IMG/VR virus record: IMGVR_UViG_3300029984_000001 | Coordinates: 186,001 to 250,000 of that record | Length of the DNA stretch: 64,000 nt | Direction: 5' to 3' (one strand) | Part shown: in pieces, positions 1-64,000 of the stretch | Layout: each line of letters starts with the position of its first letter | Position numbering within the stretch: the first letter of the stretch is position 1 | Translations under genes and position numbers: made by a program | Notes under the pieces: generated by a model | The model's input: only the letters and a program-made list of their open reading frames with translations | Told to the model about the DNA's origin: nothing | Database searches by the model: none

Positions 1-674
1 GGTTTATACATCTTACGACCTCCAGTTCTTAGATCTTCAAATATTTCTTTTTCAAATATTGCTAAATGTTTTAAAAGAGTAATTTGATCGAAGTTCTCTG
101 TGTTTAAGACATCTTCATACATAATTTGTTTTAATCTTTTTTGGGTAAATTTATTAGTGATAGATTTTTGCATTGCTAATCCCTTAATATCGAAATAACC
201 ACCCTTTATTAAATTTCCTTCTTGTATTTCTTGTATAGAAGCATAATTTTTTTTAACACCAGATAACAATATGGTCTTAAATAAGAATTCATTCTTCATA
301 ACAATAAGACATTCTTTTCCTTCTGCCCATGAGTGAGTATTCTTAGTGTATCTTTCCATATAATCATTAACAAAGTGTGTCAAGCAATAAGACATTATAT
401 TTATTATAGAATATCTAACCCCTTCTTGTGGAATAACCTTTAAAGGGTTTATCATCTTCTTCATTTGTATTACTTCATCATCATAGAATGAATAATCCAA
501 TTCATCTTCTACTCTTTCCATAAATTTAATAGGTTTAATAACATCACCAAATTCATCTTCTTTTAGTCTTTCCATGAAATCTATTGGAGTGTGTTTAATC
601 TTTAAATCCAAATCTTTTATCTTTGTAAGAGAGTATTGATAGAATGGATCTAAGCTCAATATTGAACTATCTGT
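1..674 (-). CDS. Family B DNA polymerase, exon 2 (runs off window start)
   Basis: Manual translation from 674 downward is open to base 1: TDSSILSLDPFYQY...MKNEFLFKTILLSGVKKNYASIQE...FDIKGLAMQKS (PolB KKNY and D-IKG motifs). Joined to exon 1 it restores ITD|TDS. Confidence 0.92.
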
Positions 675-1402
675 CGATTTTAGACTATATCATTTACCTA
701 TAACGAAATATATAGGCAACCTTCCACTTCCATTTAAAAAACTCTTATATCCTTATCACGGAACGGTTTTACTTATATAAAATATATAAGCTGTACTCTA
801 CTTGCTTCGTGTATTATTTCTAATACCTTATTTTCAACTAAAGAATTTCGACTTTAGTATATAGCTTTCGATAGTCGTTGAACAAAAATAAAATAACAAT
901 TTTAAAATTTATAATTTTTAGATACATCAATCCATAATATTCTATATTTAATTTTATATAGTAATTGTTTATACTTATTTCTATATCAAACCATTCTTTT
1001 ATTTTTTCTACTAAGATATGTATCTTTATTCATTATATCTCCCGAATTACTTACGAAATAATAATCTTTTACTATTGGTAAATATAATGATATTTGTCTC
1101 CATTCTTCTTGTAAATGTATTTGATCTCTTACCATGAATTGTTTATTCATATTTTCACCTCCTTCTTTGTAAGCTATCTAAAAATAAATTAATTGTTATT
1201 TTATTTCTGATGCTGATTATCCCTTGTTAATAACACTTAGCACCTTTACAGGCTTTTATTTCAGCTTATGTCAGGTTCATATATTGTTTTTACTTTCGTA
1301 ACCATTTCTCTTATAATTATGGTTTATGAACATTTGGGGAACTTCCAGCAATTCAAAAGGTTATTCGACTCTATATTACTATAGAGAAGGGACACAGAGT
1401 TT
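675..1402 (-). mobile_element. Group I self-splicing intron in DNA polymerase (728 nt)
   Basis: Minus strand shows P (AATTGCTGGAA), Q (AATCAGCA), R (GTTCAACGACTA, ~872-883) and S (ATGATATAGTCT, ~682-693) elements. The 5' exon ends in U and the intron ends in G. IGS UCUGU-GUCC pairs with 3' exon ACAGA (P10) and 5' exon GGAU (P1, U-G wobble). Confidence 0.92.
986..1150 (-). pseudogene. Truncated NUMOD4/HNH homing endonuclease remnant inside the DNA polymerase intron
   Basis: RBS GGAGGTG, then MNKQFMVRDQIHLQEEWRQISLYLPIVKDYYFVSNSGDIM...KRMV* (54 aa). EEW..I....Y.VSN.G is a NUMOD4-like start; there is no HNH motif. Confidence 0.7.
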
Positions 1403-2464
1403 ATCCGTTATACACACGACACTTCTAATCATATTATTGTACTTCTCGAGCCTGTTGAAATATTGAAACTTATAATATACATATTCTTCTAATAAATCTT
1501 TAAAGTATTCTAGTTCTTTTGAACCTAGACCACCATCAGGAAATTTTTTCTTATCAAATCCTGGTAATACATTAGGGTCCATATAAGGAGTATTCAGTTT
1601 TTGTAATATATCCATAAAAGCTTTATTTACATGAGGATTCTCTAAGAAATCATATAGATTATTCTTATAGTAAATTCTATTTACATTCTCTTGATTTAAA
1701 CCACATATAATATTGTATATAATATCACAATCTTTTTTAGATGGCACATAATTAAATCCACAAGTTCCTATTATTTTAGCGAAACAAGAATCTGCTGATA
1801 TATTTTCTGATAATATTATTTCATCCTTTAATTTTCTATCTACACTTTCACAAATAATATTATCTATAAATGTAATCACTTCATTTAAGCATTCAAACTT
1901 AACGTTGTTCGCTAAGAAAGCTTCAAAGAATAATCCTGCTGAGGATATACAACTCTTCGCTTGAGTAGTTATTGAAGAAGCAACATGTAAATCATATAAA
2001 ATGCAACTATATTGACCCAAGCATCCGTATAACGAATTCGTATCAATTTTAAATAGTAATTGAAGAAGATTATACTTTTCAAATTCTTCTGAACCCTTAG
2101 GGAATTTGAACATTGTGTTCTTAGCTTTCTTTCTATTATCAAGATAAGAAGAAATTAGTGGTATTAAAGGATTTCTACAATCTGCGTGCCGTTTAAAAAG
2201 CACTCCAGAAGCACACATTATAGGTTCTCTTGCTATTATATATTCTATTACATCTAGTAATGTACTATTAACAGTTTTTTCTGTATAACTATTATACAGT
2301 TTAGCTGTAGGGTTATTAAATCTTTTTCCTATAGAACTATCTACAGCACTTTCTAAATCATTCTTACTTAATCCTGGAAAATTTAAAGGTAACATTCTTA
2401 GTGCTACCTCTTTATATTTCTTAATAATCTGCTTATTGTCTAATTCTAAAGCACCACAAGCCAA
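1403..2464 (-). CDS. Family B DNA polymerase, exon 1 (phiKZ/AR9-type polymerase domain)
   Basis: KIDTNSLYG (PolB KxxxNSxYG motif); ends ...SVVCITD at the intron; TTG start after AAGGAG. The ORF-track tail KLCVPSL is intron sequence. Confidence 0.92.
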
Positions 2465-2490
2465 TTTTAACCAACTCCTTTTTTGTATTA

Positions 2491-2502
2491 TAATATGAAG
2501 TT
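2491..2502 (-). promoter_or_regulatory. AAC-N-N6-TA promoter (AACT-N6-TA) for DNA polymerase
   Basis: Matches the recurring AAC(A/T)-N6-TA motif, ~27 nt upstream of the start codon. Confidence 0.5.
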
Positions 2503-2540
2503 GACTTATAATTCATTTTCAATTATACCTTAAAATAGGT

Positions 2541-2552
2541 AACATTATAATA
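2541..2552 (+). promoter_or_regulatory. Late-type promoter AACA-N6-TA
   Basis: AACAttataaTA upstream of 2606; same consensus as AR9 late promoters. Confidence 0.6.
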
Positions 2553-2605
2553 AATTGTATTAAATACAAGTAAATATTATATATAATAACAAGGAGGAAT
2601 TTCTC

Positions 2606-3082
2606 ATGGGAAGATACACAGCTGACAATATGTATACATCAAACCAACAATCATTAGAAGAAAGTTTTCAATTGGAAGCCATTGATGAATCAATGACTCT
2701 TAGTCCAGAAGGTGTTAGAGAGTTTAATGAAAGTTATTTATGTTATGAATTATCATGTCTATCTGAGGCAAAGATTCAACAATTCTTAGAATCTGCTGAA
2801 TGTATGGCAATGCTTGAAAAAGGATTAATTGGTAAAAAGACAATGGTTAGACTTTCTAAAGTAGATGACTTAGAAAGAAGAACATCAATGGCTTGTATCC
2901 AATTAGCAAAAGAAAAGAATGATCCTTTATTTGATAAGTTGGCTCTTAATAGAGTTAAAGAAAGACAGCTATTATCAGCTATTGAAACAAGATATGCCAA
3001 TCCTGCTAAGAGAGCTGCAACTATTCAACAAAAAGAACACATCCAAAATTCTAGACTTCCAATTGGATATGCTAGAAAATAA
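2606..3082 (+). CDS. Putative virion (head) protein
   Basis: 158 aa with RBS AAGGAGG, a late-type promoter, and an acidic N-terminus with L/I-x-E motifs (LEE, IDE, LSE). Confidence 0.5.
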   Translation: MGRYTADNMYTSNQQSLEESFQLEAIDESMTLSPEGVREFNESYLCYELSCLSEAKIQQFLESAECMAMLEKGLIGKKTMVRLSKVDDLERRTSMACIQLAKEKNDPLFDKLALNRVKERQLLSAIETRYANPAKRAATIQQKEHIQNSRLPIGYARK

Positions 3083-3146
3083 TATAATTAATAAATTGGA
3101 TAGTGGTAAAACACTATCCATATTTTATGACCAATATATAATATAA

Positions 3147-3159
3147 TTATATATTATAC
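3147..3159 (+). promoter_or_regulatory. Early-type promoter TTATATATTATAC
   Basis: One of ~12 copies of TT(G/A)TATATTATA found just upstream of operons. Confidence 0.65.
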
Positions 3160-3223
3160 ATATGAGAACAAAGTAATAGAATACATTAGAAGAAGTATTT
3201 ATTTTAATGAAGGAGAGATTATT

Positions 3224-3779
3224 ATGAAAACAGTGCTAACAACACTCAAATTTCCAGAAGGAGAATTTTATTCAAATGTTATATTAACAGAATATGAAGA
3301 TATCTTTAGACTAAGAGAAATATACACATCATGGAGAGAACTATGTAACATGTCGATTAACTTAGGTTTTAGAGCTAATAATATTCCAGATATATTAGGT
3401 ATATCTTTATTTTGTATACAAAATAATGCTTTAAGAATCCCTAATAAAAATAAAAGAGTATCATATACATTTAATTGTTATAAAAATGAAAAATGTATTC
3501 AGGTTAGATCGTGTGCGACTAAAACTGATTTAACCTCTTTTGGTAAAAATGATGTATATGATATATTTGTTTTTATAGACTTTTATAGAAAAGGAGAATG
3601 GGATGGAAGTTTTGATATTTATGAAATTCCAGCTTATGTCTTATATGAGGCTAAGGTTAATTCTACAAAATCATTAGCAGAACAACAACAAGAGGGGAAA
3701 ACGATCTAGATTTAGTATAAAAGAAAAAATAATAGAAAAAGGTTTATATCTAAATAGATCAACTTATAATTTATTTTAA
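3224..3779 (+). pseudogene. Bsp6I-family type II restriction endonuclease homolog, frameshifted and apparently catalytically degenerate
   Basis: WRELC..GFRANNIPD, DLTSFG, FIDFYRKGEWDGSFDIYEIP and KVNSTKSLAEQQQEG resemble Bsp6I-family proteins. Removing one A from 3698-3701 continues as KRSRFSIKEKII...YNLF* to 3779. Confidence 0.7.
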
Positions 3780-3799
3780 TGAAGGAGTGTGTAAAATAT

Positions 3800-5203
3800 A
3801 TGAGTTTATTGTCTGATAAATTCAAAGAACATCAAATGAAAATAAATAAAGATAAAGAGAATTGTGAAGTAAAATATTCAGAGAGTGATCGTATTAATGA
3901 TATTCTGGATAAATTATATTTTGGTAAAGAAGAGTGTAAAGATATGGGTTTAATAAGAGATACATTTTTAAGAAAAAGTTTAACAAGAGGAGGTTCATGT
4001 AATGTGAATCACTTTTTTATGGAGAATACTATAGATGAAACTATTGAAAGATTATTTGGAATATTTGTAAATAGCGATAATAATGATAATATAATAACAT
4101 CTACAAACGAAAATATACCAGAACCAATAAATGTAGGAGTAGCAGGATATATTTCTGATAATAGTATTAAAAATATGATAGATAATTGGCTTAATGAAGT
4201 GAAATATAGTAAAAAAGAAAATATGGTGCAAACTATTATGGAAATTGCAAATAAAACTTTATTAGATGAATTTATATTAGACACAATTCCTAATCTAAAT
4301 AAATATTTGATTTATGATAAAAGTAGAATCATTATACATGATGATATTGAATCATGTAGTATGTCTAAATTAAAAATGAAAGATGAATTCGCATTTAAAG
4401 GAAAATTAATTAATGATAAAAAGAAAACATATGATTTATTCGCATCTTATCATATATCTCCAAATTCAATATATGATTATGATAAAAGTTCAATATATTG
4501 GAAAGATTCAGAAGGATCTAGATTGGTATCAGATAATTTTAATATTAAATTAAAAAAGGATCAACTTGTTTATATAATATGGGATAAATCAGTTTATGTA
4601 GCATCAGGAGATGGTTTTCCAAAATTTAAATATTGTTGCGAATCTGGGAATCTTAATATAAATATAGACGCATTTATGAATGATCGTTCATATAATAGAA
4701 ATGGACATTACTATGGTACTGGAAGTAATTCTTCAAAAGATATAGTTATCATTGAACTTGAACAATTTGATTCAATGTCTATTAAAGAAAAGAAAAACTT
4801 ATTTCCTAACTCAGCAGAAGAATTTGTCAGTGAATGTAATAATAGTTTTACTAAGAGAATAAATGATAACTTATCTTGTATATATTCTAATAAAGGTTGG
4901 TATAATAATGTATATGTATATGTGGATAATTGTGTTATAAAAGAAGAATGGGATGGAAATATAGATTCTCTAAAATATATATATGAAGTGTGTAGATATA
5001 ATAGGAACCCTACATTACATCACACTGATTACATAAATCCTTTTAAAATTACAAGTAATGGGTATAAAGTTAAATCACCTTCAGAAGCATTTTTCGAGAT
5101 GTACCCAAATAATATATTACCAGATAATAATAAACCTAAATCATTATCTGAAATAATAGAAAGAAAAACCAAGAAACCTATATATTCAAAAAGGAGAGGA
5201 TAA
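3800..5203 (+). CDS. Hypothetical protein
   Basis: Long ORF; ATG at 3800 follows AAGGAG. Confidence 0.75.
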   Translation: MSLLSDKFKEHQMKINKDKENCEVKYSESDRINDILDKLYFGKEECKDMGLIRDTFLRKSLTRGGSCNVNHFFMENTIDETIERLFGIFVNSDNNDNIITSTNENIPEPINVGVAGYISDNSIKNMIDNWLNEVKYSKKENMVQTIMEIANKTLLDEFILDTIPNLNKYLIYDKSRIIIHDDIESCSMSKLKMKDEFAFKGKLINDKKKTYDLFASYHISPNSIYDYDKSSIYWKDSEGSRLVSDNFNIKLKKDQLVYIIWDKSVYVASGDGFPKFKYCCESGNLNINIDAFMNDRSYNRNGHYYGTGSNSSKDIVIIELEQFDSMSIKEKKNLFPNSAEEFVSECNNSFTKRINDNLSCIYSNKGWYNNVYVYVDNCVIKEEWDGNIDSLKYIYEVCRYNRNPTLHHTDYINPFKITSNGYKVKSPSEAFFEMYPNNILPDNNKPKSLSEIIERKTKKPIYSKRRG

Positions 5204-5206
5204 AAT

Positions 5207-5689
5207 ATGAAAGACAATAATGATATTACATTAAAATACTATAGTATAAAAGCACCAGAGGATGTGCATAAAAAGATATTAGAAATGACCAATGATGATA
5301 ATTCTACGTGGATTGCACCTATATTTTCATATACAGATAGTATTAGGGATAAAGATATTCTTAGAAATTTGTATGCTTCATGTGTACAAGAAGATTGCCA
5401 AGAAGATTATGGTTGTGGAACAGAAGAACAAGAATTTGAAAATTATGATAATATCTGTGATACTTTATGTAATTTAGAACCATCATTTGGATATAGATGG
5501 TATGATAATTGTATAGATGAAGAATCTAAAGATACTAATATTAAAAATGGTAAAAAGGTATGGTCATTTGTTCATGATCTTATTAATAGAGACGATATCA
5601 ATGGTGAACAAACATTAAAAATTAAAGTTGGAAATTTTGAAAAGTCAGTAGAAAATATAATAGCAGGTTTATGTATAATACTAAAATAA
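5207..5689 (+). CDS. Hypothetical protein
   Basis: 160 aa ORF with RBS AGGAGAGG. Confidence 0.7.
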   Translation: MKDNNDITLKYYSIKAPEDVHKKILEMTNDDNSTWIAPIFSYTDSIRDKDILRNLYASCVQEDCQEDYGCGTEEQEFENYDNICDTLCNLEPSFGYRWYDNCIDEESKDTNIKNGKKVWSFVHDLINRDDINGEQTLKIKVGNFEKSVENIIAGLCIILK

Positions 5690-5710
5690 ATAATTTTAAG
5701 GGGGATAAAA

Positions 5711-5896
5711 ATGTCAAAATTAGAAATACAAAAATATGGTGATAAAGATGGAGATATCCTATTATTTTATCAACTTGCAGAACAAAGAACAATTTTAAAC
5801 AATAGTCTTATTAAAGTTGGTAAAGATAAAAAGATTATAATAAATAACGGAGTAAATAACTTTGATCTAACAATAGAAATTCAAGATAATTTATAA
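5711..5896 (+). CDS. Small hypothetical protein
   Basis: 61 aa ORF with RBS AAGGGGG. Confidence 0.6.
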   Translation: MSKLEIQKYGDKDGDILLFYQLAEQRTILNNSLIKVGKDKKIIINNGVNNFDLTIEIQDNL

Positions 5897-5909
5897 TTGT
5901 ATATTATAC
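5897..5909 (+). promoter_or_regulatory. Early-type promoter TTGTATATTATAC
   Basis: Directly upstream of the RNAP beta'C gene. Confidence 0.65.
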
Positions 5910-5924
5910 TTATGAGGTGATAGG

Positions 5925-8045
5925 ATGAAAAGCGAATTTATTGATGACATTATACAAGACTTGAATGACATAGTTTTATACTATGATAACTATTATGTAT
6001 TTGCAGATTTTGCAAAAAATAAACAAATGATATTTGATGTAAGAACACTAAATATCAATAATTATGATGCTCATTATACTGGTATATTGAATCTGATGAA
6101 AGATACAATAGAAACAGAATATATGACAGATTACATGATTACATTAAAATTCGATGAAGATAAGTACTGTAAAATGAGTATACCTGATTTATGGATGAAT
6201 CTTATAATGTGGTATATCATAGTAAAGACAAATAGAGTAATTAAACCTAAATACATATTCTTTGAAGATTGTATCACAAAGAAAAACATTAAAGAGTACA
6301 TAGACAATTATCTTATAGATGAGTATACTACATCTATTGATATTATTGATTTAAATAATATTATTGATGATTGTCTTCATAAACTGTTAGATATTAATGA
6401 ATTTAGTATGTTCCTAGCTAATACTATCAACTTGGAAGACTTCGTAATACTAATGAATGAAGATCCAAGATTTAATGAATGTATACATGCCAATATAGGA
6501 AAAGACGTTCCTTTAGATGAAATAAAGAATGTAGGAATGGATTATACTATGGAAGCTGTAGAAAGAATTAAACAATCTAAACATGGATTGGCTAGTTTCT
6601 TTAGGGCACAAGAAGGAATTAATACGAAACAGTTTAAAGAGTTTGGTATCAATATTGGTACTAAACCAGACGGTATGGGTGGGATATTTCCTACAGTAGT
6701 AAATACAAACTTCTTAATTGGAGGTGTAAATGATTTACTATCATACCACATAGAATCCCATAGTGGGCGTCTTGCTCAAATAATAGTCGAAGATAACGTA
6801 TCCGATTCAGGATATTTTGCTAGACTATTGGGTATCAATAATATAGATTCTTTTAACCACGAAGATCCAAATTATGATTGTGGAACTAGAAATTTCGTAC
6901 CAGTTACTATAACTAGAAAGAATATAAGATTATACAATTCAAGGTTTTATAGAATGACTCCCAATGGTATGGAATATCTATTAAAAGAAACTGATACACA
7001 TTTATTTGACAAGACAATATTTTTACGTTCTCCAATGACATGTCGTTCTCATGTAGAAGGACATGGCATTTGTTATAAGTGTTATGGTCATCTAGCTTAT
7101 ATAGTTAGATTAATCAATGCAGGAAAAATAGCAGCAGAATTAATGTCATCTGAATTAACTCAAAAAATGCTATCTGCTAAGCATTTATTGGAAGCCGCAG
7201 TAAGAGCACTAATATGGAGTACAGGATTTGTTGACTATTTTATAGTCGATTGGAATAATTTGAAATTGAAACCTGATGTTGATTTTACTAATTGTAAACT
7301 TGTTATTGCAGCTAATACTATATGGATAGATTCTGAAGAAGAAGATGAAATGAGTGGGGAAATGAGAGAATATATTCCTAATTTCCATATTCAACTATCA
7401 GATGGTAATAGAATACAAATAAAAACTGCTGATTGTAATGACTTGTTTTTAACAGCTGATTTAAATAACTCTATAAGAGAATATGGAATACCTGGAGATA
7501 ATCATGAAATATTGATAGATCTAGATAAACTTAAAGGTTTACCTTTGTTCTCTGTAGATAATATTAATAACGATCTAAATGATACGTTAAATAAAATCAG
7601 AAAAACTATCAACCATAAAGATACAACAGAAGGTTTCAATATGCAACAAATTCTGGAAACATTACTGCATAATTTAGGAGAAGGAGGAATGCATTTATCA
7701 TCCGTACATGCAGAAACAATTATATCTAATCAAATCAGAAGTACAGATTTTATATTAGATAGACCCGATTGGAGTGTTCCTAATCAGAAATATAGAATAC
7801 TTGCACTTAAAACAGCTTTAACAAACCATCCTTCAATTAGTGTTACTATGGCATTTGAAGGTATTAAGGCTGCATTATACAATCCATTAACTTTTAAGAA
7901 GAATAAACCTAGTTTCTTAGATTTATTCTTTGTAGTAAAACCACAAGAATACCTTTCAGATAAAACAAAAGTTACTAAAACAACTTTTGGTGATAAAGAT
8001 TCGACTGGGAAAACGATATTTATGAAACGTGATAAATTAGAATAA
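5925..8045 (+). CDS. Multisubunit RNA polymerase beta' C-terminal subunit (probably non-virion RNAP)
   Basis: DSGYFARLL (bridge helix), LRSPMTC...GICYKCYG (Zn site) and GKIAAELMSSELTQKMLSAKH (trigger loop). The ~700 aa size and early-type promoter favour the non-virion enzyme. Confidence 0.92.
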   Translation: MKSEFIDDIIQDLNDIVLYYDNYYVFADFAKNKQMIFDVRTLNINNYDAHYTGILNLMKDTIETEYMTDYMITLKFDEDKYCKMSIPDLWMNLIMWYIIVKTNRVIKPKYIFFEDCITKKNIKEYIDNYLIDEYTTSIDIIDLNNIIDDCLHKLLDINEFSMFLANTINLEDFVILMNEDPRFNECIHANIGKDVPLDEIKNVGMDYTMEAVERIKQSKHGLASFFRAQEGINTKQFKEFGINIGTKPDGMGGIFPTVVNTNFLIGGVNDLLSYHIESHSGRLAQIIVEDNVSDSGYFARLLGINNIDSFNHEDPNYDCGTRNFVPVTITRKNIRLYNSRFYRMTPNGMEYLLKETDTHLFDKTIFLRSPMTCRSHVEGHGICYKCYGHLAYIVRLINAGKIAAELMSSELTQKMLSAKHLLEAAVRALIWSTGFVDYFIVDWNNLKLKPDVDFTNCKLVIAANTIWIDSEEEDEMSGEMREYIPNFHIQLSDGNRIQIKTADCNDLFLTADLNNSIREYGIPGDNHEILIDLDKLKGLPLFSVDNINNDLNDTLNKIRKTINHKDTTEGFNMQQILETLLHNLGEGGMHLSSVHAETIISNQIRSTDFILDRPDWSVPNQKYRILALKTALTNHPSISVTMAFEGIKAALYNPLTFKKNKPSFLDLFFVVKPQEYLSDKTKVTKTTFGDKDSTGKTIFMKRDKLE

Positions 8046-8100
8046 ACGTTGCATAAAATATAAACTTAAGAAAGTTAACAAAGATGGGAGTATATAAAAA

Positions 8101-8364
8101 ATGAGTAAACTTAAGAATCAAACTGCATTGAAAAAACAATACGAAAGAAGAGAAATATTTTCTAGTTTTAAATATTCAATTATGAATATTTTCGTAGGAG
8201 ATAAAATAGAAGTAACGCTTAAACTTGGAGAAAATAAAATCCTTAGTACATTATCAGGACAAGTATCAAAGATCTTTAAAGATTCTTTAGAACTTACTGA
8301 TACAAGATTAAATAAAGTTGAAATTTATATAAACCAAGTACATAAAATCAAAAAACTCAGATAG
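8101..8364 (+). CDS. Small hypothetical protein, possible Sm/SH3-like beta-barrel
   Basis: GDKIEVTL...LSGQVSKIFKDSLELT...VEIYINQVHKIKKL. Confidence 0.55.
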   Translation: MSKLKNQTALKKQYERREIFSSFKYSIMNIFVGDKIEVTLKLGENKILSTLSGQVSKIFKDSLELTDTRLNKVEIYINQVHKIKKLR

Positions 8365-8371
8365 TTTAAAA

Positions 8372-8399
8372 TGTGGGTGGGGTAATTCCCACACCACAT
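8372..8399 (+). terminator. Stem-loop after 8101-8364
   Basis: GC-rich imperfect inverted repeat TGTGGGTGGG...CCCACACCACA. Confidence 0.5.
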
Positions 8400-8512
8400 A
8401 TCTTATGATTACATTACATAGGATTATCCTATTTTTGTAAATATAAAAAATTATAATTGTATATTATAATAGTGAATGAATATATAATATTAATTATAAA
8501 GGAGAGATTAAT

Positions 8513-8689
8513 ATGATTAAAACTTTAGTAAAAAAGTTATGTGTAAAACTATTAAACGAAATGGAAGGAGATTACACATATAATAATGAAAAAAATATTA
8601 ATTATACTAACCCTTTACAAGATAGAGAAAGGAGAAGAAAAGAATTAGCTCAAACTATATCAAAACATATTGTACTTAAAAAATGTTAA
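8513..8689 (+). CDS. Small hypothetical protein (58 aa, not in ORF track)
   Basis: Early motif at 8457-8469, RBS AAGGAG, MIKTLVKKLCVKLL...VLKKC*. Confidence 0.6.
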   Translation: MIKTLVKKLCVKLLNEMEGDYTYNNEKNINYTNPLQDRERRRKELAQTISKHIVLKKC

Positions 8690-8705
8690 TTTAAAATAAT
8701 TAAAA

Positions 8706-10829
8706 ATGAGGGAGCGATTACATATGAATATTAATGTAAATGAATTAGGAACTAATAAGGAATTTATCACAGAGGTAAGAGAGATATTAAATGGAAAAGG
8801 TCTTATAGTAGATTATAAAATTACGACTAAAATTATTAACACTTTTTTCGAAGTATTAGATTTAAAAAATAAATATATAAAAGATAAAGAAGTTTTAGGA
8901 TTAAACGTGAAAGAATATGGAGGGATATTAGCTGAAAGAGATGGTATACTTTTGGATAATCATACGATTATTACTATGATACTACCAGCAATATCATCTG
9001 TGATGAATAAATATGAAGAAGAAAAAATAAAAGAAAAAGAAGATGAATTAAAGGAGAAAAAATTTATGAAAGACTATTTAAAGAACAATGATAAGCTTTT
9101 AAAATCTGTTTACAAAGATACATGTATATCAAGTTCAATATATAGTAGTAATGTTCTTGGAAGTATTCTTAATATAATAATAGATGTTTTTGATGATGAA
9201 AAATTTAAAGAAAACCCTTTTGAATATGCATCTGAAAAATTAATAAGATATAATATAAAAGTTGTAGATGATAAACAATTTGAATTTGTTATAAGAGTAA
9301 TGATTGATAATATAAATGTATTTATAAAGAACAAAGAATATATTACAAAATTAGAAGAAGATTTGACTGAAGAAGAATTAGAATTTATTAATCGTAACCC
9401 TGATATAAATAGGGAGTTATATTTATTAGATAAAAAAGGTTCTAAATTAATACCAAAAATAATAGGAGGAAATACTACAAAAGAAGAATTCGAGGAATTC
9501 AATAAGATATCAAATTCTATTTTAGATAAATTCGATCTTATTCCATACTATAAATCATTTGCAAGAATCCTATCTCTTCATAAGATGGAAGAAAATAAAT
9601 TGCCAAATATTATAATTGATGATATGAGAGAGATGTTAAATAGTGTTAAACATTTAGAACCAATAAAAACAAATATAAAAGATATTCCAACTTATAGAGG
9701 AGGGTTTGGTTTACGAAGAAAAGTAGAACCTAAAGATAGATATACTAATTGTAAATTAAGTTCTAAAGAAATGAAAGAAATGTTTAGTATAAGAGATGTT
9801 GTTAAAGAAAATATGGCTAAAAATGATGAAATGAAAAAAGAAATAGAAGATTTTATTAGTAAAATGGATACATATAAATTAATGGAATTTAGAAAAATAA
9901 GTAAAAAGGAATTAAATAAAAGATATAGTAAGGATAAAGAAATCTTTAAAAACTTAAATAATTTAGATATCAAACTACCATATAATACTATAAATCCAAT
10001 TAATACTACTATGCGTGAAGATTTTAGAAGAAAAAGGGAACAATTAATGAAAGATTTTCATAAAGATACTAATGAAATTTGTAATCTTATTAAAGACTTT
10101 GAAGCTTCATCTATAGATAGAAAAAACTCTTTCTTAGATTCATTATTTAATCCAAAAGATGATAAAATTAAATGTACAGAATCATGTAATTCTTCAACAA
10201 CAGCTAAAGAACAAATTAAAGAGAAGAATATTATGATAGGAGACCAAGTTCAATTTGTTACTAAAGATGAAAAATTTTATTATAAATGTATAGTGAATAA
10301 TCTTAGTGAAAGAAATATAGAATTTTGTTGTTTAAATGGAAATGATACCTCATATCAACATCCTATATTTAATCTTGATGATATTTTAATAATATCTAAA
10401 GTTCCTAGATTTCAAAAAAATTTTTCAACTAGACCTATTAATTTAGATATACCTGAATATTTCATAAAAAGAATAAATGATTTACAATCAGGTAAATATG
10501 AAAATTCATTTCTTGAAAGATATACATGTAAATGTGGAAAAATAACAGGAAAAATGAAAGAGAATATTACTTGCGGATTATGTAGTACTAAAGTAAAATA
10601 TGTAGATGATACATCTATATATACAACACTTAATATTAAAGGAATTAATATAGGAGATAAAATTAAGATTTTTACTGAATTAAAAGTTTATGATAATTGT
10701 ACTCTTGAAGGAGTATTTGTTGATGATGATGTAATTGTAGTAACAGATAATACTTTACCAAATACTTGTTATTATGGAACTATGCAAATAGGTATTAAAG
10801 GAATCAAAAATTTAATAAAATTAAGTTAA
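8706..10829 (+). CDS. Large early mosaic protein with coiled coils, Sm-like domains and an RNAP beta'-type zinc ribbon
   Basis: 707 aa; ERYTCKCGKITGKMKENITCGLCSTKVKYVDD near the C-terminus. Confidence 0.7.
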   Translation: MRERLHMNINVNELGTNKEFITEVREILNGKGLIVDYKITTKIINTFFEVLDLKNKYIKDKEVLGLNVKEYGGILAERDGILLDNHTIITMILPAISSVMNKYEEEKIKEKEDELKEKKFMKDYLKNNDKLLKSVYKDTCISSSIYSSNVLGSILNIIIDVFDDEKFKENPFEYASEKLIRYNIKVVDDKQFEFVIRVMIDNINVFIKNKEYITKLEEDLTEEELEFINRNPDINRELYLLDKKGSKLIPKIIGGNTTKEEFEEFNKISNSILDKFDLIPYYKSFARILSLHKMEENKLPNIIIDDMREMLNSVKHLEPIKTNIKDIPTYRGGFGLRRKVEPKDRYTNCKLSSKEMKEMFSIRDVVKENMAKNDEMKKEIEDFISKMDTYKLMEFRKISKKELNKRYSKDKEIFKNLNNLDIKLPYNTINPINTTMREDFRRKREQLMKDFHKDTNEICNLIKDFEASSIDRKNSFLDSLFNPKDDKIKCTESCNSSTTAKEQIKEKNIMIGDQVQFVTKDEKFYYKCIVNNLSERNIEFCCLNGNDTSYQHPIFNLDDILIISKVPRFQKNFSTRPINLDIPEYFIKRINDLQSGKYENSFLERYTCKCGKITGKMKENITCGLCSTKVKYVDDTSIYTTLNIKGINIGDKIKIFTELKVYDNCTLEGVFVDDDVIVVTDNTLPNTCYYGTMQIGIKGIKNLIKLS

Positions 10830-10834
10830 ACTTT

Positions 10835-10866
10835 AAAGGGTGATTTGTTTCACCCTTTATTTTTTA
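10835..10866 (+). terminator. Rho-independent terminator
   Basis: AAAGGGTGA...TCACCCTTT followed by a T-run. Confidence 0.75.
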
Positions 10867-10906
10867 TTCTTACAACATCTAAAACTTATTATTGAGGTGA
10901 TTAGAA

Positions 10907-12517
10907 GTGATTAAGATTGTTGTGGAACATAGTAAAATTATTATAAATGATTACGATTTAGGTGATTGTGAATCTTTAGAGAATTTCTTTAGTATATTTG
11001 ATCCTAGTACACACACAAGATTTCCATTTGGAATGTATTATAAACAAGAAGAAAGACAATTAGTTATACCAAGAGGAGTAGATATTTCTTATATAAAGAA
11101 TAAATTTAATTGTATACCACAATTAAATAAAAGACACGATCCTATGGACAAGATAGAACCAATAAAATTAAGACACCCACCAAGAGATAATAATCAAAGA
11201 GAAACATTAAGATTTATGTTAGGAAAAAGTGAATATTATTATACAACAACAAAATCTATGTTAGCAGTAAATTTAGCTCCAGGAGTTGGAAAAACATATT
11301 GTTCTATAGCAACTTCAGCTTTCATTGGATATAGAAGTATAATGTTAACCTCATCATTATCATGGATAGAACAATGGAAACAAGAAATATTAAAATATAC
11401 AGATATTAAACCTAGAGAGATATTCATTATTGCAGGCACTCCATCTATTCATTCTATATTAAAACAAGGTGTACATAAATTTAAATTCATATTAGCTAGT
11501 ATGGATACAATTATATCATATGGTCAAAAATACGGGTTTGATAAAATATCTGAACTATTTGTAAAATTAAGAGTAGGAATTAAATATATAGATGAAGCTC
11601 ATTTAAATTTTAAAGCCATGATGTTGATAGATTTCTATACAAATACATATAAGAATTATTATTTAACAGGTTCCCCTTGTCGTTCTAGTGAAGACCAAGA
11701 TAGAATATATAAGATATATTTTAAAAATGTCCCTTCTATAGATTTATTTGATGAGACTAAAGATCCTCATACTGATTATTTAGGTATGAGATACAATTCT
11801 CATCCGACTGCGGCTGATATATCTTATTGTAAGAATAAATATGGATTAGATAGAAATAAATATACAGGGGATTATATTATAAGACGTCCTAATTTTTATA
11901 ATATCTTAAGAGTAATAATAGATAGAACTCTTGCTAAGAATGGTAAGATTTTATTTTATATAGGAGTAAATCGTTCAATAGAAGTAGTAAAAGCATGGAT
12001 GGAAATGTATTATCCTTTTTTAATTGGACATATAGGAATATACACAAGCACTACTTCAAAGGATATCAAAAGATCACAATTAGATAAAAAATATATACTA
12101 TCTACAACTAAATCTTGTGGAGCTGCTATGGATATAAAAGGTCTAGCTACTACTGTTATACTGGCTGAACCATTCAAATCGGAACCCTTAGCAATACAAA
12201 CTTTGGGTAGAACAAGAGATGACGATACTGAGTGTATAGAGGCTGTTGATGAAGGATTTAACGCCATAATGAGATTTTACTACCAAAAGCAACCTATTAT
12301 GAAAAAATATGCTTTGTCAGTAAATGATGTTAGATATAAAGATGAAACTCTAGAAGATAAGATAAATGAAATATTTGATAGATATTATGGTGATGGTGAA
12401 TTCCCTGTAATCTATATAGATAACAAAAAGATATTTATGCTAAGACAAGAATTAAGACCTATAAATGAATATGATTCTAAAGGAAGAAAAGTATTTATGA
12501 AAAGAGATAAATTTTAG
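10907..12517 (+). CDS. SF2 (DEAD/DEAH-like) helicase
   Basis: LAPGVGKT (Walker A), YIDEAH (Walker B), LTGSP and QTLGRTR motifs; GTG start after GAGGTG. Confidence 0.92.
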   Translation: MIKIVVEHSKIIINDYDLGDCESLENFFSIFDPSTHTRFPFGMYYKQEERQLVIPRGVDISYIKNKFNCIPQLNKRHDPMDKIEPIKLRHPPRDNNQRETLRFMLGKSEYYYTTTKSMLAVNLAPGVGKTYCSIATSAFIGYRSIMLTSSLSWIEQWKQEILKYTDIKPREIFIIAGTPSIHSILKQGVHKFKFILASMDTIISYGQKYGFDKISELFVKLRVGIKYIDEAHLNFKAMMLIDFYTNTYKNYYLTGSPCRSSEDQDRIYKIYFKNVPSIDLFDETKDPHTDYLGMRYNSHPTAADISYCKNKYGLDRNKYTGDYIIRRPNFYNILRVIIDRTLAKNGKILFYIGVNRSIEVVKAWMEMYYPFLIGHIGIYTSTTSKDIKRSQLDKKYILSTTKSCGAAMDIKGLATTVILAEPFKSEPLAIQTLGRTRDDDTECIEAVDEGFNAIMRFYYQKQPIMKKYALSVNDVRYKDETLEDKINEIFDRYYGDGEFPVIYIDNKKIFMLRQELRPINEYDSKGRKVFMKRDKF

Positions 12518-12545
12518 AAGGAGAATTATTCTCCTTCTGTTTTAT
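12516..12545 (+). terminator. Rho-independent terminator
   Basis: AGAAGGAG...CTCCTTCT followed by GTTTT. Confidence 0.65.
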
Positions 12546-12624
12546 GTAAAAGTCATATATTATAATTGTATATTATATACTTGAATAAATATAATAATAT
12601 TTAAATTTAAAGGAGTGTATTAAT

Positions 12625-13971
12625 ATGGAAATACTAATAAACGAAAAAGACTTAATAAACGTTGATACTAAATTTGAAATTGTAAGAAAGACTAGATCAG
12701 TTATAGTAAACAGAGGAAAAGAAAATTATAATAAAGATATGAATAATTTTCAAGATTTATTAGATTTAAAATTAGGAAAGATTCAATCCGAATTAAATCA
12801 TGCTAAAGAAATCAAAGAAGGGTTCTCTATTATTATGCAAGCAATGTATCACAATAGAATGAATATAGGATATCAAATTATATTAGCATCTAACATGGAA
12901 AAACTATTTGCTGATTACTTAGCTTGGATTAAATCATTAGAACCATCAGATAAATTCTATGATACTATGGTTAAAGGATTAAATGAATTTACTAATGGTT
13001 TATCATCTGATGGAAAGAAATTAGAAGATTATTTTGATTTATCTAAAACTGTTAAAGTTAAAGAACAAAAATCTATTAAAGGTCAAATAGATATGGAAGT
13101 TCCTAAAGAAGAAAAAGAAGTTAAAATGGAGAATAATGTAATTGATATTAATTTTGAAAATAATAAACCAATAGATGTTGAAGTTAATAAAAAAGATATC
13201 GAAGAAGAAATTACTAAAGAACAAATTAAAGAATTTGTAATTGATACTAAATCTAAATTTAATAGTTTATCTGAAGATTTATTAAATAAATACAATTCAT
13301 TAAAATTAAAGCAATGGCAAATGGTTGCTGTCATGGGAAATGCTTTTAAGATGATTAATAATACTAAATCATCATTATATACAACATTAAATGAATTAAT
13401 AGGATTATTACTTGAAGGGTTAGAAACTAAAAAAGACTTAGTTTATGATTCTTTAATTGCATTAGTTAATGAAGATTTAGAATTAGTTGATTTTGTTGTG
13501 GGTTTACAAACACAATTTGATAAATCTGAATATCTAATTATGACTGGTAATTTAATAAAGAATTTTGATAAAATTAAATCAACTATAGCTACACAAATAC
13601 CAGTTTTATTAGAAGAATTATTAGCTGATATAGTTGATGAAGATAAGAAGATAGAAATATATCTAATACTTTCAGGTATATTTGAAAGTGATTTGTTTGC
13701 TAAAGATAATATCTTAAAATTGATATCAGAAGATGTTCAAAAATCTTCAGATAATCCAGAAGCAGATTTACAAATACTTAAACAAATAACAGAAGAAAAA
13801 GAAGTAGCTCAATCTATTGATGTTTCTAATAGTATTGTAAATCAACAAATAGAATTACCTTTAACATTCCAAACACTCACAGAATCGAGTGTTGATAATG
13901 ATACTGAGGGTGAGAGTGGTTATGTTGTAGGTGGAAATATTCCTATTATAATACAAGAAGAAACTAAATAA
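12625..13971 (+). CDS. Hypothetical early protein (acidic, helical)
   Basis: 448 aa; early motif at 12566-12578; RBS AAGGAG. Confidence 0.75.
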   Translation: MEILINEKDLINVDTKFEIVRKTRSVIVNRGKENYNKDMNNFQDLLDLKLGKIQSELNHAKEIKEGFSIIMQAMYHNRMNIGYQIILASNMEKLFADYLAWIKSLEPSDKFYDTMVKGLNEFTNGLSSDGKKLEDYFDLSKTVKVKEQKSIKGQIDMEVPKEEKEVKMENNVIDINFENNKPIDVEVNKKDIEEEITKEQIKEFVIDTKSKFNSLSEDLLNKYNSLKLKQWQMVAVMGNAFKMINNTKSSLYTTLNELIGLLLEGLETKKDLVYDSLIALVNEDLELVDFVVGLQTQFDKSEYLIMTGNLIKNFDKIKSTIATQIPVLLEELLADIVDEDKKIEIYLILSGIFESDLFAKDNILKLISEDVQKSSDNPEADLQILKQITEEKEVAQSIDVSNSIVNQQIELPLTFQTLTESSVDNDTEGESGYVVGGNIPIIIQEETK

Positions 13972-13974
13972 AAT

Positions 13975-14010
13975 AAAGGGAACAATTGTTCCCTTTTCTT
14001 TTTTATTTTT
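13975..14010 (+). terminator. Rho-independent terminator
   Basis: AAAGGGAACAA/TTGTTCCCTTT plus T-run. Confidence 0.75.
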
Positions 14011-14056
14011 TATATAGAGTTTAACCTTTAAGTATATAAGAGAGGTGTTAATATAG

Positions 14057-14794
14057 ATGAATTATATGGACTATGAAAAAATTTCAGATAGAGTAATGGA
14101 TTTGGGATATAATACTGTTTTAAAAATGAATGTTACTTTAGCAAAGAAAAATAAGGGTGGATATAGAAATCATTACTATAAAGAATATTCTTATAAAACT
14201 AATAAGTATATAGATAAAAGTACATTATGTAATATAAGTAGAAACTTCGATTATTTTTTATCTATTGAAAGATATAGCGAAGAAAAAGATTTCTTAATGA
14301 TAAGAGATGAAAATATGTTGGGATTAAGATTTGCATTAAAATCTTTGATGGATAATTGGTTTATAGAAAAACAAATATTTGCATCAAAGGATAATAGATT
14401 AATCATTATGCAAGGGTGGGAACCAATAGTAGCTATTATTTCAATGAATAAAAATTTAGTATTCACTCCAATAATAATACATAATGTAGATGATACATAC
14501 AGTCCAGCTGTTAGAATGTCTTATGGTTCAGATTATAGTTATACAGATATATCTTATACAAGACTTAATGCCTTTGTATATAATATAAATTCAATGTATT
14601 TATTCCAATTAGCACAAAATATGCTGAACTTTTTTCAACGTCCAGAATTAGGAACAAATTTAACATCTTATAATTATAATTCAGAGAGAGAAAATATGGA
14701 AGATGTTTCAGATGGAGGAGTTTCAGTTAAGGGAGGAAGTGATTTAGTATTGAAAAGAAAAAGAGATATATTTGATACTATAGACCAAATGTAA
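14057..14794 (+). CDS. Hypothetical protein
   Basis: 245 aa; AACC-N6-TA at 14023-14034; RBS GAGGTG. Confidence 0.75.
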   Translation: MNYMDYEKISDRVMDLGYNTVLKMNVTLAKKNKGGYRNHYYKEYSYKTNKYIDKSTLCNISRNFDYFLSIERYSEEKDFLMIRDENMLGLRFALKSLMDNWFIEKQIFASKDNRLIIMQGWEPIVAIISMNKNLVFTPIIIHNVDDTYSPAVRMSYGSDYSYTDISYTRLNAFVYNINSMYLFQLAQNMLNFFQRPELGTNLTSYNYNSERENMEDVSDGGVSVKGGSDLVLKRKRDIFDTIDQM

Positions 14795-14825
14795 ACAAAT
14801 AAATTGTGAGAGAGGGTTATTGTTT

Positions 14826-15146
14826 ATGGAAATAGTAAAATTTACACAAAAAGATTTAAGAGAATTCTTGTCGAGTTTAAAATTGGAAAAATTAACCACT
14901 GATTTTATAATAAAAGGGGTTAAATATTGTATAGATAAAAAGATATTACATATAGATATAGTTACAACACATATTTACAATTATTTATTTGATATTACTG
15001 GAACTGAACCTAAGATTGTAAAAAGAGATATATACAAGGCAGTAAAAGGTGTAACAGCTGAAGATAAGATCATTAAGTTTGGTTATGAAGGTAATCTTAC
15101 TAATAGAAAACTATTCATAATATTATTAGAAAGATACGGATATTAA
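14826..15146 (+). CDS. Spo0A C-terminal effector-domain-like protein
   Basis: IVTTHIYNYLFDITGTEPKIVKRDIYKAVK...KFGY...LTNRKLF aligns by eye with Spo0A [29 protein letters not shown]...LFGY...PTNSEFI; no receiver domain. Confidence 0.6.
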   Translation: MEIVKFTQKDLREFLSSLKLEKLTTDFIIKGVKYCIDKKILHIDIVTTHIYNYLFDITGTEPKIVKRDIYKAVKGVTAEDKIIKFGYEGNLTNRKLFIILLERYGY

Positions 15147-15156
15147 TACATAAAAT

Positions 15157-15187
15157 ATACAGAGTGGTACAAGCCACTCTGTATTTT
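15157..15187. terminator. Bidirectional terminator between convergent genes
   Basis: ATACAGAGTGG...CCACTCTGTAT flanked by A and T runs. Confidence 0.75.
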
Positions 15188-15190
15188 ACG

Positions 15191-15994
15191 TCAATTCATT
15201 GTATACATAATTGGTTGGTTATAGTTATCAGCTCCAACAAAAGAATCTTTAAATTCTTGAATTAAATCTGGTCTTCTTTGAGCAACAGTTTGTAAATCAT
15301 CTATTCTAAGATTTGTATTCACAAATACTGTTTCTAAACCATCAAAATATTTTAAATAGTTGTATAAAAAAGTAGCTATATCAACTATAGCAAACTCTTC
15401 AAAACTTTCCATTTTAGTTGGCTCTATTGTCAATAAATTATCTGAATGTTTTATCATTAAATTAACCTTAAATGTTTTTATATTTGTTTTATTCATATAT
15501 TCTCCAGATACAGTTTGTAATTTAATCTTATTAGGTGGTTTGAAATCGATATATATTCCACTACTAAATAAAGATTGTCTATCAGCAGAACCTTGAATAG
15601 CTGCAATTTGATCAAAAGAATAATTTAAATTATTATTAAAAAATCCATAAGGAGATGATCCTACATCATACCATCCTGGATTTTCTACACCAAATGCATA
15701 AGGATCATCCCAAGGGATATCTTGTACACCAAGTATTTCTATATTACCTGGAACTATATTCTCATCTATAAGATAAAAACCTTCTCTATCTTGGCTCATT
15801 CTAGAAGTATCAAAAGTATAAGGGATTCTATTACCAAAGAATCTTGAAAATGATCTTAACGTATAATTACTTATCCATTCCCCCCATTTATTTTTTGCTA
15901 TTTCTTCTGGTAAATTCAAGGGTTCAGTTCCTAATCTTAACTCTATTAAATTAATAAGATTAGTCATATTATTTGACATTGCCATAAGTATCAC
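15191..15994 (-). CDS. Putative virion structural protein (neck/head-completion-like)
   Basis: 267 aa, co-oriented directly downstream of the prohead protease. Confidence 0.5.
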   Translation of the reverse strand: MILMAMSNNMTNLINLIELRLGTEPLNLPEEIAKNKWGEWISNYTLRSFSRFFGNRIPYTFDTSRMSQDREGFYLIDENIVPGNIEILGVQDIPWDDPYAFGVENPGWYDVGSSPYGFFNNNLNYSFDQIAAIQGSADRQSLFSSGIYIDFKPPNKIKLQTVSGEYMNKTNIKTFKVNLMIKHSDNLLTIEPTKMESFEEFAIVDIATFLYNYLKYFDGLETVFVNTNLRIDDLQTVAQRRPDLIQEFKDSFVGADNYNQPIMYTMN

Positions 15995-15999
15995 CTCTT

Positions 16000-16869
16000 C
16001 TACCCTAAATATATTTTTTCAGAATAATTCATTAATTGATTTTGAATGTGTTGTTCAATATTTACTATGAATGTATCTCCATCTTTACTACAAACTTGTA
16101 TTTGTCTGCCACCTTCTAACATTGTATAAGAATTATTTAATAAATCAAATGATTCTTTGAAGAAATAAAGATTAGCAGATTCTTGTTTTATATATTCTAT
16201 TATTTGATTATTTGTAACTGGAATTAATATACCAGCATCATTTTCTTGTACTACAAATTTATTTCCAATATTCTCTTTACCATGAGCCAATAAAGCATTT
16301 TCTGTTACACCAACAATAGAGGTGGTATAGGCTCTCTTATGTGAAGGGTATATAACTCTATCCCAAGTAATAATAGTTATATTTTCTACTTCAGCCCCTC
16401 TTGAAGTTTGATTGACAGTACCTAATGCTCTTAACGAAAAAGATGGTTTATCTCCATCCATTAAATCTAAATTAAATGCTTCACCGTAAGAATTATTCGA
16501 ACCTTTTATATGAGCTTTGATATCATTACCGTCCACCCAAAACTTAACTATTTTATTACATCTTAAAGATGGTTCTATAATTTGCTGTCTAGAAATTTCT
16601 TTAGACATTGGATGACCTTCTTCTCCATATAAGTTTCCAGTTGCTACTAATTCAGTCAATCTATCAGCTTTTAAAGCTGGTTTCATTTCCTTATCTGAAT
16701 AGAATCTTTTGTTTCTATTTTGTATATTCATATCTTGTAATATAACTTCAGCAGTTACTCTTCTACCATCATTATCAACTATCTTCATTTCTGTCTCATG
16801 CATACATGTAGCAGTTTCTATAATAACATACCCTATTTTCTTATCATAATTATTATAAGTCATACCCAT
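16000..16869 (-). CDS. Prohead (maturation) protease, T4 gp21/phiKZ gp175-like
   Basis: NRNKRFYS, LYGEEGHP, SFSLRALG and TWDRVIYPSH motifs. Confidence 0.9.
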   Translation of the reverse strand: MGMTYNNYDKKIGYVIIETATCMHETEMKIVDNDGRRVTAEVILQDMNIQNRNKRFYSDKEMKPALKADRLTELVATGNLYGEEGHPMSKEISRQQIIEPSLRCNKIVKFWVDGNDIKAHIKGSNNSYGEAFNLDLMDGDKPSFSLRALGTVNQTSRGAEVENITIITWDRVIYPSHKRAYTTSIVGVTENALLAHGKENIGNKFVVQENDAGILIPVTNNQIIEYIKQESANLYFFKESFDLLNNSYTMLEGGRQIQVCSKDGDTFIVNIEQHIQNQLMNYSEKIYLG

Positions 16870-16981
16870 AAATAATAATCCTCCTTTATATATTCTTATT
16901 ATTATAGTTCAATATCTAAAATCGTTAGGTATCTATATAGGGAACTATATAATAATATAAACTTTGAAAGGGGATGATTTA

Positions 16982-19000
16982 ATGGCTAAATATGATGATA
17001 TACAAAGCCGAATATATAACCTAAAAACTAAATCTATTATCAATGAAGAGATGGATATGTCAATGATAAATTATAATCTATATAATAATTCTAATCTAGG
17101 AAAGACAATATCAAAAATAACAACCGATCAAATCAATTCTAATAATTTATTAGAAAGTATATGTAATATAATTATAAAGTCTCAAATTTCAATACAAGAA
17201 CAAAAAGAGATAGGAGATTCTTTAATAAGGACATTACCTAATATACAAAAAATAAAGAAGTATAAAAATTCATTTTACGAGGTTGCAAATAAAATTAATA
17301 ATCCTTTAATAAAGGATAAAGTTAATCTTCTTATAGAATGCGATCGTATAATAAATAATCAAGAAAAATTAGTAGAATATTCTAAATTCGACTTTATATT
17401 TGAAAACTATTTTTTAAATAATGATTTGGAAACAATAGTTGTTGAATCTTGTGATGTAATCGATTCTTATAAAATGAAATATGAAACTAAACTAAGTGTT
17501 GCATTAGAAAATATAATATATAATATGGATGCTTTAAAAAAAGAATATGATAAAAAAGAATTAGTTGAATTGGTATATGAATACTTCATTTCTTCTAAAG
17601 AATATAAAAAAGAGAATGTAGATAAAGTATTAAGGGAAGCTTCTATTGAATTAGATAATATTTTAATTGATTCTATACTAGAAGGAAAAAATATTAATAA
17701 AATAAAACAAAAATTTAAAGACATGAGACATGATGGTCCTATTACTAAAGAGGCTTTAGAAAAAACAATACATAAAGCTTATATAGATTCTGGTCAAAAT
17801 ATAATTGAAGACTTACCTAATCTTTTGGGTTGTGTAAGATTGGCTTTAGTATTAATAATAGCTTCATATAGTCTACCTTTAGGGATTATAGTAGGAATTG
17901 CTGATCATATAATAAGTTTAAAATTAAATAGAGTTGATATAGAAAAGAGTATAAAGTATTATAAAAGAGAAAAAACCAAAATAGAAAGTAAAAAATACTC
18001 TGTTAGTAATGCTGCAACTGTTAAAAAGTATGATCAATTAGATAAAGAGTATGATAATAGTATAGAAAAACTAGAGATATATAGAGATACATTATATACA
18101 GATAAAGAAAATGAATATAGAATGATGAGTGAATCTGCTGAAAATGATCCTATTAGATTACAAGCAGAATTTATTACATTGTGCGAGACAGTAGAATCTT
18201 ATTGTAAAAATTCTGATATACAAGATAAACTATATAATTATATTTATAAAATAGATGACTCTAGGGATATAAATATATTATTTAATTCATTATCTGAATC
18301 GGCTGTTGCAAGTTCTAGTCTTTTTGATTTCGATACAATCTTTAGAAATTTACAGAATCCAAATATATCTGGGTCATTAATAAATAATATATCTAAATAT
18401 AAAAGAAAGCCTAAACTAGATGTAAATAAAGATGATGTTGATATCCTAGAAGAGATGATCTATTATAACAATATTTATGATATATTATCTGAAAATACTA
18501 TAACAGCAAAGGCTAAATTATTAGCTATAAATGCTAAGAATAAAGTTCAAAGTCTGACTGATAAAGAAAAAATGATATCAAATAGAATAGATACCACTTT
18601 TGATAAAATGAAATCTGATTTAGAGAATAAGAATACTAATCAAAATAGAGAGGCTGTAATTAAGGGTACAATACTACCTTCATTATCATCTCTACTTAAA
18701 TTAGTATTGGGTTCATATTTAGTTGCAATTGCTGTTACTCCATTATTAGGAATAATAGGATTTGTAGGGGGTATAGCGTTATCTAAATCTGCTACAGATA
18801 AAGAACGTAGAAATATATTGGAAGAAATAGATGTCCAATTGGAATTGGTTGAAAAGAAAATATCATTAGCAGAAAATTCTAATGATATGAAATCTCTAGA
18901 GCAATTATTAAGAATACAAAAAAGATTAAAACAAGAAAGACAAAGAATTGTTTATCATGGTTCTGCAAAAAATTATTATGTAGCTAAACACAAAGATTAA
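16982..19000 (+). CDS. Putative internal head protein
   Basis: Lies between protease and capsid genes; many I/L/M-x-E motifs; hydrophobic helices; AACT-N6-TA at 16943-16954. Confidence 0.6.
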   Translation: MAKYDDIQSRIYNLKTKSIINEEMDMSMINYNLYNNSNLGKTISKITTDQINSNNLLESICNIIIKSQISIQEQKEIGDSLIRTLPNIQKIKKYKNSFYEVANKINNPLIKDKVNLLIECDRIINNQEKLVEYSKFDFIFENYFLNNDLETIVVESCDVIDSYKMKYETKLSVALENIIYNMDALKKEYDKKELVELVYEYFISSKEYKKENVDKVLREASIELDNILIDSILEGKNINKIKQKFKDMRHDGPITKEALEKTIHKAYIDSGQNIIEDLPNLLGCVRLALVLIIASYSLPLGIIVGIADHIISLKLNRVDIEKSIKYYKREKTKIESKKYSVSNAATVKKYDQLDKEYDNSIEKLEIYRDTLYTDKENEYRMMSESAENDPIRLQAEFITLCETVESYCKNSDIQDKLYNYIYKIDDSRDINILFNSLSESAVASSSLFDFDTIFRNLQNPNISGSLINNISKYKRKPKLDVNKDDVDILEEMIYYNNIYDILSENTITAKAKLLAINAKNKVQSLTDKEKMISNRIDTTFDKMKSDLENKNTNQNREAVIKGTILPSLSSLLKLVLGSYLVAIAVTPLLGIIGFVGGIALSKSATDKERRNILEEIDVQLELVEKKISLAENSNDMKSLEQLLRIQKRLKQERQRIVYHGSAKNYYVAKHKD

Positions 19001-19019
19001 TGAAAGGAGATTAAAATAA

Positions 19020-19865
19020 ATGGGATATCTTATGAATCTATTAGAAGTAAAGAGAACAACAGGAAATGGTGAAGATGAAGATTTAAATGATGGTCAATCA
19101 AATAATGATGATGATAGTAATTATAATCTAGATGATGAAACTAATAATGATCCTGAAGGGCAACATGATATAGCCGACGGTTCAAATAATTATAACTTAG
19201 AAGATGAAACCAATACAAATCCAGAAGATGATAATGGGGGTAATCCTCCTATTGATGATAATAATGTTCCAGCTTCAGATAATGATCCCGAACACGATAC
19301 AGTAGATGGTACTAACAACTATAATTTAGAAGATGAAACTAATAAAGATCCAACTCCAGAAGATGATAACGAAATAGATGATACAAATGCTCCTGATAAT
19401 AATGATACTAATAACTATAACTTAGAAGATGAAACAAATGGTGAAGACAATACATCATCTGATACAGGTAATTTAGATGGAACAGATGGGCAACCTGTAG
19501 ATCCAGATGCTAAAATAAAAGAAATTGAACAATCTATAGGAACTCTCAATCCAGAGCAATTAAAAGTACAAAATGTGAATTTGAAGAAGCAATATATAGA
19601 ACTATATAATAATTGTAGTAATATAATAATGAGATTGAATGATGTTAATAAAAAGAGTGAAACTGAAGAAGGTTTAGCTTTCGCAATACAAAGTGTTCAA
19701 GATCTTAAAAGTATTATATATGATTATCTTATTCATACATATGATACAAAAACATTTGTACAAAATTCTGTTAATTACACCGAGTATTTAGTTACTCTTA
19801 ATTCGGTAAATAAATTATTAAATAATCTTAATACTAACAAAAATGTAAATAATGTTAAAAAGTAA
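19020..19865 (+). CDS. Putative prohead scaffold/core protein with acidic repeats
   Basis: D/N-rich low-complexity N-half with four NYNL(D/E)DET repeats and a coiled-coil C-half; immediately upstream of the capsid gene. Confidence 0.55.
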   Translation: MGYLMNLLEVKRTTGNGEDEDLNDGQSNNDDDSNYNLDDETNNDPEGQHDIADGSNNYNLEDETNTNPEDDNGGNPPIDDNNVPASDNDPEHDTVDGTNNYNLEDETNKDPTPEDDNEIDDTNAPDNNDTNNYNLEDETNGEDNTSSDTGNLDGTDGQPVDPDAKIKEIEQSIGTLNPEQLKVQNVNLKKQYIELYNNCSNIIMRLNDVNKKSETEEGLAFAIQSVQDLKSIIYDYLIHTYDTKTFVQNSVNYTEYLVTLNSVNKLLNNLNTNKNVNNVKK

Positions 19866-19897
19866 GTATTTTTTAATTTTTAATTATCGAGTTATTG

Positions 19898-19909
19898 AAC
19901 AATATAGTA
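19898..19909 (+). promoter_or_regulatory. Late-type promoter AACA-N6-TA for major capsid gene
   Basis: AACAatatagTA ~30 nt before the ATG at 19940. Confidence 0.7.
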
Positions 19910-19939
19910 AATTATTAAAGAATATAAGGAGGAATTACA

Positions 19940-21700
19940 ATGGCTACAGGAGGAACAAGAAAAAAGAAAATAGTATCTGATGGTTATAGCAATAGTCCGT
20001 TTGCAGGAATTTCAGGACAATTTAGTAAAGTTGCTAAGGAAATTCAAATACAAGAAGGTGTCGATTTATTTGGGCAACCTGCATTAGCATTAAATAATCC
20101 TAAAGTAGTAAATACTTTAGAAAGTTTCTTTATAGAAGGTACTTATGATCAAAAATTATATGATGGTACTACTAGAGGATATAATGCAAGAGCTTTACAA
20201 GAATATAAAAATGATATGAAAGAGTTATTTAAAAATGACGTTGAAGCTATTACTGAGTATACAGCAATGAATTCAGTGAACCCTATTGTTACAACAGGAT
20301 TAGCAATGCATAAATTAATTGCATTAAGAAATATATTTAGACAAGGTGTAATTCAAACTAACGTTGCAGTTGAACCTAGATTTACAATCAAGATGCAACA
20401 TAGATATTTAATAACTCCAGATGGTAAAGAATTAGATTTAGTATTAGACCAAAATAAATTATCTGATGCTTTCAATTCAATTAACCCTAAGAGAGTTGTA
20501 ACTTTAGAATTTACTGGAAATACTTGTAATACTGCTACTTTTGTTCCTGGTAAAAGATTAGTGGAATTATGTGGTGGTGTATTAGGTAGAGACAATCTAA
20601 ATACAGATACCGAAATTCATGCTATTTACATAGAAGTACCAGATGAAGCTGCTATTAAAGCAGGTACTCTTGGAGCTACTAAAATAGAAAAGATTAAAAA
20701 GAGAATTCAATTTACTCCTCAATATGGTCCTAATAATATTACAGGGTTTAATCAACCTTTAGATTTAACTAAATTCGTTGAAGGTGCAACCGATTTATTT
20801 TCAGGTACATTAACTAATAATGAAATGATGTTAATAAGTGGATTAGGAATTATAAAGAAAGTAGATATTAGAATTCAATTAGATCCTTCTAATGGTTTAC
20901 TATCAACATGTAGAGCAGGTTGGAGACATGATGAAACATTGGTCACTATTCCAAATGCTAACCCAATGAATATTCCAATATCTCCTGAAGAAATTAAGGA
21001 TATCCAAGCTATGTATGGAATAGATCAACTATCTATGTATATGTCTATAATTAATGATGTATTAGGAAATGTTAAGGATGATAGTATCAGAAAAGATTTA
21101 TATGCTTCTTTTGATAATATGAATGCGTCTGAAAGAAAAGTTAGTTGGTTTGATTTCGAACCAAGAGAAGGATATAATAGAGATCATGTAAGTTGGAGAT
21201 ATTCTTCATTCATGGATATATTTGATACATTTGTAACAGATTTATTATATATCTTGAATGATGAAGACGTTACAGTATCTATATTTGGTAGACCAGATGT
21301 AATTAGAAAGATTACTCCTACTGATTACAGCTACCAAGCACCATCTAGTATAGGACCAGTAAGTCTTGAATATACTAGAACTATTGCTACATCTGACAAC
21401 AGAGTATACAACTTTGTATCTTCTCAAAAGTTAGGAGCTAGTAATGACTTAACAGTTATTCTAAATCCAAATAATACAGATAGAATTATATATAGAGTTT
21501 ACGATTATCAATTCTACGTTTCAAATGAAATCAAGAATGCTGATAATCATGTATTACCAGGTGTTCATGCATTTGAAAGATTCAAATTCTTAGAATATCA
21601 ACCAGTACAAGGTAAGTTCAGAGTATTTAATCCATCTGGTAGAAATGATGATAATACAAAATATCAAGATCAACTTAAAGATTTAAGAGATATAGCATAA
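19940..21700 (+). CDS. Major capsid protein precursor
   Basis: 586 aa in the head module with its own promoter, strong RBS and terminator. HK97-like C-terminal features (ISPEEIKDIQAMYGID..., F.R...EYQPVQG); probable propeptide ending ITE(106). Confidence 0.8.
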   Translation: MATGGTRKKKIVSDGYSNSPFAGISGQFSKVAKEIQIQEGVDLFGQPALALNNPKVVNTLESFFIEGTYDQKLYDGTTRGYNARALQEYKNDMKELFKNDVEAITEYTAMNSVNPIVTTGLAMHKLIALRNIFRQGVIQTNVAVEPRFTIKMQHRYLITPDGKELDLVLDQNKLSDAFNSINPKRVVTLEFTGNTCNTATFVPGKRLVELCGGVLGRDNLNTDTEIHAIYIEVPDEAAIKAGTLGATKIEKIKKRIQFTPQYGPNNITGFNQPLDLTKFVEGATDLFSGTLTNNEMMLISGLGIIKKVDIRIQLDPSNGLLSTCRAGWRHDETLVTIPNANPMNIPISPEEIKDIQAMYGIDQLSMYMSIINDVLGNVKDDSIRKDLYASFDNMNASERKVSWFDFEPREGYNRDHVSWRYSSFMDIFDTFVTDLLYILNDEDVTVSIFGRPDVIRKITPTDYSYQAPSSIGPVSLEYTRTIATSDNRVYNFVSSQKLGASNDLTVILNPNNTDRIIYRVYDYQFYVSNEIKNADNHVLPGVHAFERFKFLEYQPVQGKFRVFNPSGRNDDNTKYQDQLKDLRDIA

Positions 21701-21708
21701 TATATAAT

Positions 21709-21738
21709 ACACAGCAACTTAATTGTTGCTGTGTTTTT
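21709..21738 (+). terminator. Rho-independent terminator after capsid gene
   Basis: CACAGCAAC...GTTGCTGTG TTTTT. Confidence 0.75.
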
Positions 21739-21753
21739 TAAGGAGGAATTATA

Positions 21754-22911
21754 ATGAATACTAAACCTAAATATTTTACTTACGACTTTAGTAACTTTGA
21801 TTCTTTAATGTTAAAATTAAAAGATGATCATTCTAATGATACTTTGAATGGAATCAGGGATGAACTAAATAGATTCTTTAACGATGCAAAATGTGTAAAT
21901 ATACTATACAATATTAATACAGATAAAGTGTTTTTTGGTATGTGTGTTATGCCGTCATTATTAGATAGTGATATAGATAATATGATTAAAGGAACAGATG
22001 TAAAAGTAAGAGTACAAAAGTATTATGTTGAAATAGATTCTAAGTTACTACAATTAAATATGTCTGCCAGAGAACTTACTGCATGTTTATTGCATGAAGT
22101 AGGGCATGTTATCAATGATACTTCTGGTACAGAGAAAATAAAAGATGCTGTAGCAGCCTACGTATCTAATAAAAATGAAGTCCTAGATCAATCTAATATG
22201 AATAATGATAGAGAAATATATAGACTTGGGGTTGCTTTGGGTTTATCTAAATTAAACAGTTTATTCAATAGAGATGATGATGAATTAATAGCAGATTCAT
22301 TTGTAGTTGCTTGTGGTTATGGTGATGAATTAAGTAGTGCTTATAAAAAGATAATAAACTCTACTGGTAAACTAAATAAAGGTGTTAAGAATAAATTAAT
22401 TACACTACAATGGACTCTATCTTTAATGCTTAATATGAAAGCGAGTAGAATACCTGCATTACATTCTTTAAAGGTATCTAAAAAAGTAGAACCATCTGAA
22501 TTAATAAAAAACAACATTTCTCATACTATAGACGCATTATATAAATATGATATTAAATCTATTCATGAAAATTTGGTGGATAAGATCTCCGATTACTTTG
22601 ATAATGTCTCGTACTCTGATATACGAGATATTGAGGACGAATTGTATGAATATAACATAAGAGTCAAGAATTGTGAAATAGAAGATGATGCATTAATTAT
22701 TACAAGAGAACTAAATACAAGATTATCCATATTAGATGATTTAATGATGAGTAAAAAATTAAACGATTCTAATTTTAAAAAATGTTCTGATTTAAAAAAT
22801 AGATACTTATTCATAAGAAAACAACTTACCGATAAGAAATTATATGCGGGTCGAACTCTCAGCTTGTTTGTAGATACACCTTATATTAAAGGACGTCCAG
22901 ATTTAATGTAA
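21754..22911 (+). CDS. Virion-associated zincin metalloprotease-like protein
   Basis: LLHEVGH (HExxH) and downstream ELIADSFVVACGYG (E-x-x-AD third ligand, M48-like). Confidence 0.65.
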   Translation: MNTKPKYFTYDFSNFDSLMLKLKDDHSNDTLNGIRDELNRFFNDAKCVNILYNINTDKVFFGMCVMPSLLDSDIDNMIKGTDVKVRVQKYYVEIDSKLLQLNMSARELTACLLHEVGHVINDTSGTEKIKDAVAAYVSNKNEVLDQSNMNNDREIYRLGVALGLSKLNSLFNRDDDELIADSFVVACGYGDELSSAYKKIINSTGKLNKGVKNKLITLQWTLSLMLNMKASRIPALHSLKVSKKVEPSELIKNNISHTIDALYKYDIKSIHENLVDKISDYFDNVSYSDIRDIEDELYEYNIRVKNCEIEDDALIITRELNTRLSILDDLMMSKKLNDSNFKKCSDLKNRYLFIRKQLTDKKLYAGRTLSLFVDTPYIKGRPDLM

Positions 22912-23009
22912 TATAACAATATTTATAACTTTAAAGTATATACTTGTGATAGATAACAGGTAAATTCTGTTATCTATATTTTATAAGATAAAAAAGGAGG
23001 TGAAATTTA

Positions 23010-23682
23010 ATGCAATCATTTATGTCAAGAGATCCAATTCCTATAAAAAATCACGATAAAATAGGATAAGTAAGTTACAATAATAATCAAACTTACATGG
23101 AAATAATTGATTATAAATCATATGGAAATATTGATATCATGTTGATTAACATATTATCTGATGGGACTATATATTACACAAAAAGAGAAAATAAAAGTAC
23201 TTGGGCTTTTCATAATGGAGGTATTAGTTGTATATTTGACAAAACAATATATAATGTAGGTTATATCGGAGGATATAAGTACTCATTAAACTCTAACTGT
23301 GCAACTAAATGGAGGGATATGTTGAGAAGGTCATATGATATATGGACCTAATACATGTTGTTTTTTACCAAATGATCTAAATATATTATTTAAAAAAGAA
23401 ACAAAAGAAACAGACCTACCAATAGGTGTATTTTTCATAAAAAGAGGAAAAGAAAAACCATATGGTGCAAGTATTAGTATTAATAATAAAACAAAGACTA
23501 TTGGGGTGTTTTCAACTTCAACTCCAGAAGAAGCTTTCTATGCTTATAAAGAAGCTAAAGAAGATTATATAAAAGAAATAGCAAATCATTATATGTATGA
23601 AAAAGGTGGACAATATATACCACAATATAGAGATGTCGTATATCCAGCTTTATTAAATTACAAAATAGAAATAGACGATTAA
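23010..23682 (+). pseudogene. Free-standing HNH/AP2-type homing endonuclease pseudogene
   Basis: RBS AAGGAGGTG and ATG 23010 (MQSFMSRD...KIG). In-frame TAA at 23067-23069, then a frame change and loss of the HNH core near 23340. KWRDMLRR, YGPNTCCFLP and LPIGV...YGASI...GVF...PEEAFYAYKEAKE match phage HNH-AP2 nucleases. Confidence 0.75.
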
Positions 23683-23752
23683 GTTAAAAAATACCAATAT
23701 TATAACTATAAAGTATATATAAAAATAATAAAATTTTAGGAGGATACATAAA

Positions 23753-24535
23753 ATGAGCTTTGGAGACGTAGGGAATTATAATAACAACAATAAAAAAGAG
23801 GATTACAGAGTTACGACTTATTCAATGAATACATTTAGTAATTTAAATAGTGAGGTTGAAAAGTCTAAATTATCATTTACTTTTTGGAAAGGAATGTTAA
23901 AGATATCTATAGCACCACTTTTACCATCTAATGATGATAGTGTTAAATTTAACTATGACGATGAATCATCGATTTATTTATCACCATCTTTAGCGTATCA
24001 ATTAGATAAACAAATAGAAGTATTTATGAAAGATCCGACACAATTTGAAAGTAAAGGTATTAAGACTAGAAGTTTAGGTGTAATTAAAATAATTAGAGGA
24101 ACTAAGTTTGGGATTGAAGCTCCTTTATTATTAATTGAAAAATTAGATGAAAACAGAAATGTGGTAGGCGGTCATCTATATGAATTTAATACTAAAGAAT
24201 ATTATGGAATTGATAACTTTGACGAAGATGAATTTACATTTGAAAAGACTTACTTCGAACAATTAGAAATTGATTTCTTAAAGATAACTCTTAAAGGATT
24301 CTATGAAAGTTCAACTGGAGCACAAGCATATTTTAATATGGATTATTCAAGATTCGATCAAAATAGAGTTATGGGTAAATTAAACGGTATATCATCTGCT
24401 CTTGGTATTGAGAATAAGAAAGGATATAACAAGAATTATGGTGGAGGTGTAAAGAATGATCCATTTAATTCTAATTCATCTAAGTCGAATGATAATGAAT
24501 TTAACTATGATGATATAGAAAATCAATTTGAATAA
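23753..24535 (+). CDS. Putative ssDNA-binding/replication protein
   Basis: Beta-rich core with G/N-rich linker and acidic tail (EFNYDDIENQFE); AACT-N6-TA at 23704-23715. Confidence 0.4.
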   Translation: MSFGDVGNYNNNNKKEDYRVTTYSMNTFSNLNSEVEKSKLSFTFWKGMLKISIAPLLPSNDDSVKFNYDDESSIYLSPSLAYQLDKQIEVFMKDPTQFESKGIKTRSLGVIKIIRGTKFGIEAPLLLIEKLDENRNVVGGHLYEFNTKEYYGIDNFDEDEFTFEKTYFEQLEIDFLKITLKGFYESSTGAQAYFNMDYSRFDQNRVMGKLNGISSALGIENKKGYNKNYGGGVKNDPFNSNSSKSNDNEFNYDDIENQFE

Positions 24536-24587
24536 AAATATTTTAAATGGGACTAATAATCCCATTTATTTTTATCGAGGTGAAATA

Positions 24588-25166
24588 ATGCAAGATTTAT
24601 TATTTTCTTTTAATTCAATATTTGATATTGAATTTGGTTTATATAAATTAATAATGAAAGAATATGATGAAGATTACTTTAAATTTATATTACAAGATGA
24701 TGAATATTTAAAGACTATAATTGTATTTAGAGATAATCCTAACCCATTATCGAAAATTGTAACTTCTAATACTAAAGATAAGATGAATGAATTGTTTGAA
24801 GAATTTATGAAAACTCAATATGATAAAATATTGGATAATGTCTGTACAACAGATTTGTTTATACTTTTGAATTCGTTAAAGAATACCAATAGATTTAATC
24901 CTATAATACTATGTAAAAATAAAAAAGAAGAACAATTATGTATAGAGAAAAACCTAAATCCTGTATTATATGAAAATACAATAAATTGGACTGAACTATC
25001 AGAAAGATATGATACGATGTATTTTAGATATTTTGAGGAATTAGATTTATTACAAATACAAGGAAAAAATATATACTTCTCTAATACAATATTTAATATA
25101 ATTAACAAGGACAAGCTATTATCTATAAATAACACGATAAGGTTTATAGATTTGTATAGGTTATAA
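24588..25166 (+). CDS. Hypothetical protein
   Basis: ATG at 24588 after GAGGTG, in the frame of the 24528 ORF. Confidence 0.7.
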   Translation: MQDLLFSFNSIFDIEFGLYKLIMKEYDEDYFKFILQDDEYLKTIIVFRDNPNPLSKIVTSNTKDKMNELFEEFMKTQYDKILDNVCTTDLFILLNSLKNTNRFNPIILCKNKKEEQLCIEKNLNPVLYENTINWTELSERYDTMYFRYFEELDLLQIQGKNIYFSNTIFNIINKDKLLSINNTIRFIDLYRL

Positions 25167-25187
25167 AATTTTAGGAGGAATAATAAT

Positions 25188-27107
25188 ATGAAAATCGTAA
25201 AGAATAATGTAATTAATAAGGAAGCAACGAGATTATTTCAATCAGAGACATTAAAAGGATTAGCAGAATCAATAATAACTTCAGCAGGACCACAAGGATC
25301 AGGTACTAAAATAATATTACATTTAGCAAACGATCCAGAGAGTCCTAATAGAAATGTACCTATAGTTAAATATAGTAAAGATGGTCATAGTATCTTAAGT
25401 TATATATCTCATTGTGATAATGGAATGCTTTGCAACTCTGTATGTAACGATGTTTATGAAATGACTACTTATGTAAAGAAGAAAATTGGAGATAATTCAA
25501 CCGCTACTGTATGTATGGCTTCACGAATATTTGATAATCTTGTTAAAGTAGAAACCGATACAAAACTTCCTCCAAGAGAAATAATCAAACAATTTAAAAA
25601 AGCTGTTGAAATGATTACAGTTAGAGTAAAAGAAAAAACACAAGAATTTACTCCTGAAGAAGCTTATAATATTGCATACATATCTTCTAATGGTGATGAA
25701 GAAGTTGCAAATAACATAAAACAAATTTACGAAGAATTTGGTAAAGAAGTATATATAGATATTGGAATTTCGAATGATGAACAACATAAAATGAAAATAA
25801 TGGATGGTATGAGTATTAGTACTGGATACAATAGTCCTGCTTATCGAAATGATTTGCAAAAGAATATTGCATCTATTCCAAAACCAAGAATATACTATTT
25901 CCAAAATATGATTGATACTCCTGCTCAAATTGCATTATTAGCAGCAATTGTTGTAAAAAATATAACAGATCCTTACAGAACTAATAAATTAGAAAATGTA
26001 ATTCCTACAGTAATATTAGCACCACAATTAGCTAATGATGCTATCGTTGAATTAAATGAAGTTATTAGACTTATGCAAATGTATGATAAACCTGAACATA
26101 TTAAGAACAAACCACCGTTATTAATTGTTACTGGGATATTTGAAGATGAGGCCACAGATGATATTGCTAGATTGTGTGGATGTCCTCCTATTAGAAAATA
26201 TCAAAGTTTAGAACAACTAGAAAAAGATAAAGAATCAGGTAAAGCTCCTACTACTGAAACTATTGTAGATAATTGGTATGGAAGTGCTGATGTAGTTGTA
26301 GCTGATGCTGTTAGTACTAAATTTATTAATCCATTATTAAAATATACAACTAAAGGTGAAGAGAGAAAAAGAGTATGTGAACAAAATAAAGAGAAATTTG
26401 TTCCTGCTGAAGATGATAATGAAGAAATCTTCAGTGCTCATTATAATTCATTAGTTACTGCATTAGAAGCTCAATTGGAATTAGAAATAAATAATAATGC
26501 TACTATGGATATTACAGGTTCATTAACTAGAAGAATCAATTCATTAAAAGCTAAAGTCGTAGAATATCAAGTTGGTGGTATTGCAATAGCTGATAGAGAT
26601 TCTTTAAAAGATTCAGTTTGGGATGCTATAAGAAATTGTAGATCAGCGGCTAAATCTGGTGTTGGATTAGCATGTAATATGGAAGGTTATTTTGCTTGTC
26701 TAGAAATATTGAACAATACAAAAGCAGATGATGATTCTACAGTTATCAAATTTGTAGAAATGATTCATGATTCTTATGTAGAATATATATCTTCATTATA
26801 TGAATTTACATTTGGTATTGATAAAGATGAATGTTTAAGATTATTAGAAACTAATTCTAGAACAAATGGAATAGTAGATTTATCTCAAGGATATGATAAA
26901 GAAACTGTAGATAAGGTGATATACAATACAAAAATTAAATCATCTATAAATGCAGATATAGTTACATTAGAAGCTTTATCTAAAATATTATCTTTAATGA
27001 TGACATGTGCTCAAACTCTTATACCAGAACCATTATTAGATTCATATACAGCATTTGTAGATAATAGAAAAATTCAAGATAAATTAGTTAAAACATGTAG
27101 ACTATAA
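25188..27107 (+). CDS. GroEL-like phage chaperonin
   Basis: SAGPQGS, YSKDGHSIL, IGDNSTATV, AYISSNGD, DGMSISTGYNSP and DAIRNCRSAAKSGVGLA motifs. Confidence 0.88.
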   Translation: MKIVKNNVINKEATRLFQSETLKGLAESIITSAGPQGSGTKIILHLANDPESPNRNVPIVKYSKDGHSILSYISHCDNGMLCNSVCNDVYEMTTYVKKKIGDNSTATVCMASRIFDNLVKVETDTKLPPREIIKQFKKAVEMITVRVKEKTQEFTPEEAYNIAYISSNGDEEVANNIKQIYEEFGKEVYIDIGISNDEQHKMKIMDGMSISTGYNSPAYRNDLQKNIASIPKPRIYYFQNMIDTPAQIALLAAIVVKNITDPYRTNKLENVIPTVILAPQLANDAIVELNEVIRLMQMYDKPEHIKNKPPLLIVTGIFEDEATDDIARLCGCPPIRKYQSLEQLEKDKESGKAPTTETIVDNWYGSADVVVADAVSTKFINPLLKYTTKGEERKRVCEQNKEKFVPAEDDNEEIFSAHYNSLVTALEAQLELEINNNATMDITGSLTRRINSLKAKVVEYQVGGIAIADRDSLKDSVWDAIRNCRSAAKSGVGLACNMEGYFACLEILNNTKADDDSTVIKFVEMIHDSYVEYISSLYEFTFGIDKDECLRLLETNSRTNGIVDLSQGYDKETVDKVIYNTKIKSSINADIVTLEALSKILSLMMTCAQTLIPEPLLDSYTAFVDNRKIQDKLVKTCRL

Positions 27108-27120
27108 TAATTAAAGTATT

Positions 27121-27152
27121 ACCGATGGATTAGTTTCCATCGGTTATTTTTA
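27121..27152 (+). terminator. Rho-independent terminator
   Basis: ACCGATGGA...TCCATCGGT TATTTTT. Confidence 0.75.
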
Positions 27153-27162
27153 CGGAGGTGTT

Positions 27163-27960
27163 GTGTTAATGGAAATGTCGTTCCCCGATTATATTGATAA
27201 TCCTTCAGGAAGTAAAAATGGTGTATGGACTCATAGAACAATGTATAAAGATATGTATAATCAAAAACTTACTAAGATATTAGTAAGAGAAACTGGTAAG
27301 ATTAAATATCAACAATATGTATATAAAGACAATTACATTGTTCATTTTAAAATACCATCAGAAGTGATACCTGATTTCTATTATGATACTGTAATAGAGT
27401 TTTCTCCTGTAGATCAAATGATGATCAATAGTAACAATCTTAAAAGATATAATGTTAAATTTTATTCTAACGATCCTGCTTTTGTATTCACATTCGCTTA
27501 TTCGTTTTTACAGAATGATATGTTTATAAGAGACCTAGTTCCAAGAATGAGTAAAGAGGCTGTTAAAAAAGCTGCTGTACAAACTAACCCTAAGAATGAA
27601 GTTGGTTATGTAAAGTCTATTTATTTTACTTATATACTAATGGATAAATATAATCTATGGAATGCACAGGATTATAAACAATATGGTAAAATATATTCAA
27701 AATCATCATTCTTAAAAGAAATTACTCATGCAGATGAAAAAGTAAAAGATAGAACTGATCAACAAGAAAAAATTAATAAAGAGAAAAAAATAGACAAAGA
27801 GAAATTAAAGAATAGATCTAAATCAAATCCTAAAAATGTAACGAGTAGTAATAATGTTACAACTTCAAATAATATAAAGAATAATTCTAAATCTAAAAAT
27901 GTTAGTACAATTAAAAACATAGGAAAAAGTAAAGGTAATGTCAATTTTAATAAGTTTTAG
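27163..27960 (+). CDS. Hypothetical protein with basic low-complexity tail
   Basis: 265 aa; GTG start after GGAGGTG. Confidence 0.7.
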   Translation: MLMEMSFPDYIDNPSGSKNGVWTHRTMYKDMYNQKLTKILVRETGKIKYQQYVYKDNYIVHFKIPSEVIPDFYYDTVIEFSPVDQMMINSNNLKRYNVKFYSNDPAFVFTFAYSFLQNDMFIRDLVPRMSKEAVKKAAVQTNPKNEVGYVKSIYFTYILMDKYNLWNAQDYKQYGKIYSKSSFLKEITHADEKVKDRTDQQEKINKEKKIDKEKLKNRSKSNPKNVTSSNNVTTSNNIKNNSKSKNVSTIKNIGKSKGNVNFNKF

Positions 27961-27995
27961 AATTATATATTATACTATTGAGGAGGGATTATATT

Positions 27996-29510
27996 ATGAA
28001 AAAATTTATGACTAGAGAACCTATTAAAAAATTCATTAATGTTTCAGATTGGGAACCTGAACCAGAAGACATAATAATAAATCAGATAAACGATTATGTA
28101 TTAATTCCTGTATCTAAATACTTTAATGCAGATCAAACAATGGATTATTTTTCAGTAAGATCAAAGAAAGTTTATAATAAAATTAAAGTAAGAGCTTTAA
28201 TAGTACATAAACTTAATTATTTCGAAAAGTTCTATGATACTGATAGAGAGTTATTAACTGTTTATGCTAATATTAAATACCTTATTGATTGTGAACCGAA
28301 TTATAGTAAAGATGCATTGTTCTATGATCTCAAAAGATACATAATAAATGGACCATCCATATCATTAAAAATGGATTATATGAATAAGGATAATTATAGA
28401 CCAGCTAAAATTAAATTTAGTGGTACAGATAGGTTATTATATTATGATAATACTCATATAGCTATAATGATGAGGATATCATTAACAATGACATTAATTA
28501 TTCCTTTATTAACACACTTCGCTAATAAAAGGAAAGTTCAAATAATAGATGAATTTCTATTAGAAATATACAGTTACATAATAAAGGAGTATGAAGATTT
28601 TGTAGATTTATTTGAAAAATTTACAGCAACTTGTTCTACTAATATAGCTAAGAATAAAAGAAACAATGCTATATGGAATAACCAAGACATAAGAGCTATT
28701 AATCAATCAACACATGCAATATATTCTGTCAATAATATTATACTTAATCTTATGCCTAAGTATATATATAATGATAGTCCAGTTACGCTTAATTATGCTA
28801 GTATAGGACAGGTAATAAAATATAAGGTAACCGACGCAGGATATGATTTTGCATATACTTCTTTATCATCTTCAGATAGGGATTTAGATGAAAATTCGTC
28901 TCTAGACAAATATGAGGCAATTCTTGTAAAAAGTGACGAATCACTATTCATTCAGAATAAGGTTAATGGTGCTACTACAATGTCTAGAATAAGAATGTAT
29001 TTTGGTCCTTTCGATCAAAATGAAATTGAGTTCTATAGAAAAAGACTTTTATTAGATGATAAGAGTGTTATACATGCTTTACAAAAAGAATTAATTTTTA
29101 ATATGTTCTATAAATACTTTGGTGATACTTCCTCTAGTAATACTATAACAGAAGATGATTATATAGTATTATTATTAACAGCTAAGAAGATTTGTTTACA
29201 ATCAGACTTACTTGTTTTACCTTGTGTGTTTAGTAGTAAGATAATCAAATATACAAAGAAAACAAAGTTAAATAAAAAAGAAAAAGATAGGATGATTGCT
29301 TCTCCTATTTATAAAATGATTATGGAGAAATATAATAATAATAAAAAGGTAGAAGCTCAAATAGAAGAATGGGCAGCCACTATATTATCATGTGAATTTG
29401 AAATTATAGATAGTAATAGAGAATCAAATAGTACTGATTATGTTGTACTACCTAAGTTTCCTGATTATGTAGTAAATGAGGTATTGAAATTTGCTTCTTG
29501 GGTATCATAA
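27996..29510 (+). CDS. Probable sigma-like promoter-specificity subunit of non-virion RNAP (AR9 gp226/phiKZ gp68-like)
   Basis: ~504 aa all-helical protein with an early-type promoter at 27963-27975. It lies two genes after the chaperonin, as recalled for AR9 gp228/gp226. Assignment is mostly by synteny and size. Confidence 0.45.
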   Translation: MKKFMTREPIKKFINVSDWEPEPEDIIINQINDYVLIPVSKYFNADQTMDYFSVRSKKVYNKIKVRALIVHKLNYFEKFYDTDRELLTVYANIKYLIDCEPNYSKDALFYDLKRYIINGPSISLKMDYMNKDNYRPAKIKFSGTDRLLYYDNTHIAIMMRISLTMTLIIPLLTHFANKRKVQIIDEFLLEIYSYIIKEYEDFVDLFEKFTATCSTNIAKNKRNNAIWNNQDIRAINQSTHAIYSVNNIILNLMPKYIYNDSPVTLNYASIGQVIKYKVTDAGYDFAYTSLSSSDRDLDENSSLDKYEAILVKSDESLFIQNKVNGATTMSRIRMYFGPFDQNEIEFYRKRLLLDDKSVIHALQKELIFNMFYKYFGDTSSSNTITEDDYIVLLLTAKKICLQSDLLVLPCVFSSKIIKYTKKTKLNKKEKDRMIASPIYKMIMEKYNNNKKVEAQIEEWAATILSCEFEIIDSNRESNSTDYVVLPKFPDYVVNEVLKFASWVS

Positions 29511-30557
29511 ATGGATAACAATACAATTGATAGGATAAATGAACAATTATTACGTTTACCGTCTGCTGAATACGCTCAGGGGAATTCGTGGATAATTGCA
29601 AGATGTAAAAATTGTCAAGATTCATTAAATCCTAATCATAAACATTTCGGTATTCATATACCCCAACACGAGAATGATGTTTATTACTACAATTGTTTTA
29701 AATGTCATGATGCTGGACAACTTTCAACTGACAATCTTATAGCATGGGGAATTTATGATTTAGATGTTATAGAAGGATTATCTAAATGGAATAAAAGGGT
29801 ATTATCAAGACCAGAGAATAGAATGTATAAAGATCAAACTTATATAGTTAAAAATAATCATATAACTCAAAGTAGATTGACTGATGCTAAGTTGAATTAT
29901 ATTAATAATAGGCTCGGTATCAATATGACATATCAAGATATATTAGATAAGAAGATTATACTTAATCTTCATGATTTCTTAATAGAAAATCATATAACAA
30001 GATTCTCTAGAAATCCTAATGTTGTAGATCAATTAGACAAAGCATTCTTGGGATTCTTATCCCAAGATAATGCTTTTATTAATATGAGAAGATTAATAAA
30101 TGAAGATAAGCTTATGAAACCATTACATAAAAGATATGTCAATTATAATATATTTGGCAAGTTTGATAATTCTCAAAGATACTATACAATACCAACTATA
30201 ATAAGATTAGATAATCCAAAGAGAATTAAATTAAAAATTGCAGAAGGACCTTTTGATTTATTATCTATATTTTATAATATGTGTGACCAAGAAATAGATA
30301 ATTGTATTTACTCTGCAATTACAGGTAGTAGTTATTTAAAAGTATTAGAATACTTTATAATAAAGAAAAAGTTAATAAATATAGAAGCAGATATATATAC
30401 TGATAAAGATATATCTGATGCAAAGATGTATGACATTAAACAAATACTAAACGTATTTGGTATACCTTTAACTGTGCATCGTAATATAGCTCCAAATCAA
30501 AAAGACTTTGGTGTTAAGTCATCACAGATACAAGATAAGATAATATATTTAGGATAG
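29511..30557 (+). CDS. DNA primase (Zn finger + TOPRIM)
   Basis: CKNC...H...YNCFKC zinc finger; IAEGPFDLLS and IYTDKD TOPRIM motifs. Confidence 0.88.
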   Translation: MDNNTIDRINEQLLRLPSAEYAQGNSWIIARCKNCQDSLNPNHKHFGIHIPQHENDVYYYNCFKCHDAGQLSTDNLIAWGIYDLDVIEGLSKWNKRVLSRPENRMYKDQTYIVKNNHITQSRLTDAKLNYINNRLGINMTYQDILDKKIILNLHDFLIENHITRFSRNPNVVDQLDKAFLGFLSQDNAFINMRRLINEDKLMKPLHKRYVNYNIFGKFDNSQRYYTIPTIIRLDNPKRIKLKIAEGPFDLLSIFYNMCDQEIDNCIYSAITGSSYLKVLEYFIIKKKLINIEADIYTDKDISDAKMYDIKQILNVFGIPLTVHRNIAPNQKDFGVKSSQIQDKIIYLG

Positions 30558-30593
30558 GGTTCGTCTCTATCCTTATTTTAAGGAGGAAAAATA

Positions 30594-30915
30594 ATGGTAT
30601 ACATAATTAATGATAATAATGTGAAAGAATTATTAGAAAGCAATGATATTAAATTTAAATCTTTTGAAACGGTAATTAGATGCATTTTGTGATGAAGAAG
30701 CTACATATAGAATTGATCAATTTGAAGATGATTTTAAAGAAAAATTTACAGAAGAAGCCAAAGATAAATTACAGTGTAATTTATCTAATATATATAATGA
30801 TAATAATGAAAGTTTTATAAATTCAGATGAATTATATAATCTATCATGTAATGAGATAGATGATTTTATAGAAAGTCATAGAGGCAAAATGCAAATATTT
30901 ATGACTAGAGAATAA
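30594..30915 (+). pseudogene. Frameshifted acidic hypothetical protein ending in FMTRE
   Basis: RBS AAGGAGG and ATG 30594. The frame changes near 30665-30680 into LDAFCDEEATYRIDQ...GKMQIFMTRE*. Confidence 0.6.
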
Positions 30916-30940
30916 GTATTTATTATAGGGGGATTATAAA

Positions 30941-31420
30941 ATGATAGAGAATGCAAATATGAAATGTTTTGGAAAATGGTCTTTTGAAGATATGGGATGT
31001 ATGCAATGTACTCACGAATCTGATTGTTCTGCTAATAAAAGAGAAAATGAATTAGCTTATAAAAGAACTATAAAAGATTTTAGATGTTGGAATTGTTCTG
31101 ATATAATAAAATGTAACCAAACAATTAAAAATTGTTTTGGTTTTATTAATAGAACATGTGATAATAGATGTAAATGTTGGTATGAATGTCAACGTAACCA
31201 ATATTTAATATCAATAAAGGTTGAATGTATAAAACCAATCATAATGAAGACTGAGCATTATGAACCTTATAATTTTATTGAAGGGAATACTTATATATTT
31301 AGTATTACAAAAGATGGTATGTTATTATCAGGTGGAACTTATTATGATATAATATTAGGTAGAAAGAAACCTTATAATAAATTAAACATCTTTGATAAAT
31401 ATTTTAAAATAATTGAATAA
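30941..31420 (+). CDS. Cys-rich hypothetical protein
   Basis: Repeated CFG...C..C...C motifs. Confidence 0.7.
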   Translation: MIENANMKCFGKWSFEDMGCMQCTHESDCSANKRENELAYKRTIKDFRCWNCSDIIKCNQTIKNCFGFINRTCDNRCKCWYECQRNQYLISIKVECIKPIIMKTEHYEPYNFIEGNTYIFSITKDGMLLSGGTYYDIILGRKKPYNKLNIFDKYFKIIE

Positions 31421-31569
31421 TTAATAAGAGGGATTTATCCCTCTTATATTTTATGTCAAAATAATTTGTAAGAGTTCGATCCTATAGTTGTATATTATAC
31501 TAATGAATAATAAAAGAAATTATCAAAAATTAATATAGAATTATATAATCGAAAGGAAAGAATGTAAAA

Positions 31570-31821
31570 ATGCACAAATATTATAGTGTAGAACAATTTT
31601 TAGAAATGCAAGATAAATGTAAAGAAAAGGTAAAGAAAATAGTAGAGGAAATACTAATAGAGAAAAAAGGTTTAGTTAATATAGACTTTGAAAAAGATGT
31701 ATACAGAAGAATTGGTGTGATTTATAGATCGTCAACTGAAGATGAAAAAATACTTATTGATGATGTAATTAAAGAAGTAAGATGTATGATAGTTAAATTA
31801 AGAGAAGGTAGGGTGTTTTAA
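31570..31821 (+). CDS. Hypothetical early protein
   Basis: Early motif at 31488-31500; 83 aa. Confidence 0.65.
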   Translation: MHKYYSVEQFLEMQDKCKEKVKKIVEEILIEKKGLVNIDFEKDVYRRIGVIYRSSTEDEKILIDDVIKEVRCMIVKLREGRVF

Positions 31822-31822
31822 T

Positions 31823-32191
31823 ATGAATAAAGAAATAGTAATAATTAAATTGGTAGAAAAATATAGTAAGGATGATTGCTTATTAAGTACTATAGCAGAT
31901 ACATTAAAATCTTGTAGTAGGTATGTTGATTTAATAACACAACAAGAAGTATTAGTTACAGTAGAAAAATACAATATGTCTAAAGATGATTTATTAGAAA
32001 AAATTACATCTTTAGATAAACAAAGAAGAACTACACATAATGTTATTATAAGTGGGATTAAATTGATTAATAGATTATGTGTACTAAATAAGTTGGATAA
32101 ATTCTATCAAGGAGACGAAAGTGATAGATATGAAATAGCAGATTTTGCAATGGAATTGGTAACGTCTAATTTTACAAATAGAAAAAAATAA
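31823..32191 (+). CDS. DUF3232-like protein
   Basis: LDKQRRTTHNVIISGIKLINRLC...YQGDESDRYEIADFAMELV resembles clostridial DUF3232. Confidence 0.6.
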   Translation: MNKEIVIIKLVEKYSKDDCLLSTIADTLKSCSRYVDLITQQEVLVTVEKYNMSKDDLLEKITSLDKQRRTTHNVIISGIKLINRLCVLNKLDKFYQGDESDRYEIADFAMELVTSNFTNRKK

Positions 32192-32212
32192 TAAGAAGGA
32201 GTACAAAATAAT

Positions 32213-32491
32213 ATGAAAAAAGAAATAGTAATAATGATAGAGAATATAGAAGAGGAATATAAAATAAGAATGGTAGATCTTTTTCTAGAGATTGAAGATA
32301 TGGGATTTGAATGTAAAAAGATTATTTTATCACGTATTGATATTAATATATGGATAGGTAAAAAAGATTCTATATCTATATTATGTAATTATTTAAAAGA
32401 TCATGGATGTAATATTATTCAGATCAAAAATATATTAAACGAATGGGGATTAGACGTATTAGAAAAAATACTAAAATCTAAGGAGAATTAA
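32213..32491 (+). CDS. Hypothetical protein, paralog family A
   Basis: LCNYLKDHGCNIIQIKNILNEW motif. Confidence 0.65.
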   Translation: MKKEIVIMIENIEEEYKIRMVDLFLEIEDMGFECKKIILSRIDINIWIGKKDSISILCNYLKDHGCNIIQIKNILNEWGLDVLEKILKSKEN

Positions 32492-32492
32492 C

Positions 32493-32756
32493 ATGGGAGG
32501 AAAACGAATAGATGAAAAAAAGAATGATATCGAATTAGAGTTTTCTGATAGATTAGATTCTTTATATTTAAATTTAGGACAGGTAGCTAGAATGTGTAGG
32601 TTAGCTGCATTAAATAATAACAAAGAAAATATATTTATAGGAGAAGGTAATTTTACTAACTTCTGTAAACAATTAAGAGAAGCAGGATATAATTATATAG
32701 AGATTAATAAATATTTAGTTAAATGGAAAAATCAACTTTTTACAAAAATAAAATAA
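32493..32756 (+). CDS. Hypothetical protein, paralog family A
   Basis: FCKQLREAGYNYIEINKYLVKW motif. Confidence 0.65.
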   Translation: MGGKRIDEKKNDIELEFSDRLDSLYLNLGQVARMCRLAALNNNKENIFIGEGNFTNFCKQLREAGYNYIEINKYLVKWKNQLFTKIK

Positions 32757-32769
32757 AGGAAAGGATAAT

Positions 32770-33105
32770 ATGAAATATAATAAGTATGAGGATAAGGATA
32801 TTGATGCTAAGATATTAACGAAAAAGACTATGATATTGTTTGAGTATTTGTCAAATGGAAATGATTTAAAGGAGGTATTACCAGTCGTTAATAATTTTAT
32901 ATCTTTATGTAATGTAGTCTCTACATCTCAACGTTTTGATGAATTTTGTAGAAATGTAGATGAATCTGTGATATCAGATGATTCTATATTAAATCTTTGT
33001 TTATACTTGAGAAGAAATTGTTATACTCATGATACAATAAAAATAATATTAGAACAATGGAAAAATGAAATTAATGAAATAAAATATAGGAGTGAATTAT
33101 TATGA
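32770..33105 (+). CDS. Hypothetical protein, paralog family A
   Basis: LCLYLRRNCYTHDTIKIILEQW motif. Confidence 0.65.
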   Translation: MKYNKYEDKDIDAKILTKKTMILFEYLSNGNDLKEVLPVVNNFISLCNVVSTSQRFDEFCRNVDESVISDDSILNLCLYLRRNCYTHDTIKIILEQWKNEINEIKYRSELL

Positions 33106-34031
33106 AAAAAGAATTAACAATCGAGGATAAAAAAATATTAAAGAAAGAAGTTGAAATAGAGGTTAAATATAAATATGTTTTTGATTCTTTTAAAAATATT
33201 ATATATAATCTTATAAACTCGCCATATTTAAACGATAAAGATTTTTCAATAAATACTTTTACAAATGATATAAGAAATAGAAATCATAGAGACAAAGAAT
33301 TAATAGAATTTATTAAATTTTTAAGCAGTATAAATAAAAAACAAAAAGAAATAAAAGAAATTTTAATAGATTGGAAAGATAGAGTAGATAGTTATGAAAA
33401 TGAATATACATGTGATCATCTTCCTTCTGATAGTTTAATCGAAATAAAAGATAATATATTTTTCTGTGAAAGATGTGGTAAAGTATTTGATATAATTCCA
33501 CAATTACCTAATGAAGATATTAATAATTTCGTTGACAAGTTTAGTTCATTAATAAATGATATGAAGGGACAAGGTTATTATGATCCAGAAATAGGATTAA
33601 TTTCAAATAGATATGGTGGTAAAGGAGTTATTTCTAGTATAACAGAAGATTCTATATTATCTCCTCATACAAATGATGGTACTCCAGTTGAAATAAACAT
33701 GTCACTAAAACAAATTATGAACAGAATGACAGATGAAGAGTTTATAAAATTTACTGAAAATCTTTTCTTAAAAAATATAGAGGTTCGTAAATCTAGAATA
33801 TTAAAAGAAAATTTACCAAGTTTTGAAATTGGTGAGAATAAAAATACAGAATATATACATGATCCTAATTCTCTAATAGCAAAATGTCTTCATGTTGAAT
33901 TTCATAAAGATGGAAATAAAATGAATATGACCAAAATAAATGAAGATACATATAAATGTAATATATGTACAGAAGAGATATCTAGAGATATGTATAAATT
34001 ATTAAAACTACGTTTTGAAACTAAAAGATAA
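33102..34031 (+). CDS. Mosaic protein: family-A helix, two Cys/His knuckles and an RNAP beta-like fragment
   Basis: FIKFLSSINKKQKEIKEILIDW; CDH...CERC and CLH...CNIC; NRYGGKGVISSI...DGTPVEI. Confidence 0.65.
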   Translation: MKKELTIEDKKILKKEVEIEVKYKYVFDSFKNIIYNLINSPYLNDKDFSINTFTNDIRNRNHRDKELIEFIKFLSSINKKQKEIKEILIDWKDRVDSYENEYTCDHLPSDSLIEIKDNIFFCERCGKVFDIIPQLPNEDINNFVDKFSSLINDMKGQGYYDPEIGLISNRYGGKGVISSITEDSILSPHTNDGTPVEINMSLKQIMNRMTDEEFIKFTENLFLKNIEVRKSRILKENLPSFEIGENKNTEYIHDPNSLIAKCLHVEFHKDGNKMNMTKINEDTYKCNICTEEISRDMYKLLKLRFETKR

Positions 34032-34117
34032 ATGATTGGGTGTATAAACACCCTTTTATTTTTTTATCTTTTTCTTCAGTTGAACATTTAGATAATTATG
34101 GGAAAGGAGGTTTTATA

Positions 34118-35317
34118 ATGGGTAGTAAATTTATTAATAAAAAATATAATGATACAGTTACTAATTTAGTAGAAGGTATAAATAATAGATTAAAAAATCC
34201 CTATTATATATTTAATGATAGACAACCTACTATTACAGATTATTATAATCAATCAGAATTAGAAACATCATTAGATGAACATCTACAACAAGAGTTTGAA
34301 GATTTAGGGGATGAATCTCCTATAAGATTCAATAAAATAGAAGACTTAGTATTATATGGAATGCCAAAGTTAGAAGCTAATTATAATATAACAGAGAATG
34401 GTTTTGAATCAGATCAACTTCAAGGAGAAGCTATATTCCTACCTAATACTATAATACCAAAAAAAGGAGATTTCTTTAGAATAAAATATTTAAACCAACC
34501 TTTATTATTTAAAGTAATCAGTTCTACAATAGATACAATAGATAATCTTAGTAATATATATAAAATTCAATGGGTATATGAAAGACCAGATTGTGACGAA
34601 ATAGAAAAACAAGTTGTTGACAACTTTACTTCTATAACAGAAAACTCGGGTACAGAATATAAATCTGTTATAAAGAATTCAGAATATAAATTTATAGAAA
34701 AGATAGATGAAGTATTAACAACTTTAAAAGAGTACTATAAAGTATTATTTTATTCTGATAGAGTACAGGCTTTTATTTTTTCATTTAAACATGATTTTTT
34801 CTATGATCCTTATGCAGTAGAATTCATAATTAAACATGATTTAATTAGTACATTAGACGATTATTTATACATTACACAACAATGTAGTTTGCATGAAACT
34901 TTTGTATTTGAATATGTAAAATCTATATTTACAGCTTTAGAAAAGAAAGATAAGAACCTTGGTAAATATAAAACGTTTTCTCAGGCTGAATTTATCCAAG
35001 ATGTATTCGGAGTATTCTCTTTTAGATCAGAACCTTATTATAAAATTCTATATAGAGATTATATGTTTCCAAATAAGGAGATAATAAATTTCTTAGATGA
35101 AGATTTGATCGGTAGAATATCATCAAATACTTTATATAGCGAAGATGAATTAAATTATAGAAATATTATAATAAAACATTTTAATAATACTGATATAAAG
35201 TTAAATGATGTAGAATGTATCTCAAGTATGCAATATAATACAAGTGTTAATCTATTTTATGAGATAATATTTGTGATATATATATTAGAAAAGAATGTCA
35301 AAATATTATTAAAATAA
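34118..35317 (+). CDS. Putative virion structural protein
   Basis: AACA-N6-TA at 34083-34094 and RBS AAGGAGG before ATG 34118. Confidence 0.6.
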   Translation: MGSKFINKKYNDTVTNLVEGINNRLKNPYYIFNDRQPTITDYYNQSELETSLDEHLQQEFEDLGDESPIRFNKIEDLVLYGMPKLEANYNITENGFESDQLQGEAIFLPNTIIPKKGDFFRIKYLNQPLLFKVISSTIDTIDNLSNIYKIQWVYERPDCDEIEKQVVDNFTSITENSGTEYKSVIKNSEYKFIEKIDEVLTTLKEYYKVLFYSDRVQAFIFSFKHDFFYDPYAVEFIIKHDLISTLDDYLYITQQCSLHETFVFEYVKSIFTALEKKDKNLGKYKTFSQAEFIQDVFGVFSFRSEPYYKILYRDYMFPNKEIINFLDEDLIGRISSNTLYSEDELNYRNIIIKHFNNTDIKLNDVECISSMQYNTSVNLFYEIIFVIYILEKNVKILLK

Positions 35318-35356
35318 CATTGAAATAATACTATAAAATATAAGGAGGAATATTGT

Positions 35357-35494
35357 ATGGATTTAGAAAGTATACTATGTTTAGAAGTAGCTGCTGATAT
35401 ATGTACAGAATCTATTGAGATGGATTTTAGTGTCTACGATTTTCAAATGCAAGAAAGAATGGATGATTTAGAAAGAAAAGGAGTGACATATTAA
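35357..35494 (+). CDS. Small acidic protein (45 aa, not in ORF track)
   Basis: AACA-N6-TA at 35316-35327, RBS AAGGAGG; stop overlaps the next ATG. Confidence 0.55.
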   Translation: MDLESILCLEVAADICTESIEMDFSVYDFQMQERMDDLERKGVTY

Positions 35495-36000
35495 TGAGTA
35501 ATTCAGTAACAATAAAAAATGTAAATATATATCCGATAAAAGGACAAAAGGTTTATGAAATTAGCCCACCGTTAATTGGTATTTGTACAGACGTAGATTT
35601 AAATACTTTAATTATAAGAAGAATAATTAAATCTGGTCATAAGGTTGAGGAAAATTTACCAGATGGTAGAAAAATTGTTCTAAATCTTGAAAACTTTGAA
35701 TGTGATAATACCGTAGAAAGACCAATTATGACTACTATCGTGTCATCTAATACAAATTCAGAATTAGTTGATAAATTGGTTAAATCTGAATCAACAATAA
35801 AAGAACTTAATGAAAAGATTGATAATCAAGAAGGTAATTATAGAGAGGCTGTAGCTTCTTATACATCATTACTAAATGCAGCTAAAAGTGAAAGTTTAGA
35901 AAAAGATAAAAAAATAAAAGAGTTAACAGAAGAGAATGTAAAATTAAAAGAAGAAGTTAACACTTATGAAGAATTATCAAAAGAAGAACCAATTAAATAA
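35494..36000 (+). CDS. Hypothetical protein with C-terminal coiled coil
   Basis: 168 aa, translationally coupled to the upstream ORF. Confidence 0.7.
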   Translation: MSNSVTIKNVNIYPIKGQKVYEISPPLIGICTDVDLNTLIIRRIIKSGHKVEENLPDGRKIVLNLENFECDNTVERPIMTTIVSSNTNSELVDKLVKSESTIKELNEKIDNQEGNYREAVASYTSLLNAAKSESLEKDKKIKELTEENVKLKEEVNTYEELSKEEPIK

Positions 36001-36227
36001 AAAATATAGAGCACATTAGTGCTCTATTATTTTATCTTATAAATGTGTATTGTCATCGTACATTAATAGTTATCCCCCTTTCGTTTATTTGGATAACATT
36101 AATGTTTAGTGTTTACCATATACTTCAACTCCTTTATAATATAATCATTTAGTGTTAAATTAAGATGATTATTATTGTTTATTCATAATTATAATATATA
36201 ATTATAAATCGGGAGTTTTACAAAATC

Positions 36228-36434
36228 TTAATAAAATTCTATAGGAGTTAATTTCTTTTGTGTTTGTGGGAGTATTAAAGTAAAATTATATAATGCTTGT
36301 ACTGTTTCATTACTAGATACATGAACATTCTTTCCACCTAAATCTATATAGTATCTTTTAGAATTTATATATTCATCTAATTCTTTATTAGATTCAATTG
36401 TATAAGCTACTTTAGCGGTTAACTGATCACCATC
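36228..36434 (-). CDS. RNA polymerase beta' N-terminal subunit, exon 2
   Basis: Begins GAT GGT GAT CAG (DGDQ), completing the catalytic DYDGD after splicing; 68 aa. Confidence 0.92.
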   Translation of the reverse strand, partial: DGDQLTAKVAYTIESNKELDEYINSKRYYIDLGGKNVHVSSNETVQALYNFTLILPQTQKKLTPIEFY

Positions 36435-37665
36435 CACACATTAACCTATTGTGAACGCAACTTCACCAGAAGATTTTCATCTTCCCAGACTATATCATCC
36501 CTTATGGGCTACCTCTTTCGAATCTATCATAAGCTTATAGATCCTACTCTACTCAATATTAAAGTTATATTTATTTGATATTTCGGTATGAGATTCTTTT
36601 CTTTTTATCCTACCAATTATACTTCTTTGTTGTTGAAATTCCCCTGGTAGTTTCAATTCATCTATAATTGCTCTAGTTGAATATCCTTTAGATAATAATT
36701 TACAAATGTTTTCTACATATGGAAAGAAATCTATTTGAGGTTTCTTCTCTTTAAATTTATATAATGTGGATATATGTTTCCATCTTTTACCTTTAATAAT
36801 ATGACTTACATTAAATCTATTATTTTCAGTATTTTCCATATTAGATTTTATTAAAGCATTTCCATATGAATCTCCATCTTGAACATATTTGCAAATACTA
36901 TGTACTTGTTCTTCTGTCCATTTACTCATACCATTATTTTCTCCATAAGTATTTTCTCCAGTACCCCAACCTCCATCTTCCTTGACAAATCTTGATTCAA
37001 CATGTTTAGAAAATTCTCTATCTGTATCTTTATTTTGAAACTCATGTTCAAGATTTTCTAGTTGAGTACACCATTCTAAATTACCATAGAATGCATCTGA
37101 TCTACATAAATTTTTATGGTTTACTTGAGTTTTATTTATTGGGTCTGGATTAAATACATACATGGTAGCAACCAAAATATGTACAAAGAAAGATTTTCTA
37201 GTAGAATCATTTAATTGTAAAGATACTGATAAATATCCATTAGATAGTGCTACCGATAATAAATTACCTTCTATATTTAAAAATCTACCATAATTACTTA
37301 TCTTATAACCTGTTCTGATATTATAACATTGTAAATCTACCCATTGTTCTATAGGATTAGGATATTCTATTAATGGGTTTATACCTTGTGAGAAATCGTC
37401 TCTTATCATAAAACTTTTCATTTATTCTCATCTCCTTTCGTGTATATAATATATAACTTTAATATCTTTTGATAGTCGTTGAACGTTCCCTATACATCAT
37501 CATATAAGGCTTCGATGCTGATTACCCAATTATTAATCATTCTCAAGCATTCACGCTTATAGTTTCCCATTACGTTGTAGCTGATTAACTTACAAGGGCG
37601 TTCCAGCAGTTAAGGTAGTTTTTGTTTCGACGCACATCGTCAAGAAGACTACAATGGTGAGGTTT
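36435..37665 (-). mobile_element. Group I intron in RNAP beta' catalytic motif (1231 nt)
   Basis: P1: exon GGAGACUAU pairs with intron GUAGUCUUC, with U-G at the splice site. P (AACTGCTGGAA), Q (AATCAGCA), R (GTTCAACGACTA) and S (GATGATATAGTCT) elements present; terminal G at 36435. Confidence 0.95.
36549..37421 (-). CDS. Intron-encoded NUMOD4/HNH homing endonuclease
   Basis: EQWVDL...YKISNYGRF, GYLSVSL, FFVHILVA...QVNHKNLCRSDAFYGNLEWCTQLENLEH; GENNGMSKWTEEQV; RBS AAAGGAG. Confidence 0.92.
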   Translation of the reverse strand: MKSFMIRDDFSQGINPLIEYPNPIEQWVDLQCYNIRTGYKISNYGRFLNIEGNLLSVALSNGYLSVSLQLNDSTRKSFFVHILVATMYVFNPDPINKTQVNHKNLCRSDAFYGNLEWCTQLENLEHEFQNKDTDREFSKHVESRFVKEDGGWGTGENTYGENNGMSKWTEEQVHSICKYVQDGDSYGNALIKSNMENTENNRFNVSHIIKGKRWKHISTLYKFKEKKPQIDFFPYVENICKLLSKGYSTRAIIDELKLPGEFQQQRSIIGRIKRKESHTEISNKYNFNIE

Positions 37666-39093
37666 ATAGTCTCCTTCTACTTTTTTGAGATGCAAATTAC
37701 TGATGTTTAAAGTATCTCTAAATCTAGATGATGTATTAGTACCTATATCTTCCTCTCTTATTTTTGGATAATAAGGATAGAATTCATTATTTATATAAAT
37801 ACCTTCTGTTTCTACTGTAGATGAAATTCTAATTTTATTTGGGAATTGACCGAAATAAGTATTCATAGGATATCTTGTTAATAATACATGTTTATCTTTA
37901 GACATTTCTACAGCAGCCATATAAAAAATATCACACCAACATAATCTTCTATGATAAATAGATGATACATCTTCTTTATCCATTTCATCTTTAGTATCTG
38001 TATGAGGAGCATTGTTACCTTTAAAGTACATATATCTCATTTCACCTGTAGTTAATTCTACTTCTATAGGAATGAATCTATTTGAATATCCATGTATAAA
38101 TCTTTTCATTTGTTTTTTAATTACATCATCTGAAAATTGCACATAAGGATTCTTTACTTGTACTACTTTAGGATTACCCTTATCATCATATAATACTTTT
38201 TCATTAGTACCACCGAATTCATTTTCAAAGAATCTTCTACACCAGAATAATATATACGGATATAGATTTGCTAAGGCTGATGCTAACGGTAAAGCACAAT
38301 GTCTTAAATCAACCATTAAATCATCTACTGATTCTACATTTAATTCAGGAGCCGATATAACTAATCTAGAAGAATAATCTGAAGTCTTTGCCATAACTGT
38401 TCTTTTTATGATTCCATATTTCTTTCCTAGATTTGGTTCTTGAGTAAACCAATCATATACTCTAACTAATAATTCCTGTATTCTTCCTATAGTAGCAGAT
38501 GTCATTGAAAATCCAAAATCATCGGATTCTCTTAATGCAGCTGAGGCTATAATTAAAGAATTATATATCTTATTAATTTCTCCTACTCCTAAAGTTTTAT
38601 TTCCAGTATTTACATCTCTATAGTATGCAGGTATTACTATATACTTATCTAAAAATAATGTATTATTCTTTTTATTTCTATTTATAAAATCTATATTTAT
38701 ATCTCTTTTGAGAGAGTCTGTAGATTTTATTTTTATCTTATCTATATTATTTTTTAAGAAGTCTACCCCATTTTCTCCATTCTCATCTTCTTCTAATTGT
38801 CCTTGAGAATTAATCTTAAAATTCTTAGTCCCATGAACACATTCTTTTATTTTTCTATCCATTCTACACCATATTTTATATGATAATGGATCTATGAAAT
38901 TTTTGTGTAGGTCAATATAGGCAAATATATTGGCTCTTTGATCTTTAGATAAACCAAAAACTTCATTAGATAATAAACCGTCTGATGTAGGTACTCCATT
39001 ACTAAAAAAATATATAGGATTGGTAATCTGTTTTAAATTATTCTCTTTAATTAATCGACTAGGACTTAATGTCTCTAACTCTAAATGTTTCAT
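37666..39093 (-). CDS. RNA polymerase beta' N-terminal subunit, exon 1 (probably virion RNAP)
   Basis: DGLLSNEVFG, VIPAYYRD, KTSDYSSRLVISAP, LLTRYP and ...VEGDY. Spliced product is 544 aa. It lies among structural genes. Confidence 0.92.
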
Positions 39094-39120
39094 ATTAAAA
39101 CTCCTTTCTCATTTTGATAT

Positions 39121-39156
39121 AAAAAAGGGATCAGGTTATACACCTGATACCTCTTT
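39121..39156 (-). terminator. Rho-independent terminator (minus strand)
   Basis: AAAGAGGTATCAGGT...ACCTGATCCCTTTTTT on the minus strand. Confidence 0.65.
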
Positions 39157-39429
39157 CATTGTTATTCCTATAGTATCATTATTAATGTTAAATTCTACCT
39201 GATATTTTTTATCATATACAGATGATGCATTGATTACAGGTATTGATTTGGTCTTCTTTTTTAATTCAAAATATATAGAATCATCAACTATATTTATGTT
39301 TTTCATATTAAAGTCATTAAATAAAGAACAGACTCCATATGATGTCATAATAGCTTCATAATTATTAGCGAAATATTCACAATCGTTAATATTATTAGAT
39401 TCTATGAATTTCATTCTATCCATTACCAT
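39136..39429 (-). CDS. Hypothetical protein
   Basis: 97 aa ORF in the structural operon. Confidence 0.6.
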   Translation of the reverse strand: MVMDRMKFIESNNINDCEYFANNYEAIMTSYGVCSLFNDFNMKNINIVDDSIYFELKKKTKSIPVINASSVYDKKYQVEFNINNDTIGITMKEVSGV

Positions 39430-39437
39430 GTCTCAGA

Positions 39438-39668
39438 TCATCTCCTTTTATTTTTAGATTGCTTTCCCTTAGGGGTAGAGGTATTACCAGCAGCAGATCC
39501 CATAGCTGCTAATAATGATGCTGTACATCCCATAGCTTCAGCTTCTAATTGTTTTTGTCCTTCACCAGTTAGCATCTTTTCATAAATATCCATATAGATT
39601 TTATGAAATAACTTATTTCTCATGTTTTCTAGTTCTGTAAAAGAAATCTTCTTATAATGATTGATCAT
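39438..39668 (-). CDS. Hypothetical protein
   Basis: 76 aa ORF directly after the baseplate-like gene. Confidence 0.6.
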   Translation of the reverse strand: MINHYKKISFTELENMRNKLFHKIYMDIYEKMLTGEGQKQLEAEAMGCTASLLAAMGSAAGNTSTPKGKQSKNKRR

Positions 39669-39679
39669 TATAATCTTAT

Positions 39680-41395
39680 CTATATACTTCCTAGTTGAGC
39701 CACCTGATGTTGCGTAAAAAGGAGATCTTCTGCCGACATTTGATGTTCTGGTTCTATATAATTACATTTAGGACATTTACTTTCAGGTATTTTATATGTA
39801 ATACCTTGTTCTTCTTCACTTGCTTCTTTATATATGTAAGATAATAAAGTTTGAAATTGTGCAGTATTTAATTCTTTAGTTATAATCAAACCGTATTTTC
39901 TTATCTTGTTTTTAAGAACTTTTCTTGCTTTTTCCCTATCATCTTTTTCAACGTCAATTGTCAAATCTATAGGTCTGAATTGTTCATTTTGTCTATCTAT
40001 AAGATATATAGTATCTACATAAGTTAATATATTTATTATACTACTATATTTCTTTCTAAATTCAGGTTCTAGTAAATAAGGCTCAATATTATTTTTCCAA
40101 ATAGAAGGTTTCTTTAATTTAAATAAATAATCATCTGATATTTGATAACCTTTACCCTCTATTTTGTATGGAGAATCATCTGGATTATTTAATATATCAT
40201 AATATTTAGCTTCTGCTTCTGGAGAATCAAATTTCATCATATTCTTAATAGGAATATATTTATTTAAATAAGGTGCTTTACAATGATCACATTGAGCTGC
40301 TAATATATTACTATCTTTAAATGAACTTATAAATCCACCCATATAAATATGATTCAAATCCACAGATAAAGTATTCTTTAACCATGTAAATACATCAACA
40401 GGTTTAGTTCCTCTTAAATGATCATATAATATTTTAAATTTCTTAATCAATTGTCCATACTCTCCACCAGTCTCTAATTCAGCTACTAGCTCATTTACTT
40501 CGAAACCTTCTAATTCTTCCATAGCAAATATTCTTTTTGAGTTCCATAAAACATGTTCCTCAATATCTTTATGTCTTGTAGAAGAAGCATTGTTAATATT
40601 AACAGGTTTTCCAAATCCAAATTTACTTATATCTATCGGATTCTTAATAGGTTTCAATGATGCTTTTATATCAGCTCTCATTGCTTCAAACATTTTATCT
40701 AATTCTTCTGTAGTAAATTTTAGATCTTTTTCTATTTGAGCTTCTTCATCTTCATCATCTATTTTAATATAATCAATATCTTTTGGAATTTCTTTTTCAT
40801 CGAAATCGTTTTTATCAAACATTTCAGAATTTATTTTAGAAGCATCTTCTAACGATAAATTGGCACCACTTTTCATAACTGTATTACTATTAGATTCAAT
40901 CATTTTTATAGGACTTACAAACTCTTTTTCATTAGGGTCTGGTATAACACCATGTTCATTATATATAACTAATTTTTCTTCTACTACATCATCTATAACT
41001 ATAGATGATTTTATTTCAACTGATTCTTTTTCTTGATGTATTATTAGTTTTTCTTCCATATCATCATCTCCATATTCCATTGATAATTCGGGTATATCTA
41101 AATCGTTATCATTATAAGTATTTTTTAATACACCACTTTCTTCCATTTGTCTTCTTTCTATTTCTTCTTGTTTCAATTTATTGAATACAATCTTTTCTTC
41201 TTTAAGTGCATTTATTCTATTATCTATCAAACTCATAATATTATTTTCAGATTCTATATTTTTCTCTTTTGCTTCTTTGGATTGCTCTTCCCTTTTGCTC
41301 CCCTCTACTATTTTTTTGATTTTTGTCATATCCACTTCTTCATATTTAGTATCTTTTTTTCTCATTTGATTAAGTGTACTTGGTTTTTCATTCAT
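39680..41395 (-). CDS. Baseplate hub assembly protein-like (T4 gp26/gp51-like) with acidic N-terminal extension
   Basis: CDHC and KCPKC pairs, C-terminal AEDLLF; follows the gp25-like gene. Confidence 0.45.
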   Translation of the reverse strand: MNEKPSTLNQMRKKDTKYEEVDMTKIKKIVEGSKREEQSKEAKEKNIESENNIMSLIDNRINALKEEKIVFNKLKQEEIERRQMEESGVLKNTYNDNDLDIPELSMEYGDDDMEEKLIIHQEKESVEIKSSIVIDDVVEEKLVIYNEHGVIPDPNEKEFVSPIKMIESNSNTVMKSGANLSLEDASKINSEMFDKNDFDEKEIPKDIDYIKIDDEDEEAQIEKDLKFTTEELDKMFEAMRADIKASLKPIKNPIDISKFGFGKPVNINNASSTRHKDIEEHVLWNSKRIFAMEELEGFEVNELVAELETGGEYGQLIKKFKILYDHLRGTKPVDVFTWLKNTLSVDLNHIYMGGFISSFKDSNILAAQCDHCKAPYLNKYIPIKNMMKFDSPEAEAKYYDILNNPDDSPYKIEGKGYQISDDYLFKLKKPSIWKNNIEPYLLEPEFRKKYSSIINILTYVDTIYLIDRQNEQFRPIDLTIDVEKDDREKARKVLKNKIRKYGLIITKELNTAQFQTLLSYIYKEASEEEQGITYKIPESKCPKCNYIEPEHQMSAEDLLFTQHQVAQLGSI

Positions 41396-41407
41396 TTATA
41401 TTACCTC

Positions 41408-41788
41408 CTATTTAATCATTTCATCTAATGATAATGTTTTGCTTGTATTATCTGATATTAAAGAATAGATAGTATTTTCTACTTGTATATCTATAAGTAT
41501 TATTTTTGATTTCTTTTCTTTCTGGGTTATATTTATACTTACATTTTGTAACATAGGTAAATATTGTGCTATTTGTTTTTCAGCATTTAATTGTAACGCA
41601 GGTATATCATCCATCCACATATTTCTGTAGTTTTTGTATAATCCTATACCCATATTAGGGTGAGTTTCTATATCTCCAGGGTTCATTAAAAATAATCTAA
41701 TTAATAATATAGCAATAGCATTTTCACCTTCAAATACTTTAGGGTTTTTGTAATCATCTAATGATAAGACATATTCTCTTATAGCCAC
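41408..41788 (-). CDS. Baseplate wedge protein, gp25/GPW-like
   Basis: LMNPGDIETHPNMGIGL...IAQYLP...VSINI pattern; AACT-N6-TA at 41816-41827. Confidence 0.6.
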   Translation of the reverse strand: MAIREYVLSLDDYKNPKVFEGENAIAILLIRLFLMNPGDIETHPNMGIGLYKNYRNMWMDDIPALQLNAEKQIAQYLPMLQNVSINITQKEKKSKIILIDIQVENTIYSLISDNTSKTLSLDEMIK

Positions 41789-41933
41789 ATATAATCACCT
41801 CTGATATATTAAATTTAATTATAAGTTTAACTTATAAAAAGATACATAATGTAAATATAAAGATTTATAATTATATATTATACTTATGAATACATAATAA
41901 AATATTTTAATTAAGAGGAGAGATTTAAAATGA

Positions 41934-42374
41934 TTGCATGATGAAATTCAAAAAGTGATAGCTAATTCATATTCAAATTATTTAGGAGGAAATTTATATT
42001 TATTTGGTTTATTTACAAAAATAGATAATCTATATGTAGAAATGTTTGAATTATTCTATGATACTAACATAACAAACCATATTGATAATTGTTTGGATAA
42101 TAATTTATCTCAAAAACAATCAATAGAATCTATGGTAGATGGTGTCATTAATAATGAATTATTTGAGAATAAACTGAAAGGCTTTAAATTAGATCATATT
42201 AAAATAAATAATATAATAAATGTGTATAATGATGTGCTTATTAATTTACCAGAAGAAAAGTGTTTAATAGAAAGGAAAGATATTAAATTATTAAACGACT
42301 ATTATTATGTCAAAACAGTCTATTCAAAATTGATAGAATCTTTGAATAAAATAAAAGGAGGAGAAAAACAATGA
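41934..42374 (+). CDS. Hypothetical early protein
   Basis: Early motif at 41871-41883. The RBS is better spaced for an out-of-frame ATG at 41930, so an indel is possible. Confidence 0.6.
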   Translation: MHDEIQKVIANSYSNYLGGNLYLFGLFTKIDNLYVEMFELFYDTNITNHIDNCLDNNLSQKQSIESMVDGVINNELFENKLKGFKLDHIKINNIINVYNDVLINLPEEKCLIERKDIKLLNDYYYVKTVYSKLIESLNKIKGGEKQ

Positions 42375-42715
42375 GTCAAACAATAGTCATTGTTAAAGGT
42401 GGAGAAAAAGTCAATGATCTTTATTGTGAAAATAGAAGAGAATTTGTAGATGAAATTTATTTTACTACATCTGTTACAGATATTATTTGGTATCAAATAA
42501 AAGGGGTCGTAATAAATATTGATACATATGATAATGATGAAGATTTAACTGATTCTTGTTTACAAATAATAGATCTAGATAAGAAAGATGAATTATTACA
42601 ATTGATAAAAGATTATGATAAATCTAAATTAACAGAAGCAGATTTATTTTGGTTATTGGAATTAGAAACAGTATTAAAATCTAATGACTATGATTATTTA
42701 CAAATAAGTATTTAG
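42371..42715 (+). CDS. Hypothetical protein
   Basis: 114 aa; RBS AAGGAGG; ATGA overlap. Confidence 0.65.
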   Translation: MSQTIVIVKGGEKVNDLYCENRREFVDEIYFTTSVTDIIWYQIKGVVINIDTYDNDEDLTDSCLQIIDLDKKDELLQLIKDYDKSKLTEADLFWLLELETVLKSNDYDYLQISI

Positions 42716-42727
42716 GAGAGGATTAAA

Positions 42728-44461
42728 ATGAAATTAAAAGATATGAAATTTGGTATTAAGGTAGATAATGATTGGATTGAATGTGTAATTGGAAATAGTA
42801 TTTATTATTCAAATAAATTAAGTATAAAATTTGATATTGAGGAAATTCTTGATATTCTTAATATTATAAGTAATTATTATAAATATACTAAAATAAGTTT
42901 TCATGTAGATGAAAACTGCCTTGGATATAAAATAACACATGATACTATTAGTTTATTGGCTGTAGAAATAAAGCCAGATGAAGAAATGATAAGTTGGATA
43001 ATTAAAAATAAATCTAATGAATCTTATAATATAGAGATTCTATATAGAGAGCCAACTGTAATGGGGTTTCCCAATTTTATAAAAGAAAAGAAGAATACAG
43101 ATAAGATTAAAGAGGAGACGATTAAAATGAAATTAAAAGAAATAATGTTTGGTATTAGATTTAGATCTATAAAGAGTGAATGTAACTGGCTTAAACGTTT
43201 TGATAAAGATGAAGTACTTCCATTGATGTTTGATATTCATATGACATTATACTCTTATAATGAAATAAAAGTATTTTTATCATTATATAATGAAGATGAT
43301 ATTGATATATGTTATGATGAAGATTGTGTTGGATACAAAATGACCCATAAAGATAGTAATTCAATAACACAATTAAGTACTAGAGAATTAAAAGATCTAT
43401 TTGATTTAGAATATGAAAATAATATACTTGAACCCATATACAATAATGAAGAGATGAAAAGTGATAATAAAATGAAATTAAAAGACATGAAATTCTGTAT
43501 TAAAAATATAAAAATAGATAAATGGGTTGGGAAGATAAAATATCACGAAACCATAGATCATGTAATAGAATCAATAACATATGTCGATGATTATGAACAT
43601 GAATATAATATTGATGAAATATTTGAAATATTTGATACTCAATCAGATATATCAGATTTTGAATTATATTGTGGTGAAAAATGTATTGGATATAGAATTA
43701 CCTACGATAATAGTACACATAAATTTACACCTAGCAATTTAGTAGAGTTAGTCAGAATAAGTAAAGAACAAATATTAAATTCAACCTATAAAGTTGAAAT
43801 TGAAGTATTATATAAATGTGATATTATTTATGAAAATAAAGAAATAGAAGGAGATAATATTATAGACGAAATTAAATATATTATTATGATAAAAACATGT
43901 TGCGATGATTGGGAATTTATTGGATATGAAGGGCAATATTCTTATTATCCAAGGAAAAAAGATATTATTAATGCTAGAAAATTTAATAAAGATGATATTG
44001 ATGTTCATCTAGGGAGAATATTATCATATTGTATGAATTTAGAACCTATAGAAATAAAAATACTAAAATATGAAAATAATGGTAATTTAATAGCAAAACA
44101 ATATAAAGAATTTAAAATTGATGAAGAAGAATTTGTATATAAGAATGATCCTATTATAAAACATATTGTAGATTATTATCAAATAGTGCATAAAATAAAA
44201 GATTATTCGAAAATAGGTATGTTCCTAGATAGTATATATAATATAGCAATTGATGATAAAAACTATTTTTCAACATTTATAATAGCTTTATTTGAAGGTT
44301 TTCATCCTAAAATAACTCAATATCAAACAGATAAAGATTGTGTTTATAGAAAAATAAAAAATATGGATTTTGATATAGATGATATAAATAAATTATTTGA
44401 ACAATCTCCATTAGAATTAAAATTACTAACAGAAATGTACAATTATCAAAATCAAGAATAA
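42728..44461 (+). CDS. Hypothetical protein made of three tandem paralogous units plus a C-terminal domain
   Basis: MKLKDMKFGIK, MKLKEIMFGIR and MKLKDMKFCIK each begin a unit. Confidence 0.7.
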   Translation: MKLKDMKFGIKVDNDWIECVIGNSIYYSNKLSIKFDIEEILDILNIISNYYKYTKISFHVDENCLGYKITHDTISLLAVEIKPDEEMISWIIKNKSNESYNIEILYREPTVMGFPNFIKEKKNTDKIKEETIKMKLKEIMFGIRFRSIKSECNWLKRFDKDEVLPLMFDIHMTLYSYNEIKVFLSLYNEDDIDICYDEDCVGYKMTHKDSNSITQLSTRELKDLFDLEYENNILEPIYNNEEMKSDNKMKLKDMKFCIKNIKIDKWVGKIKYHETIDHVIESITYVDDYEHEYNIDEIFEIFDTQSDISDFELYCGEKCIGYRITYDNSTHKFTPSNLVELVRISKEQILNSTYKVEIEVLYKCDIIYENKEIEGDNIIDEIKYIIMIKTCCDDWEFIGYEGQYSYYPRKKDIINARKFNKDDIDVHLGRILSYCMNLEPIEIKILKYENNGNLIAKQYKEFKIDEEEFVYKNDPIIKHIVDYYQIVHKIKDYSKIGMFLDSIYNIAIDDKNYFSTFIIALFEGFHPKITQYQTDKDCVYRKIKNMDFDIDDINKLFEQSPLELKLLTEMYNYQNQE

Positions 44462-44526
44462 TAAAATTAAAGAGGGTGTTTTGCATCCTCTTTCTTTTTT
44501 GAACTTTAGAATAAGAGGTGATTAAT

Positions 44527-47145
44527 ATGCCAAGATATAACGCTAATGAAATTGTAAATGAATCAAGTAAATCAAATGAAAAACATTTATATTTTCTATC
44601 TAAAGATAATATGGATAATAAAACATTATATCCTAGAGTACCTGAGAATTATTTCACTAAGAATGGTCATGAAGATAATGAAACTAAAAGAGTTTGTTTT
44701 GCTACTTCTATACATAAAGCATTGATGGCTATTTCTATGAGAATGAAAGATATGATATTATATGTACATGTCCCTAAAACTATGAATATAGAGACATATA
44801 AACCTACAACAAAACAAGTTCCTGATTGTAAGATAACTGGAGAAACATGGGTTACTCATCCTATAGGACTAAAATGTATAGGGAAAATAAAAGTAATAGA
44901 TGATTCTGGAAAAGATGGTCATAAATTTAAATACGGGGATAAAGAAGCTGAATTGTATGATTGGGACTGGGAATGGATTGAGAAGGATAAAGATATTATA
45001 AAGGAAAGATCTATAGTGAAAGAAAATCTATTAATTTCCGATAAAGATTTTTCAAATAATTTAGAGAAATGGGAGGATAGTAATTATCCAGTTTTATTAA
45101 TCACAGGTCTATCGGGCGGTGGAAAGTCTACATTAGCTAATCAATTAGCTAAAGAATATAAAGCTGATGTAGTAGAATTAGATCAATTAGAATATAATCA
45201 TAATAATTCAAAAAATAACTTTCTTAAAAAATTTATGGAAAGCGACTCAAAATATAATCAATATAATCATATAAGTGAATATTGGAAAGACAAGAATGAT
45301 AATACAGATAAAGATAAATTAATAAAAACAGTAAAAGAATATATTCATTTCTGTGTATCTTATGCTTTAAAGAACAATATTAAAACTATAATAGAAGGTA
45401 TACAAATATATCAATTAATGTATACTAAAGAGGATTTGATTTATATGACTGATAAACCTATAATAATTATGGGGTCATCTCCTCTAATATCAAAATTAAG
45501 ACAATTTAAAAGAATAATAAGTGGAGGTAACGGTGGACAAACATTAAAAACACTTATTCAAGATAATAATTATTTAAGTGATTTTAGAAATGACATAAAA
45601 TCTACAATAAAAGAAACAAAGGAGGATGATGAAATGGGTATTAGATTTAATTTAAATGAAAATAAAGAAATTATAGTAAGACCACAATATGAATTATGTT
45701 TATTAGAATCAGGAGTATCTTATCAAAAGAAATATAAATGTCCTTATTGTGAAACTAGATTAGATAGACAAAAACTTATAACTCATATTTTAGATGAGCA
45801 TGAAGATTTCATACCAGAAAATTATACTGCTACTAGAATTGTATTTAATATAATAAATAAAAAAGAAAAAGGTAGTTGTGTTATATGTGGTAAAGAAACT
45901 TTATGGGATGAGAATAAAGCTAAGTATGATAGATTCTGTTGTGAGAAATGTGTACAAGATTATAGAAAACAAAGAGATGAAGCTATGATACGAACAAAAG
46001 GTAAATTATATGTAACAGATGATCCAGAATTTCAAAAGAAGATGTTAGCTAATAGAGGAATATCTGGAGAATATATATGGTCAGATGGAATAAAGAGAAC
46101 TTATACTGGTAGTTATGAAAAGAAATTATTAGAGTTCTTGGATGAAGTAATGGGATTTAAATCATTGGATGTTATTACACCAGGTGATACAGTTTTATAC
46201 GAAGATAATGAAGGTAAAGAACGTGCTTGGATATTGGATGTAACGATTATTCCTTATAATTTACAAATAGATGCTAAAGATGGAGGGGATAATCCTAATA
46301 ATAGAGAGATGCCTGAATATAGGGCTAAACAAACATCAAAAGAGAAAGCCATATTTGAACAAGGTAAATATAATTATCTAAGACTTACTAATAATAACTT
46401 TGGGCAATTAATAAATACTCTGGCTCAAATTAAATTAAATCTATTAGATAATAAACAAGATAAAATATGGCACGTAAATGAATATATGGCTATGAGTGGA
46501 GTTAATCCTGTGGTTACTAAAACAGCAGATTCTAAACCAGTATCTTACATAGTTCCTTGTATGATTCAAAATTCATTTGTAGAGCCATTATATTCTAGAG
46601 ATCAATATTTAGAAAAATTATATAGAATTGTAGATGGTAAATTAATATTAACTAATAGATCTGAAGTTAAGAAACAATTCGATGTATCTACTAAACTATT
46701 AAAATCTAGTGTAGCTGATAAAGTAAAAATCGGTATAGATGAATTAATTACTAAAGAACAATATGTAGATCATAACATGATGTTTGAAATGTTAACAGGT
46801 CATCAATTATTAGATAAGAATCAATATTTCTTTGACGAGAATTTAGAGGTGGAATTGGAGGGTTTTTATAAATCTAAAATAAGAAGGGATATTATAGAAG
46901 CTACTTTTTCAAATCTTCTAAATCAATATAAAGTATCTATTTGTGAGAATGCTCATAATATTAAATATAAAAATTTGACAATATTAAGAGATAATAAAGG
47001 ATTCTATGCTTATAATGAAGAAACGAATAAAAGAACTGGAAGTTATGAATTAATAAACGAGATACCAGATGAAGTATTGGATTTATTGAATGATGATGAT
47101 TTCTTAGATACAGATGATGATTTTAACTTTGAAGAAATCAGTTAG
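44527..47145 (+). CDS. Multidomain virion-like protein (ART-like?, P-loop kinase, Zn fingers, PD-(D/E)xK-like nuclease)
   Basis: LYFLS...RVCFATS...E.W; ITGLSGGGKST; CPYC...H...H; CVIC...CC..C; SYEKKLL...D...IDAKDG; AACT-N6-TA at 44502-44513. Confidence 0.55.
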   Translation: MPRYNANEIVNESSKSNEKHLYFLSKDNMDNKTLYPRVPENYFTKNGHEDNETKRVCFATSIHKALMAISMRMKDMILYVHVPKTMNIETYKPTTKQVPDCKITGETWVTHPIGLKCIGKIKVIDDSGKDGHKFKYGDKEAELYDWDWEWIEKDKDIIKERSIVKENLLISDKDFSNNLEKWEDSNYPVLLITGLSGGGKSTLANQLAKEYKADVVELDQLEYNHNNSKNNFLKKFMESDSKYNQYNHISEYWKDKNDNTDKDKLIKTVKEYIHFCVSYALKNNIKTIIEGIQIYQLMYTKEDLIYMTDKPIIIMGSSPLISKLRQFKRIISGGNGGQTLKTLIQDNNYLSDFRNDIKSTIKETKEDDEMGIRFNLNENKEIIVRPQYELCLLESGVSYQKKYKCPYCETRLDRQKLITHILDEHEDFIPENYTATRIVFNIINKKEKGSCVICGKETLWDENKAKYDRFCCEKCVQDYRKQRDEAMIRTKGKLYVTDDPEFQKKMLANRGISGEYIWSDGIKRTYTGSYEKKLLEFLDEVMGFKSLDVITPGDTVLYEDNEGKERAWILDVTIIPYNLQIDAKDGGDNPNNREMPEYRAKQTSKEKAIFEQGKYNYLRLTNNNFGQLINTLAQIKLNLLDNKQDKIWHVNEYMAMSGVNPVVTKTADSKPVSYIVPCMIQNSFVEPLYSRDQYLEKLYRIVDGKLILTNRSEVKKQFDVSTKLLKSSVADKVKIGIDELITKEQYVDHNMMFEMLTGHQLLDKNQYFFDENLEVELEGFYKSKIRRDIIEATFSNLLNQYKVSICENAHNIKYKNLTILRDNKGFYAYNEETNKRTGSYELINEIPDEVLDLLNDDDFLDTDDDFNFEEIS

Positions 47146-47211
47146 AATATATTTGTAAATAATTGGATTTATAACCATATATTATATACTTGAGAGAGAA
47201 GGGGATATAAT

Positions 47212-47379
47212 ATGGATATTTATATTGGTCAAAGGGTTATAAATCCAGTATACAAACCATCAGATATTATACATAATAGAAAACGAATTTTAACAAAACA
47301 TAAAAAGAAAGAGGAAGAGATACAAACAAATTTTCAAAGTATTTTAGATGAATATAAAAAACGGGGGAGTGTAAAATGA
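47212..47379 (+). CDS. Small basic protein (55 aa, not in ORF track)
   Basis: Early motif at 47175-47187; RBS AAGGGG; overlaps the next ATG. Confidence 0.55.
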   Translation: MDIYIGQRVINPVYKPSDIIHNRKRILTKHKKKEEEIQTNFQSILDEYKKRGSVK

Positions 47380-48602
47380 AAGAAAAGAAAGATAAGTATT
47401 TCGATTTAAAGATTCATTTAAACAATTTTAAAGGAAATAGTGGAATAGATATCGTAAATAAGATTCAACAAATTTTAAAAGATAATGGTATAAATCCAAA
47501 TTCTATATTAATACAAGATACAGAAAATTATAAACATCAAAAGTTAACATTATCAAATATGTGTAAATTCTTTGGTTTATCTAAATCGGAAATTTTAGAA
47601 TCTAGAAAAATAAATTGGTTTAAGATATCTGAACATGCTCAATTATCTGAAGGATTTATTAGATTTGCAGATGATAAATTAGATTGGGATTGGATTTGTT
47701 ATAGGGTTAATAAAGATGAATTAAAAGTAGGGAAAGAATTTAAAGACATATATCAATATAATTTTGAAGAATATGAATATTCTTATGACGACGAAATTCC
47801 AGATAGTGGTGAGACTAGATTAAGTGGTGATATAAATAAAATGAATAAGAAAAAAGATGATTGTAAACCTGATATATCTAATCATCACAATAGAGGAATG
47901 AGATCACCTTATGATAGTGGTCTTCCTTTTATACCACCCGATAAACCATATTTTAAAGATGTACCAGAATTTAAATTGCCACCATTAACATTCTTTGAAA
48001 ATAAACCAGAATTTCAAGGTTCTTATATAGGAGATCCAATGGGAATACCATCCTTTATTCATCCTATGGATGGTAATGTACCTTTGGATATAGAAAATAT
48101 GTCGGAAGATGAATTAAATGATCTTAAAGAAGATCTAGCAAAACAATATGGAATTCCTCCAGAAGCAGTTGTAATAAATTATATTGATCCTAATACAGGA
48201 ATAAATCATGAGAATATAACTAATAATCCCTATTACAATAATCCAGAACTAGCTAAAGAAGAAAATAAAAAACAATTAATGAAAACTTATATAACCATGG
48301 ATAATTATAAAAAAGAATTATTAGATATGAATCATTATGATTCTAATATGTGGTCAATGATATCTAGAAAACTTTGGTTATCTCCAGAATTTGTAGATCA
48401 TTTTAAAGATAAAATATACTTTGCAGGATTAGTAAATGAAAATCCTCATTTTGTAGAGCTAATGAAGTGTGACTGGTTCTTCGATAAATATATAGATACT
48501 TTTAAAGAATTAAAAGTTGTACAAAATGTTATGACAAGACATTTAAAACCTGAATTTACTGTAATAGAAGGTGGATTAAAGTTACCAAAAAGTGAAATGT
48601 AA
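47376..48602 (+). CDS. Hypothetical protein with W-x-x-I-S...LS-x-x-F repeats and Pro-rich centre
   Basis: INWFKISEHAQLSEGFI and WSMISRKLWLSPEFV repeats. Confidence 0.7.
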   Translation: MKEKKDKYFDLKIHLNNFKGNSGIDIVNKIQQILKDNGINPNSILIQDTENYKHQKLTLSNMCKFFGLSKSEILESRKINWFKISEHAQLSEGFIRFADDKLDWDWICYRVNKDELKVGKEFKDIYQYNFEEYEYSYDDEIPDSGETRLSGDINKMNKKKDDCKPDISNHHNRGMRSPYDSGLPFIPPDKPYFKDVPEFKLPPLTFFENKPEFQGSYIGDPMGIPSFIHPMDGNVPLDIENMSEDELNDLKEDLAKQYGIPPEAVVINYIDPNTGINHENITNNPYYNNPELAKEENKKQLMKTYITMDNYKKELLDMNHYDSNMWSMISRKLWLSPEFVDHFKDKIYFAGLVNENPHFVELMKCDWFFDKYIDTFKELKVVQNVMTRHLKPEFTVIEGGLKLPKSEM

Positions 48603-48616
48603 AGGGGGTGTCGTAA

Positions 48617-48853
48617 ATGAAGAAGATTGTAAAAAGTAAAGATGATGTTATAGAAGGATTGGGTTATATAATTAAAAGATACAATCAATTAAAAATCAAA
48701 ATTAATAAAAGTTCTGCTTACACAAAAGAAGAGACAGAAGAAAGACTTAAATTGTTACATGAAAGAGATATCTTAAGTAATATATTATATGAACATTTTG
48801 ATTTACAAGATCATGAATTAGATGATGAAGATAATGAAATAATTATAGAATGA
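48617..48853 (+). CDS. Hypothetical protein
   Basis: 78 aa; RBS AAGGGGGTG. Confidence 0.6.
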   Translation: MKKIVKSKDDVIEGLGYIIKRYNQLKIKINKSSAYTKEETEERLKLLHERDILSNILYEHFDLQDHELDDEDNEIIIE

Positions 48854-48930
48854 TTATTATAAATAAAAGGGATTTAGTTCCCTTTTATTTTTTATCGAAA
48901 AACATTAGACTAATAAAAGGAGGGGTTTAG

Positions 48931-50496
48931 ATGATGATACCTGAAATATTAACATTAGAAATTTTAGAAGAAGCTATAAATAATCCATCAGAAGATAATA
49001 TAAGTGATAATGGAACTATTGATGTATTCTCTACAATAGAAGATCTACCGTATTATGATGCAAGTGCTCTTATAGATATGGGAGTGTACAATATTACAAG
49101 TTCTAGTAATTATTTTGATTGTCCACCAGATAATTATATTATAGGAGAAGATATAAGGACAAGCCAATGGTTCGAACAATATAAAATGTTATGCAATGGA
49201 ATTATAACTCAAGAGTATTTAGATTTGTCTATAGATAGATTAAGAAAATTACAAGAGTTGTATTTAGATTATGACAGTATAATCAAAGAGGGTTCTATAT
49301 CTCGAATTAATGCTAGAAAACAATCAATATTAGAATTAGGACATAATCCTGAAATATCATTTAATTTGAAGATTAGAACTAGAATCAATGAAATGAGAAG
49401 AGTAGAGTTATCTTCTAAATTAGAATCATTTGAAGAAGTAATTGCTGAAGATATAAATTGTAGAGATTATTTAACAGAATCAGTACATAAAATAAAAGAT
49501 AGTGTTGTATATGTTGTCTTAACATATACTGGAACTACATTTGGTAAGATAATATCTAAAGTTACAAACTGTAAGTACTCTCACGCTGGTATATCTTTTA
49601 ACAGTGATTTATCAGAGGTTTATTCATTTAATGGTTCAACTAATGGGTTTAGTCATGAATCTATCAAAAAATATATGAGTGAGAGTAAAGAAGCTAGAAT
49701 AGTTGTTTATGGGATTGTATTACCTAAATTTAAATTAGACACAATGAAGACCACTGTTGAGACTATTAAAAAAAGTGATTATAGTTATAGTTTCTTAACT
49801 GGTTTAACTGCTGTATTAAATAAACCAATGAAACGAAATAATGCTATGATTTGTTCTCAATTTGTAGATTCAATACTTAAGTCTGGTAAAATAAATATAT
49901 TAAAAAGAGATAGTTCTGTAGTTTTACCATCACATTTCTATGGTACTAAGAGTAAAAGAATGATTAAATTATTTGAAGGTCCAATGATTGATTATAATAG
50001 TATAAAGGCTGCTTCTTTAATAGGTAATTATATAGAAAAAAATCCTGTAGAAGAATCTGTAGTATTAGAAGTAAAAGAGTTTCCTGCTGGATTTGATGAA
50101 GATGGTAATCTGTTAATAAAGAATATGAAGAAACTAGATTATAATTTAGAATATTCCAAATCCCATAAACTATTAAAGAGTTATGAAAAATCTGAGAACT
50201 ATTATCCTATGGCATATGAATTAAGCAAGTTGTGGTTTATGAATAGTTTATTAGAGGAGAAGATTTATAATGGTAAGATTAAACCAGAAGAAAAGAAAGA
50301 TTTATTCACTATACGATCTAAAATACTTAATGATTTTAATAGATATTTACCTATATTATGTGAGCATGAGAAAGGGTTTAATTTTACTCATTATTATAAT
50401 GATACTCCTTTCTCGGATTCGGTATATAAAATAAATCATAGCACTATAAAATATAGTATAGATTTGTTAAAGAATATAAAACTATTAATGTTGTAA
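48931..50496 (+). CDS. Virion-like protein with permuted papain-like (YaeF/YiiX, NlpC/P60) amidase domain
   Basis: KYSHAGISF ... YSYSFL ... MICSQFV (His before Cys); AACA-N6-TA at 48901-48912. Confidence 0.7.
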   Translation: MMIPEILTLEILEEAINNPSEDNISDNGTIDVFSTIEDLPYYDASALIDMGVYNITSSSNYFDCPPDNYIIGEDIRTSQWFEQYKMLCNGIITQEYLDLSIDRLRKLQELYLDYDSIIKEGSISRINARKQSILELGHNPEISFNLKIRTRINEMRRVELSSKLESFEEVIAEDINCRDYLTESVHKIKDSVVYVVLTYTGTTFGKIISKVTNCKYSHAGISFNSDLSEVYSFNGSTNGFSHESIKKYMSESKEARIVVYGIVLPKFKLDTMKTTVETIKKSDYSYSFLTGLTAVLNKPMKRNNAMICSQFVDSILKSGKINILKRDSSVVLPSHFYGTKSKRMIKLFEGPMIDYNSIKAASLIGNYIEKNPVEESVVLEVKEFPAGFDEDGNLLIKNMKKLDYNLEYSKSHKLLKSYEKSENYYPMAYELSKLWFMNSLLEEKIYNGKIKPEEKKDLFTIRSKILNDFNRYLPILCEHEKGFNFTHYYNDTPFSDSVYKINHSTIKYSIDLLKNIKLLML

Positions 50497-50600
50497 AAGT
50501 TCAATTATTTGATTATATATTATAAGTATGAATAACATATTGAAGTTGATTAATTTCAACTTCATATTTTATATTAAATTACATAGAGGAGAGAAATAAA

Positions 50601-50756
50601 ATGGATAATAAAATTGAACAAGAGGTAATTTTAATGGAAAATGAAATGGAAAACAATAGAGTCTTAAATGAAAACCTAATAGAAATAGACAGAGCATTTC
50701 AACAACAACAAATAATGGATATGCAAATTAATTTAGGATTTGGAATGGTATTTTAA
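50601..50756 (+). CDS. Small hypothetical protein (51 aa, not in ORF track)
   Basis: Early motif at 50513-50525; RBS GAGGAG. Confidence 0.55.
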   Translation: MDNKIEQEVILMENEMENNRVLNENLIEIDRAFQQQQIMDMQINLGFGMVF

Positions 50757-50781
50757 TAATAATAAAGAGGAGCGAAATAAT

Positions 50782-51261
50782 ATGAAATTAAGTATAGAAG
50801 CACAACAAAAAATAATGAATATCATGAGTATAAAATATAGTATATGTAGTTTAGAAGACTATAGAATCGTTAATATAGAAATATTTACAGAAGATGATAA
50901 ATCTATGGTAGACTTAAATTTTGATACTTCTTTGATTACAAAAGATAATATTGAATTTATTAAACTTATATTAAATAATATAGAAAATAATATGGATACT
51001 TGGGAAAAATTATATGATACTAAGAAAATTAAAAACTATTCTATAAATTTTGAAAAAAGATGTTTCGGAGTTGTATCTAATAATGAAGAAAATTTATCCA
51101 TCAATGATAATGATAAAATTTTAGAAAGATACATAACTGATAATGAAAATGAAATTATATTAGAAGAGACTTTATCGTTAAATTATCTTAGAGAAGGTAT
51201 GAAAGAATATATCAATGGAATACTATTAGAAATAGTTGCGGTTGTAGAATCAGAATTATAA
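50782..51261 (+). CDS. Hypothetical protein
   Basis: ATG 50782 after GAGGAG. Confidence 0.65.
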   Translation: MKLSIEAQQKIMNIMSIKYSICSLEDYRIVNIEIFTEDDKSMVDLNFDTSLITKDNIEFIKLILNNIENNMDTWEKLYDTKKIKNYSINFEKRCFGVVSNNEENLSINDNDKILERYITDNENEIILEETLSLNYLREGMKEYINGILLEIVAVVESEL

Positions 51262-51327
51262 AATGAGTAGAACTGGATTTTTCCAGTTCTATATTTTACG
51301 ATAAATAATATAAAGGTGGTAATACTA

Positions 51328-51792
51328 ATGAATACAAATATTGTAAAAGTAACAAATAATATATTAACAACAATGGGGTTAATGAATAAGAGTAAATACT
51401 CTTTATTTAAAGAAGAAAATGACATGGTATTAGAATTAGAACCAATTATAGATTGTCATATAGGAATTAACTTAGAAAGTATTAATAATGAAGCTAAAGC
51501 TTTTATTAAACTTCTTACAGATTCTATATCATTTGATGATGATAATTCATTATTTGAATTATATATAGATAATAAAATTAAGAATTTCTTCGTTGATTAT
51601 AATATAGGATTAATATATATAATTAATAAAGAGAACACAATTCATTGTGCATATGAATACGGTATTGAAGGTAAAGATTATATTACATTTGTAGATGAAT
51701 CAAATGATTCAATATTATATTTTGAAATAGCTAGTCATTTAAGTAAAGATATAATAATACAATCAGCAAGACAAATAATAAATTTAATTTAA
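51328..51792 (+). CDS. Hypothetical protein
   Basis: ATG 51328 after AAGGTGG. Confidence 0.65.
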   Translation: MNTNIVKVTNNILTTMGLMNKSKYSLFKEENDMVLELEPIIDCHIGINLESINNEAKAFIKLLTDSISFDDDNSLFELYIDNKIKNFFVDYNIGLIYIINKENTIHCAYEYGIEGKDYITFVDESNDSILYFEIASHLSKDIIIQSARQIINLI

Positions 51793-51806
51793 AGGAGAGA
51801 ATAATA

Positions 51807-52241
51807 ATGGTAAATATATTTACACTAAACTATGCTAATGATTGGATAATTGAAGAGGAACATGATATGATTAAAATTAAACCTAAGGATTTTAATCCTA
51901 TAAAAGCTGACTTTATAATTTCTAAAGAATATAAATTAATACCAATTCATATGAGAGAGATTGTAGAGATTCTGTATAATTTTTGTAATATACAAAGATT
52001 AAATAAAATGATGACTAAGGATTATCTTAAAAATATAAAATTAGTATCAGACACATTAATATTCTCATCAGAAAATATTATATTTACAATTATAAATAAA
52101 GAAAAAGGAGTTGAGATTCTTGTATTAGATAAAGATGAAAATTTGATACTAAATATATTATGTCATGAGTCTTATATAACGGAAGAAGATTATGATGTTA
52201 TATATGAAACTTGTAAAGAGATATTAAAGAAATTATTATAG
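51807..52241 (+). CDS. Hypothetical protein
   Basis: 144 aa; RBS AAGGAG. Confidence 0.65.
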   Translation: MVNIFTLNYANDWIIEEEHDMIKIKPKDFNPIKADFIISKEYKLIPIHMREIVEILYNFCNIQRLNKMMTKDYLKNIKLVSDTLIFSSENIIFTIINKEKGVEILVLDKDENLILNILCHESYITEEDYDVIYETCKEILKKLL

Positions 52242-52343
52242 ATGGGTTGTATAAAACAACCTTTTCTTTTTTATATAAAAAATATTATAATTATATATTA
52301 TAGTATTGGTAAACAGAATAAATATATTAAGGAGATTGATAAA

Positions 52344-53146
52344 ATGAAACAATTTATGAAAAGAGATAAAGAATTAAATAATGAAGTAATGGATGAAATA
52401 CATAATAATTTTATAGCATATGATTTTACAAGACCACAAATAATTCAACCACAAAATATTAGTAATGGATATGAAATGTGTCTGAATAATAGTTTCATTA
52501 ATCTAGAAGTTACAGAAGAAGATATATTAGACAATAAAGAGATAAGAAAGAATATGTTAGATAGAACTTCTGTTCTCGATAAAATTAAAGGTTTAGTTTT
52601 AATATCTAAATTAAATTATTGTACACTAAGAATGGTGTCAGAGTATTTTGAGATAGACTATCACACATTAGATAAATGTATTCAAAGAAATGAGGATGAA
52701 TTTGATAATGGTTTGATTAAAAAGACTGGTAGAGAGATTATAGAATTGATAAATAATTCTGTTTCATCGGACATTAAGTCCGTTCAAAAATCTAATAATG
52801 ATATAAATACACATAGAGGTGTTTTACTTACGATAATGAAAATTTTAATAACAAATCCAACACCTTATTAAATAAAAGAGTTATATTAAATATTGCTATG
52901 TTATTAAGAGATTCTGGAGTAGCTAAATATATAAGAAAAATGTTATTAGATAATACAGAAAATTGTCAATATAATAATTTATTACCTCAGGAATATTCTA
53001 ATGAATTGATAGAAAGTATACAAATAATTAAAGCTGGATTAAGAATGAATAGAACTTTATCTGATATTGAAATTGCTTATAAAAATGGTATAATAGATCA
53101 AAAAGAATATGTTTTATTAAAACAAGATCAAAATACTATTATTTAA
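52344..53146 (+). pseudogene. Phage DNA-binding (antirepressor-like) protein split by a one-base frameshift
   Basis: RTSVLDKIKGL...TLRMVSEYFEI...IQRNEDE and KRVILNIAMLLRDSGVAKYIR are two halves of one family. One extra T in 52822-52825 joins them; ATG 52344 follows AAGGAG. Confidence 0.65.
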
Positions 53147-53247
53147 ATAAAAATAATAAGAGAGATTAATTTATCTTTCTTTTAATATATTACTTTTAAA
53201 TTAACTTAAATATTGTATATAAAATAAAAGAACGGGGGATATTAAAA

Positions 53248-54639
53248 ATGGGAATTTTATGTGATCAAGAAATAATAAAAGCTGTGGAAAAAGGATATAT
53301 ATATATTGAAGGGTTCAATCCAAACAGAGAATATGATGGTAAAGGAGGATATAACGGTAGACTTGGACCTAATAGCTATGATTTAAGTTTAAATGAAAAA
53401 ATATTAATATATACAGATATTCCATTAGATATGAAAAAGAAAAATGAAACTAAAGAATTATTTATTCCAAAGGAAGGTCTAATATTATATCCAGGTAAAT
53501 TATATTTAGCTATGACAAATGAATATACAAAGACTGATAATTATGTACCTATAATAGAGGGTAGGTCATCTGGTGCAAGACTAGGTATTCAAGTACATTC
53601 AGCTGGATTTGGAGATAATGGCTTCAGTGGCAGATGGACATTAGAGATAACTGTGGCTCACCCAGTAAGAATATATGCAGGTGTCAATATATGTCAAATA
53701 TATTTTCAAACACTTAAAGGAAAATCTAACAATAAGTATAATGGAAAGTATAATGACTCTAAAGATGTATTGGCTACTAAAATGTATGATGATGAGATAT
53801 TTCAAACTGTTAAAGATCTAAATAGAGTATCAGTATCAGATAAAAGCATTTCATCTATGTTACGAAAAGATGATTGTCCTAAAAAATTTGATACAACAGA
53901 TAATGATAATTTTTCTATAGACTTTAGTATAAAAGGTGAGGGTGCAATATCCAAATTCATGGAACAATATAAATCCGAAATGATACAAGGATTTATAGAT
54001 AATGAAAAACATAATAAATTATTAAAAGACCAAAAGAAAAAAGAACCTATTAAGTCAAATCCTTTAGGTTTCGAAACATTCTTTTATGGTGTAACACAAA
54101 AACCTAAATGGTTTAAAGCTGTTACAAATGTTAAAACTACAAAAGAAATAGAAGATGAATGGGTTGATAAAAGTGATAAACCTTTTGCAAATATTAGTAA
54201 AAGACTTAGTGATATAATTTCAAATCTAGAGACATCGATTAATGAATCTAATGCTCCTGTATCTTATAGATTACAAGATCATGATACATCTATAATGGAA
54301 TTTGTAGAACCAACAGGTGATATATTACCATTCATACTTGAAGCTGCTGGAGTGAATCGATTATTTATACAAGAGTTAGCCCAACAAGATGATAAAAAAC
54401 AAATAAAAGAAATCAAAGATATGATACATGAAAATATAGAAAGATATAAAGCTTATGGTACAACTAAATTTGATGTAAAAGATTTGTTAACAGGGAAAGA
54501 CATAGTTCTTGATATTTCCAATATTACATATAAAGATATAACTATATTATTGACAAACAATCAAACATTTGTAATTCAATTTACTGATGATAATATAACT
54601 GTAAGTCTAAAAGATTTTCTATTATCAATAGTTGGTTGA
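53248..54639 (+). CDS. dcd: dCTP deaminase with long C-terminal extension
   Basis: LGPNSYDLSL, EGRSSGARLG, SAGFGDNGFSGRWTLEI and NICQIYF motifs in the first ~185 aa. Confidence 0.9.
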   Translation: MGILCDQEIIKAVEKGYIYIEGFNPNREYDGKGGYNGRLGPNSYDLSLNEKILIYTDIPLDMKKKNETKELFIPKEGLILYPGKLYLAMTNEYTKTDNYVPIIEGRSSGARLGIQVHSAGFGDNGFSGRWTLEITVAHPVRIYAGVNICQIYFQTLKGKSNNKYNGKYNDSKDVLATKMYDDEIFQTVKDLNRVSVSDKSISSMLRKDDCPKKFDTTDNDNFSIDFSIKGEGAISKFMEQYKSEMIQGFIDNEKHNKLLKDQKKKEPIKSNPLGFETFFYGVTQKPKWFKAVTNVKTTKEIEDEWVDKSDKPFANISKRLSDIISNLETSINESNAPVSYRLQDHDTSIMEFVEPTGDILPFILEAAGVNRLFIQELAQQDDKKQIKEIKDMIHENIERYKAYGTTKFDVKDLLTGKDIVLDISNITYKDITILLTNNQTFVIQFTDDNITVSLKDFLLSIVG

Positions 54640-54661
54640 ATTAAAAGGGGGATAAACATAA

Positions 54662-55609
54662 ATGCAAATTTATAATGGAGATAAATTCTATTACAAGCAT
54701 TCTAATAAAGATGAATTAAATTTTAGAGTAGTTAGAATTAAAAATGAAAATACTTTTAATTGTCTAAGAAATGATGGTAATTTAATAAAGATAAGTAGAC
54801 AAGATTTAGAAGATAATTATATCAGAATAACACCACATGGTACTTTATTTATATCTATTGTAGATATGGGAGATAGACTACAAGATGTTATTCTATCTTT
54901 ATTTAGAATGCAAGACTTTAAAGAAAAAGCAAATACAGAACCTTGGTGTGTGTGTAGACAACATATATCTGACATATTCTCTGAGACTATGAATAACAAT
55001 CCTTATCTTAAATATTCAGGAGTTTCTTTATCTCATAATACAATACCAGAAGGTCAAGAATTTCAAGAAGTATTAGCATGTAATGGTATTTTGGATACTA
55101 AAAAATATAGTGTATACTTAGATGATACTATGGAAGATATCTTATATCTAGTGGATAAAAAATATAGAGTAAGATTAGATGATGTATTAGGAAATCTATA
55201 TTCTAAAATGAATGATGATTTTCATACTGGGTATAATGAAACTTTAGTAGACTTGATTGATAATAATGATTTTGTGTTTGATTATCTAGAAGCATGGGGA
55301 ATTCAAAGAGTTTCATTTAAGGTTACTGAATTTCCAACTGAAGAATTATTACCTAATCATAGATTTGAGGTTGAAGGTATTACTTCTTGTGAAATGTTAA
55401 AAACATATGTAGTACCTTTTGATTATAAAATAAATATAAGTCAAATAAAAAGAAGTCACCAATTTATATGTGATGTAGAAAATAAGATATATATAATTGC
55501 ATATGATAAAGGAGAACATCTAACAGAGTCCTTTAAATCTGCTATAAAAAGAAACAATGATATTTATAGTGTATTAAAGAAGGTTAAAGAAAATAATAAA
55601 AAACAATAG
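54662..55609 (+). CDS. Hypothetical protein
   Basis: 315 aa ORF with RBS. Confidence 0.75.
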   Translation: MQIYNGDKFYYKHSNKDELNFRVVRIKNENTFNCLRNDGNLIKISRQDLEDNYIRITPHGTLFISIVDMGDRLQDVILSLFRMQDFKEKANTEPWCVCRQHISDIFSETMNNNPYLKYSGVSLSHNTIPEGQEFQEVLACNGILDTKKYSVYLDDTMEDILYLVDKKYRVRLDDVLGNLYSKMNDDFHTGYNETLVDLIDNNDFVFDYLEAWGIQRVSFKVTEFPTEELLPNHRFEVEGITSCEMLKTYVVPFDYKINISQIKRSHQFICDVENKIYIIAYDKGEHLTESFKSAIKRNNDIYSVLKKVKENNKKQ

Positions 55610-55714
55610 ACCAAACTATAATATAATTGTATATTATATACATGAAACAAAATAAAAATATATGTGATTATTTTATATTAGTTGATAATATAAAATAAGG
55701 AAGGAGTTATTAAA

Positions 55715-56581
55715 ATGGATGGATTTACAGGTGTACAAGGAATGCAATCAGCAAAGTCAATGATCGAAAATTATGAAAACACAAAGTTGGGGTTTGCTCC
55801 TAAAGGTGGAACTCAAGCAGGTCAAGGACAACAATCAAGTAGAGATAAATTTAGCTTTACTTTTGAAAAGGAAGAATTTATCGGTACTCAAGAAACTTCT
55901 ATTACAACTACAATTGCTTTAGGTCAAAAGATTAGTAACTATTTAGGAAAAGTATTTTCAGATTTAGCAGGTGCTATAATTGTTCCAGATCAACATGGTT
56001 TACCAGAATTAGTATTATACTTTAGAGATGTTCCTGCAAGAGAAGGTAGAAAGAAAGGTATTATACTATTAAAAGATAAATTAAATGAAGGAGCTAATAA
56101 CAATTATTCAGCAGGTGCTCAACAATTAATGACAATGAGTACACTTTATAAAACTAATAGAGTTTACGATCTAACAGAAGATGCTAGAGATGGATTAACT
56201 AGATTCATGTTTAAAGATGGAAATAACAACATCAACTGGAATCAAAGAATCACTGAACAATATGCAAATGGTGTTAATGGTGAAATATTAGTTAAACTAA
56301 GAGGTTTAAACTTGGTAGAGTTTGCTAAAGCGATATTCGGATATAAATACCAAACAGAACTTAATGGTGAAAAAATTATGAATTACTATGATTATGCAAT
56401 CAATCTTATTTCACCAATATCAACACCTTATACAATGAATGTCTATAATAATGGAAGTAGCTTAACTGATTATGCTATATCTATTGCAAGGATAGATAAA
56501 ACTGAATTAGATAAGGTAGCTAAGATATTTGGACAACCAACAACATATGGTACTACACCAATGTGTGCACCACAAGACTAA
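55715..56581 (+). CDS. Hypothetical early protein
   Basis: Early motif at 55627-55639; RBS AAGGAG; own terminator at ~56613-56642. Confidence 0.75.
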   Translation: MDGFTGVQGMQSAKSMIENYENTKLGFAPKGGTQAGQGQQSSRDKFSFTFEKEEFIGTQETSITTTIALGQKISNYLGKVFSDLAGAIIVPDQHGLPELVLYFRDVPAREGRKKGIILLKDKLNEGANNNYSAGAQQLMTMSTLYKTNRVYDLTEDARDGLTRFMFKDGNNNINWNQRITEQYANGVNGEILVKLRGLNLVEFAKAIFGYKYQTELNGEKIMNYYDYAINLISPISTPYTMNVYNNGSSLTDYAISIARIDKTELDKVAKIFGQPTTYGTTPMCAPQD

Positions 56582-56667
56582 ATATAATAATTTAAAATAA
56601 TATATAACTACATAAGGGGGATTAGGTTCTCCCTTATTTTTTATATTAAAATTAGGAGGAAATTAAT

Positions 56668-57075
56668 ATGGCTTTTAAAGGTGATTATAGTTTTAAACTA
56701 GGACAATTAAACGAGGTATTGGAAGAAAAGAATAATACATTCAAAGCATTAAGAACAATATCACATAATGGGAAAGCAGAGGTTCTTGATATTAGAACAT
56801 GGTATATAAATGGAGAGGGACAAGAAATAATGGGTAAAGGTATTTCATTATCAGATGAAGGTGCTGATAATCTTGCAGTATTCATGGTAAGAGAAAAATA
56901 TGGTGATACTAAAGAAATAATAGAAGGATTAAAAACTAGAGAAGATTTTATTCCATCATTAACTGCTGTACTTACTCATCAAGAATTAGAATCAGTAGGA
57001 GTAGATATATCTAAAGTAGATCCATCAGAGTTCTATGATCCTATAACTGATTTCGATTTAGAGGAGGCTGTATAA
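56668..57075 (+). CDS. PC4/YdbC-family ssDNA-binding protein
   Basis: KALRTISHNGKAEVLDIRTW...MGKGISLS matches the YdbC/PC4 pattern; acidic tail. Confidence 0.7.
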   Translation: MAFKGDYSFKLGQLNEVLEEKNNTFKALRTISHNGKAEVLDIRTWYINGEGQEIMGKGISLSDEGADNLAVFMVREKYGDTKEIIEGLKTREDFIPSLTAVLTHQELESVGVDISKVDPSEFYDPITDFDLEEAV

Positions 57076-57077
57076 TA

Positions 57078-57446
57078 TTGATAAAATTTGAATATAATGG
57101 ATCGTTCGAAGAAGATTCAATAATTGTTAGAGATATAGAATATGATGAAAATAATAATGAAATAAAAAGAAAAAAACTATATGAGATTAAAGTGGGTAGA
57201 TTAGATATATATGGAATCTCAGTAACATGGATTCATCCAACTAGAGATAATACTTCTAGTGGATGTAATATAAACTCATATAAAGGTTATATAGATTTTG
57301 TTAGAGATATAATTATGTCTAAGGGAAATGGTATGGTAAAATTTTTATCTCACGATATTCATATGGAAATTGTGCCCGATTTATTTAAATATATCCTACA
57401 AAACTTAAATATTACAAGTTCTAATATAATAAAAGGGGATTATTAA
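57078..57446 (+). CDS. Hypothetical protein, paralog family B
   Basis: YIDFVRDII...IHMEIVPDLFKYILQNL. Confidence 0.6.
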   Translation: MIKFEYNGSFEEDSIIVRDIEYDENNNEIKRKKLYEIKVGRLDIYGISVTWIHPTRDNTSSGCNINSYKGYIDFVRDIIMSKGNGMVKFLSHDIHMEIVPDLFKYILQNLNITSSNIIKGDY

Positions 57447-57447
57447 T

Positions 57448-57906
57448 ATGGAAGAATTAGAATTGGATTTCGAATTTAAAGGAATAAATATGACACAATT
57501 TGAATATGACCTTAACAGAAAAAAGGATATTATAATTGCTAATTATATAGAATATAATAATGGATTATGTATAAAATACTATCAGTTATATAAAATTGTT
57601 ATTGAAAAAATAGATAAACGTATAGATATATCATACTATCATAAAGATAATAAAAAATGGAATATAAGTACAGGTGTAGGATGTATGCAAAATTATATTG
57701 ATTTTTCTAATAATATTTTAAATAATATAAATAAAGATAATAAAACTAAATTCTGTAATAGTTATGATACACTTATACATATAGAACTATTACCAGAATT
57801 ATTGAAATCTATCTTAGGAAAATTAAATGACTTATTATATTTTGATAAGGGTGATAAAAATGAGCAAAGTGTTAATGAACCAATTGATCAACTCGTATCT
57901 AATTAG
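57448..57906 (+). CDS. Hypothetical protein, paralog family B
   Basis: YIDFSNNIL...IHIELLPELLKSILGKL. Confidence 0.6.
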   Translation: MEELELDFEFKGINMTQFEYDLNRKKDIIIANYIEYNNGLCIKYYQLYKIVIEKIDKRIDISYYHKDNKKWNISTGVGCMQNYIDFSNNILNNINKDNKTKFCNSYDTLIHIELLPELLKSILGKLNDLLYFDKGDKNEQSVNEPIDQLVSN

Positions 57907-58921
57907 ATATGATAAATTAGTTCCGTTAGTAAGAGAAGCATTTAAATTTTGTAATAATGCAACAGAACTAAATATATACATAGACATATATTCTATAGTA
58001 AAGTCTTTATATAAAATTGATTATGAAATGAAAGAGTACTCAACTTTGTCTTCATGTGTAATAAACATGTGTGCACATTATAGAGATTTCTTTAGAAATG
58101 CTAAAATAAAAACTAATTTCTATCTCGTATACTCTAAGAATTGTCCATACATAAATAATCAGTTCTATAAAAACTATAACTTTACTTCACAAGCAAATTT
58201 TAACGCAGATAAATCTATTGATGATATGATTCAATTCAATATAGATTTAATGGAATTATTCTGCAAATACTTAGATGATATTTATTTCATCAAAGGTACA
58301 TTCGAAACAGGTGTTATAATACACGATTTAATATTAAGGAATCAAAAAGATAAAAAGAGAATTCCAAATTTAATATTAACAAAAGATATTTACAATTATC
58401 AACTAGTAACAAATAATGATACAGTAATATTCAGACCCAAGAAAACAAGTAATGGGGATGAATCATATTACGTAGATCATTATAATCTTATGAATAGATA
58501 CTTAGCAGATAGGAATACAAAGCAACAAACATTAACTCTTCTACCAGAGACATTGTCATTATTAATGACTTTATCATCTGTAAAAGAAAGAGGAATAAAA
58601 ATGTTATGCAATGTAACTACTGCTATGTCTACCATACAGAGAGCTATTGATAATTATAAAATCCTGAATGGATATAATAGTGATACAACAATCATTTGGA
58701 ATGGAATTGATAATGATAAATTAAAAATATCAGAAATTGAATTCTCCAATAGATTTAAAGCTATAGATATACCATATCAGCATCAAATATATTATAATAC
58801 ACCTGAATGTAAAAATATAGAACAATTCTTAGTAAATCTATCAGATCCTAAAACTATGAAAGCTATTAATGCAGAATACTTTATACATAATCAATTAGAC
58901 TTTGATAGACTGTCTAATTAA
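57860..58921 (+). CDS. Putative 5'-3' exonuclease/RNase H (PIN/FEN-like)
   Basis: LNIYID, FET and ILTKD acidic motifs. Confidence 0.4.
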   Translation: MSKVLMNQLINSYLIRYDKLVPLVREAFKFCNNATELNIYIDIYSIVKSLYKIDYEMKEYSTLSSCVINMCAHYRDFFRNAKIKTNFYLVYSKNCPYINNQFYKNYNFTSQANFNADKSIDDMIQFNIDLMELFCKYLDDIYFIKGTFETGVIIHDLILRNQKDKKRIPNLILTKDIYNYQLVTNNDTVIFRPKKTSNGDESYYVDHYNLMNRYLADRNTKQQTLTLLPETLSLLMTLSSVKERGIKMLCNVTTAMSTIQRAIDNYKILNGYNSDTTIIWNGIDNDKLKISEIEFSNRFKAIDIPYQHQIYYNTPECKNIEQFLVNLSDPKTMKAINAEYFIHNQLDFDRLSN

Positions 58922-58928
58922 AAATTAT

Positions 58929-58959
58929 AGGTAAGGAGAAATCCTTACCTATTTTATTT
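58929..58959 (+). repeat. 31-bp direct repeat copy 1 (terminator hairpin)
   Basis: AGGTAAGGAGAAATCCTTACCTATTTTATTT, identical at 59874-59904. Confidence 0.9.
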
Positions 58960-58978
58960 ACAAATTTAAGGAGGGAAT

Positions 58979-59625
58979 ATGTCATTATTAGAATTATTAA
59001 AAGATAGAGATAAATTCCTAAAGAAAAATATAGTAATATTATGGCAAATTTAATTGATTATACGTTATATGATATAATGGAATCTATAGAATATATATTT
59101 AGAATTCCTAATAATGAAGACGAATATTTATTATTTATATTTGGAAAATCTATAAATATTCATTGGAAGGTGAATAAAGAATATATTGAACCTTATGATA
59201 AAAATAGTAAGGTGTTTCAATATATAATTTCAGATTTACAAGGGTACACCCTTTTCTATATAACTTTTTACGATAAAGCATCTATTAAATATCTTGAAGA
59301 ATCTGATATAAGATTTGGATTTGATGATATAAGAATACGTAGAGGATTTCTTTTCCATAAAGTTATTCAAGATGTGTTATTGTTATATCATGAAAATATA
59401 ATGTCTACTGGAAGATTAAGTATTAAACCTTTTAATTTCGTTTTCTATTATCCAAGATTTATGATAGACAAGTTTAATTCTCTAAATCATCGTTTTGATA
59501 AAATTTTACCTAGATATGGATTTAAAAAGAAATTCTTAATAAAAGATTTACCTAATAAAAAGATGAAAGTGAGAAAATTGTCAGACAAACAACATAGAAA
59601 TTTAATAAGTATATTATTAAGATAA
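58979..59625 (+). CDS. Hypothetical protein (possible degenerate GNAT fold), apparent frameshift near the 5' end
   Basis: RBS AAGGAGGG precedes ATG 58979; one extra C at 59017-59018 puts it in frame with the 59041 ORF. Confidence 0.55.
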
Positions 59626-59639
59626 AGGGGGTTTTTATA

Positions 59640-59866
59640 ATGGCTGTTGGAAAGATAAAGAAAGAGTTATAATAACTTTTGAAAAAGTTATAAATGAAAT
59701 AATCACATTATTTGGAGAACAAGATAATAGAGGTCGTTCTAATTATGTAAACAATCTTGTTAAAAAAGATTTAAAAAATAAAGGAATTAATTTACATAAA
59801 TTAAAAACAGATGAAAATTATAAAAATGAAATTATAGAGAAAATTTTAAATTGTGAGATAGAATAA
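59640..59866 (+). pseudogene. Ribbon-helix-helix (CopG/Arc-like) protein with one-base frameshift
   Basis: Adding one A at ~59651 gives MAVGKDKERVIITFEKVINEIITLFGEQDNRGRSNYVNNLVKKDL...EIE*. Confidence 0.6.
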
Positions 59867-59873
59867 AACATTA

Positions 59874-59904
59874 AGGTAAGGAGAAATCCTTACCTATTTT
59901 ATTT
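59874..59904 (+). repeat. 31-bp direct repeat copy 2, overlapping a late promoter (AACA-N6-TA, 59867-59878)
   Basis: Identical to 58929-58959. Confidence 0.9.
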
Positions 59905-59924
59905 TTTATAAAGGAGGATTTATA

Positions 59925-61103
59925 ATGGGTGTTTCTACAAATAAATATAGACACAAGATTAAATTTATTTATAATCAAGATGGACAAATTAAGGAATTTA
60001 ATAAAGATAGTATTACTAATCTTATCATAAATTATGATTATGATAAATATAATATGCCTATTATGTACATAAAGATATCATTAGAAAAATCATTGATAGA
60101 TTATATGATAAAAAATAAGAATGATAAATATATAGGAATATATGTAGATAGTTTTATTTATGGAGATAATCTACAGATATCTACAGGTCATATTAAAGAT
60201 CAATTCATCTATTTCATGGATGAGAATTTAAATGATGTTTCTGTATTGGATTATAATAAAGAAAATACAGACTCTACAAATCAGAAGCTTGTGACTATCG
60301 GATTGATGAAATTAAGTAATATTGATAATAATAAGAAGGTCGTCAGTGGTATACATCACAATACGTCTTTACTAGAAATTTTACTTTCTAATCTCACCCA
60401 TATGAAGCTCTTAATGGAGCCTATGTCAAATGATACCGAGATAAATAGCTTTTTTATACCAGTTTATAATAGTATAGTTAAATTTTTAGAATATGTAAAT
60501 AATCAGTACTCTATTTATAATACAGACTATAGATTCTTTATAGATTATGATAAAACTTATCTTTTAAGCAATTCAGGAATTCCTGTTCCTTCTATAGATG
60601 AGAAATATAATAGAATAATATTTGATGTAAGTGATTTGACTTCTAATAATTCTAAGATAGAAGGAATGAGTATAGATGATGATGCTCAATGTTATCTAAT
60701 TCATATAACCAATAATGATATAAGTATGTTTCAAAATAAGAGTGTAATTAAAGCTACTAATACTATTATAGGTATTGATACAGAAGGTAATACTAGCACA
60801 GTATCATTAGATAATAATAGTACAATTGATACTAAGAATAAGGTTCAAATAATAAGAACTACTAACCTTAATAATATTAATAAAATAAAAAATAATATAG
60901 AAACATCTTCTACTATAGTAAATATAATAAAATCTGAAATAGATAGTTCTATATTTACTATTAATAAAGAATATATAATAAGAAATCATTCTGATACTAG
61001 AATAAATGGGAATTATTTACTTATAAGTAGAAAAGAAATTTATACTAGAAAAGATGATGCTTTTGTAATATCATGTGTATTTTCTTTACGTAAAATATCC
61101 TAG
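59925..61103 (+). CDS. Putative virion structural (tail/baseplate hub-like) protein
   Basis: Late-type promoter; beta-rich C-terminus (FTINKEY..NGNYLLISRKEIY). Confidence 0.5.
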   Translation: MGVSTNKYRHKIKFIYNQDGQIKEFNKDSITNLIINYDYDKYNMPIMYIKISLEKSLIDYMIKNKNDKYIGIYVDSFIYGDNLQISTGHIKDQFIYFMDENLNDVSVLDYNKENTDSTNQKLVTIGLMKLSNIDNNKKVVSGIHHNTSLLEILLSNLTHMKLLMEPMSNDTEINSFFIPVYNSIVKFLEYVNNQYSIYNTDYRFFIDYDKTYLLSNSGIPVPSIDEKYNRIIFDVSDLTSNNSKIEGMSIDDDAQCYLIHITNNDISMFQNKSVIKATNTIIGIDTEGNTSTVSLDNNSTIDTKNKVQIIRTTNLNNINKIKNNIETSSTIVNIIKSEIDSSIFTINKEYIIRNHSDTRINGNYLLISRKEIYTRKDDAFVISCVFSLRKIS

Positions 61104-61126
61104 TGCATAATAGCACTAGGACTTTT
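61099..61126. terminator. Bidirectional terminator
   Basis: CCTAGTGC...GCACTAGG between convergent genes. Confidence 0.7.
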
Positions 61127-62299
61127 TTATAATCCACTTGTATCTATTTTAGAATTATCAGTCCCTTGAACTGTTGCTTTATCTTCAGGTTTAGTTGTAG
61201 AAGTATCACTCTTACCAACATGATCTTTTACATGTGATCTTATAATTTGCATATAAGCTTTATACATCTCTTCACATACTTGACATTTAGCAGTCATTAA
61301 TTCACCGACAACTTTAATGTATATTTTAATCTTATCGACAGATTTATCACTACCACCTGCATTGTCAATTTGAGTTTGATCAACCTCTTTATTTGCAGTT
61401 CCTTGTTGATTTATAACAGCTTTATTAGGATCTGAAGTATTAGATACACCAGCTTGAGATGGTGTTTGATTAACAGTTGCTTGTTCTGGTGCTTTTATAT
61501 CCACTTCATTTATTACAGTATTTTCATATAAATACGATTTATAACTCCCATAGGCAAAGAAATCAAAACTTTCTTTTGTAGCTCCTGTTGGTACTGGAGC
61601 CACTGGTTCTTGAGTTTTTGCTTCTCTGCTCATTTGTTCTATTCTTTTTTGTACATCATCAGCAGCTACTTTTATATTCTTTTTATCTGTATCAAATTTC
61701 TTAGCAATAGCTTCATAATTAACACAGAAGTTATAAGCATCTGTCATATTAAATTTAGAACTTTCTATTGCTAATTCGGAATCAGATCCTCTAAATAAAA
61801 TCTTAACAGCTTCTTCAAAATTTATATCACCATTCTTCTTTTGAATAGCTTCTACTTTTTTAAAGTATTTAGTTACAAAAATTTCTTCCGATTCTAAATC
61901 TTTTTCTAAAGAACTAAAGTTAAATGCAGGAGCATATGTACCTAATAAATCGGGCTGACCAACTTGATAGTTATACATTGTGAAAGTATAATTCTGTAAG
62001 AATGTTTTCTTTAATATAATATCTTTATATTTAATAAGATAATTCTTATCTCTCTTAATCAAAGCACTCATAGCTTCTATGAACCTTCCCCATATACGAG
62101 TTAAGGCTGCTATAATCTTAGCAATAGCTCCTTTTACCTTTTCTGCTACACCTTCTGTTACTACAAACATATTATTCAATGTATTCTTCTCTTGTGCAGT
62201 TAGAACAGATTCTTGTATAGCAGCAATTAGATTAGTTTTATTAATTGTACTCTCTGATAAATATATAACGTAATTCCATTCATCACAATAATTATCCAT
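61127..62299 (-). CDS. Putative internal head protein, paralog family C
   Basis: LSES/IQES/VTEG N-terminal motifs; KIIAALTRIWGRF and LFRGSD shared with neighbours. Confidence 0.6.
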   Translation of the reverse strand: MDNYCDEWNYVIYLSESTINKTNLIAAIQESVLTAQEKNTLNNMFVVTEGVAEKVKGAIAKIIAALTRIWGRFIEAMSALIKRDKNYLIKYKDIILKKTFLQNYTFTMYNYQVGQPDLLGTYAPAFNFSSLEKDLESEEIFVTKYFKKVEAIQKKNGDINFEEAVKILFRGSDSELAIESSKFNMTDAYNFCVNYEAIAKKFDTDKKNIKVAADDVQKRIEQMSREAKTQEPVAPVPTGATKESFDFFAYGSYKSYLYENTVINEVDIKAPEQATVNQTPSQAGVSNTSDPNKAVINQQGTANKEVDQTQIDNAGGSDKSVDKIKIYIKVVGELMTAKCQVCEEMYKAYMQIIRSHVKDHVGKSDTSTTKPEDKATVQGTDNSKIDTSGL

Positions 62300-62300
62300 A

Positions 62301-63389
62301 TTATATCTCTCCTCTCTTTATTTTTTGTACTTGAGCAATTGCTTTATAGCAAACACTTCTAGAAGATTTATAACATTCTTTAAATGCATCTAATTTAGCA
62401 CTAAAAGATATAGAATGTATAGCACTCATTTCTGATATTTGATCTGTCTTGGCTTTTACAAATAGATTTAAATAATTTAGAGTCTCAGAATCAACACTAT
62501 AAGCTGCGACATTATTAGCACCTGATACTTTATTATCAAAGTTCACACTAACTTTATTACCACCATCTTTTTTATCAACTTTTAATAAACTAGATACATA
62601 ATTCTTTATATTAGTATATTGAATCTCAATTTGTTTCTTAGTATCTTCTACACTTTTCAAAGCAGTTTTATAATCTTTTACAAATAAATAAGCAGTATTT
62701 ACATTATCAGATTTAATTGTAATATCTTCTTTAGTGTCTTCATTATTTCTAAATACTTTAAATAAAGAATCTTTATAATCCTCTTTAGAAATTTTCTCTC
62801 CAGTTCTTCCAATTACTGAAGCTCTTAGAGAATCATAATAATCTCCATCTAATTTATTTTTAAATGTTTCATAGTTATTCTTAGCAGCATCTGATTTCTC
62901 TCTATTAGTTTTATTATCATCCCAAGTACCAGAATCTAATTCTATAAAACCTTCTTGGAAATTTGCTTGAGCATCTATAATAGGAATATTATCTTTAAAA
63001 GTATAAGTATAATCATTTATATCAAACTCACAAGAATCATCAAATTTACCTAATAGATCAGCATGTTTAATTAAATACTTATCAGATCTGATTGCACCAT
63101 TTATAGCTCTAACAAATCTATCCCATAAGTTTTTAATAAATGATAAGAATTTAGATATAATACTAACTACCTTGGAAGTAAAATCAGAGAACCCTTCATT
63201 AATAGCAACAACATCTGATCCTGATTCTAATAGAGATCTATATAATTGTTTATTTACTTCTATCATATTTCTTTCTGATTCTAATACATAATTTAATGTA
63301 GTTGCAAAGAAATTTTCTTCTATACCACTTGTAGTAGATAAATCATTAGAATTGGTTTCATTAAGACTTAAACACTTTATATCAAACAT
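62301..63389 (-). CDS. Putative internal head protein, paralog family C
   Basis: LNET/VLES/LLES/INEG; SIISKFLSFIKNLWDRF; VFRNNED. Confidence 0.6.
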   Translation of the reverse strand: MFDIKCLSLNETNSNDLSTTSGIEENFFATTLNYVLESERNMIEVNKQLYRSLLESGSDVVAINEGFSDFTSKVVSIISKFLSFIKNLWDRFVRAINGAIRSDKYLIKHADLLGKFDDSCEFDINDYTYTFKDNIPIIDAQANFQEGFIELDSGTWDDNKTNREKSDAAKNNYETFKNKLDGDYYDSLRASVIGRTGEKISKEDYKDSLFKVFRNNEDTKEDITIKSDNVNTAYLFVKDYKTALKSVEDTKKQIEIQYTNIKNYVSSLLKVDKKDGGNKVSVNFDNKVSGANNVAAYSVDSETLNYLNLFVKAKTDQISEMSAIHSISFSAKLDAFKECYKSSRSVCYKAIAQVQKIKRGEI

Positions 63390-63457
63390 TAATTATTCCT
63401 CCTTTAAAATTTATAAAAAACGAAAGGGTAAATAATACCCTTTCATTAATTTATATA

Positions 63458-64000
63458 CTAAACAAATGATAAATCATTAGGCATTTCATAACCTTCTTTA
63501 GCAGTCTTAGTTATTAATCTAAGAGCAACACCTTTATTTTGTCTATTTCTAGCTTTAATAGCAGTCAAGTACGCTCCATTATAAGTTTGAATAGCAGATA
63601 AACAAGTCTTTAGATCTTCTACATCATATGTGCAAGCTCTTTGAGCATCCCCATTTTCAACAGATCCTGTTTCTTTACCAAGACTTTTCTTTCTACCATC
63701 TACTATACTGATTAATTTATTAATGAATGTTTTAACAGATTTATACGCTTTCATTGCATCAGTTTTATCTTGTTTAGCTGATGTAATTTCTGATACGATA
63801 TTATCTGCATTTATAGTAACATTAACTTTAGAATCTTCACCCTTTCTAAATAATTTAAATAATTCTTTAGAATATTCAGAAGATGATAATTCACTTTGAC
63901 CTAATGCAGCTCCTCTTATTTTTGCTGATATTTCTTCAGACTTAGTATCTTTATGTGAAGATAAAATTTCTGAATCACTTCTTGTAAAGTATTTAGATAA
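63458..64000 (-). CDS. Putative internal head protein, paralog family C (5' truncated by window end)
   Basis: Frame is open from 64000 down to the 63754 Met; LFKLFRKGEDS and AYLTAIKARNRQ resemble the neighbours. Confidence 0.65.
   Translation of the reverse strand, partial: LSKYFTRSDSEILSSHKDTKSEEISAKIRGAALGQSELSSSEYSKELFKLFRKGEDSKVNVTINADNIVSEITSAKQDKTDAMKAYKSVKTFINKLISIVDGRKKSLGKETGSVENGDAQRACTYDVEDLKTCLSAIQTYNGAYLTAIKARNRQNKGVALRLITKTAKEGYEMPNDLSFV

What the first reader, a model, noticed from the sequence alone, without database searches (positions are those of the whole stretch)
513..52367. Recurrent terminal peptide tag F-M-x-R-(D/E) restricted to DNA-acting proteins: candidate undescribed docking or targeting system
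Seen in sequence, full FMxR[DE] occurs 8 times, always within about 10 residues of a protein end. C-terminal copies: RNAP beta'C IFMKRDKLE* (8019-8033), SF2 helicase VFMKRDKF* (12494-12508, with a second copy IFMLRQ at 12434), and the 30594 ORF IFMTRE* (30898-30912). N-terminal copies: sigma-like factor MKKFMTRE (28005-28019), RNAP-intron HNH MKSFMIRD (37398-37412, minus), polymerase-intron remnant MNKQFMVRD (1124-1138, minus), free-standing HNH MQSFMSRD (23019-23033) and antirepressor-like MKQFMKRD (52353-52367). DNA polymerase carries FMER twice in a loop just after DTDS (567-578 and 513-524, minus). Codons vary (TTT/TTC, AGA/CGT, GAT/GAC/GAA) and both strands are used, so the constraint appears to be on protein. 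I found no FMxR in any capsid, baseplate or head protein. My rough expectation from residue frequencies is about 1 FMxR and about 0.1 FMxR[DE] in the window's ~19,000 residues, versus 11 and 8 seen. Established analogy: in T4, DNA polymerase gp43, late sigma gp55 and co-activator gp33 share a terminal motif that binds the gp45 sliding clamp. Inference: this tag docks replication and transcription enzymes onto one phage hub (clamp, SSB or nucleoid scaffold) or imports them into a DNA compartment, and the homing endonucleases have acquired it to reach phage DNA.
Basis: partly seen in the sequence, partly recalled or inferred. Interest (0 to 1): 0.9.

Follow-up and report, generated by a model that had tools for sequence, protein, structure and literature searches.

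The report
Shared address peptide on phage DNA enzymes
A short peptide (F-M-x-R-D/E here) is attached to the ends or loops of this giant phage's RNA polymerase, DNA polymerase, helicase and homing endonucleases. In related phages the same proteins all carry a different, genome-specific version, which marks it as an undescribed docking tag for one still unknown partner.

Summary
FMxR[DE] is expected about 0.12 times in the window's ~19,500 residues. It occurs 9 times in true reading frames, 8 of them within 10 residues of a protein end (Poisson ~1e-12).

FMxR[DE] is only the local allele of a family-wide feature. In dozens of related uncultivated jumbo-phage genomes, these sites all carry a short hydrophobic peptide that differs from genome to genome but matches within each genome:
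- the C-tail of non-virion RNA polymerase beta'C
- the N-terminus of the gp226-like sigma-like subunit
- the helicase C-tail
- a DNA-polymerase loop
- the N-terminus of a 245-aa protein family
- the N-termini of HNH homing endonucleases

Examples are LRQIY, VPATI, EPMIFF, KPFTI, LCTFN and SPIYF. Same-genome against cross-genome permutation tests give p = 5e-5 to 1e-2. Capsid, protease, chaperonin, SSB-like and primase controls show nothing. Synonymous codons vary freely at the conserved residues, so selection acts on the peptide.

The best reading is a short linear docking motif that co-evolves with one common receptor, most like the T4 clamp-binding tails. The receptor was not found. Entry into a DNA compartment, or recognition by an AAA+ machine, remain live rivals. 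Cultured relatives (AR9, BpSp, MarsHill) show no sign of the tag. I found no description of it in the literature.

The parts
8019..8033 (+). C-terminal tag FMKRD (then KLE, stop) on the non-virion RNA polymerase beta'C subunit (gene 5925-8045)
   Evidence: The protein matches phrog_3015 over residues 53-669 and AR9 gp154, PDB 7S00_D, over residues 90-667. The tag therefore sits on a 37-residue extension beyond the fold. All but a few of the 120 homolog tails carry a peptide at this position.
12494..12508 (+). C-terminal tag FMKRD (then KF, stop) on the SF2 helicase (gene 10907-12517)
   Evidence: The helicase tail co-varies with the beta'C tail in 43 genomes, p=5e-5.
12434..12448 (+). Second, degenerate copy FMLRQ in the helicase tail
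   Evidence: Two or three copies in the helicase tail are common in relatives (L100, L092, L132, L137, L094, L095).
28005..28019 (+). N-terminal tag (MKK)FMTRE on the gp226-like sigma-like nvRNAP subunit (gene 27996-29510)
   Evidence: It is the ortholog of AR9 g226 by synteny GroEL-g227-g226-primase and matches phiR1-37 g245. Its N-terminus co-varies with the beta'C tail in 19 genomes, p=1e-4.
30898..30912 (+). C-terminal tag FMTRE (stop) on a 106-aa protein of unknown function downstream of the primase (ORF about 30594-30915, frameshifted in this window)
   Evidence: The positional ortholog in L005 keeps KVFMTREEETKED-stop while the rest of the protein diverges.
37398..37412 (-). N-terminal tag (MKS)FMIRD on an intact HNH/NUMOD4 homing endonuclease (gene 36549-37421)
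   Evidence: NUMOD4 begins at residue 25, so the tag lies in front of the domain. HNH N-termini carry their own genome's allele, p=1.5e-4.
1124..1138 (-). N-terminal tag (MNKQ)FMVRD on an HNH/NUMOD4 remnant (986-1150) inside the insertion that splits the DNA polymerase gene
   Evidence: NUMOD4 from residue 15; polymerase pieces on both sides.
23019..23033 (+). N-terminal tag (MQS)FMSRD at the head of a broken free-standing HNH endonuclease (fragments 23010-23075, 23097-23351, 23335-23682)
   Evidence: The intact 294-aa ortholog in L005 begins MKNFMTRGE and has a second KKIFMTRS copy.
52353..52367 (+). N-terminal tag (MKQ)FMKRD on a 175-aa protein of unknown function (likely start 52344, end 52871)
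   Evidence: AAGGAG 8 nt upstream of the ATG at 52344. No family match. A 269-aa protein elsewhere in the genome starts MKNFMKRDKE.
513..578 (-). Two FMER copies (567-578 and 513-524) in an inserted loop of the B-family DNA polymerase, just before the D-Y-x-F-Y motif
   Evidence: The orthologous loop carries the local allele in other genomes (LCTFN, GMVYE, IRPFVI, KAFGS, MVKVI). Permutation p=0.011.
56881..56895 (+). Internal FMVRE in a PC4-like single-strand-binding protein (gene 56668-57075). Its status as a tag is uncertain.
   Evidence: PF02229 over residues 32-67; the motif is at residue 72. No relatives were available to test it.

Best explanation
FMxR[DE] is this phage's version of a short linear docking peptide.

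Where the peptide sits: on flexible ends or loops outside the folded domains of
- the non-virion RNA polymerase (beta'C and the sigma-like gp226 homolog);
- the DNA polymerase;
- the SF2 helicase;
- several small unknown proteins;
- the phage's homing endonucleases.

What is shown:
- The peptide is far over-represented and terminal.
- Selection acts on the amino acids.
- Across a large clade of uncultivated AR9-related jumbo phages, every genome has its own allele, and that allele is shared by the same set of proteins in that genome.

What is inferred:
- All carriers bind one common receptor pocket that co-evolves with the peptide.
- The receptor is most likely phage-encoded.
- Most likely the receptor is a hub that sits on or around replicating phage DNA. 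It gathers polymerases, helicase, the sigma-like factor and endonucleases there, as the T4 sliding clamp does through the clamp-binding tails of gp43, gp55 and gp33.
- Repeated copies on the helicase, the DNA polymerase and some beta'C tails would add avidity for an oligomeric receptor.
- Homing endonucleases have picked up each host phage's allele because it gives them access to the DNA.
For: - Enrichment and terminal position.
- The tags lie outside the conserved domains.
- The closest relative (50-80% identity, syntenic) keeps FMxR at all three orthologous sites available. It adds two more copies on an HNH gene inserted into its gp226 gene.
- Homolog tails drift gradually: FMKRD, IIMKRD, IVYKRI, LFVKV, and EPMIFFED in a further clade.
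- Genome-by-genome covariation is visible by eye in 19 genome pairs and with genome-specific patterns.
- Permutation tests against the beta'C tail: helicase tail p=5e-5, n=43; gp226 N-terminus p=1e-4; DNA-polymerase loop p=0.011; 245-aa family N-terminus p=3e-4 (all three).
- HNH N-termini against their own genome's anchors: p=1.5e-4.
- 29 control tests on the ends of the major head protein, protease, GroEL-like, SSB-like, 27163, primase and structural families give two nominal hits (p=0.014 and 0.023). Neither would survive correction.
- Synonymous codons differ at conserved tag residues within genomes, for example P as CCA/CCT/CCC/CCG and R as CGT/AGG/AGA/CGA/CGG.
- About 73 kb more of the same genome yields four further tags, all terminal, and none in the structural giants.
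- The T4 precedent is a clamp-binding motif attached through a linker to gp55 and gp33, binding a hydrophobic patch on each gp45 protomer (PMC7892883).
Against: - No receptor was identified.
- No clamp or clamp loader was recognised in the window or in the roughly 137 kb of the genome read. About half of the genome remains unseen, and family libraries miss most proteins of this phage.
- The two conserved unknowns I modelled are not clamp-like. 23753 has a Whirly/PUR/PC4-like single-strand-binding fold. 27163 has a fold with no PDB match.
- A crude mirror-tree test found no conserved neighbour whose divergence tracks tag divergence.
- A clamp-type hub does not obviously explain why most selfish endonucleases carry the tag.
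- The tag is N-terminal, C-terminal or internal, unlike the strictly C-terminal T4 tails.
- Binding has not been shown by any method.
Confidence: 0.5

Rival explanations
1. The peptide is an address label for entry into a DNA-containing compartment or exclusion zone, a functional analogue of a nuclear localisation signal. Each protein or pre-assembled complex that must reach phage DNA carries it. Homing endonucleases must acquire the local label to reach their targets.
For: - The carrier set (nvRNAP core subunit, dissociable sigma-like subunit, DNA polymerase, helicase, homing endonucleases) matches what nucleus-forming phages import. Virion, metabolic and chaperonin proteins are untagged.
- HNH endonucleases consistently carry the local allele. 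This is easier to explain by obligatory access control than by a processivity hub.
- One tag on a core subunit plus one on the dissociable sigma-like factor fits import of assembled complexes. PhiKZ nvRNAP import is licensed at the complex level (bioRxiv 10.64898/2026.09.21.753271).
Against: - AR9-like phages lie outside Chimalliviridae and lack chimallin (PMC13282480). No shell-like gene was recognised in the parts read.
- In phiKZ, the import work I read describes import factors and subunit interactions rather than a linear signal.
- The SSB-like protein, primase, RusA and RNase H, which also need DNA, are untagged. They would have to piggyback.
Confidence: 0.25
2. The peptide is a recognition tag for a phage-encoded AAA+ unfoldase, possibly working with an HslV-like peptidase. 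The machine would pull tightly bound enzymes (RNA polymerase, ring helicase, DNA polymerase, endonucleases) off phage DNA or turn them over, for instance before packaging.
For: - Unstructured terminal or loop peptides at either end are what AAA+ unfoldases typically engage (established knowledge of ClpX, Cdc48/VAT and PAN).
- This genome encodes three tandem classical-AAA ATPases of 323, 340 and 386 aa. Their best PDB matches are AFG2, VAT, Cdc48/p97 and BCS1 at about 1e-29.
- It also encodes an HslV-family peptidase.
- The carriers are the proteins that bind DNA most persistently.
Against: - Homologs of the AAA genes turned up in only four contigs of the tagged family, and not in the other tagged genomes sampled. 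The search has limited sensitivity.
- The AAA proteins and the peptidase are not adjacent to each other or to any tagged gene cluster.
- There is no evidence of proteolysis.
Confidence: 0.12
3. The identical short hydrophobic strands bind one another. This homotypic beta-strand pairing would knit the carriers into a co-assembly or condensate without a separate receptor.
For: - Within a genome the copies are near-identical and rich in beta-formers and aromatics.
- Several carriers hold two or three copies, as expected for multivalent stickers.
Against: - There is no direct evidence.
- Concerted change of a self-pairing peptide on eight or more proteins would be harder than drift with a tolerant pocket.
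- Charged flanks differ between carriers.
Confidence: 0.05
4. The motif is a by-product: chance in an AT-rich genome, a DNA or RNA signal (promoter, ribosome-binding context, intron boundary) that happens to be translated, or simply part of the HNH/NUMOD4 domain.
For: - The genome is 25.6% GC, so F, M, K, R (as AGA) and D codons are common.
- Five copies follow a start codon.
- Three or four copies are on HNH genes, and two lie in or next to gene insertions.
Against: - Composition predicts 0.12 copies.
- Every copy followed by D/E lies in a true reading frame, on either strand. Out-of-frame FMxR hits lack D/E.
- Synonymous variation at conserved residues is abundant.
- C-terminal and internal copies exist.
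- The peptide precedes the NUMOD4 domain and also occurs on RNA polymerase, helicase and DNA polymerase.
- Covariation across genomes is incompatible with chance.
Confidence: 0.01

Closest known systems
T4-type sliding-clamp-binding motif (SCBM) on gp43, gp55 and gp33, binding the gp45 clamp
   Same: - A short hydrophobic peptide on a flexible linker.
- Shared by the replicative polymerase, a sigma-like promoter-specificity factor and an RNA-polymerase-associated protein of a phage.
- One receptor serves many clients and couples replication with transcription (PMC7892883).
   Different: - No clamp or loader was found here.
- The tags can be N-terminal, C-terminal or in a loop.
- The carriers include a core RNA polymerase subunit, a helicase and homing endonucleases.
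- The sequence has no resemblance to the T4 tails as I recall them.
- The peptide diverges strongly between related genomes.
Bacterial beta-clamp-binding motif (QL[SD]LF-type) and eukaryotic/archaeal PIP box
   Same: - Short linear motifs, often terminal and sometimes internal or N-terminal.
- Shared by many DNA enzymes that use a 'tool-belt' hub.
- Alleles in one other clade (QPMIF, QPMEF) look superficially similar.
   Different: - Those motifs are conserved across whole domains of life, because the host clamp pocket is conserved.
- Here the peptide is genome-specific. The window's allele FMxR[DE] does not fit either consensus.
- This argues for a phage-encoded, co-evolving receptor rather than the host clamp.
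Selective protein import into the chimallivirus phage nucleus (Imp1/PicA and other Imp factors)
   Same: - The same functional class of cargo: nvRNAP, replication enzymes and an intron-encoded HNH endonuclease.
- Structural and metabolic proteins are excluded.
   Different: - That system belongs to Chimalliviridae with a chimallin shell. In what I read, cargo is selected through import factors and subunit interactions, with no linear tag described.
- The present clade is AR9-related, and AR9-like phages lack chimallin.
Terminal degrons recognised by AAA+ unfoldases (ssrA-type and N-terminal ClpX motifs)
   Same: - Short unstructured peptides that work at either terminus.
- The genome encodes AAA unfoldase-type ATPases and an HslV-like peptidase.
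   Different: - There is no evidence of degradation.
- The AAA genes do not track the tag across genomes.
- The carriers are essential enzymes rather than regulatory targets.

Membership tests
T4-type clamp-binding motif system | A phage-encoded sliding clamp (gp45-like) and clamp loader are present | tested here: inconclusive
   No PHROG or Pfam match to a clamp or loader among about 70 window ORFs or the flanks read. The three AAA genes belong to the Cdc48/BCS1 clade, not the RFC clade. Half of the genome is unread and most ORFs match no family.
T4-type clamp-binding motif system | The motif lies at the extreme C-terminus of the clients, on a linker | tested here: not met
   It is C-terminal on beta'C, the helicase and two small proteins. 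It is N-terminal on the gp226-like subunit, the HNHs and others, and internal in the DNA polymerase.
T4-type clamp-binding motif system | Clients include the replicative polymerase and the late sigma-like factor | tested here: met
   The DNA-polymerase loop and the gp226-like N-terminus carry the tag and co-vary with the other carriers.
Host beta-clamp-binding motif (QL[SD]LF-type) | The peptide fits the conserved consensus, which stays stable across phages that infect different hosts | tested here: not met
   FMxR[DE] does not fit. The alleles differ radically between related genomes (LRQIY, VPATI, KAFS, LCTFN, EMCKIV). The consensus itself is recalled from memory.
Chimallivirus nuclear import | A chimallin shell protein is encoded | tested here: inconclusive
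   Nothing was recognised in the window by PHROGs or Pfam. Three large unknown ORFs gave no match to PDB sequences, and I did not check that chimallin structures are in that library. A review states that AR9-like phages lack chimallin. Half of the genome is unread.
Chimallivirus nuclear import | Cargo is recognised through import factors and folded-surface or subunit interactions, not a linear tag | tested here: not met
   Here the shared feature is a linear terminal peptide.
NUMOD4/HNH endonuclease N-terminal domain | The motif is part of the NUMOD4 or HNH domain | tested here: not met
   NUMOD4 starts at residue 25 (HNH 36549-37421) and at residue 15 (remnant). The tag occupies residues 4-9, in front of it. 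The same peptide also occurs on non-HNH proteins.
AAA+ degron | A cognate unfoldase co-occurs with the tag across genomes | tested here: inconclusive
   The AAA trio is present in this genome. Homologs were found in only four contigs of the tagged family and in none of the AR9-like phages. The search works from peptide patterns and may miss divergent copies.
Capsid-targeting sequence of packaged proteins (T4 internal proteins) | An N-terminal peptide on proteins that end up in the virion | tested here: not met
   The carriers are non-virion enzymes (beta'C matches the AR9 non-virion polymerase chain) and the tags occur at both ends. The head, protease and virion protein families are untagged.

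The most novel reading that the evidence does not exclude
A large clade of jumbo phages without chimallin uses a genome-specific linear peptide as a 'postcode'. The postcode licenses proteins to reach the replicating phage genome, either by entry into a compartment or exclusion zone or by mandatory docking on a gatekeeper. Selfish homing endonucleases must copy each phage's postcode to survive. This would be the first linear targeting signal for a viral DNA compartment in bacteria, and a ready-made handle for sending any protein to phage DNA.
Probability: 0.25. Interest if true: 0.92.

Novelty: new variant of a known kind. Interest (0 to 1): 0.82.

Why it matters
The finding gives a concrete, testable handle on how a big, uncultivated group of giant phages organises replication and transcription. 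One small peptide appears to define which proteins belong at the phage DNA.

Each genome has its own allele on the same proteins, so the family is a natural specificity-swap experiment. That should let the receptor be found by complex prediction or pull-down, with built-in cross-genome controls.

It also shows selfish homing endonucleases adapting to their host phage's internal addressing. This is a new angle on how mobile elements persist in phage genomes.

If the receptor is a clamp-like hub, it extends the T4 paradigm of replication-coupled transcription to phages with their own multisubunit RNA polymerases. If it is a gate to a compartment, it would be the first linear import signal of that kind.

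Tried and rejected
1. Chance or composition. Rejected by expectation and shuffles.

2. A DNA or RNA element translated by accident. Rejected because all D/E-bearing copies are in true frames, and because synonymous codons vary at conserved residues in ten genomes.

3. An artefact of intron or exon boundaries or of the HNH domain.
- The tags precede NUMOD4 and also occur on uninterrupted genes.
- Rfam found no group I intron at gathering threshold.

4. The conserved unknown ORFs 23753 and 27163 as clamps.
- Profile searches of the PDB were empty.
- AlphaFold models with Foldseek show a Whirly/PUR/PC4-like single-strand-binding fold for 23753. They show an unmatched alpha/beta fold with a lysine-rich tail for 27163, similar only to uncharacterised phage proteins, one of which (UniProt G4KKI2) I take from memory to be a phiR1-37 protein.

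5. The 245-aa tagged family (14057). No PDB, Pfam or informative PHROG match, and no relation to the SSB-like family.

6. A mirror-tree residual test for a co-evolving receptor among nine conserved families. Nothing significant.

7. The AAA trio as clamp loader. It belongs to the Cdc48/BCS1 clade and its phyletic spread does not match the tag.

8. The tag in cultured relatives.
- AR9 beta'C lacks the extension.
- The beta'C tails of AR9, BpSp and MarsHill share an acidic-hydrophobic ending, and their helicase tails look weakly alike. Their gp226 N-termini do not mirror either. I do not claim the system exists there.

9. A complete proteome scan of this phage. Only about 137 of 264 kb could be reached.

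Full report
**What the window is.** The 64-kb window is 25.6% GC. It is part of IMGVR_UViG_3300029984_000001, a 263.6-kb viral contig; a second contig of 143.9 kb is essentially identical. No close relative exists among 50,697 deposited phage genomes. The nearest cultured relatives are the AR9/PBS1 group, staphylococcal jumbo phages and phiR1-37, at about 25-31% protein identity.

Genes identified in the window:
- A B-family DNA polymerase split by an insertion that holds an HNH remnant.
- The beta'C subunit of the non-virion RNA polymerase. It matches AR9 gp154, PDB 7S00 chain D, over residues 90-667 of 706.
- An SF2 helicase.
- A prohead protease, the major head protein and virion proteins.
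- A GroEL-like chaperonin and a primase.
- An RNA polymerase beta-like subunit that does not match the AR9 non-virion enzyme.
- A dCTP deaminase and a PC4-like protein.

The 504-aa 'sigma-like' protein is the ortholog of AR9 g226 by conserved gene order chaperonin-g227-g226-primase. It also matches phiR1-37 g245.

**Checking the observation.**
- On a 73-gene, 19,554-residue set, composition predicts 0.82 FMxR and 0.12 FMxR[DE]. Residue shuffles never gave more than 5 and 2.
- That set holds 10 FMxR and 7 FMxR[DE]. Across all true reading frames there are 9 FMxR[DE], because two lie in ORFs left out of the set. Eight of the nine lie within ten residues of a protein end.
- Out-of-frame FMxR matches never have D/E next.
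- The tags lie outside the recognised domains. In beta'C the tag sits on a 37-residue extension beyond the end of the AR9 homolog. In the helicase it lies beyond the matched core. In the HNH proteins it lies in front of NUMOD4.

- A ninth, internal copy exists in the PC4-like protein (56881).
- The free-standing HNH at 23019 is broken.
- The small ORF ending at 30912 is frameshifted in this contig and intact in the other.

**Relatives.**
- The closest relative found is IMGVR_UViG_3300030294_000015. It is syntenic at 50-80% identity and keeps FMxR at all three orthologous sites available: the gp226-like N-terminus, the intact free-standing HNH and the small ORF after the primase. Its gp226 gene is split by another HNH gene that carries two copies.
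- More distant gp226 homologs have no FMxR.
- The C-terminal tails of 120 beta'C homologs explain why. All but a few tails end in a short hydrophobic peptide, often with basic or acidic flanks, after a polar linker. The peptide drifts with distance: FMKRD, IIMKRD, IVYKRI, LFVKV, IINPFIHID, YEPMIFFED.

**Covariation, the key result.** I fetched the loci around the gp226-like gene (69 loci) and around beta'C (80 loci) from IMG/VR. Nineteen genomes could be paired through their contig names. In genome after genome the same peptide appears on the beta'C tail, the gp226-like N-terminus, the helicase tail and the HNH N-termini, and it differs between genomes:

| Beta'C tail | gp226-like N-terminus | Helicase tail | HNH N-terminus |
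|---|---|---|---|
| LRQIYIK | LRQIYRK | PRVIYRF | |
| VVPATI | IVPATI | IPAFI, VPAFI | |
| EPMIFF | EPMEFH | QPMEFA | QPMIFEEW |
| IEMVKIV | IEMCKIV | VMCTTV | |
| KLCTFNK (twice) | KRLATF | | |
| VKPFTIN | IKPFTIH | | |
| KAFSQ | KAFSY | KAFNY | |
| SMFVK | SMFTK | RMFID | |

Scanning each genome with its own pattern added further carriers:
- a loop of the DNA polymerase just before the D-Y-x-F-Y motif, the same place as the two FMER copies in the window;
- the N-terminus of the 245-aa family of window ORF 14057 (untagged in the window's own clade);
- several small proteins.

**Permutation tests.** Each test compared same-genome with cross-genome best 5- or 6-residue matches.

| Comparison | p | n |
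|---|---|---|
| Beta'C tail vs helicase tail | 5e-5 | 43 |
| Beta'C tail vs gp226 N-terminus | 1e-4 | 19 |
| Beta'C tail vs DNA-polymerase loop | 0.011 | 19 |
| Beta'C tail vs 245-aa family N-terminus | 3e-4 | 31 |
| HNH N-termini vs own genome's anchors | 1.5e-4 | 19 |

The same test was run on both ends of the major head protein, protease, virion proteins, chaperonin, SSB-like protein, ORF 27163 family and primase. Of 29 such control tests, two gave nominal p of 0.014 and 0.023, which would not survive correction.

**Peptide or nucleic acid?** Within single genomes the conserved residues of the different copies use different synonymous codons: four proline codons, five arginine codons, both serine codon families, and all isoleucine, tyrosine, phenylalanine and glycine alternatives. 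Together with the fixed reading frame on both strands, this places the constraint on the peptide.

**More of the same genome.** By walking along contigs I read about 73 kb outside the window.
- The left flank holds tail genes.
- The right flank, which wraps round the contig, holds giant 2910-aa and 1742-aa proteins, RusA, thymidylate synthase, an HslV-family peptidase, a DNA methyltransferase, an NrdD gene in three pieces, three tandem AAA ATPases and an RNase H.
- Four further tags turned up, all terminal:
  - MKKFMNRE at the start of a 98-aa protein;
  - FMERG at the very end of a 258-aa protein;
  - MKNFMKRDKE at the start of a 269-aa protein;
  - KVFMVRDKPKNLQVI at the end of a 274-aa phrog_12252 protein.
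- None lies in frame in the structural giants.
- RusA, RNase H, the methyltransferase, thymidylate synthase and the AAA proteins are untagged.

**Searching for the receptor.**
- No clamp, clamp loader or shell protein was recognised by PHROGs or Pfam.
- ORF 23753 is conserved, 260 aa, and has an acidic aromatic C-tail. Its model has a Whirly/PUR/MRP/PC4-like fold, so it is probably the phage's single-strand-binding protein.
- ORF 27163 is the AR9 g227 ortholog, always next to the gp226 gene. It gives a confident model (pLDDT 85) with no PDB match, plus a disordered lysine-rich tail. It resembles only uncharacterised phage proteins, one of which (UniProt G4KKI2) I take from memory to be a phiR1-37 protein. 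It remains a candidate DNA-anchored adaptor, but nothing links it to the tag.
- A mirror-tree residual test over nine conserved families gave nothing.
- The three AAA ATPases belong to the Cdc48/AFG2/VAT/BCS1 clade. Homologs were found in only four contigs of the tagged family.

**Cultured relatives.** AR9 beta'C ends where the fold ends. The beta'C tails of AR9, BpSp and MarsHill share an acidic-hydrophobic ending, and their helicase tails look weakly similar. Their gp226 N-termini do not mirror either. I therefore do not claim the system outside the uncultivated clade.

**Literature.**
- Full-text searches for a linear motif or targeting signal in jumbo phages found nothing on this.
- A 2026 preprint on phiKZ says that how nvRNAP is selected for import was unknown. 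It implicates import factors and subunit interactions and mentions no linear tag.
- A 2026 review states that AR9-like phages lie outside Chimalliviridae and lack chimallin.
- The best-documented analogue is the T4 clamp-binding motif on gp55 and gp33, attached through a linker and binding a hydrophobic patch of gp45 (PMC7892883).

**Interpretation.**
- Shown: a terminal or loop peptide, selected as peptide, is shared by a defined set of DNA and RNA enzymes and homing endonucleases. It changes in concert from genome to genome.
- Inferred: the copies bind one co-evolving receptor. The gradual drift of the tail peptide with phylogenetic distance fits slow co-evolution with a tolerant pocket. Multiple copies on the helicase and polymerase fit an oligomeric partner.
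- I rank a DNA-associated hub first, by analogy with T4 and because polymerase, helicase and the sigma-like factor are classic hub clients.
- The consistent tagging of selfish endonucleases, and the pattern of one tag on the RNA polymerase core plus one on its dissociable factor, keep a compartment or gatekeeper reading seriously in play.
- An AAA+ extraction or turnover tag is a third option, raised by the genome's own gene content.
- No step in this work needed to be referred.

Noticed in passing
window 30594-30915 (frameshift near 30674): The small tagged ORF is interrupted here by one extra T (GGTAATTAGATG against GGTAATAGATG) relative to the otherwise identical 143.9-kb contig, where it is an intact 106-aa gene. 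This is either an assembly error or a real polymorphism.
   Followed up: partly
window 1-2464 (minus strand): The DNA polymerase gene is split just after the DTDS motif by about 720 bp that hold a 54-aa HNH/NUMOD4 remnant. Relatives have one continuous gene of about 700-726 aa. Rfam reports no group I intron at gathering threshold, so the nature of the insertion is open.
   Followed up: partly
window 23010-23682: A free-standing HNH endonuclease has decayed into three ORFs. Bases 23521-23577 are 89.5% identical at DNA level to HNH genes of Acinetobacter phages Ab3/Ab5/Ab7, an odd match for a 25% GC phage.
   Followed up: no
window 23753-24535: A conserved 260-aa protein with an acidic, aromatic C-terminal tail models as a Whirly/PUR/MRP/PC4-like fold (Foldseek E=4e-5). 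It is probably the phage's single-strand-binding protein, of a type not annotated in jumbo phages.
   Followed up: yes
window 27163-27960: This is the AR9 g227 ortholog, always adjacent to the gp226-like gene. Its AlphaFold model is confident (pLDDT 85) and has no PDB match, plus a disordered lysine-rich tail. Only uncharacterised phage proteins resemble it, one of which (UniProt G4KKI2) I take from memory to be a phiR1-37 protein.
   Followed up: yes
window 14057-14794 and orthologs (alignment A4); window 23753-24535 orthologs (A3): The 245-aa family ends in a conserved [KR]-S-F-F-D peptide, and the SSB-like family has S-F-F followed by acidic residues near its end. This may be a second, conserved (not genome-specific) tail motif.
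   Followed up: no
L164:16611-20142 (same genome, outside the window): Three tandem classical-AAA ATPases (323, 340 and 386 aa) have their best PDB matches in AFG2, VAT, Cdc48/p97 and BCS1. A 115-aa ORF lies between them. Gene content like this is unusual for a phage and has no assigned role.
   Followed up: partly
L163:13160-13762 (same phage, outside the window): A 200-aa HslV-family (proteasome-like) peptidase is encoded among early-looking small genes, near thymidylate synthase and a HAD phosphatase.
   Followed up: no
L164:11270-14323 (same genome, outside the window): The anaerobic ribonucleotide reductase NrdD is encoded in three pieces separated by about 460-580 bp gaps without ORFs. 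These may be introns. The gene also points to an anaerobic host.
   Followed up: no
window 27940-27995, 37425-37470 (minus strand), 52290-52343: An AT-rich TATATTAT-type element lies about 20-35 nt upstream of the Shine-Dalgarno sequence of several tagged genes. It may be a shared (early or middle) promoter.
   Followed up: no
window 61127-63754 and L156:3180-7705: A run of at least five paralogous genes of about 340-390 aa, several starting MGRYSS or MGxY, lies on the minus strand. Their function is unknown.
   Followed up: no
window 36228-36437 (minus strand): A 69-aa ORF downstream of the HNH gene and the RNA polymerase beta-like gene ends in K-K-L-T-P-I-E-F-Y. This resembles the P-I-E-F alleles of other clades rather than FMxR. 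I could not tell whether it is a terminal exon of the polymerase subunit.
   Followed up: no
L005:10001-13097: In the closest relative the gp226-like gene is split after about residue 320 by a 382-codon HNH ORF that has no ATG in front of its first tag. Several more distant relatives also have HNH genes at or just after this position (L041, L042, L045, L049, L053, L057).
   Followed up: partly

What the first reader, a model, noticed from the sequence alone, without database searches (positions are those of the whole stretch)
10440..10610. RNA polymerase beta' zinc-ribbon segment embedded in an unrelated early protein
The 707-aa ORF contains ENSFLERYTCKCGKITGKMKENITCGLCSTKVKYVDD. This has the Y-x-C-x-CG...G-x-x-C-x-x-C-x-x-x-V layout of the beta' N-terminal zinc-binding domain (bacterial KDYECLCGKY...GVICEKCGVEV). 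It is flanked by two small Sm/SH3-like domains and has no other RNAP motifs. Inference: a piece of an RNAP gene was captured, either as a neutral chimera or as a decoy or adaptor surface, since the zinc-binding domain contacts sigma factors and antiterminators.
Basis: partly seen in the sequence, partly recalled or inferred. Interest (0 to 1): 0.6.

Follow-up and report, generated by a model that had tools for sequence, protein, structure and literature searches.

The report
Polymerase zinc ribbon inside orphan protein
A 38-residue zinc-binding module that normally sits near the start of a giant phage's own RNA polymerase beta' subunit also occurs, as a true evolutionary copy, inside a fast-evolving protein of unknown function encoded between two transcription genes; what it does there is still unknown.

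Summary
The window is part of a 263.6-kb, about 25% GC jumbo phage from peat metagenomes, with AR9/PBS1-like split RNA polymerases. ORF 8706-10829 (707 aa; likely start 8724) has a four-Cys ribbon at aa 600-637 (window 10503-10616).

This is not a generic zinc ribbon. A profile built only from the zinc-binding domains (ZBD) of 120 metagenomic non-virion RNAP beta'N proteins scores it at 47.7 bits (E 1e-13). It keeps 15 of the 17 family-conserved positions, including the clade signature TKVKYVDD. Among 38,880 PHROGs the best hit is the beta'N family. No Pfam zinc-ribbon model appears among its hits.

The phage's own nvRNAP beta'N, outside the window, has the same module. The virion beta'N, inside the window, has none.

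Two syntenic relatives (beta'C 79% and 73% identical) carry proteins with the same small-barrel domain at this position (one a full-length ortholog), and neither has the ribbon. So gain in this lineage is the most parsimonious reading. The donor cannot be named: identity to the phage's own beta'N is 17/37, which equals the family median.

An unrelated metagenomic protein carries two tandem copies of the module.

Function (decoy, adaptor or nucleic-acid knuckle) remains untested.

The parts
8724..10829 (+). Gene of the host protein (P0001). The ORF opens at 8706 (707 aa). The likely start is ATG 8724 (701 aa), with RBS GAGGGAG at 8708-8714. Residue numbers in this report use the 707-aa ORF.
   Evidence: syntenic ortholog P0130
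10206..10415 (+). Small beta-barrel 1 (aa ~501-570): an N-terminal helix plus a five-stranded barrel of Sm/Hfq/SH3-like type.
   Evidence: AF2 with custom alignment gives pLDDT >90. Hfq matches at Z 7.3-7.6, rmsd about 2 A over 54-59 aa; CgeA matches at Z 8.8. Homologous to barrels of P0130, P0131 and the L005 532-aa protein.
10416..10502 (+). Linker (aa 571-599). The motif LDIPEYF is shared with the L005 protein. FIKRINDLQSGK possibly aligns with the start of P0130's middle barrel.
   Evidence: low-identity alignment, tentative
10503..10616 (+). Captured beta'-type zinc-binding module (aa 600-637). Cys608 is at 10527-10529, Cys610 at 10533-10535, Cys623 at 10572-10574 and Cys626 at 10581-10583. 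The clade signature TKVKYVDD is at aa 628-635.
   Evidence: AF2 pLDDT about 95
10629..10826 (+). Probable diverged second barrel (aa ~642-707); weakly supported.
   Evidence: barrel profile iE 0.003 before inclusion; pairwise BLAST not significant; AF2 pLDDT 30-40
10834..10859 (+). Terminator-like hairpin followed by a T run, directly after the gene.
8513..8689 (+). 58-aa ORF just upstream. It is probably co-transcribed, because an AT-rich promoter-like spacer (8400-8512) follows a hairpin at 8374-8398.
   Evidence: read from the sequence; not tested
8101..8364 (+). 87-aa single-barrel protein of the same barrel family. It is conserved at this position in relatives (85 aa in L005, 90 aa in L015).
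   Evidence: iE 0.005 before inclusion
5925..8045 (+). Non-virion RNAP beta' C-terminal subunit (upstream neighbour).
   Evidence: phrog_3015 at E 4e-57; AR9 non-virion beta'C is the best named match
10907..12517 (+). SF2 (Swi2/Snf2-Rad25-like) helicase (downstream neighbour). In jumbo phages this helicase is linked to RNAP genes.
   Evidence: same beta'C-x-helicase order in AR9; PMC7824862
37585..39093 (-). Virion RNAP beta' N-terminal subunit (exon 1). It has no zinc ribbon, so it cannot be the source of the module.

Best explanation
SHOWN:
- The segment is a domain-sized (about 38 aa) evolutionary copy of the zinc-binding domain of a jumbo-phage non-virion RNA polymerase beta' N-terminal subunit.
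- It now sits inside the C-terminal array of Sm/SH3-like small barrels of a fast-evolving, lineage-restricted protein.
- That protein's gene lies in the conserved slot between the nvRNAP beta'C gene and the RNAP-linked SF2 helicase gene.
- The closest relatives lack the ribbon at this slot. The full-length ortholog P0130 has a barrel where the ribbon-bearing stretch sits.

INFERRED:
- The ribbon was gained in this lineage by recombination, from a donor that cannot be named.
- It still folds as a four-Cys Zn ribbon.
- It serves as one more small binding unit in a modular, transcription-associated accessory protein. It would contact either whatever the authentic beta' ZBD contacts in this polymerase clade, or nucleic acid near the polymerase.

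The protein is not an RNAP subunit fragment, and it has no catalytic RNAP parts.
For: Homology:
- own beta'N matches at E 1e-7 to 3e-9.
- phrog_2987 is the best of 38,880 PHROG families.
- the ZBD-only profile scores 47.7 bits, E 1e-13.
- 15 of 17 positions conserved at 70% or more are kept, against 4 of 20 variable positions matching the consensus.
- AF2 pLDDT is about 95 over the ribbon.

Not generic:
- no Pfam zinc-ribbon model is among the segment's hits (the best hits are unrelated families at E 0.07 or worse).
- no PDB sequence hit.

beta' identity of the family:
- The carrier gene has AADFDGD in exon 2.
- It matches the AR9 and Noxifer non-virion beta'N genes.
- phiKZ gp55 has the equivalent four-Cys ZBD in its solved structure (PMC7618050).
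- nvRNAPs carry a Zn-ribbon like bacterial beta' (PMC7824862).

Gain in this lineage:
- L015 is fully syntenic, with beta'C 79% identical, and its 850-aa ortholog P0130 has three contiguous barrels and no ribbon.
- L005 (beta'C 73% identical) has a 532-aa barrel-array protein without a ribbon.

Transcription context:
- The beta'C-x-helicase order is shared with AR9.
- The helicase's distribution tracks the RNAP genes.

Reality of the gene and of the junction:
- The same protein occurs on 14 contigs.
- At least 19 peat runs hold more than half of the sampled words of window 8000-11000.
Against: - No functional data exist, no partner is known, and no RNA runs are available.
- Retention of the conserved positions could simply reflect a recent copy from an unsampled donor rather than selection. 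The FastTree branch is long: 0.58 against a median of 0.15.
- The barrels are slightly acidic (pI 5.0-5.7) and the ribbon's net charge of +3 is ordinary for the family (median +2). Nothing therefore points specifically to nucleic-acid binding.
- The orthologs work without the ribbon, so it is not essential to the family.
- The N-terminal ~490 aa have no detectable relatives other than P0130.
- The 'slot of the middle barrel' statement rests on a 28%-identity alignment plus domain coordinates.
Confidence: 0.6

Rival explanations
1. ZBD decoy or mimic. The copied ribbon competes with the polymerase's own ZBD for a partner, such as a sigma-like fifth subunit, nascent RNA or a host factor, and so regulates or protects phage transcription.
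For: The clade-specific motif YVDD is kept. It is not a universal feature of beta' ribbons, so it may mark a contact surface. The gene lies between the nvRNAP beta'C gene and the RNAP-linked helicase gene. A second, unrelated protein (P0133) carries two tandem copies, which suggests the module is useful on its own.
Against: No partner has been identified. The AR9 gp226-type subunit is not detectable in this genome. Orthologs lack the ribbon. Keeping the motif may reflect recency rather than selection. No complex prediction was run, because there was no justified candidate pair.
Confidence: 0.15
2. Neutral chimera. The ribbon arrived by illegitimate recombination in a hypervariable locus and merely acts as a stable spacer in the barrel array, with no specific ligand.
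For: The locus is highly plastic. Gene content between beta'C and the helicase differs in all three relatives, and P0001 is only 28% identical to P0130 while beta'C is 79% identical. The ribbon-bearing stretch (about 72 aa) is the same length as the barrel it stands in for (about 68 aa). Charge is unremarkable.
Against: All four Cys and 15 of 17 conserved positions are intact in a protein that otherwise diverges very fast. The gene is identical or nearly so across many peat samples. That is no test of selection, but it shows the form is stably maintained.
Confidence: 0.2
3. Ancestral feature, not a capture. The family originally had the ribbon, and the L015 and L005 lineages lost it.
For: Only three lineages are known. 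The ribbon lies on a long branch and is equidistant from all sampled beta'N ribbons, which would fit an old event.
Against: It needs two losses against one gain if the beta'C identities (79% and 73%) reflect the branching order. P0130 has a regular barrel at that position. The exhaustive search found no other ribbon-bearing member of the family.
Confidence: 0.1
4. Generic or convergent zinc ribbon with only a chance likeness to beta'.
For: The module is short. Pfam's Rpb1 domain 1 model does not hit it, but that model does not hit the phage's genuine beta'N either.
Against: The clade-specific profile gives E 1e-13. phrog_2987 is the best of 38,880 families. No Pfam zinc-ribbon family is among the hits. 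There are eight consecutive identical residues, TKVKYVDD, beyond the Cys ligands.
Confidence: 0.02
5. The ribbon is supplied in trans to the virion RNAP, whose beta'N lacks one.
For: The virion beta'N (window 37585-39093, minus strand) has no Cys ribbon. Jumbo-phage RNAPs are built from split subunits.
Against: Orthologs lack the ribbon. AR9 nvRNAP works without a ZBD (PMC7618050). No evidence of association was found, and none was sought.
Confidence: 0.03

Closest known systems
N-terminal zinc-binding domain of RNA polymerase beta' (E. coli Cys70/72/85/88; phiKZ nvRNAP gp55; PHROG phrog_2987 positions ~36-91)
   Same: The same four-Cys layout, Y-x-C-x-C-G ... C-x-x-C-x-x-x-V. Significant sequence-profile homology to the jumbo-phage beta'N version. 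Confident ribbon model.
   Different: It stands alone in a non-RNAP protein. The flanking beta' elements (the IFG motif before it, the FGW/clamp after it, NADFDGD) are absent. Its ligand and role are unknown.
This phage's own nvRNAP beta'N (G000:63085-64275 plus 65472-65918, split by an HNH-endonuclease insertion)
   Same: The ribbon is 17/37 identical, including TKVKYVDD, which is encoded by eight identical codons.
   Different: It is no closer than the family median (17/37). The derived residues that this gene shares with its nearest relative P0010 (NQR.HNGAICP) are absent from the copy. The codon identity has p of about 0.02 given this genome's codon bias, so it is weak evidence.
P0130 (850 aa, Logan contig of SRR21285876) and the L005 532-aa protein: positional counterparts in related phages
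   Same: The same slot between nvRNAP beta'C and the SF2 helicase. Homologous first barrel. P0130 also shares the N-terminal region.
   Different: Three (P0130) or four to five (L005) barrels and no zinc ribbon. Only 28% identity (P0130), although beta'C is 79% identical.
P0133 (531 aa, metagenomic contig L016)
   Same: A non-RNAP protein carrying beta'-ZBD-type modules (domain E-values 7e-13 and 8e-8 against the same profile).
   Different: An unrelated protein, with two tandem ribbons near the C-terminus, no barrels and a different genomic context. It represents an independent capture or a separate lineage.
Sm/Hfq and SH3-like small beta-barrels
   Same: Barrel 1 has the helix-plus-five-strand topology. 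Z is 7-9 with rmsd about 2-3 A.
   Different: No sequence-level membership. Z values in this range are common for small barrels. Ring formation and RNA binding are untested. The barrels are acidic.

Membership tests
RNAP beta' N-terminal zinc-binding domain (module level) | Four Cys as CxC-x12-CxxC, with the conserved aromatic residue two positions before the first Cys and Gly after the second | tested here: met
   RYTCKCG...CGLC at aa 605-626. All 120 beta'N relatives share the layout.
RNAP beta' N-terminal zinc-binding domain (module level) | Significant profile similarity to bona fide beta'N ribbons, better than to generic zinc ribbons | tested here: met
   47.7 bits, E 1e-13. phrog_2987 at E 5.6e-5 is the top PHROG. 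No Pfam zinc-ribbon model is among the hits.
RNAP beta' N-terminal zinc-binding domain (module level) | Ribbon fold superposable on a solved beta' ZBD | tested here: inconclusive
   AF2 pLDDT is about 95 for aa 605-634, but the fold searches were dominated by barrel 1 and never tested the ribbon.
RNAP beta' N-terminal zinc-binding domain (module level) | Binds one Zn2+ | not testable with these tools
   Needs metal analysis of purified protein.
RNAP beta' subunit (protein level) | Clamp, double-psi barrel with NADFDGD, and the other Rpb1 domains | tested here: not met
   There are no RNAP family hits outside aa ~589-642. The protein ends 70 aa after the ribbon, and the next gene is a helicase.
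Sm/Hfq-like or SH3-like small barrel | N-terminal helix followed by a strongly bent five-stranded barrel | tested here: met
   Barrel 1 model has pLDDT >90. Hfq matches at Z 7.3-7.6, rmsd 1.7-2.3 A over 54-59 aa. Z below 8 may reflect only a common arrangement.
Sm/Hfq-like or SH3-like small barrel | Sm1/Sm2 sequence motifs, ring assembly, RNA binding | not tested
   No Pfam LSM/Hfq hit. Oligomer prediction was not run.
Jumbo-phage nvRNAP fifth (sigma-like) subunit, gp226/gp68 type | Sequence similarity to AR9 gp226 | tested here: not met
   There is no gp226 match anywhere in the genome. P0130 against gp226 is not significant. These subunits are known to be too divergent for this test to exclude the role.

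The most novel reading that the evidence does not exclude
The transplanted ribbon is a natural ZBD mimic. By presenting the polymerase's own clade-specific ZBD surface (Y-V-D-D and neighbours) on a separate, fast-evolving protein, the phage would titrate or recruit whatever binds the nvRNAP zinc-binding domain. That partner could be the still unidentified promoter-specificity subunit, nascent RNA, or a host or rival-phage factor. The module would then be a regulator of jumbo-phage transcription and a handle for finding that partner. The tandem-ribbon protein P0133 would be a second example of the same strategy.
Probability: 0.12. Interest if true: 0.75.

Novelty: new variant of a known kind. 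Interest (0 to 1): 0.42.

Why it matters
The beta' zinc-binding domain is one of the universal landmarks of multisubunit RNA polymerases, and I know of no report of it outside a beta' subunit. Two searches of the held literature surfaced none, although these searches were not designed to find such a report.

Here it appears as a free-standing module in a non-polymerase protein next to transcription genes. A second, unrelated metagenomic protein carries two copies. That shows the ribbon can behave as a mobile domain.

If the copy keeps the original binding surface, it offers a simple bait for finding what the ZBD contacts in jumbo-phage non-virion polymerases. The promoter-specificity subunit of this clade is still unidentified. 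If the copy is neutral, it is a clean, datable example of domain replacement inside a hypervariable phage locus.

Tried and rejected
Searches and tests that led nowhere:
- Nucleotide and tblastn searches of 50,697 phage records with the locus and with P0001 gave no match.
- Word-index protein searches, whole protein and aa 495-707, found only the protein itself.
- Searches of viral contigs with P0001, P0130 and the barrel alignment returned only the same phage.
- The AR9 hypothetical protein in the same slot is not similar.
- AR9 gp226 has no homolog in this genome, and P0130 against gp226 is not significant.
- PDB sequence searches with the ribbon segment and with P0130 found nothing.
- The ESM Atlas look-alike search gave only sub-threshold hits.
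- A single-sequence AF2 model of aa 495-707 was poor, pLDDT 48. It was replaced by the run with a custom alignment.
- Variants in the 90% cluster differ by 0-3 residues, none in the ribbon, so they are uninformative about selection.
- The relatives' contigs (L005, L008) do not hold a beta'N, so the donor question could not be tested with them.
- A weak barrel-like match to the 215-aa protein downstream of beta'N (E 0.006) was not pursued and is not used.

Ideas weighed and set aside:
- Recent copy from the phage's own beta'N: 14 of 17 shared residues use identical codons against 11.9 expected, and the TKVKYVDD run has p of about 0.02. This is too weak to support the idea.
- Nucleic-acid binding judged from charge is not supported.

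Steps not run or cut short:
- Complex prediction was not used. No candidate pair was justified beyond gene neighbourhood.
Full report
WHAT THE WINDOW IS

The window is G000:C1:186001-250000 of a 263,571-bp virus record that is estimated complete. It is about 25% GC. The DNA is found in many peat metagenome runs. No phage in the 50,697-record collection matches the locus at the nucleotide level.

The RNA polymerase genes are of the split jumbo-phage type, and their best named relatives are in Bacillus phages AR9/PBS1.

THE OBSERVATION

ORF 8706-10829 (+) encodes 707 aa and contains the quoted peptide exactly. The likely start is ATG 8724, preceded by GAGGGAG. Public gene calls give 701 aa, and the ortholog begins the same way. 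I keep the 707-aa numbering throughout.

The ribbon is N600-T636, with Cys608, 610, 623 and 626. The homologous stretch is aa 600-637 = window 10503-10616. Neither Pfam nor PHROGs recognises the whole protein.

IS IT A BETA' RIBBON OR JUST A ZINC RIBBON?

Three independent lines say it is a beta' ribbon.
- A search of the phage's own genome with aa 560-650 finds one other place, at E 1.4e-7. That place is the ribbon of a 396-aa ORF at G000:63085-64275, and pairwise BLASTP gives E 3e-9. The ORF belongs to phrog_2987 at E 2.5e-43, and its second exon carries AADFDGD. It matches the non-virion beta'N genes of AR9, Noxifer and phiR1-37.
- Scanned alone against all 38,880 PHROGs, aa 585-650 hits phrog_2987 best, at positions 37-91 with E 5.6e-5. 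Against Pfam, no zinc-ribbon model is among its hits. The PDB sequence search finds nothing.
- All 120 metagenomic beta'N homologs that were listed carry the signature RY-C-CG...C..CGTKVKYVDD. A 59-column profile built from those ribbons plus the phage's own beta'N, without P0001, scores P0001 at 47.7 bits, E 9.7e-14. The next non-RNAP ORF scores 7 bits.

P0001 keeps 15 of the 17 positions that are at least 70% conserved. It matches the consensus at only 4 of the 20 variable positions. In the whole genome only these two real ORFs have the CxC...CxxC pattern.

The link to the cellular beta' ZBD rests on the literature. phiKZ gp55 has a four-Cys ZBD like that of E. coli RNAP, while the AR9 nvRNAP lacks one (PMC7618050). 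nvRNAPs carry a Zn-ribbon in the N-terminal helical array, as bacterial beta' does (PMC7824862). My alignment agrees: AR9 has a gap where phiR1-37, Noxifer and this phage have the ribbon.

The second beta'N of this phage lies inside the window at 37585-39093 (-). It belongs to phrog_2986 and is of the virion type. It has no ribbon.

THE HOST PROTEIN AND ITS LOCUS

The gene lies between the nvRNAP beta'C gene (5925-8045, phrog_3015 at E 4e-57) and an SF2 helicase gene (10907-12517). AR9 has the same beta'C-x-helicase order, but its 'x' is an unrelated 196-aa protein. Iyer et al. note that this Rad25-like helicase tracks the RNAP genes and often neighbours beta'C.

The exhaustive HMMER search of 1.84 billion representatives found one full-length relative, P0130 (850 aa, E 2.4e-19), and a 97-aa single-barrel protein, P0131. 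Its other hits were beta'N fragments and P0133.

P0130 lies on a contig that is gene-for-gene syntenic with the window. Its beta'C is 79% identical to the window's, yet P0130 is only 28% identical to P0001. The gene therefore evolves very fast.

A third relative, L005, has beta'C at 73% identity. Its slot holds several small ORFs and a 532-aa protein made of barrels. Only the first barrel of that protein matches P0001, at 36% identity.

DOMAIN ANATOMY

With a custom alignment, AF2 models aa 505-566 at pLDDT >90 and the ribbon at about 95. The last 65 aa remain poor.

Barrel 1 is a helix-plus-five-strand small barrel. Its best matches are CgeA (Z 8.8), Hfq (Z 7.3-7.6, rmsd 1.7-2.3 A) and Sm/LSm, Tudor and designed SH3 barrels. 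Scores in this range show fold class, not function.

A profile seeded on barrel 1 finds three contiguous barrels in P0130 (635-707, 712-779, 781-844) and four or five in the L005 protein. Before it was included in the profile, the C-terminal stretch of P0001 (aa ~642-683) matched only weakly, at iE 0.003. The 87-aa protein at 8101-8364 and its 85-aa and 90-aa counterparts matched at a similar level.

In P0001 the stretch between the two barrels, which carries the ribbon, is about 72 aa long. It sits where P0130 has its 68-aa middle barrel. This rests on a low-identity alignment, so I treat it as likely rather than proven.

ORIGIN OF THE RIBBON

No ribbon is detectable in the syntenic loci of L015, L005 or L008. 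With beta'C identities of 79% and 73%, one gain in the window's lineage is more parsimonious than two losses.

The donor is open.
- Identity to the phage's own beta'N ribbon is 17/37, exactly the median against 116 family members.
- The best matches (21/37) are P0132 and P0017, which come from other phages.
- The phage's own beta'N is 28/37 identical to its nearest relative, P0010.
- A FastTree of the 37-aa segments puts the copy with P0132, P0134 and P0135 (support 0.79) on a long branch: 0.58 against a median of 0.15. With so few sites this is only a hint.
- At the DNA level, 14 of the 17 shared residues use the same codon, against 11.9 expected. The 8-codon identical run TKVKYVDD has p of about 0.02 under this genome's codon usage. 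That is too weak to claim a recent intragenomic copy.

A SECOND CASE

P0133 (531 aa, contig L016) is unrelated to P0001 and to RNAP. It carries two tandem ribbons of the same type, with domain E-values of 6.8e-13 and 8.1e-8 against the ZBD profile. A neighbouring gene matches a PHROG family of unknown function. The beta' ribbon has therefore left its polymerase more than once.

FUNCTION

Nothing here tests function. I commit to this reading: a still-folded Zn ribbon acts as an extra binding unit in a modular, transcription-associated accessory protein.

Points in favour:
- the genomic slot,
- intact ligands and conserved positions,
- retention of the clade-specific YVDD motif.

Points against a strong claim:
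- the orthologs do without the ribbon,
- retention may reflect recency rather than selection,
- charge gives no hint of nucleic-acid binding,
- no candidate partner exists, since no gp226-type subunit is detectable.

For that last reason I did not spend the complex-prediction job.

Nothing was laid.
- From that call on, no letters of 8857-8892 (aa ~51-63) were sent to any search tool. Later calls used only P0001 parts from aa 498 on, or other proteins.
- No alternative genetic code was used.
- Nothing human-like, toxin-like or belonging to a virus of animals, people or crops was met.

VERDICT

The capture is probably a gain in this lineage from an unnamed beta'N donor. The decoy or adaptor function is an open hypothesis.

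This is a known domain in a new architectural context. It is moderately interesting, mainly as a possible bait for the unknown ZBD partner of jumbo-phage polymerases.

Noticed in passing
G000:C1:63085-66805 (locus L003:3086-6803), outside the window: The nvRNAP beta'N gene is split after ...LLNRNP by an insertion carrying an HNH endonuclease ORF (L003:4519-5301). Exon 2 (L003:5473-5916) holds AADFDGD. A second HNH endonuclease ORF follows at L003:6063-6803.
   Followed up: partly
window 36285-39093 (-): The virion RNAP beta'N (phrog_2986) has no zinc ribbon and is also interrupted. An HNH endonuclease ORF (36549-37421, minus strand; phrog_59 at E 9e-29) lies between the main ORF (37585-39093) and a short piece that matches the end of the profile (36285-36434).
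   Followed up: partly
window 8046-10906, with L005:10113-14112 and L015:5616-9639: The stretch between nvRNAP beta'C and the SF2 helicase is hypervariable. Phages with beta'C 73-79% identical differ in the number of genes, gene lengths and barrel counts there. In the more distant L008 the helicase follows beta'C directly.
   Followed up: yes
L016:198-1793 (protein P0133): An unrelated 531-aa metagenomic protein carries two tandem beta'-ZBD-type ribbons (aa ~410-449 and 452-481) and a further Cys-pair motif near aa 215-245. Its N-terminal part has no assigned family.
   Followed up: partly
whole genome G000: No homolog of the AR9 nvRNAP promoter-specificity subunit gp226 is detectable. The fifth subunit of this phage's nvRNAP is therefore unidentified. 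The 474-aa ORF at window 3779-5203, just upstream of beta'C, also has no family.
   Followed up: partly
window 8101-8364 (+): An 87-aa protein with a single barrel of the same family lies directly after beta'C. It is conserved in position in the relatives (85 aa in L005, 90 aa in L015).
   Followed up: partly
window 8374-8398 and 10834-10859 (+): GC-rich hairpins bracket a possible small operon of the 58-aa ORF plus P0001. The second hairpin is followed by a T run. The spacer 8400-8512 is very AT-rich with TATAAT-like repeats.
   Followed up: no
Nothing was laid, and the stretch was kept out of all later searches.
   Followed up: no
window 16000-16869 (-), 19940-21700 (+), 25188-27107 (+), 1379-2464 (-): Context genes: a probable prohead protease (by synteny with the Peptidase_S77 gene of L015), the major head protein (phrog_20655), a GroEL-like chaperonin (phrog_5725) and a DNA polymerase fragment (phrog_2927).
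   Followed up: no
protein P0010 (closest beta'N relative, 79% identical): Its ribbon reads CECRAT, with Arg in place of the Gly after the second Cys that is otherwise 95% conserved.
   Followed up: no

What the first reader, a model, noticed from the sequence alone, without database searches (positions are those of the whole stretch)
36435..37665. Group I intron inside the RNAP DYDGD active site with an intact HNH nuclease under its own early-type promoter
Splicing gives GGA GAC TAT|GAT GGT GAT CAG = GDYDGDQ, with a 9-bp P1 ending in U-G at the splice site. The HNH ORF sits between R and S. It is preceded inside the intron by TTATATATTATATAC (~37442-37456, minus), the window's early motif, and by an RBS, so the nuclease may be expressed early while its probably late host gene is not. 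Introns in jumbo-phage RNAP genes are known (AR9; phiPA3, whose intron nuclease interferes with co-infecting relatives). Inference: this nuclease could act as a phage-versus-phage weapon against intron-less RNAP alleles.
Basis: partly seen in the sequence, partly recalled or inferred. Interest (0 to 1): 0.6.

Follow-up and report, generated by a model that had tools for sequence, protein, structure and literature searches.

The report
Mobile intron in phage RNA polymerase
A self-splicing group I intron carrying an HNH homing nuclease interrupts the catalytic-site codons of a giant phage's virion RNA polymerase gene; this arrangement, including a possible early promoter inside the intron, is already known from phages AR9 and PhiPA3.

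Summary
On the minus strand, exon 1 (39093-37666) and exon 2 (36434-36228) align end to end with uninterrupted AR9-type virion RNAP beta'-N proteins, meeting at GDY|DGD. The 1231-nt insert has a group I core (Rfam partial hit), an 11-bp P1 with U.G at the splice site, an 8-bp P10, P3/P7/P8/P9 and a terminal G. P1, P10, P2, P4 and P5 covary across seven related introns. Relatives carry this site empty, filled by an ORF-less copy, or filled by introns with homologous HNH genes in other loops. AR9 and two other phages have introns 3 and 6 nt downstream.

The 290-aa ORF is an intact I-HmuI-like HNH nuclease.

The "early motif" is real. TATATATTAT-N6-G occurs 30 times in the 263.6-kb genome, 27 of them intergenic, and it matches AR9's virion-RNAP early promoter. 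The intron copy is the weakest one: it has C where all 26 other intergenic copies have T at -1. It also overlaps a conserved ribozyme hairpin region. Even so, a motif sits upstream of the nuclease gene in 4 of 6 such introns, whichever loop holds the gene, and in 0 of 5 ORF-less or early-gene introns.

Verdict: a new member of a known kind. Promoter activity and phage-versus-phage use remain untested.

The parts
37666..39093 (-). Exon 1 of the virion RNAP beta'-N gene (476 codons), ending in GDY
   Evidence: phrog_2986, E 1e-59, profile positions 8-485. Aligns with Goe21 residues 1-449, which end in GGDY. The best AR9 hit is g145, annotated as a virion RNAP subunit.
36435..37665 (-). Group I intron, 1231 nt, with terminal G at 36435
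   Evidence: Rfam RF00028 local hit; P1, P10 and the terminal G; an ORF-less homologue at the same site in L007; 20 covarying pairs.
36228..36434 (-). Exon 2 (68 codons plus stop), starting with DGDQ
   Evidence: Aligns with Goe21 from residue 450, DGD; phrog_2986 profile positions 486-535.
37642..37660 (-). Internal guide region: P10 strand at 37660-37653 and P1 3' strand at 37652-37642
   Evidence: 11-bp P1 with exon bases 37676-37666, and 8-bp P10 with exon-2 bases 36434-36427. Both strands change together with exon wobble bases in L007, L022, L005, L027 and L028.
37473..37608 (-). Ribozyme core: P4, P5, P6, J6/7 and the P7 5' strand (R element at 37482-37472)
   Evidence: RF00028 model positions 60-148, 33.6 bits, E 1.9e-6; this is below the gathering score of 50.
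37439..37455 (-). Early-promoter-like motif: decamer at 37455-37446, 6-nt spacer, predicted start G at 37439
   Evidence: One of 30 genome copies of TATATATTAT-N6-G. It matches the AR9 early consensus. It scores 14.6 bits against a training minimum of 18.1, and has C rather than T at -1.
37432..37438 (-). Ribosome-binding site AAAGGAG, 10 nt before the ATG
   Evidence: Read from the sequence. AAGGAG is the most enriched upstream hexamer in the genome.
36549..37421 (-). HNH homing endonuclease gene, 290 aa, I-HmuI-like
   Evidence: phrog_59 E 8e-29. NUMOD4 and HNH_3 match below the Pfam cut-offs. Matches 1U3E by sequence at E 0.004 and by fold at E 2.6e-5. H102, N114 and N122 align with the I-HmuI catalytic residues.
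36467..36554 (-). 3' part of the ribozyme: a hairpin, P3' (36515-36509), P8 (36508-36499), P7' (36493-36488) and P9
   Evidence: 78% identical to the L007 intron from 36554 onward. P3, P8 and P9 appear in the fold of the ORF-deleted intron. P7 was paired by eye.
36184..36200 (-). A second, strong early-promoter motif just after the exon 2 stop codon (31 bits)
   Evidence: An early motif directly after exon 2 also occurs in L005, L027, L029 and L030.

Best explanation
This is a mobile group I intron. It has extra helices between P7 and P3', which is typical of phage subgroup IA. It is inserted between the Tyr and Asp codons of the catalytic DYDGD loop of the virion RNA polymerase beta'-N subunit gene of a 263.6-kb, 25.8% GC, AR9-like jumbo phage from peat. 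After transcription of the presumably late host gene, the RNA should fold so that P1 (with its U.G pair) and P10 align the exons, and then splice itself out to restore GDYDGDQ. Just after the P7.2 position the intron carries an intact I-HmuI-like HNH nuclease gene with its own ribosome-binding site. That gene probably has its own promoter for the injected virion polymerase, TATATATTAT-N6-G with a predicted start at 37439. If so, the nuclease could be made early, independently of its host gene. It would then nick intron-less alleles of the same gene in co-infecting relatives, driving homing and possibly excluding them. Shown here: the intron anatomy, the exact junction, covariation, presence/absence among relatives, the nuclease fold and motif, and the genome-wide promoter motif. 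Inferred: splicing itself, promoter activity, late timing of the host gene, and the nuclease target.
For: The exons abut exactly on intron-less homologues. There is a group I core hit. P1, P10 and the terminal G are present, and the guide sequences track exon wobble changes. Of 44 consensus pairs, 20 show compensatory changes. L007 has an ORF-less homologue at the same site. Homologous HNH genes sit in the same gene's intron in five other phages. The nuclease matches I-HmuI by sequence and by fold and keeps H, N, N. The motif occurs 30 times against 4.6 expected, 27 copies intergenic and mostly followed by a ribosome-binding site and ATG, and it equals the AR9 early consensus AAATATATATTAT-N6-G. 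A motif of at least 14.6 bits lies upstream of the HNH gene in 4 of 6 such introns, in whichever loop holds the gene, and in 0 of 5 ORF-less or early-gene introns. In AR9, the HNH gene g190 and its early promoter lie inside an intron of late vRNAP gene g189, and g190 is expressed at 5 min.
Against: No RNA data exist for this phage, so neither splicing nor a transcription start has been seen. The Rfam score is below the gathering threshold, because the ORF splits the core. The promoter copy has C at -1 where the other 26 sites all have T. Its upstream flank is imperfect, and its score (14.6 bits) is below the weakest training site (18.1). The AR9 authors report that a single deviation can silence an early promoter. 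The motif can be derived from the family's P7.2 hairpin by a 6-nt loop deletion, so it may be partly inherited structure. L027 and L028 have the nuclease gene without any such motif. The AR9 orthologous gene's own intron ORFs use late promoters.
Confidence: 0.6

Rival explanations
1. The intron and nuclease are as described, but the promoter-like motif is only a remodelled AT-rich ribozyme hairpin (P7.2) and is not an active promoter. The nuclease would then be made late, from the unspliced host transcript or from an unrecognised late promoter, as for AR9 g146 and g147.
For: The motif overlaps conserved intron sequence. The own-genome introns at 65.3 and 103.5 kb have 8-9 of the 10 decamer bases in a hairpin there, and a 6-nt deletion reproduces the window's sequence. 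The copy has C at the otherwise invariant T-1 and the lowest score of all sites. AR9 vRNAP is intolerant of some single changes. AR9 g146 and g147 in the orthologous gene have late promoters. L027 and L028 lack the motif.
Against: The decamer is perfect and the spacing to the G is exact. L030 has the same element with a perfect upstream TTATAAT. L005 places a 22.8-bit motif in a different loop, again upstream of its nuclease gene. ORF-less introns and early-gene introns score -10 to 4.7 bits. Only about 2% of random 250-nt segments reach 14 bits, and true promoter sites by themselves would account for about 1.3%.
Confidence: 0.35
2. This is not an intron. The beta'-N subunit would be split into two separately translated genes with a free-standing HNH gene between them.
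For: Jumbo-phage RNAP subunits are naturally split. Gene callers annotate the pieces as separate ORFs.
Against: The break falls inside the catalytic DYDGD loop. Exon 2 has only a GTG with no ribosome-binding site. The group I core, P1, P10, the terminal G and covariation are all present. Relatives have the same gene uninterrupted.
Confidence: 0.02

Closest known systems
Bacillus phage AR9 g145 (virion RNAP beta'-N), intron 2 with homing endonuclease g146
   Same: Orthologous gene (33% aa identity). It has a group I intron with a similar core within the same DYDGD codons, and a homing nuclease inside the intron.
   Different: AR9's intron sits 3 nt downstream (D|G rather than Y|D). Its ORF is an unrelated 'Hef-like' nuclease near the 5' end of the intron, and that ORF has a late promoter (AACA-N6-TA). 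AR9 also has a second intron at about residue 390 that is absent here.
AR9 g190 (HNH-AP2 nuclease) inside the intron of late vRNAP beta-N gene g189
   Same: An HNH gene with its own virion-RNAP early promoter lies inside an intron of a late virion-RNAP subunit gene. Early expression was shown by RNA-seq and 5'-end mapping (PMC5312081).
   Different: It is a different subunit gene and a different HNH architecture. The AR9 promoter starts with A. Here there are no expression data, and the motif deviates at -1.
PhiPA3 gp210 intron in a vRNAP gene (PMC11620839)
   Same: An I-HmuI-like HNH nickase encoded in a group I intron at conserved aspartate codons of a virion RNAP gene. It nicks the intron-less allele of a co-infecting phage and lowers that phage's fitness.
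   Different: It belongs to a nucleus-forming Pseudomonas phage and an unrelated lineage. The paper aligns the target with RpoB homologues. Activity there is experimentally shown; here it is only inferred.
I-HmuI / I-HmuII of Bacillus phages SPO1 and SP82 (PDB 1U3E)
   Same: The only solved relative of the nuclease by sequence and by fold. The H, N, N catalytic positions are conserved. From background knowledge, these enzymes are nickases that favour the heterologous phage's DNA.
   Different: They target a DNA polymerase gene. Identity over the HNH domain is about 26%. This protein is longer (290 against 174 aa), has two extra helical domains, and has Asn in place of I-HmuI Asp74.

Membership tests
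Group I self-splicing intron (Rfam RF00028) | Conserved catalytic core (P3-P8, including P4/P6 and the P7 guanosine site) | tested here: inconclusive
   P4-P6 plus the P7 5' strand match at 33.6 bits, E 1.9e-6, which is below the gathering score of 50 because the ORF splits the model. P3, P8 and P9 appear in the ORF-deleted fold. P7 was paired by eye.
Group I self-splicing intron (Rfam RF00028) | P1 helix between the 5' exon and the internal guide, with a U.G pair at the splice site; P10 with the 3' exon; terminal G | tested here: met
   11-bp P1 ending in U.G, 8-bp P10, and G at 36435. The guide sequences covary with exon changes in relatives.
Group I self-splicing intron (Rfam RF00028) | Removing the insert restores a conserved reading frame | tested here: met
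   Exon 1 ends at Goe21 residue 449 and exon 2 begins at residue 450. 11 relatives are uninterrupted at this site.
Group I self-splicing intron (Rfam RF00028) | Self-splicing of the RNA | not testable with these tools
   No RNA runs hold this phage.
I-HmuI-like HNH homing endonuclease (NUMOD4 + HNH_3) | Pfam domain matches above the curated cut-offs | tested here: not met
   NUMOD4 scores 20.2 bits against a cut-off of 23.4. HNH_3 scores 18.6 against 24.8. PHROG 59, 'HNH endonuclease', matches at E 8e-29.
I-HmuI-like HNH homing endonuclease (NUMOD4 + HNH_3) | beta-beta-alpha-metal fold with the catalytic His and the two Asn | tested here: met
   The AlphaFold model has pLDDT 78 overall and above 85 in the HNH domain. 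The top Foldseek hit is 1U3E, E 2.6e-5. H102, N114 and N122 align with H75, N87 and N96. N101 replaces D74, and this Asn is nearly invariant in the subfamily.
I-HmuI-like HNH homing endonuclease (NUMOD4 + HNH_3) | Site-specific nicking near the intron insertion site | not testable with these tools
   This needs a cleavage assay.
AR9-type virion-RNAP early promoter | AT-rich decamer TATATATTAT, 6-nt spacer, G start, upstream of a gene | tested here: met
   Exact decamer and spacing. The predicted start is 18 nt before the ATG and is followed by a ribosome-binding site.
AR9-type virion-RNAP early promoter | Flanking positions that are invariant in this genome (T at -1; TTATAAT upstream) | tested here: not met
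   C at -1, where the other 26 sites all have T. The upstream flank is TTAAAGT. Score 14.6 bits against a training range of 18.1-29.9.
AR9-type virion-RNAP early promoter | A transcript 5' end early in infection | not testable with these tools
   No expression data.

The most novel reading that the evidence does not exclude
One short sequence may serve two roles. As RNA, it occupies the P7.2 peripheral position of the ribozyme. As DNA, it has been remodelled into a promoter for the injected virion polymerase. That remodelling appears only in introns of the late vRNAP gene whose nuclease gene lies downstream of it. It would give the nuclease an early time window in which to disable intron-less vRNAP alleles of co-infecting relatives before those late genes are needed.
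Probability: 0.3. Interest if true: 0.55.

Novelty: new member of a known kind. Interest (0 to 1): 0.35.

Why it matters
This extends the AR9 and PhiPA3 pattern of nuclease-bearing introns in virion RNA polymerase genes to an uncultured clade of peat jumbo phages. It shows that about nine bases encoding the catalytic DxDGD loop have been invaded at three or more distinct positions. It also gives a natural comparative series: the site empty, an ORF-less intron, the ORF in three different loops, and the promoter motif present or absent. That series could be used to test whether early, host-gene-independent nuclease expression is selected for. The underlying biology is already established, so the value is incremental.

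Tried and rejected
- Rfam at gathering thresholds over the whole window found nothing. The permissive search found only the 5' half of the core.
- Megablast against phage records found no near relative.
It was replaced by the decamer-N6-G definition.
- Contigs from four peat runs whose word share would fit an intron-less allele were laid on the stretch. Contigs bridge both intron borders (X15 at 37451-37797; X16 at 36142-36612; X17 at 36335-36589). No joint occurs at 36434/37666. The only joint, 36396 to 38672, rests on 24-nt sides in long high-depth contigs and is taken as unrelated.
- No run on record as RNA holds the stretch.
- The AR9 late consensus AACA-N6-TA/G is only about 2-fold enriched upstream of genes. 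It was not seen upstream of the host gene or its operon, so the host gene's promoter remains unidentified.
- Neighbouring operon genes gave no PHROG matches.
- The exons were searched and compared separately by reference.
- An ORF-deleted intron RNA was assembled from references inside a script, only for folding and alignment.

Full report
**What is there.** The window is bases 186001-250000 of a 263,571-bp virus record with 25.8% GC. Its DNA occurs in many peat metagenomes. On the minus strand, an ORF running from 39093 matches PHROG 2986 ("RNA polymerase beta subunit") at profile positions 8-485. A short ORF at 36434-36228 matches positions 486-535 of the same profile. By tblastn the nearest isolates are Listeria phage LPJP1 and the AR9/PBS1 group, at 33-35% identity. 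In AR9 the matching gene is g145, annotated as the virion RNAP beta' N-terminal subunit. Against the uninterrupted protein of Bacillus phage Goe21, exon 1 ends at residue 449 (GGDY) and exon 2 begins at residue 450 (DGD).

**The insert is a group I intron.** Rfam's gathering search is blank. A permissive search places RF00028 model positions 60-148 (P4, P5, P6, J6/7 and the P7 5' strand) at 37608-37473, with 33.6 bits and E 1.9e-6. The ORF splits the core, which explains the sub-threshold score.
- The 5' exon pairs with the internal guide over 11 bp, ending in U.G at the splice site.
- The bases just upstream of the guide pair with the first 8 bases of exon 2 (P10).
- The intron ends in G.
- Folding the intron with the ORF removed recovers P1, P2, P3, P4-P6, P8 and P9. 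P7 (GACUAU/AUAGUC) forms the usual pseudoknot with P3 and was paired by eye.
- Helices between P7 and P3' suggest subgroup IA; this rests on background knowledge.

**Comparative evidence.** Eighteen viral contigs encode relatives of exon 1.
- One (L006) is identical to the window.
- L007 (82% aa identity) has a 441-nt ORF-less intron at the same site. It is 88% and 78% identical to the two halves of this intron.
- Eleven loci are uninterrupted at this site. L011 matches the window's spliced junction at 20 of 21 bases.
- L022/L023 have an ORF-less intron at the same site.
- L019/L020 have an intron 6 nt downstream (G|D), and AR9 has one 3 nt downstream (D|G).
- The guide sequences follow exon wobble changes. 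For example, GGT to GGA in exon 2 of L007 is matched by A to U in P10.
- RNAalifold on seven 5' halves gives 44 pairs, 20 of them with compensatory double changes.

**The nuclease.** The 290-aa ORF (37421-36549) has its own AAAGGAG ribosome-binding site.
- It matches PHROG 59 (HNH endonuclease) at E 8e-29. NUMOD4 and HNH_3 match only below the Pfam cut-offs.
- Its only solved relative is I-HmuI (1U3E), by sequence (E 0.004) and by fold (AlphaFold pLDDT 78; Foldseek E 2.6e-5).
- H102, N114 and N122 align with I-HmuI H75, N87 and N96. N101 replaces D74, but this Asn is nearly invariant in the subfamily.
- Its closest homologues (37-48% identity) all lie in introns of the same gene in other metagenomic phages, in different loops. 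The ORF is in L6 in L005, L027 and L028; between P3' and P7' in L030; and just after the P7.2 position here.

**The promoter question.** TATATATTAT-N6-G occurs 30 times in the genome, against 4.6 in first-order Markov simulations. 27 copies are intergenic, and most are followed by a ribosome-binding site and ATG. The motif equals the AR9 virion-RNAP early consensus AAATATATATTAT-N6-G (PMC5312081). The intron copy (37455-37439) has the exact decamer and spacing.

Three points count against an active promoter:
- It has C at -1, where all 26 other intergenic copies have T. It scores 14.6 bits, against 18.1-29.9 for those copies. The AR9 authors report that one deviation can silence such a promoter.
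- It overlaps conserved intron sequence. The genome's other introns carry an AT hairpin at this position, and deleting six loop bases from that hairpin reproduces the window's sequence.
- L027 and L028 carry the nuclease gene with no such motif.

Three points count for it:
- L030 carries the same element, with a perfect upstream flank, ahead of its nuclease gene.
- L005 has a 22.8-bit motif in a different loop, again ahead of its gene, and L029 has a near-match.
- ORF-less introns, and this genome's own introns in the nvRNAP beta'-N, topoisomerase II and DNA polymerase genes, score only -10 to 4.7 bits. That is 4 of 6 against 0 of 5.

In AR9, the HNH gene g190 and its early promoter sit inside an intron of late vRNAP gene g189, and g190 is expressed at 5 min. 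By contrast, g146 and g147, inside g145, use late promoters. I put promoter activity at a little over one half.

**Timing and function.** Late expression of the host gene is inferred from AR9 g145, which has zero reads at 5 min. The gene's five-gene minus-strand operon also has no well-scoring early motif. The only other copy on that strand is a poor one inside exon 1, at 38256. Nicking of intron-less alleles and interference with co-infecting phages are analogies to PhiPA3 gp210 (PMC11620839) and, from background knowledge, to I-HmuI. Nothing here tests them.

**Reads.** No RNA runs hold this phage. Contigs from four peat runs bridge both intron borders, and none shows an intron-less allele.

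**Verdict.** The anatomy is confirmed. It is a new member of a known kind, with a modestly interesting overlap between promoter and ribozyme sequence and a hotspot of insertion sites.

Noticed in passing
window 36184-36200 (-) to about 36003: A strong early-promoter motif (31 bits) lies directly after the exon 2 stop codon. It precedes a unit of about 170 nt with two tiny ORFs (6 and 8 codons), each with a good ribosome-binding site, and ends at a hairpin followed by a T run. An early motif right after exon 2 is also present in L005, L027, L029 and L030. This may be a conserved early small RNA or micropeptide unit.
   Followed up: partly
window 660-1378 (-): A second group I intron of the same family splits a DNA polymerase gene (exons about 2464-1379 and 659-3; phrog_2927). 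It carries only a 54-codon remnant of an HNH gene (1150-986) and has no early motif.
   Followed up: partly
G000 63085-65918 (L024) and 101078-104654 (L025): The non-virion RNAP beta'-N paralog is split after LLNRNP, and a topoisomerase II gene is also split. Each intron belongs to the same family and has a paralogous HNH gene (25-32% identity) in L6. An early motif at 62997 precedes the nvRNAP gene. One genome therefore has introns in both RNA polymerases.
   Followed up: partly
L005 5100, L022 6206, L028 4119: In three related introns at the same site, the base before exon 2 (GATGG...) is A, A or T rather than the canonical terminal G. For L005, a 1-nt shift of both splice sites would restore a terminal G but change F to L. 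L022 has no such solution. This is unexplained.
   Followed up: partly
L019/L020 about 6090-6125; L007 5655-5690: ORF-less introns keep short stretches resembling the motif-plus-ribosome-binding-site region or the ORF borders. L007 has ...ATATACACGAAGCGAGTAGAG... where the window has its ORF. This suggests that ORFs have been lost by deletion.
   Followed up: no
window 38240-38256 (-): A copy of TATATATTAT-N6-G lies inside exon 1 coding sequence. Its flanks are poor and it scores below 15 bits, so it is probably a chance match.
   Followed up: no
run X16, window 37794-38866: Contigs about 91-94% identical to exon 1 show that a second strain of this phage is present in the same peat run. They stop short of the intron border, so that strain's intron status is unknown.
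   Followed up: no
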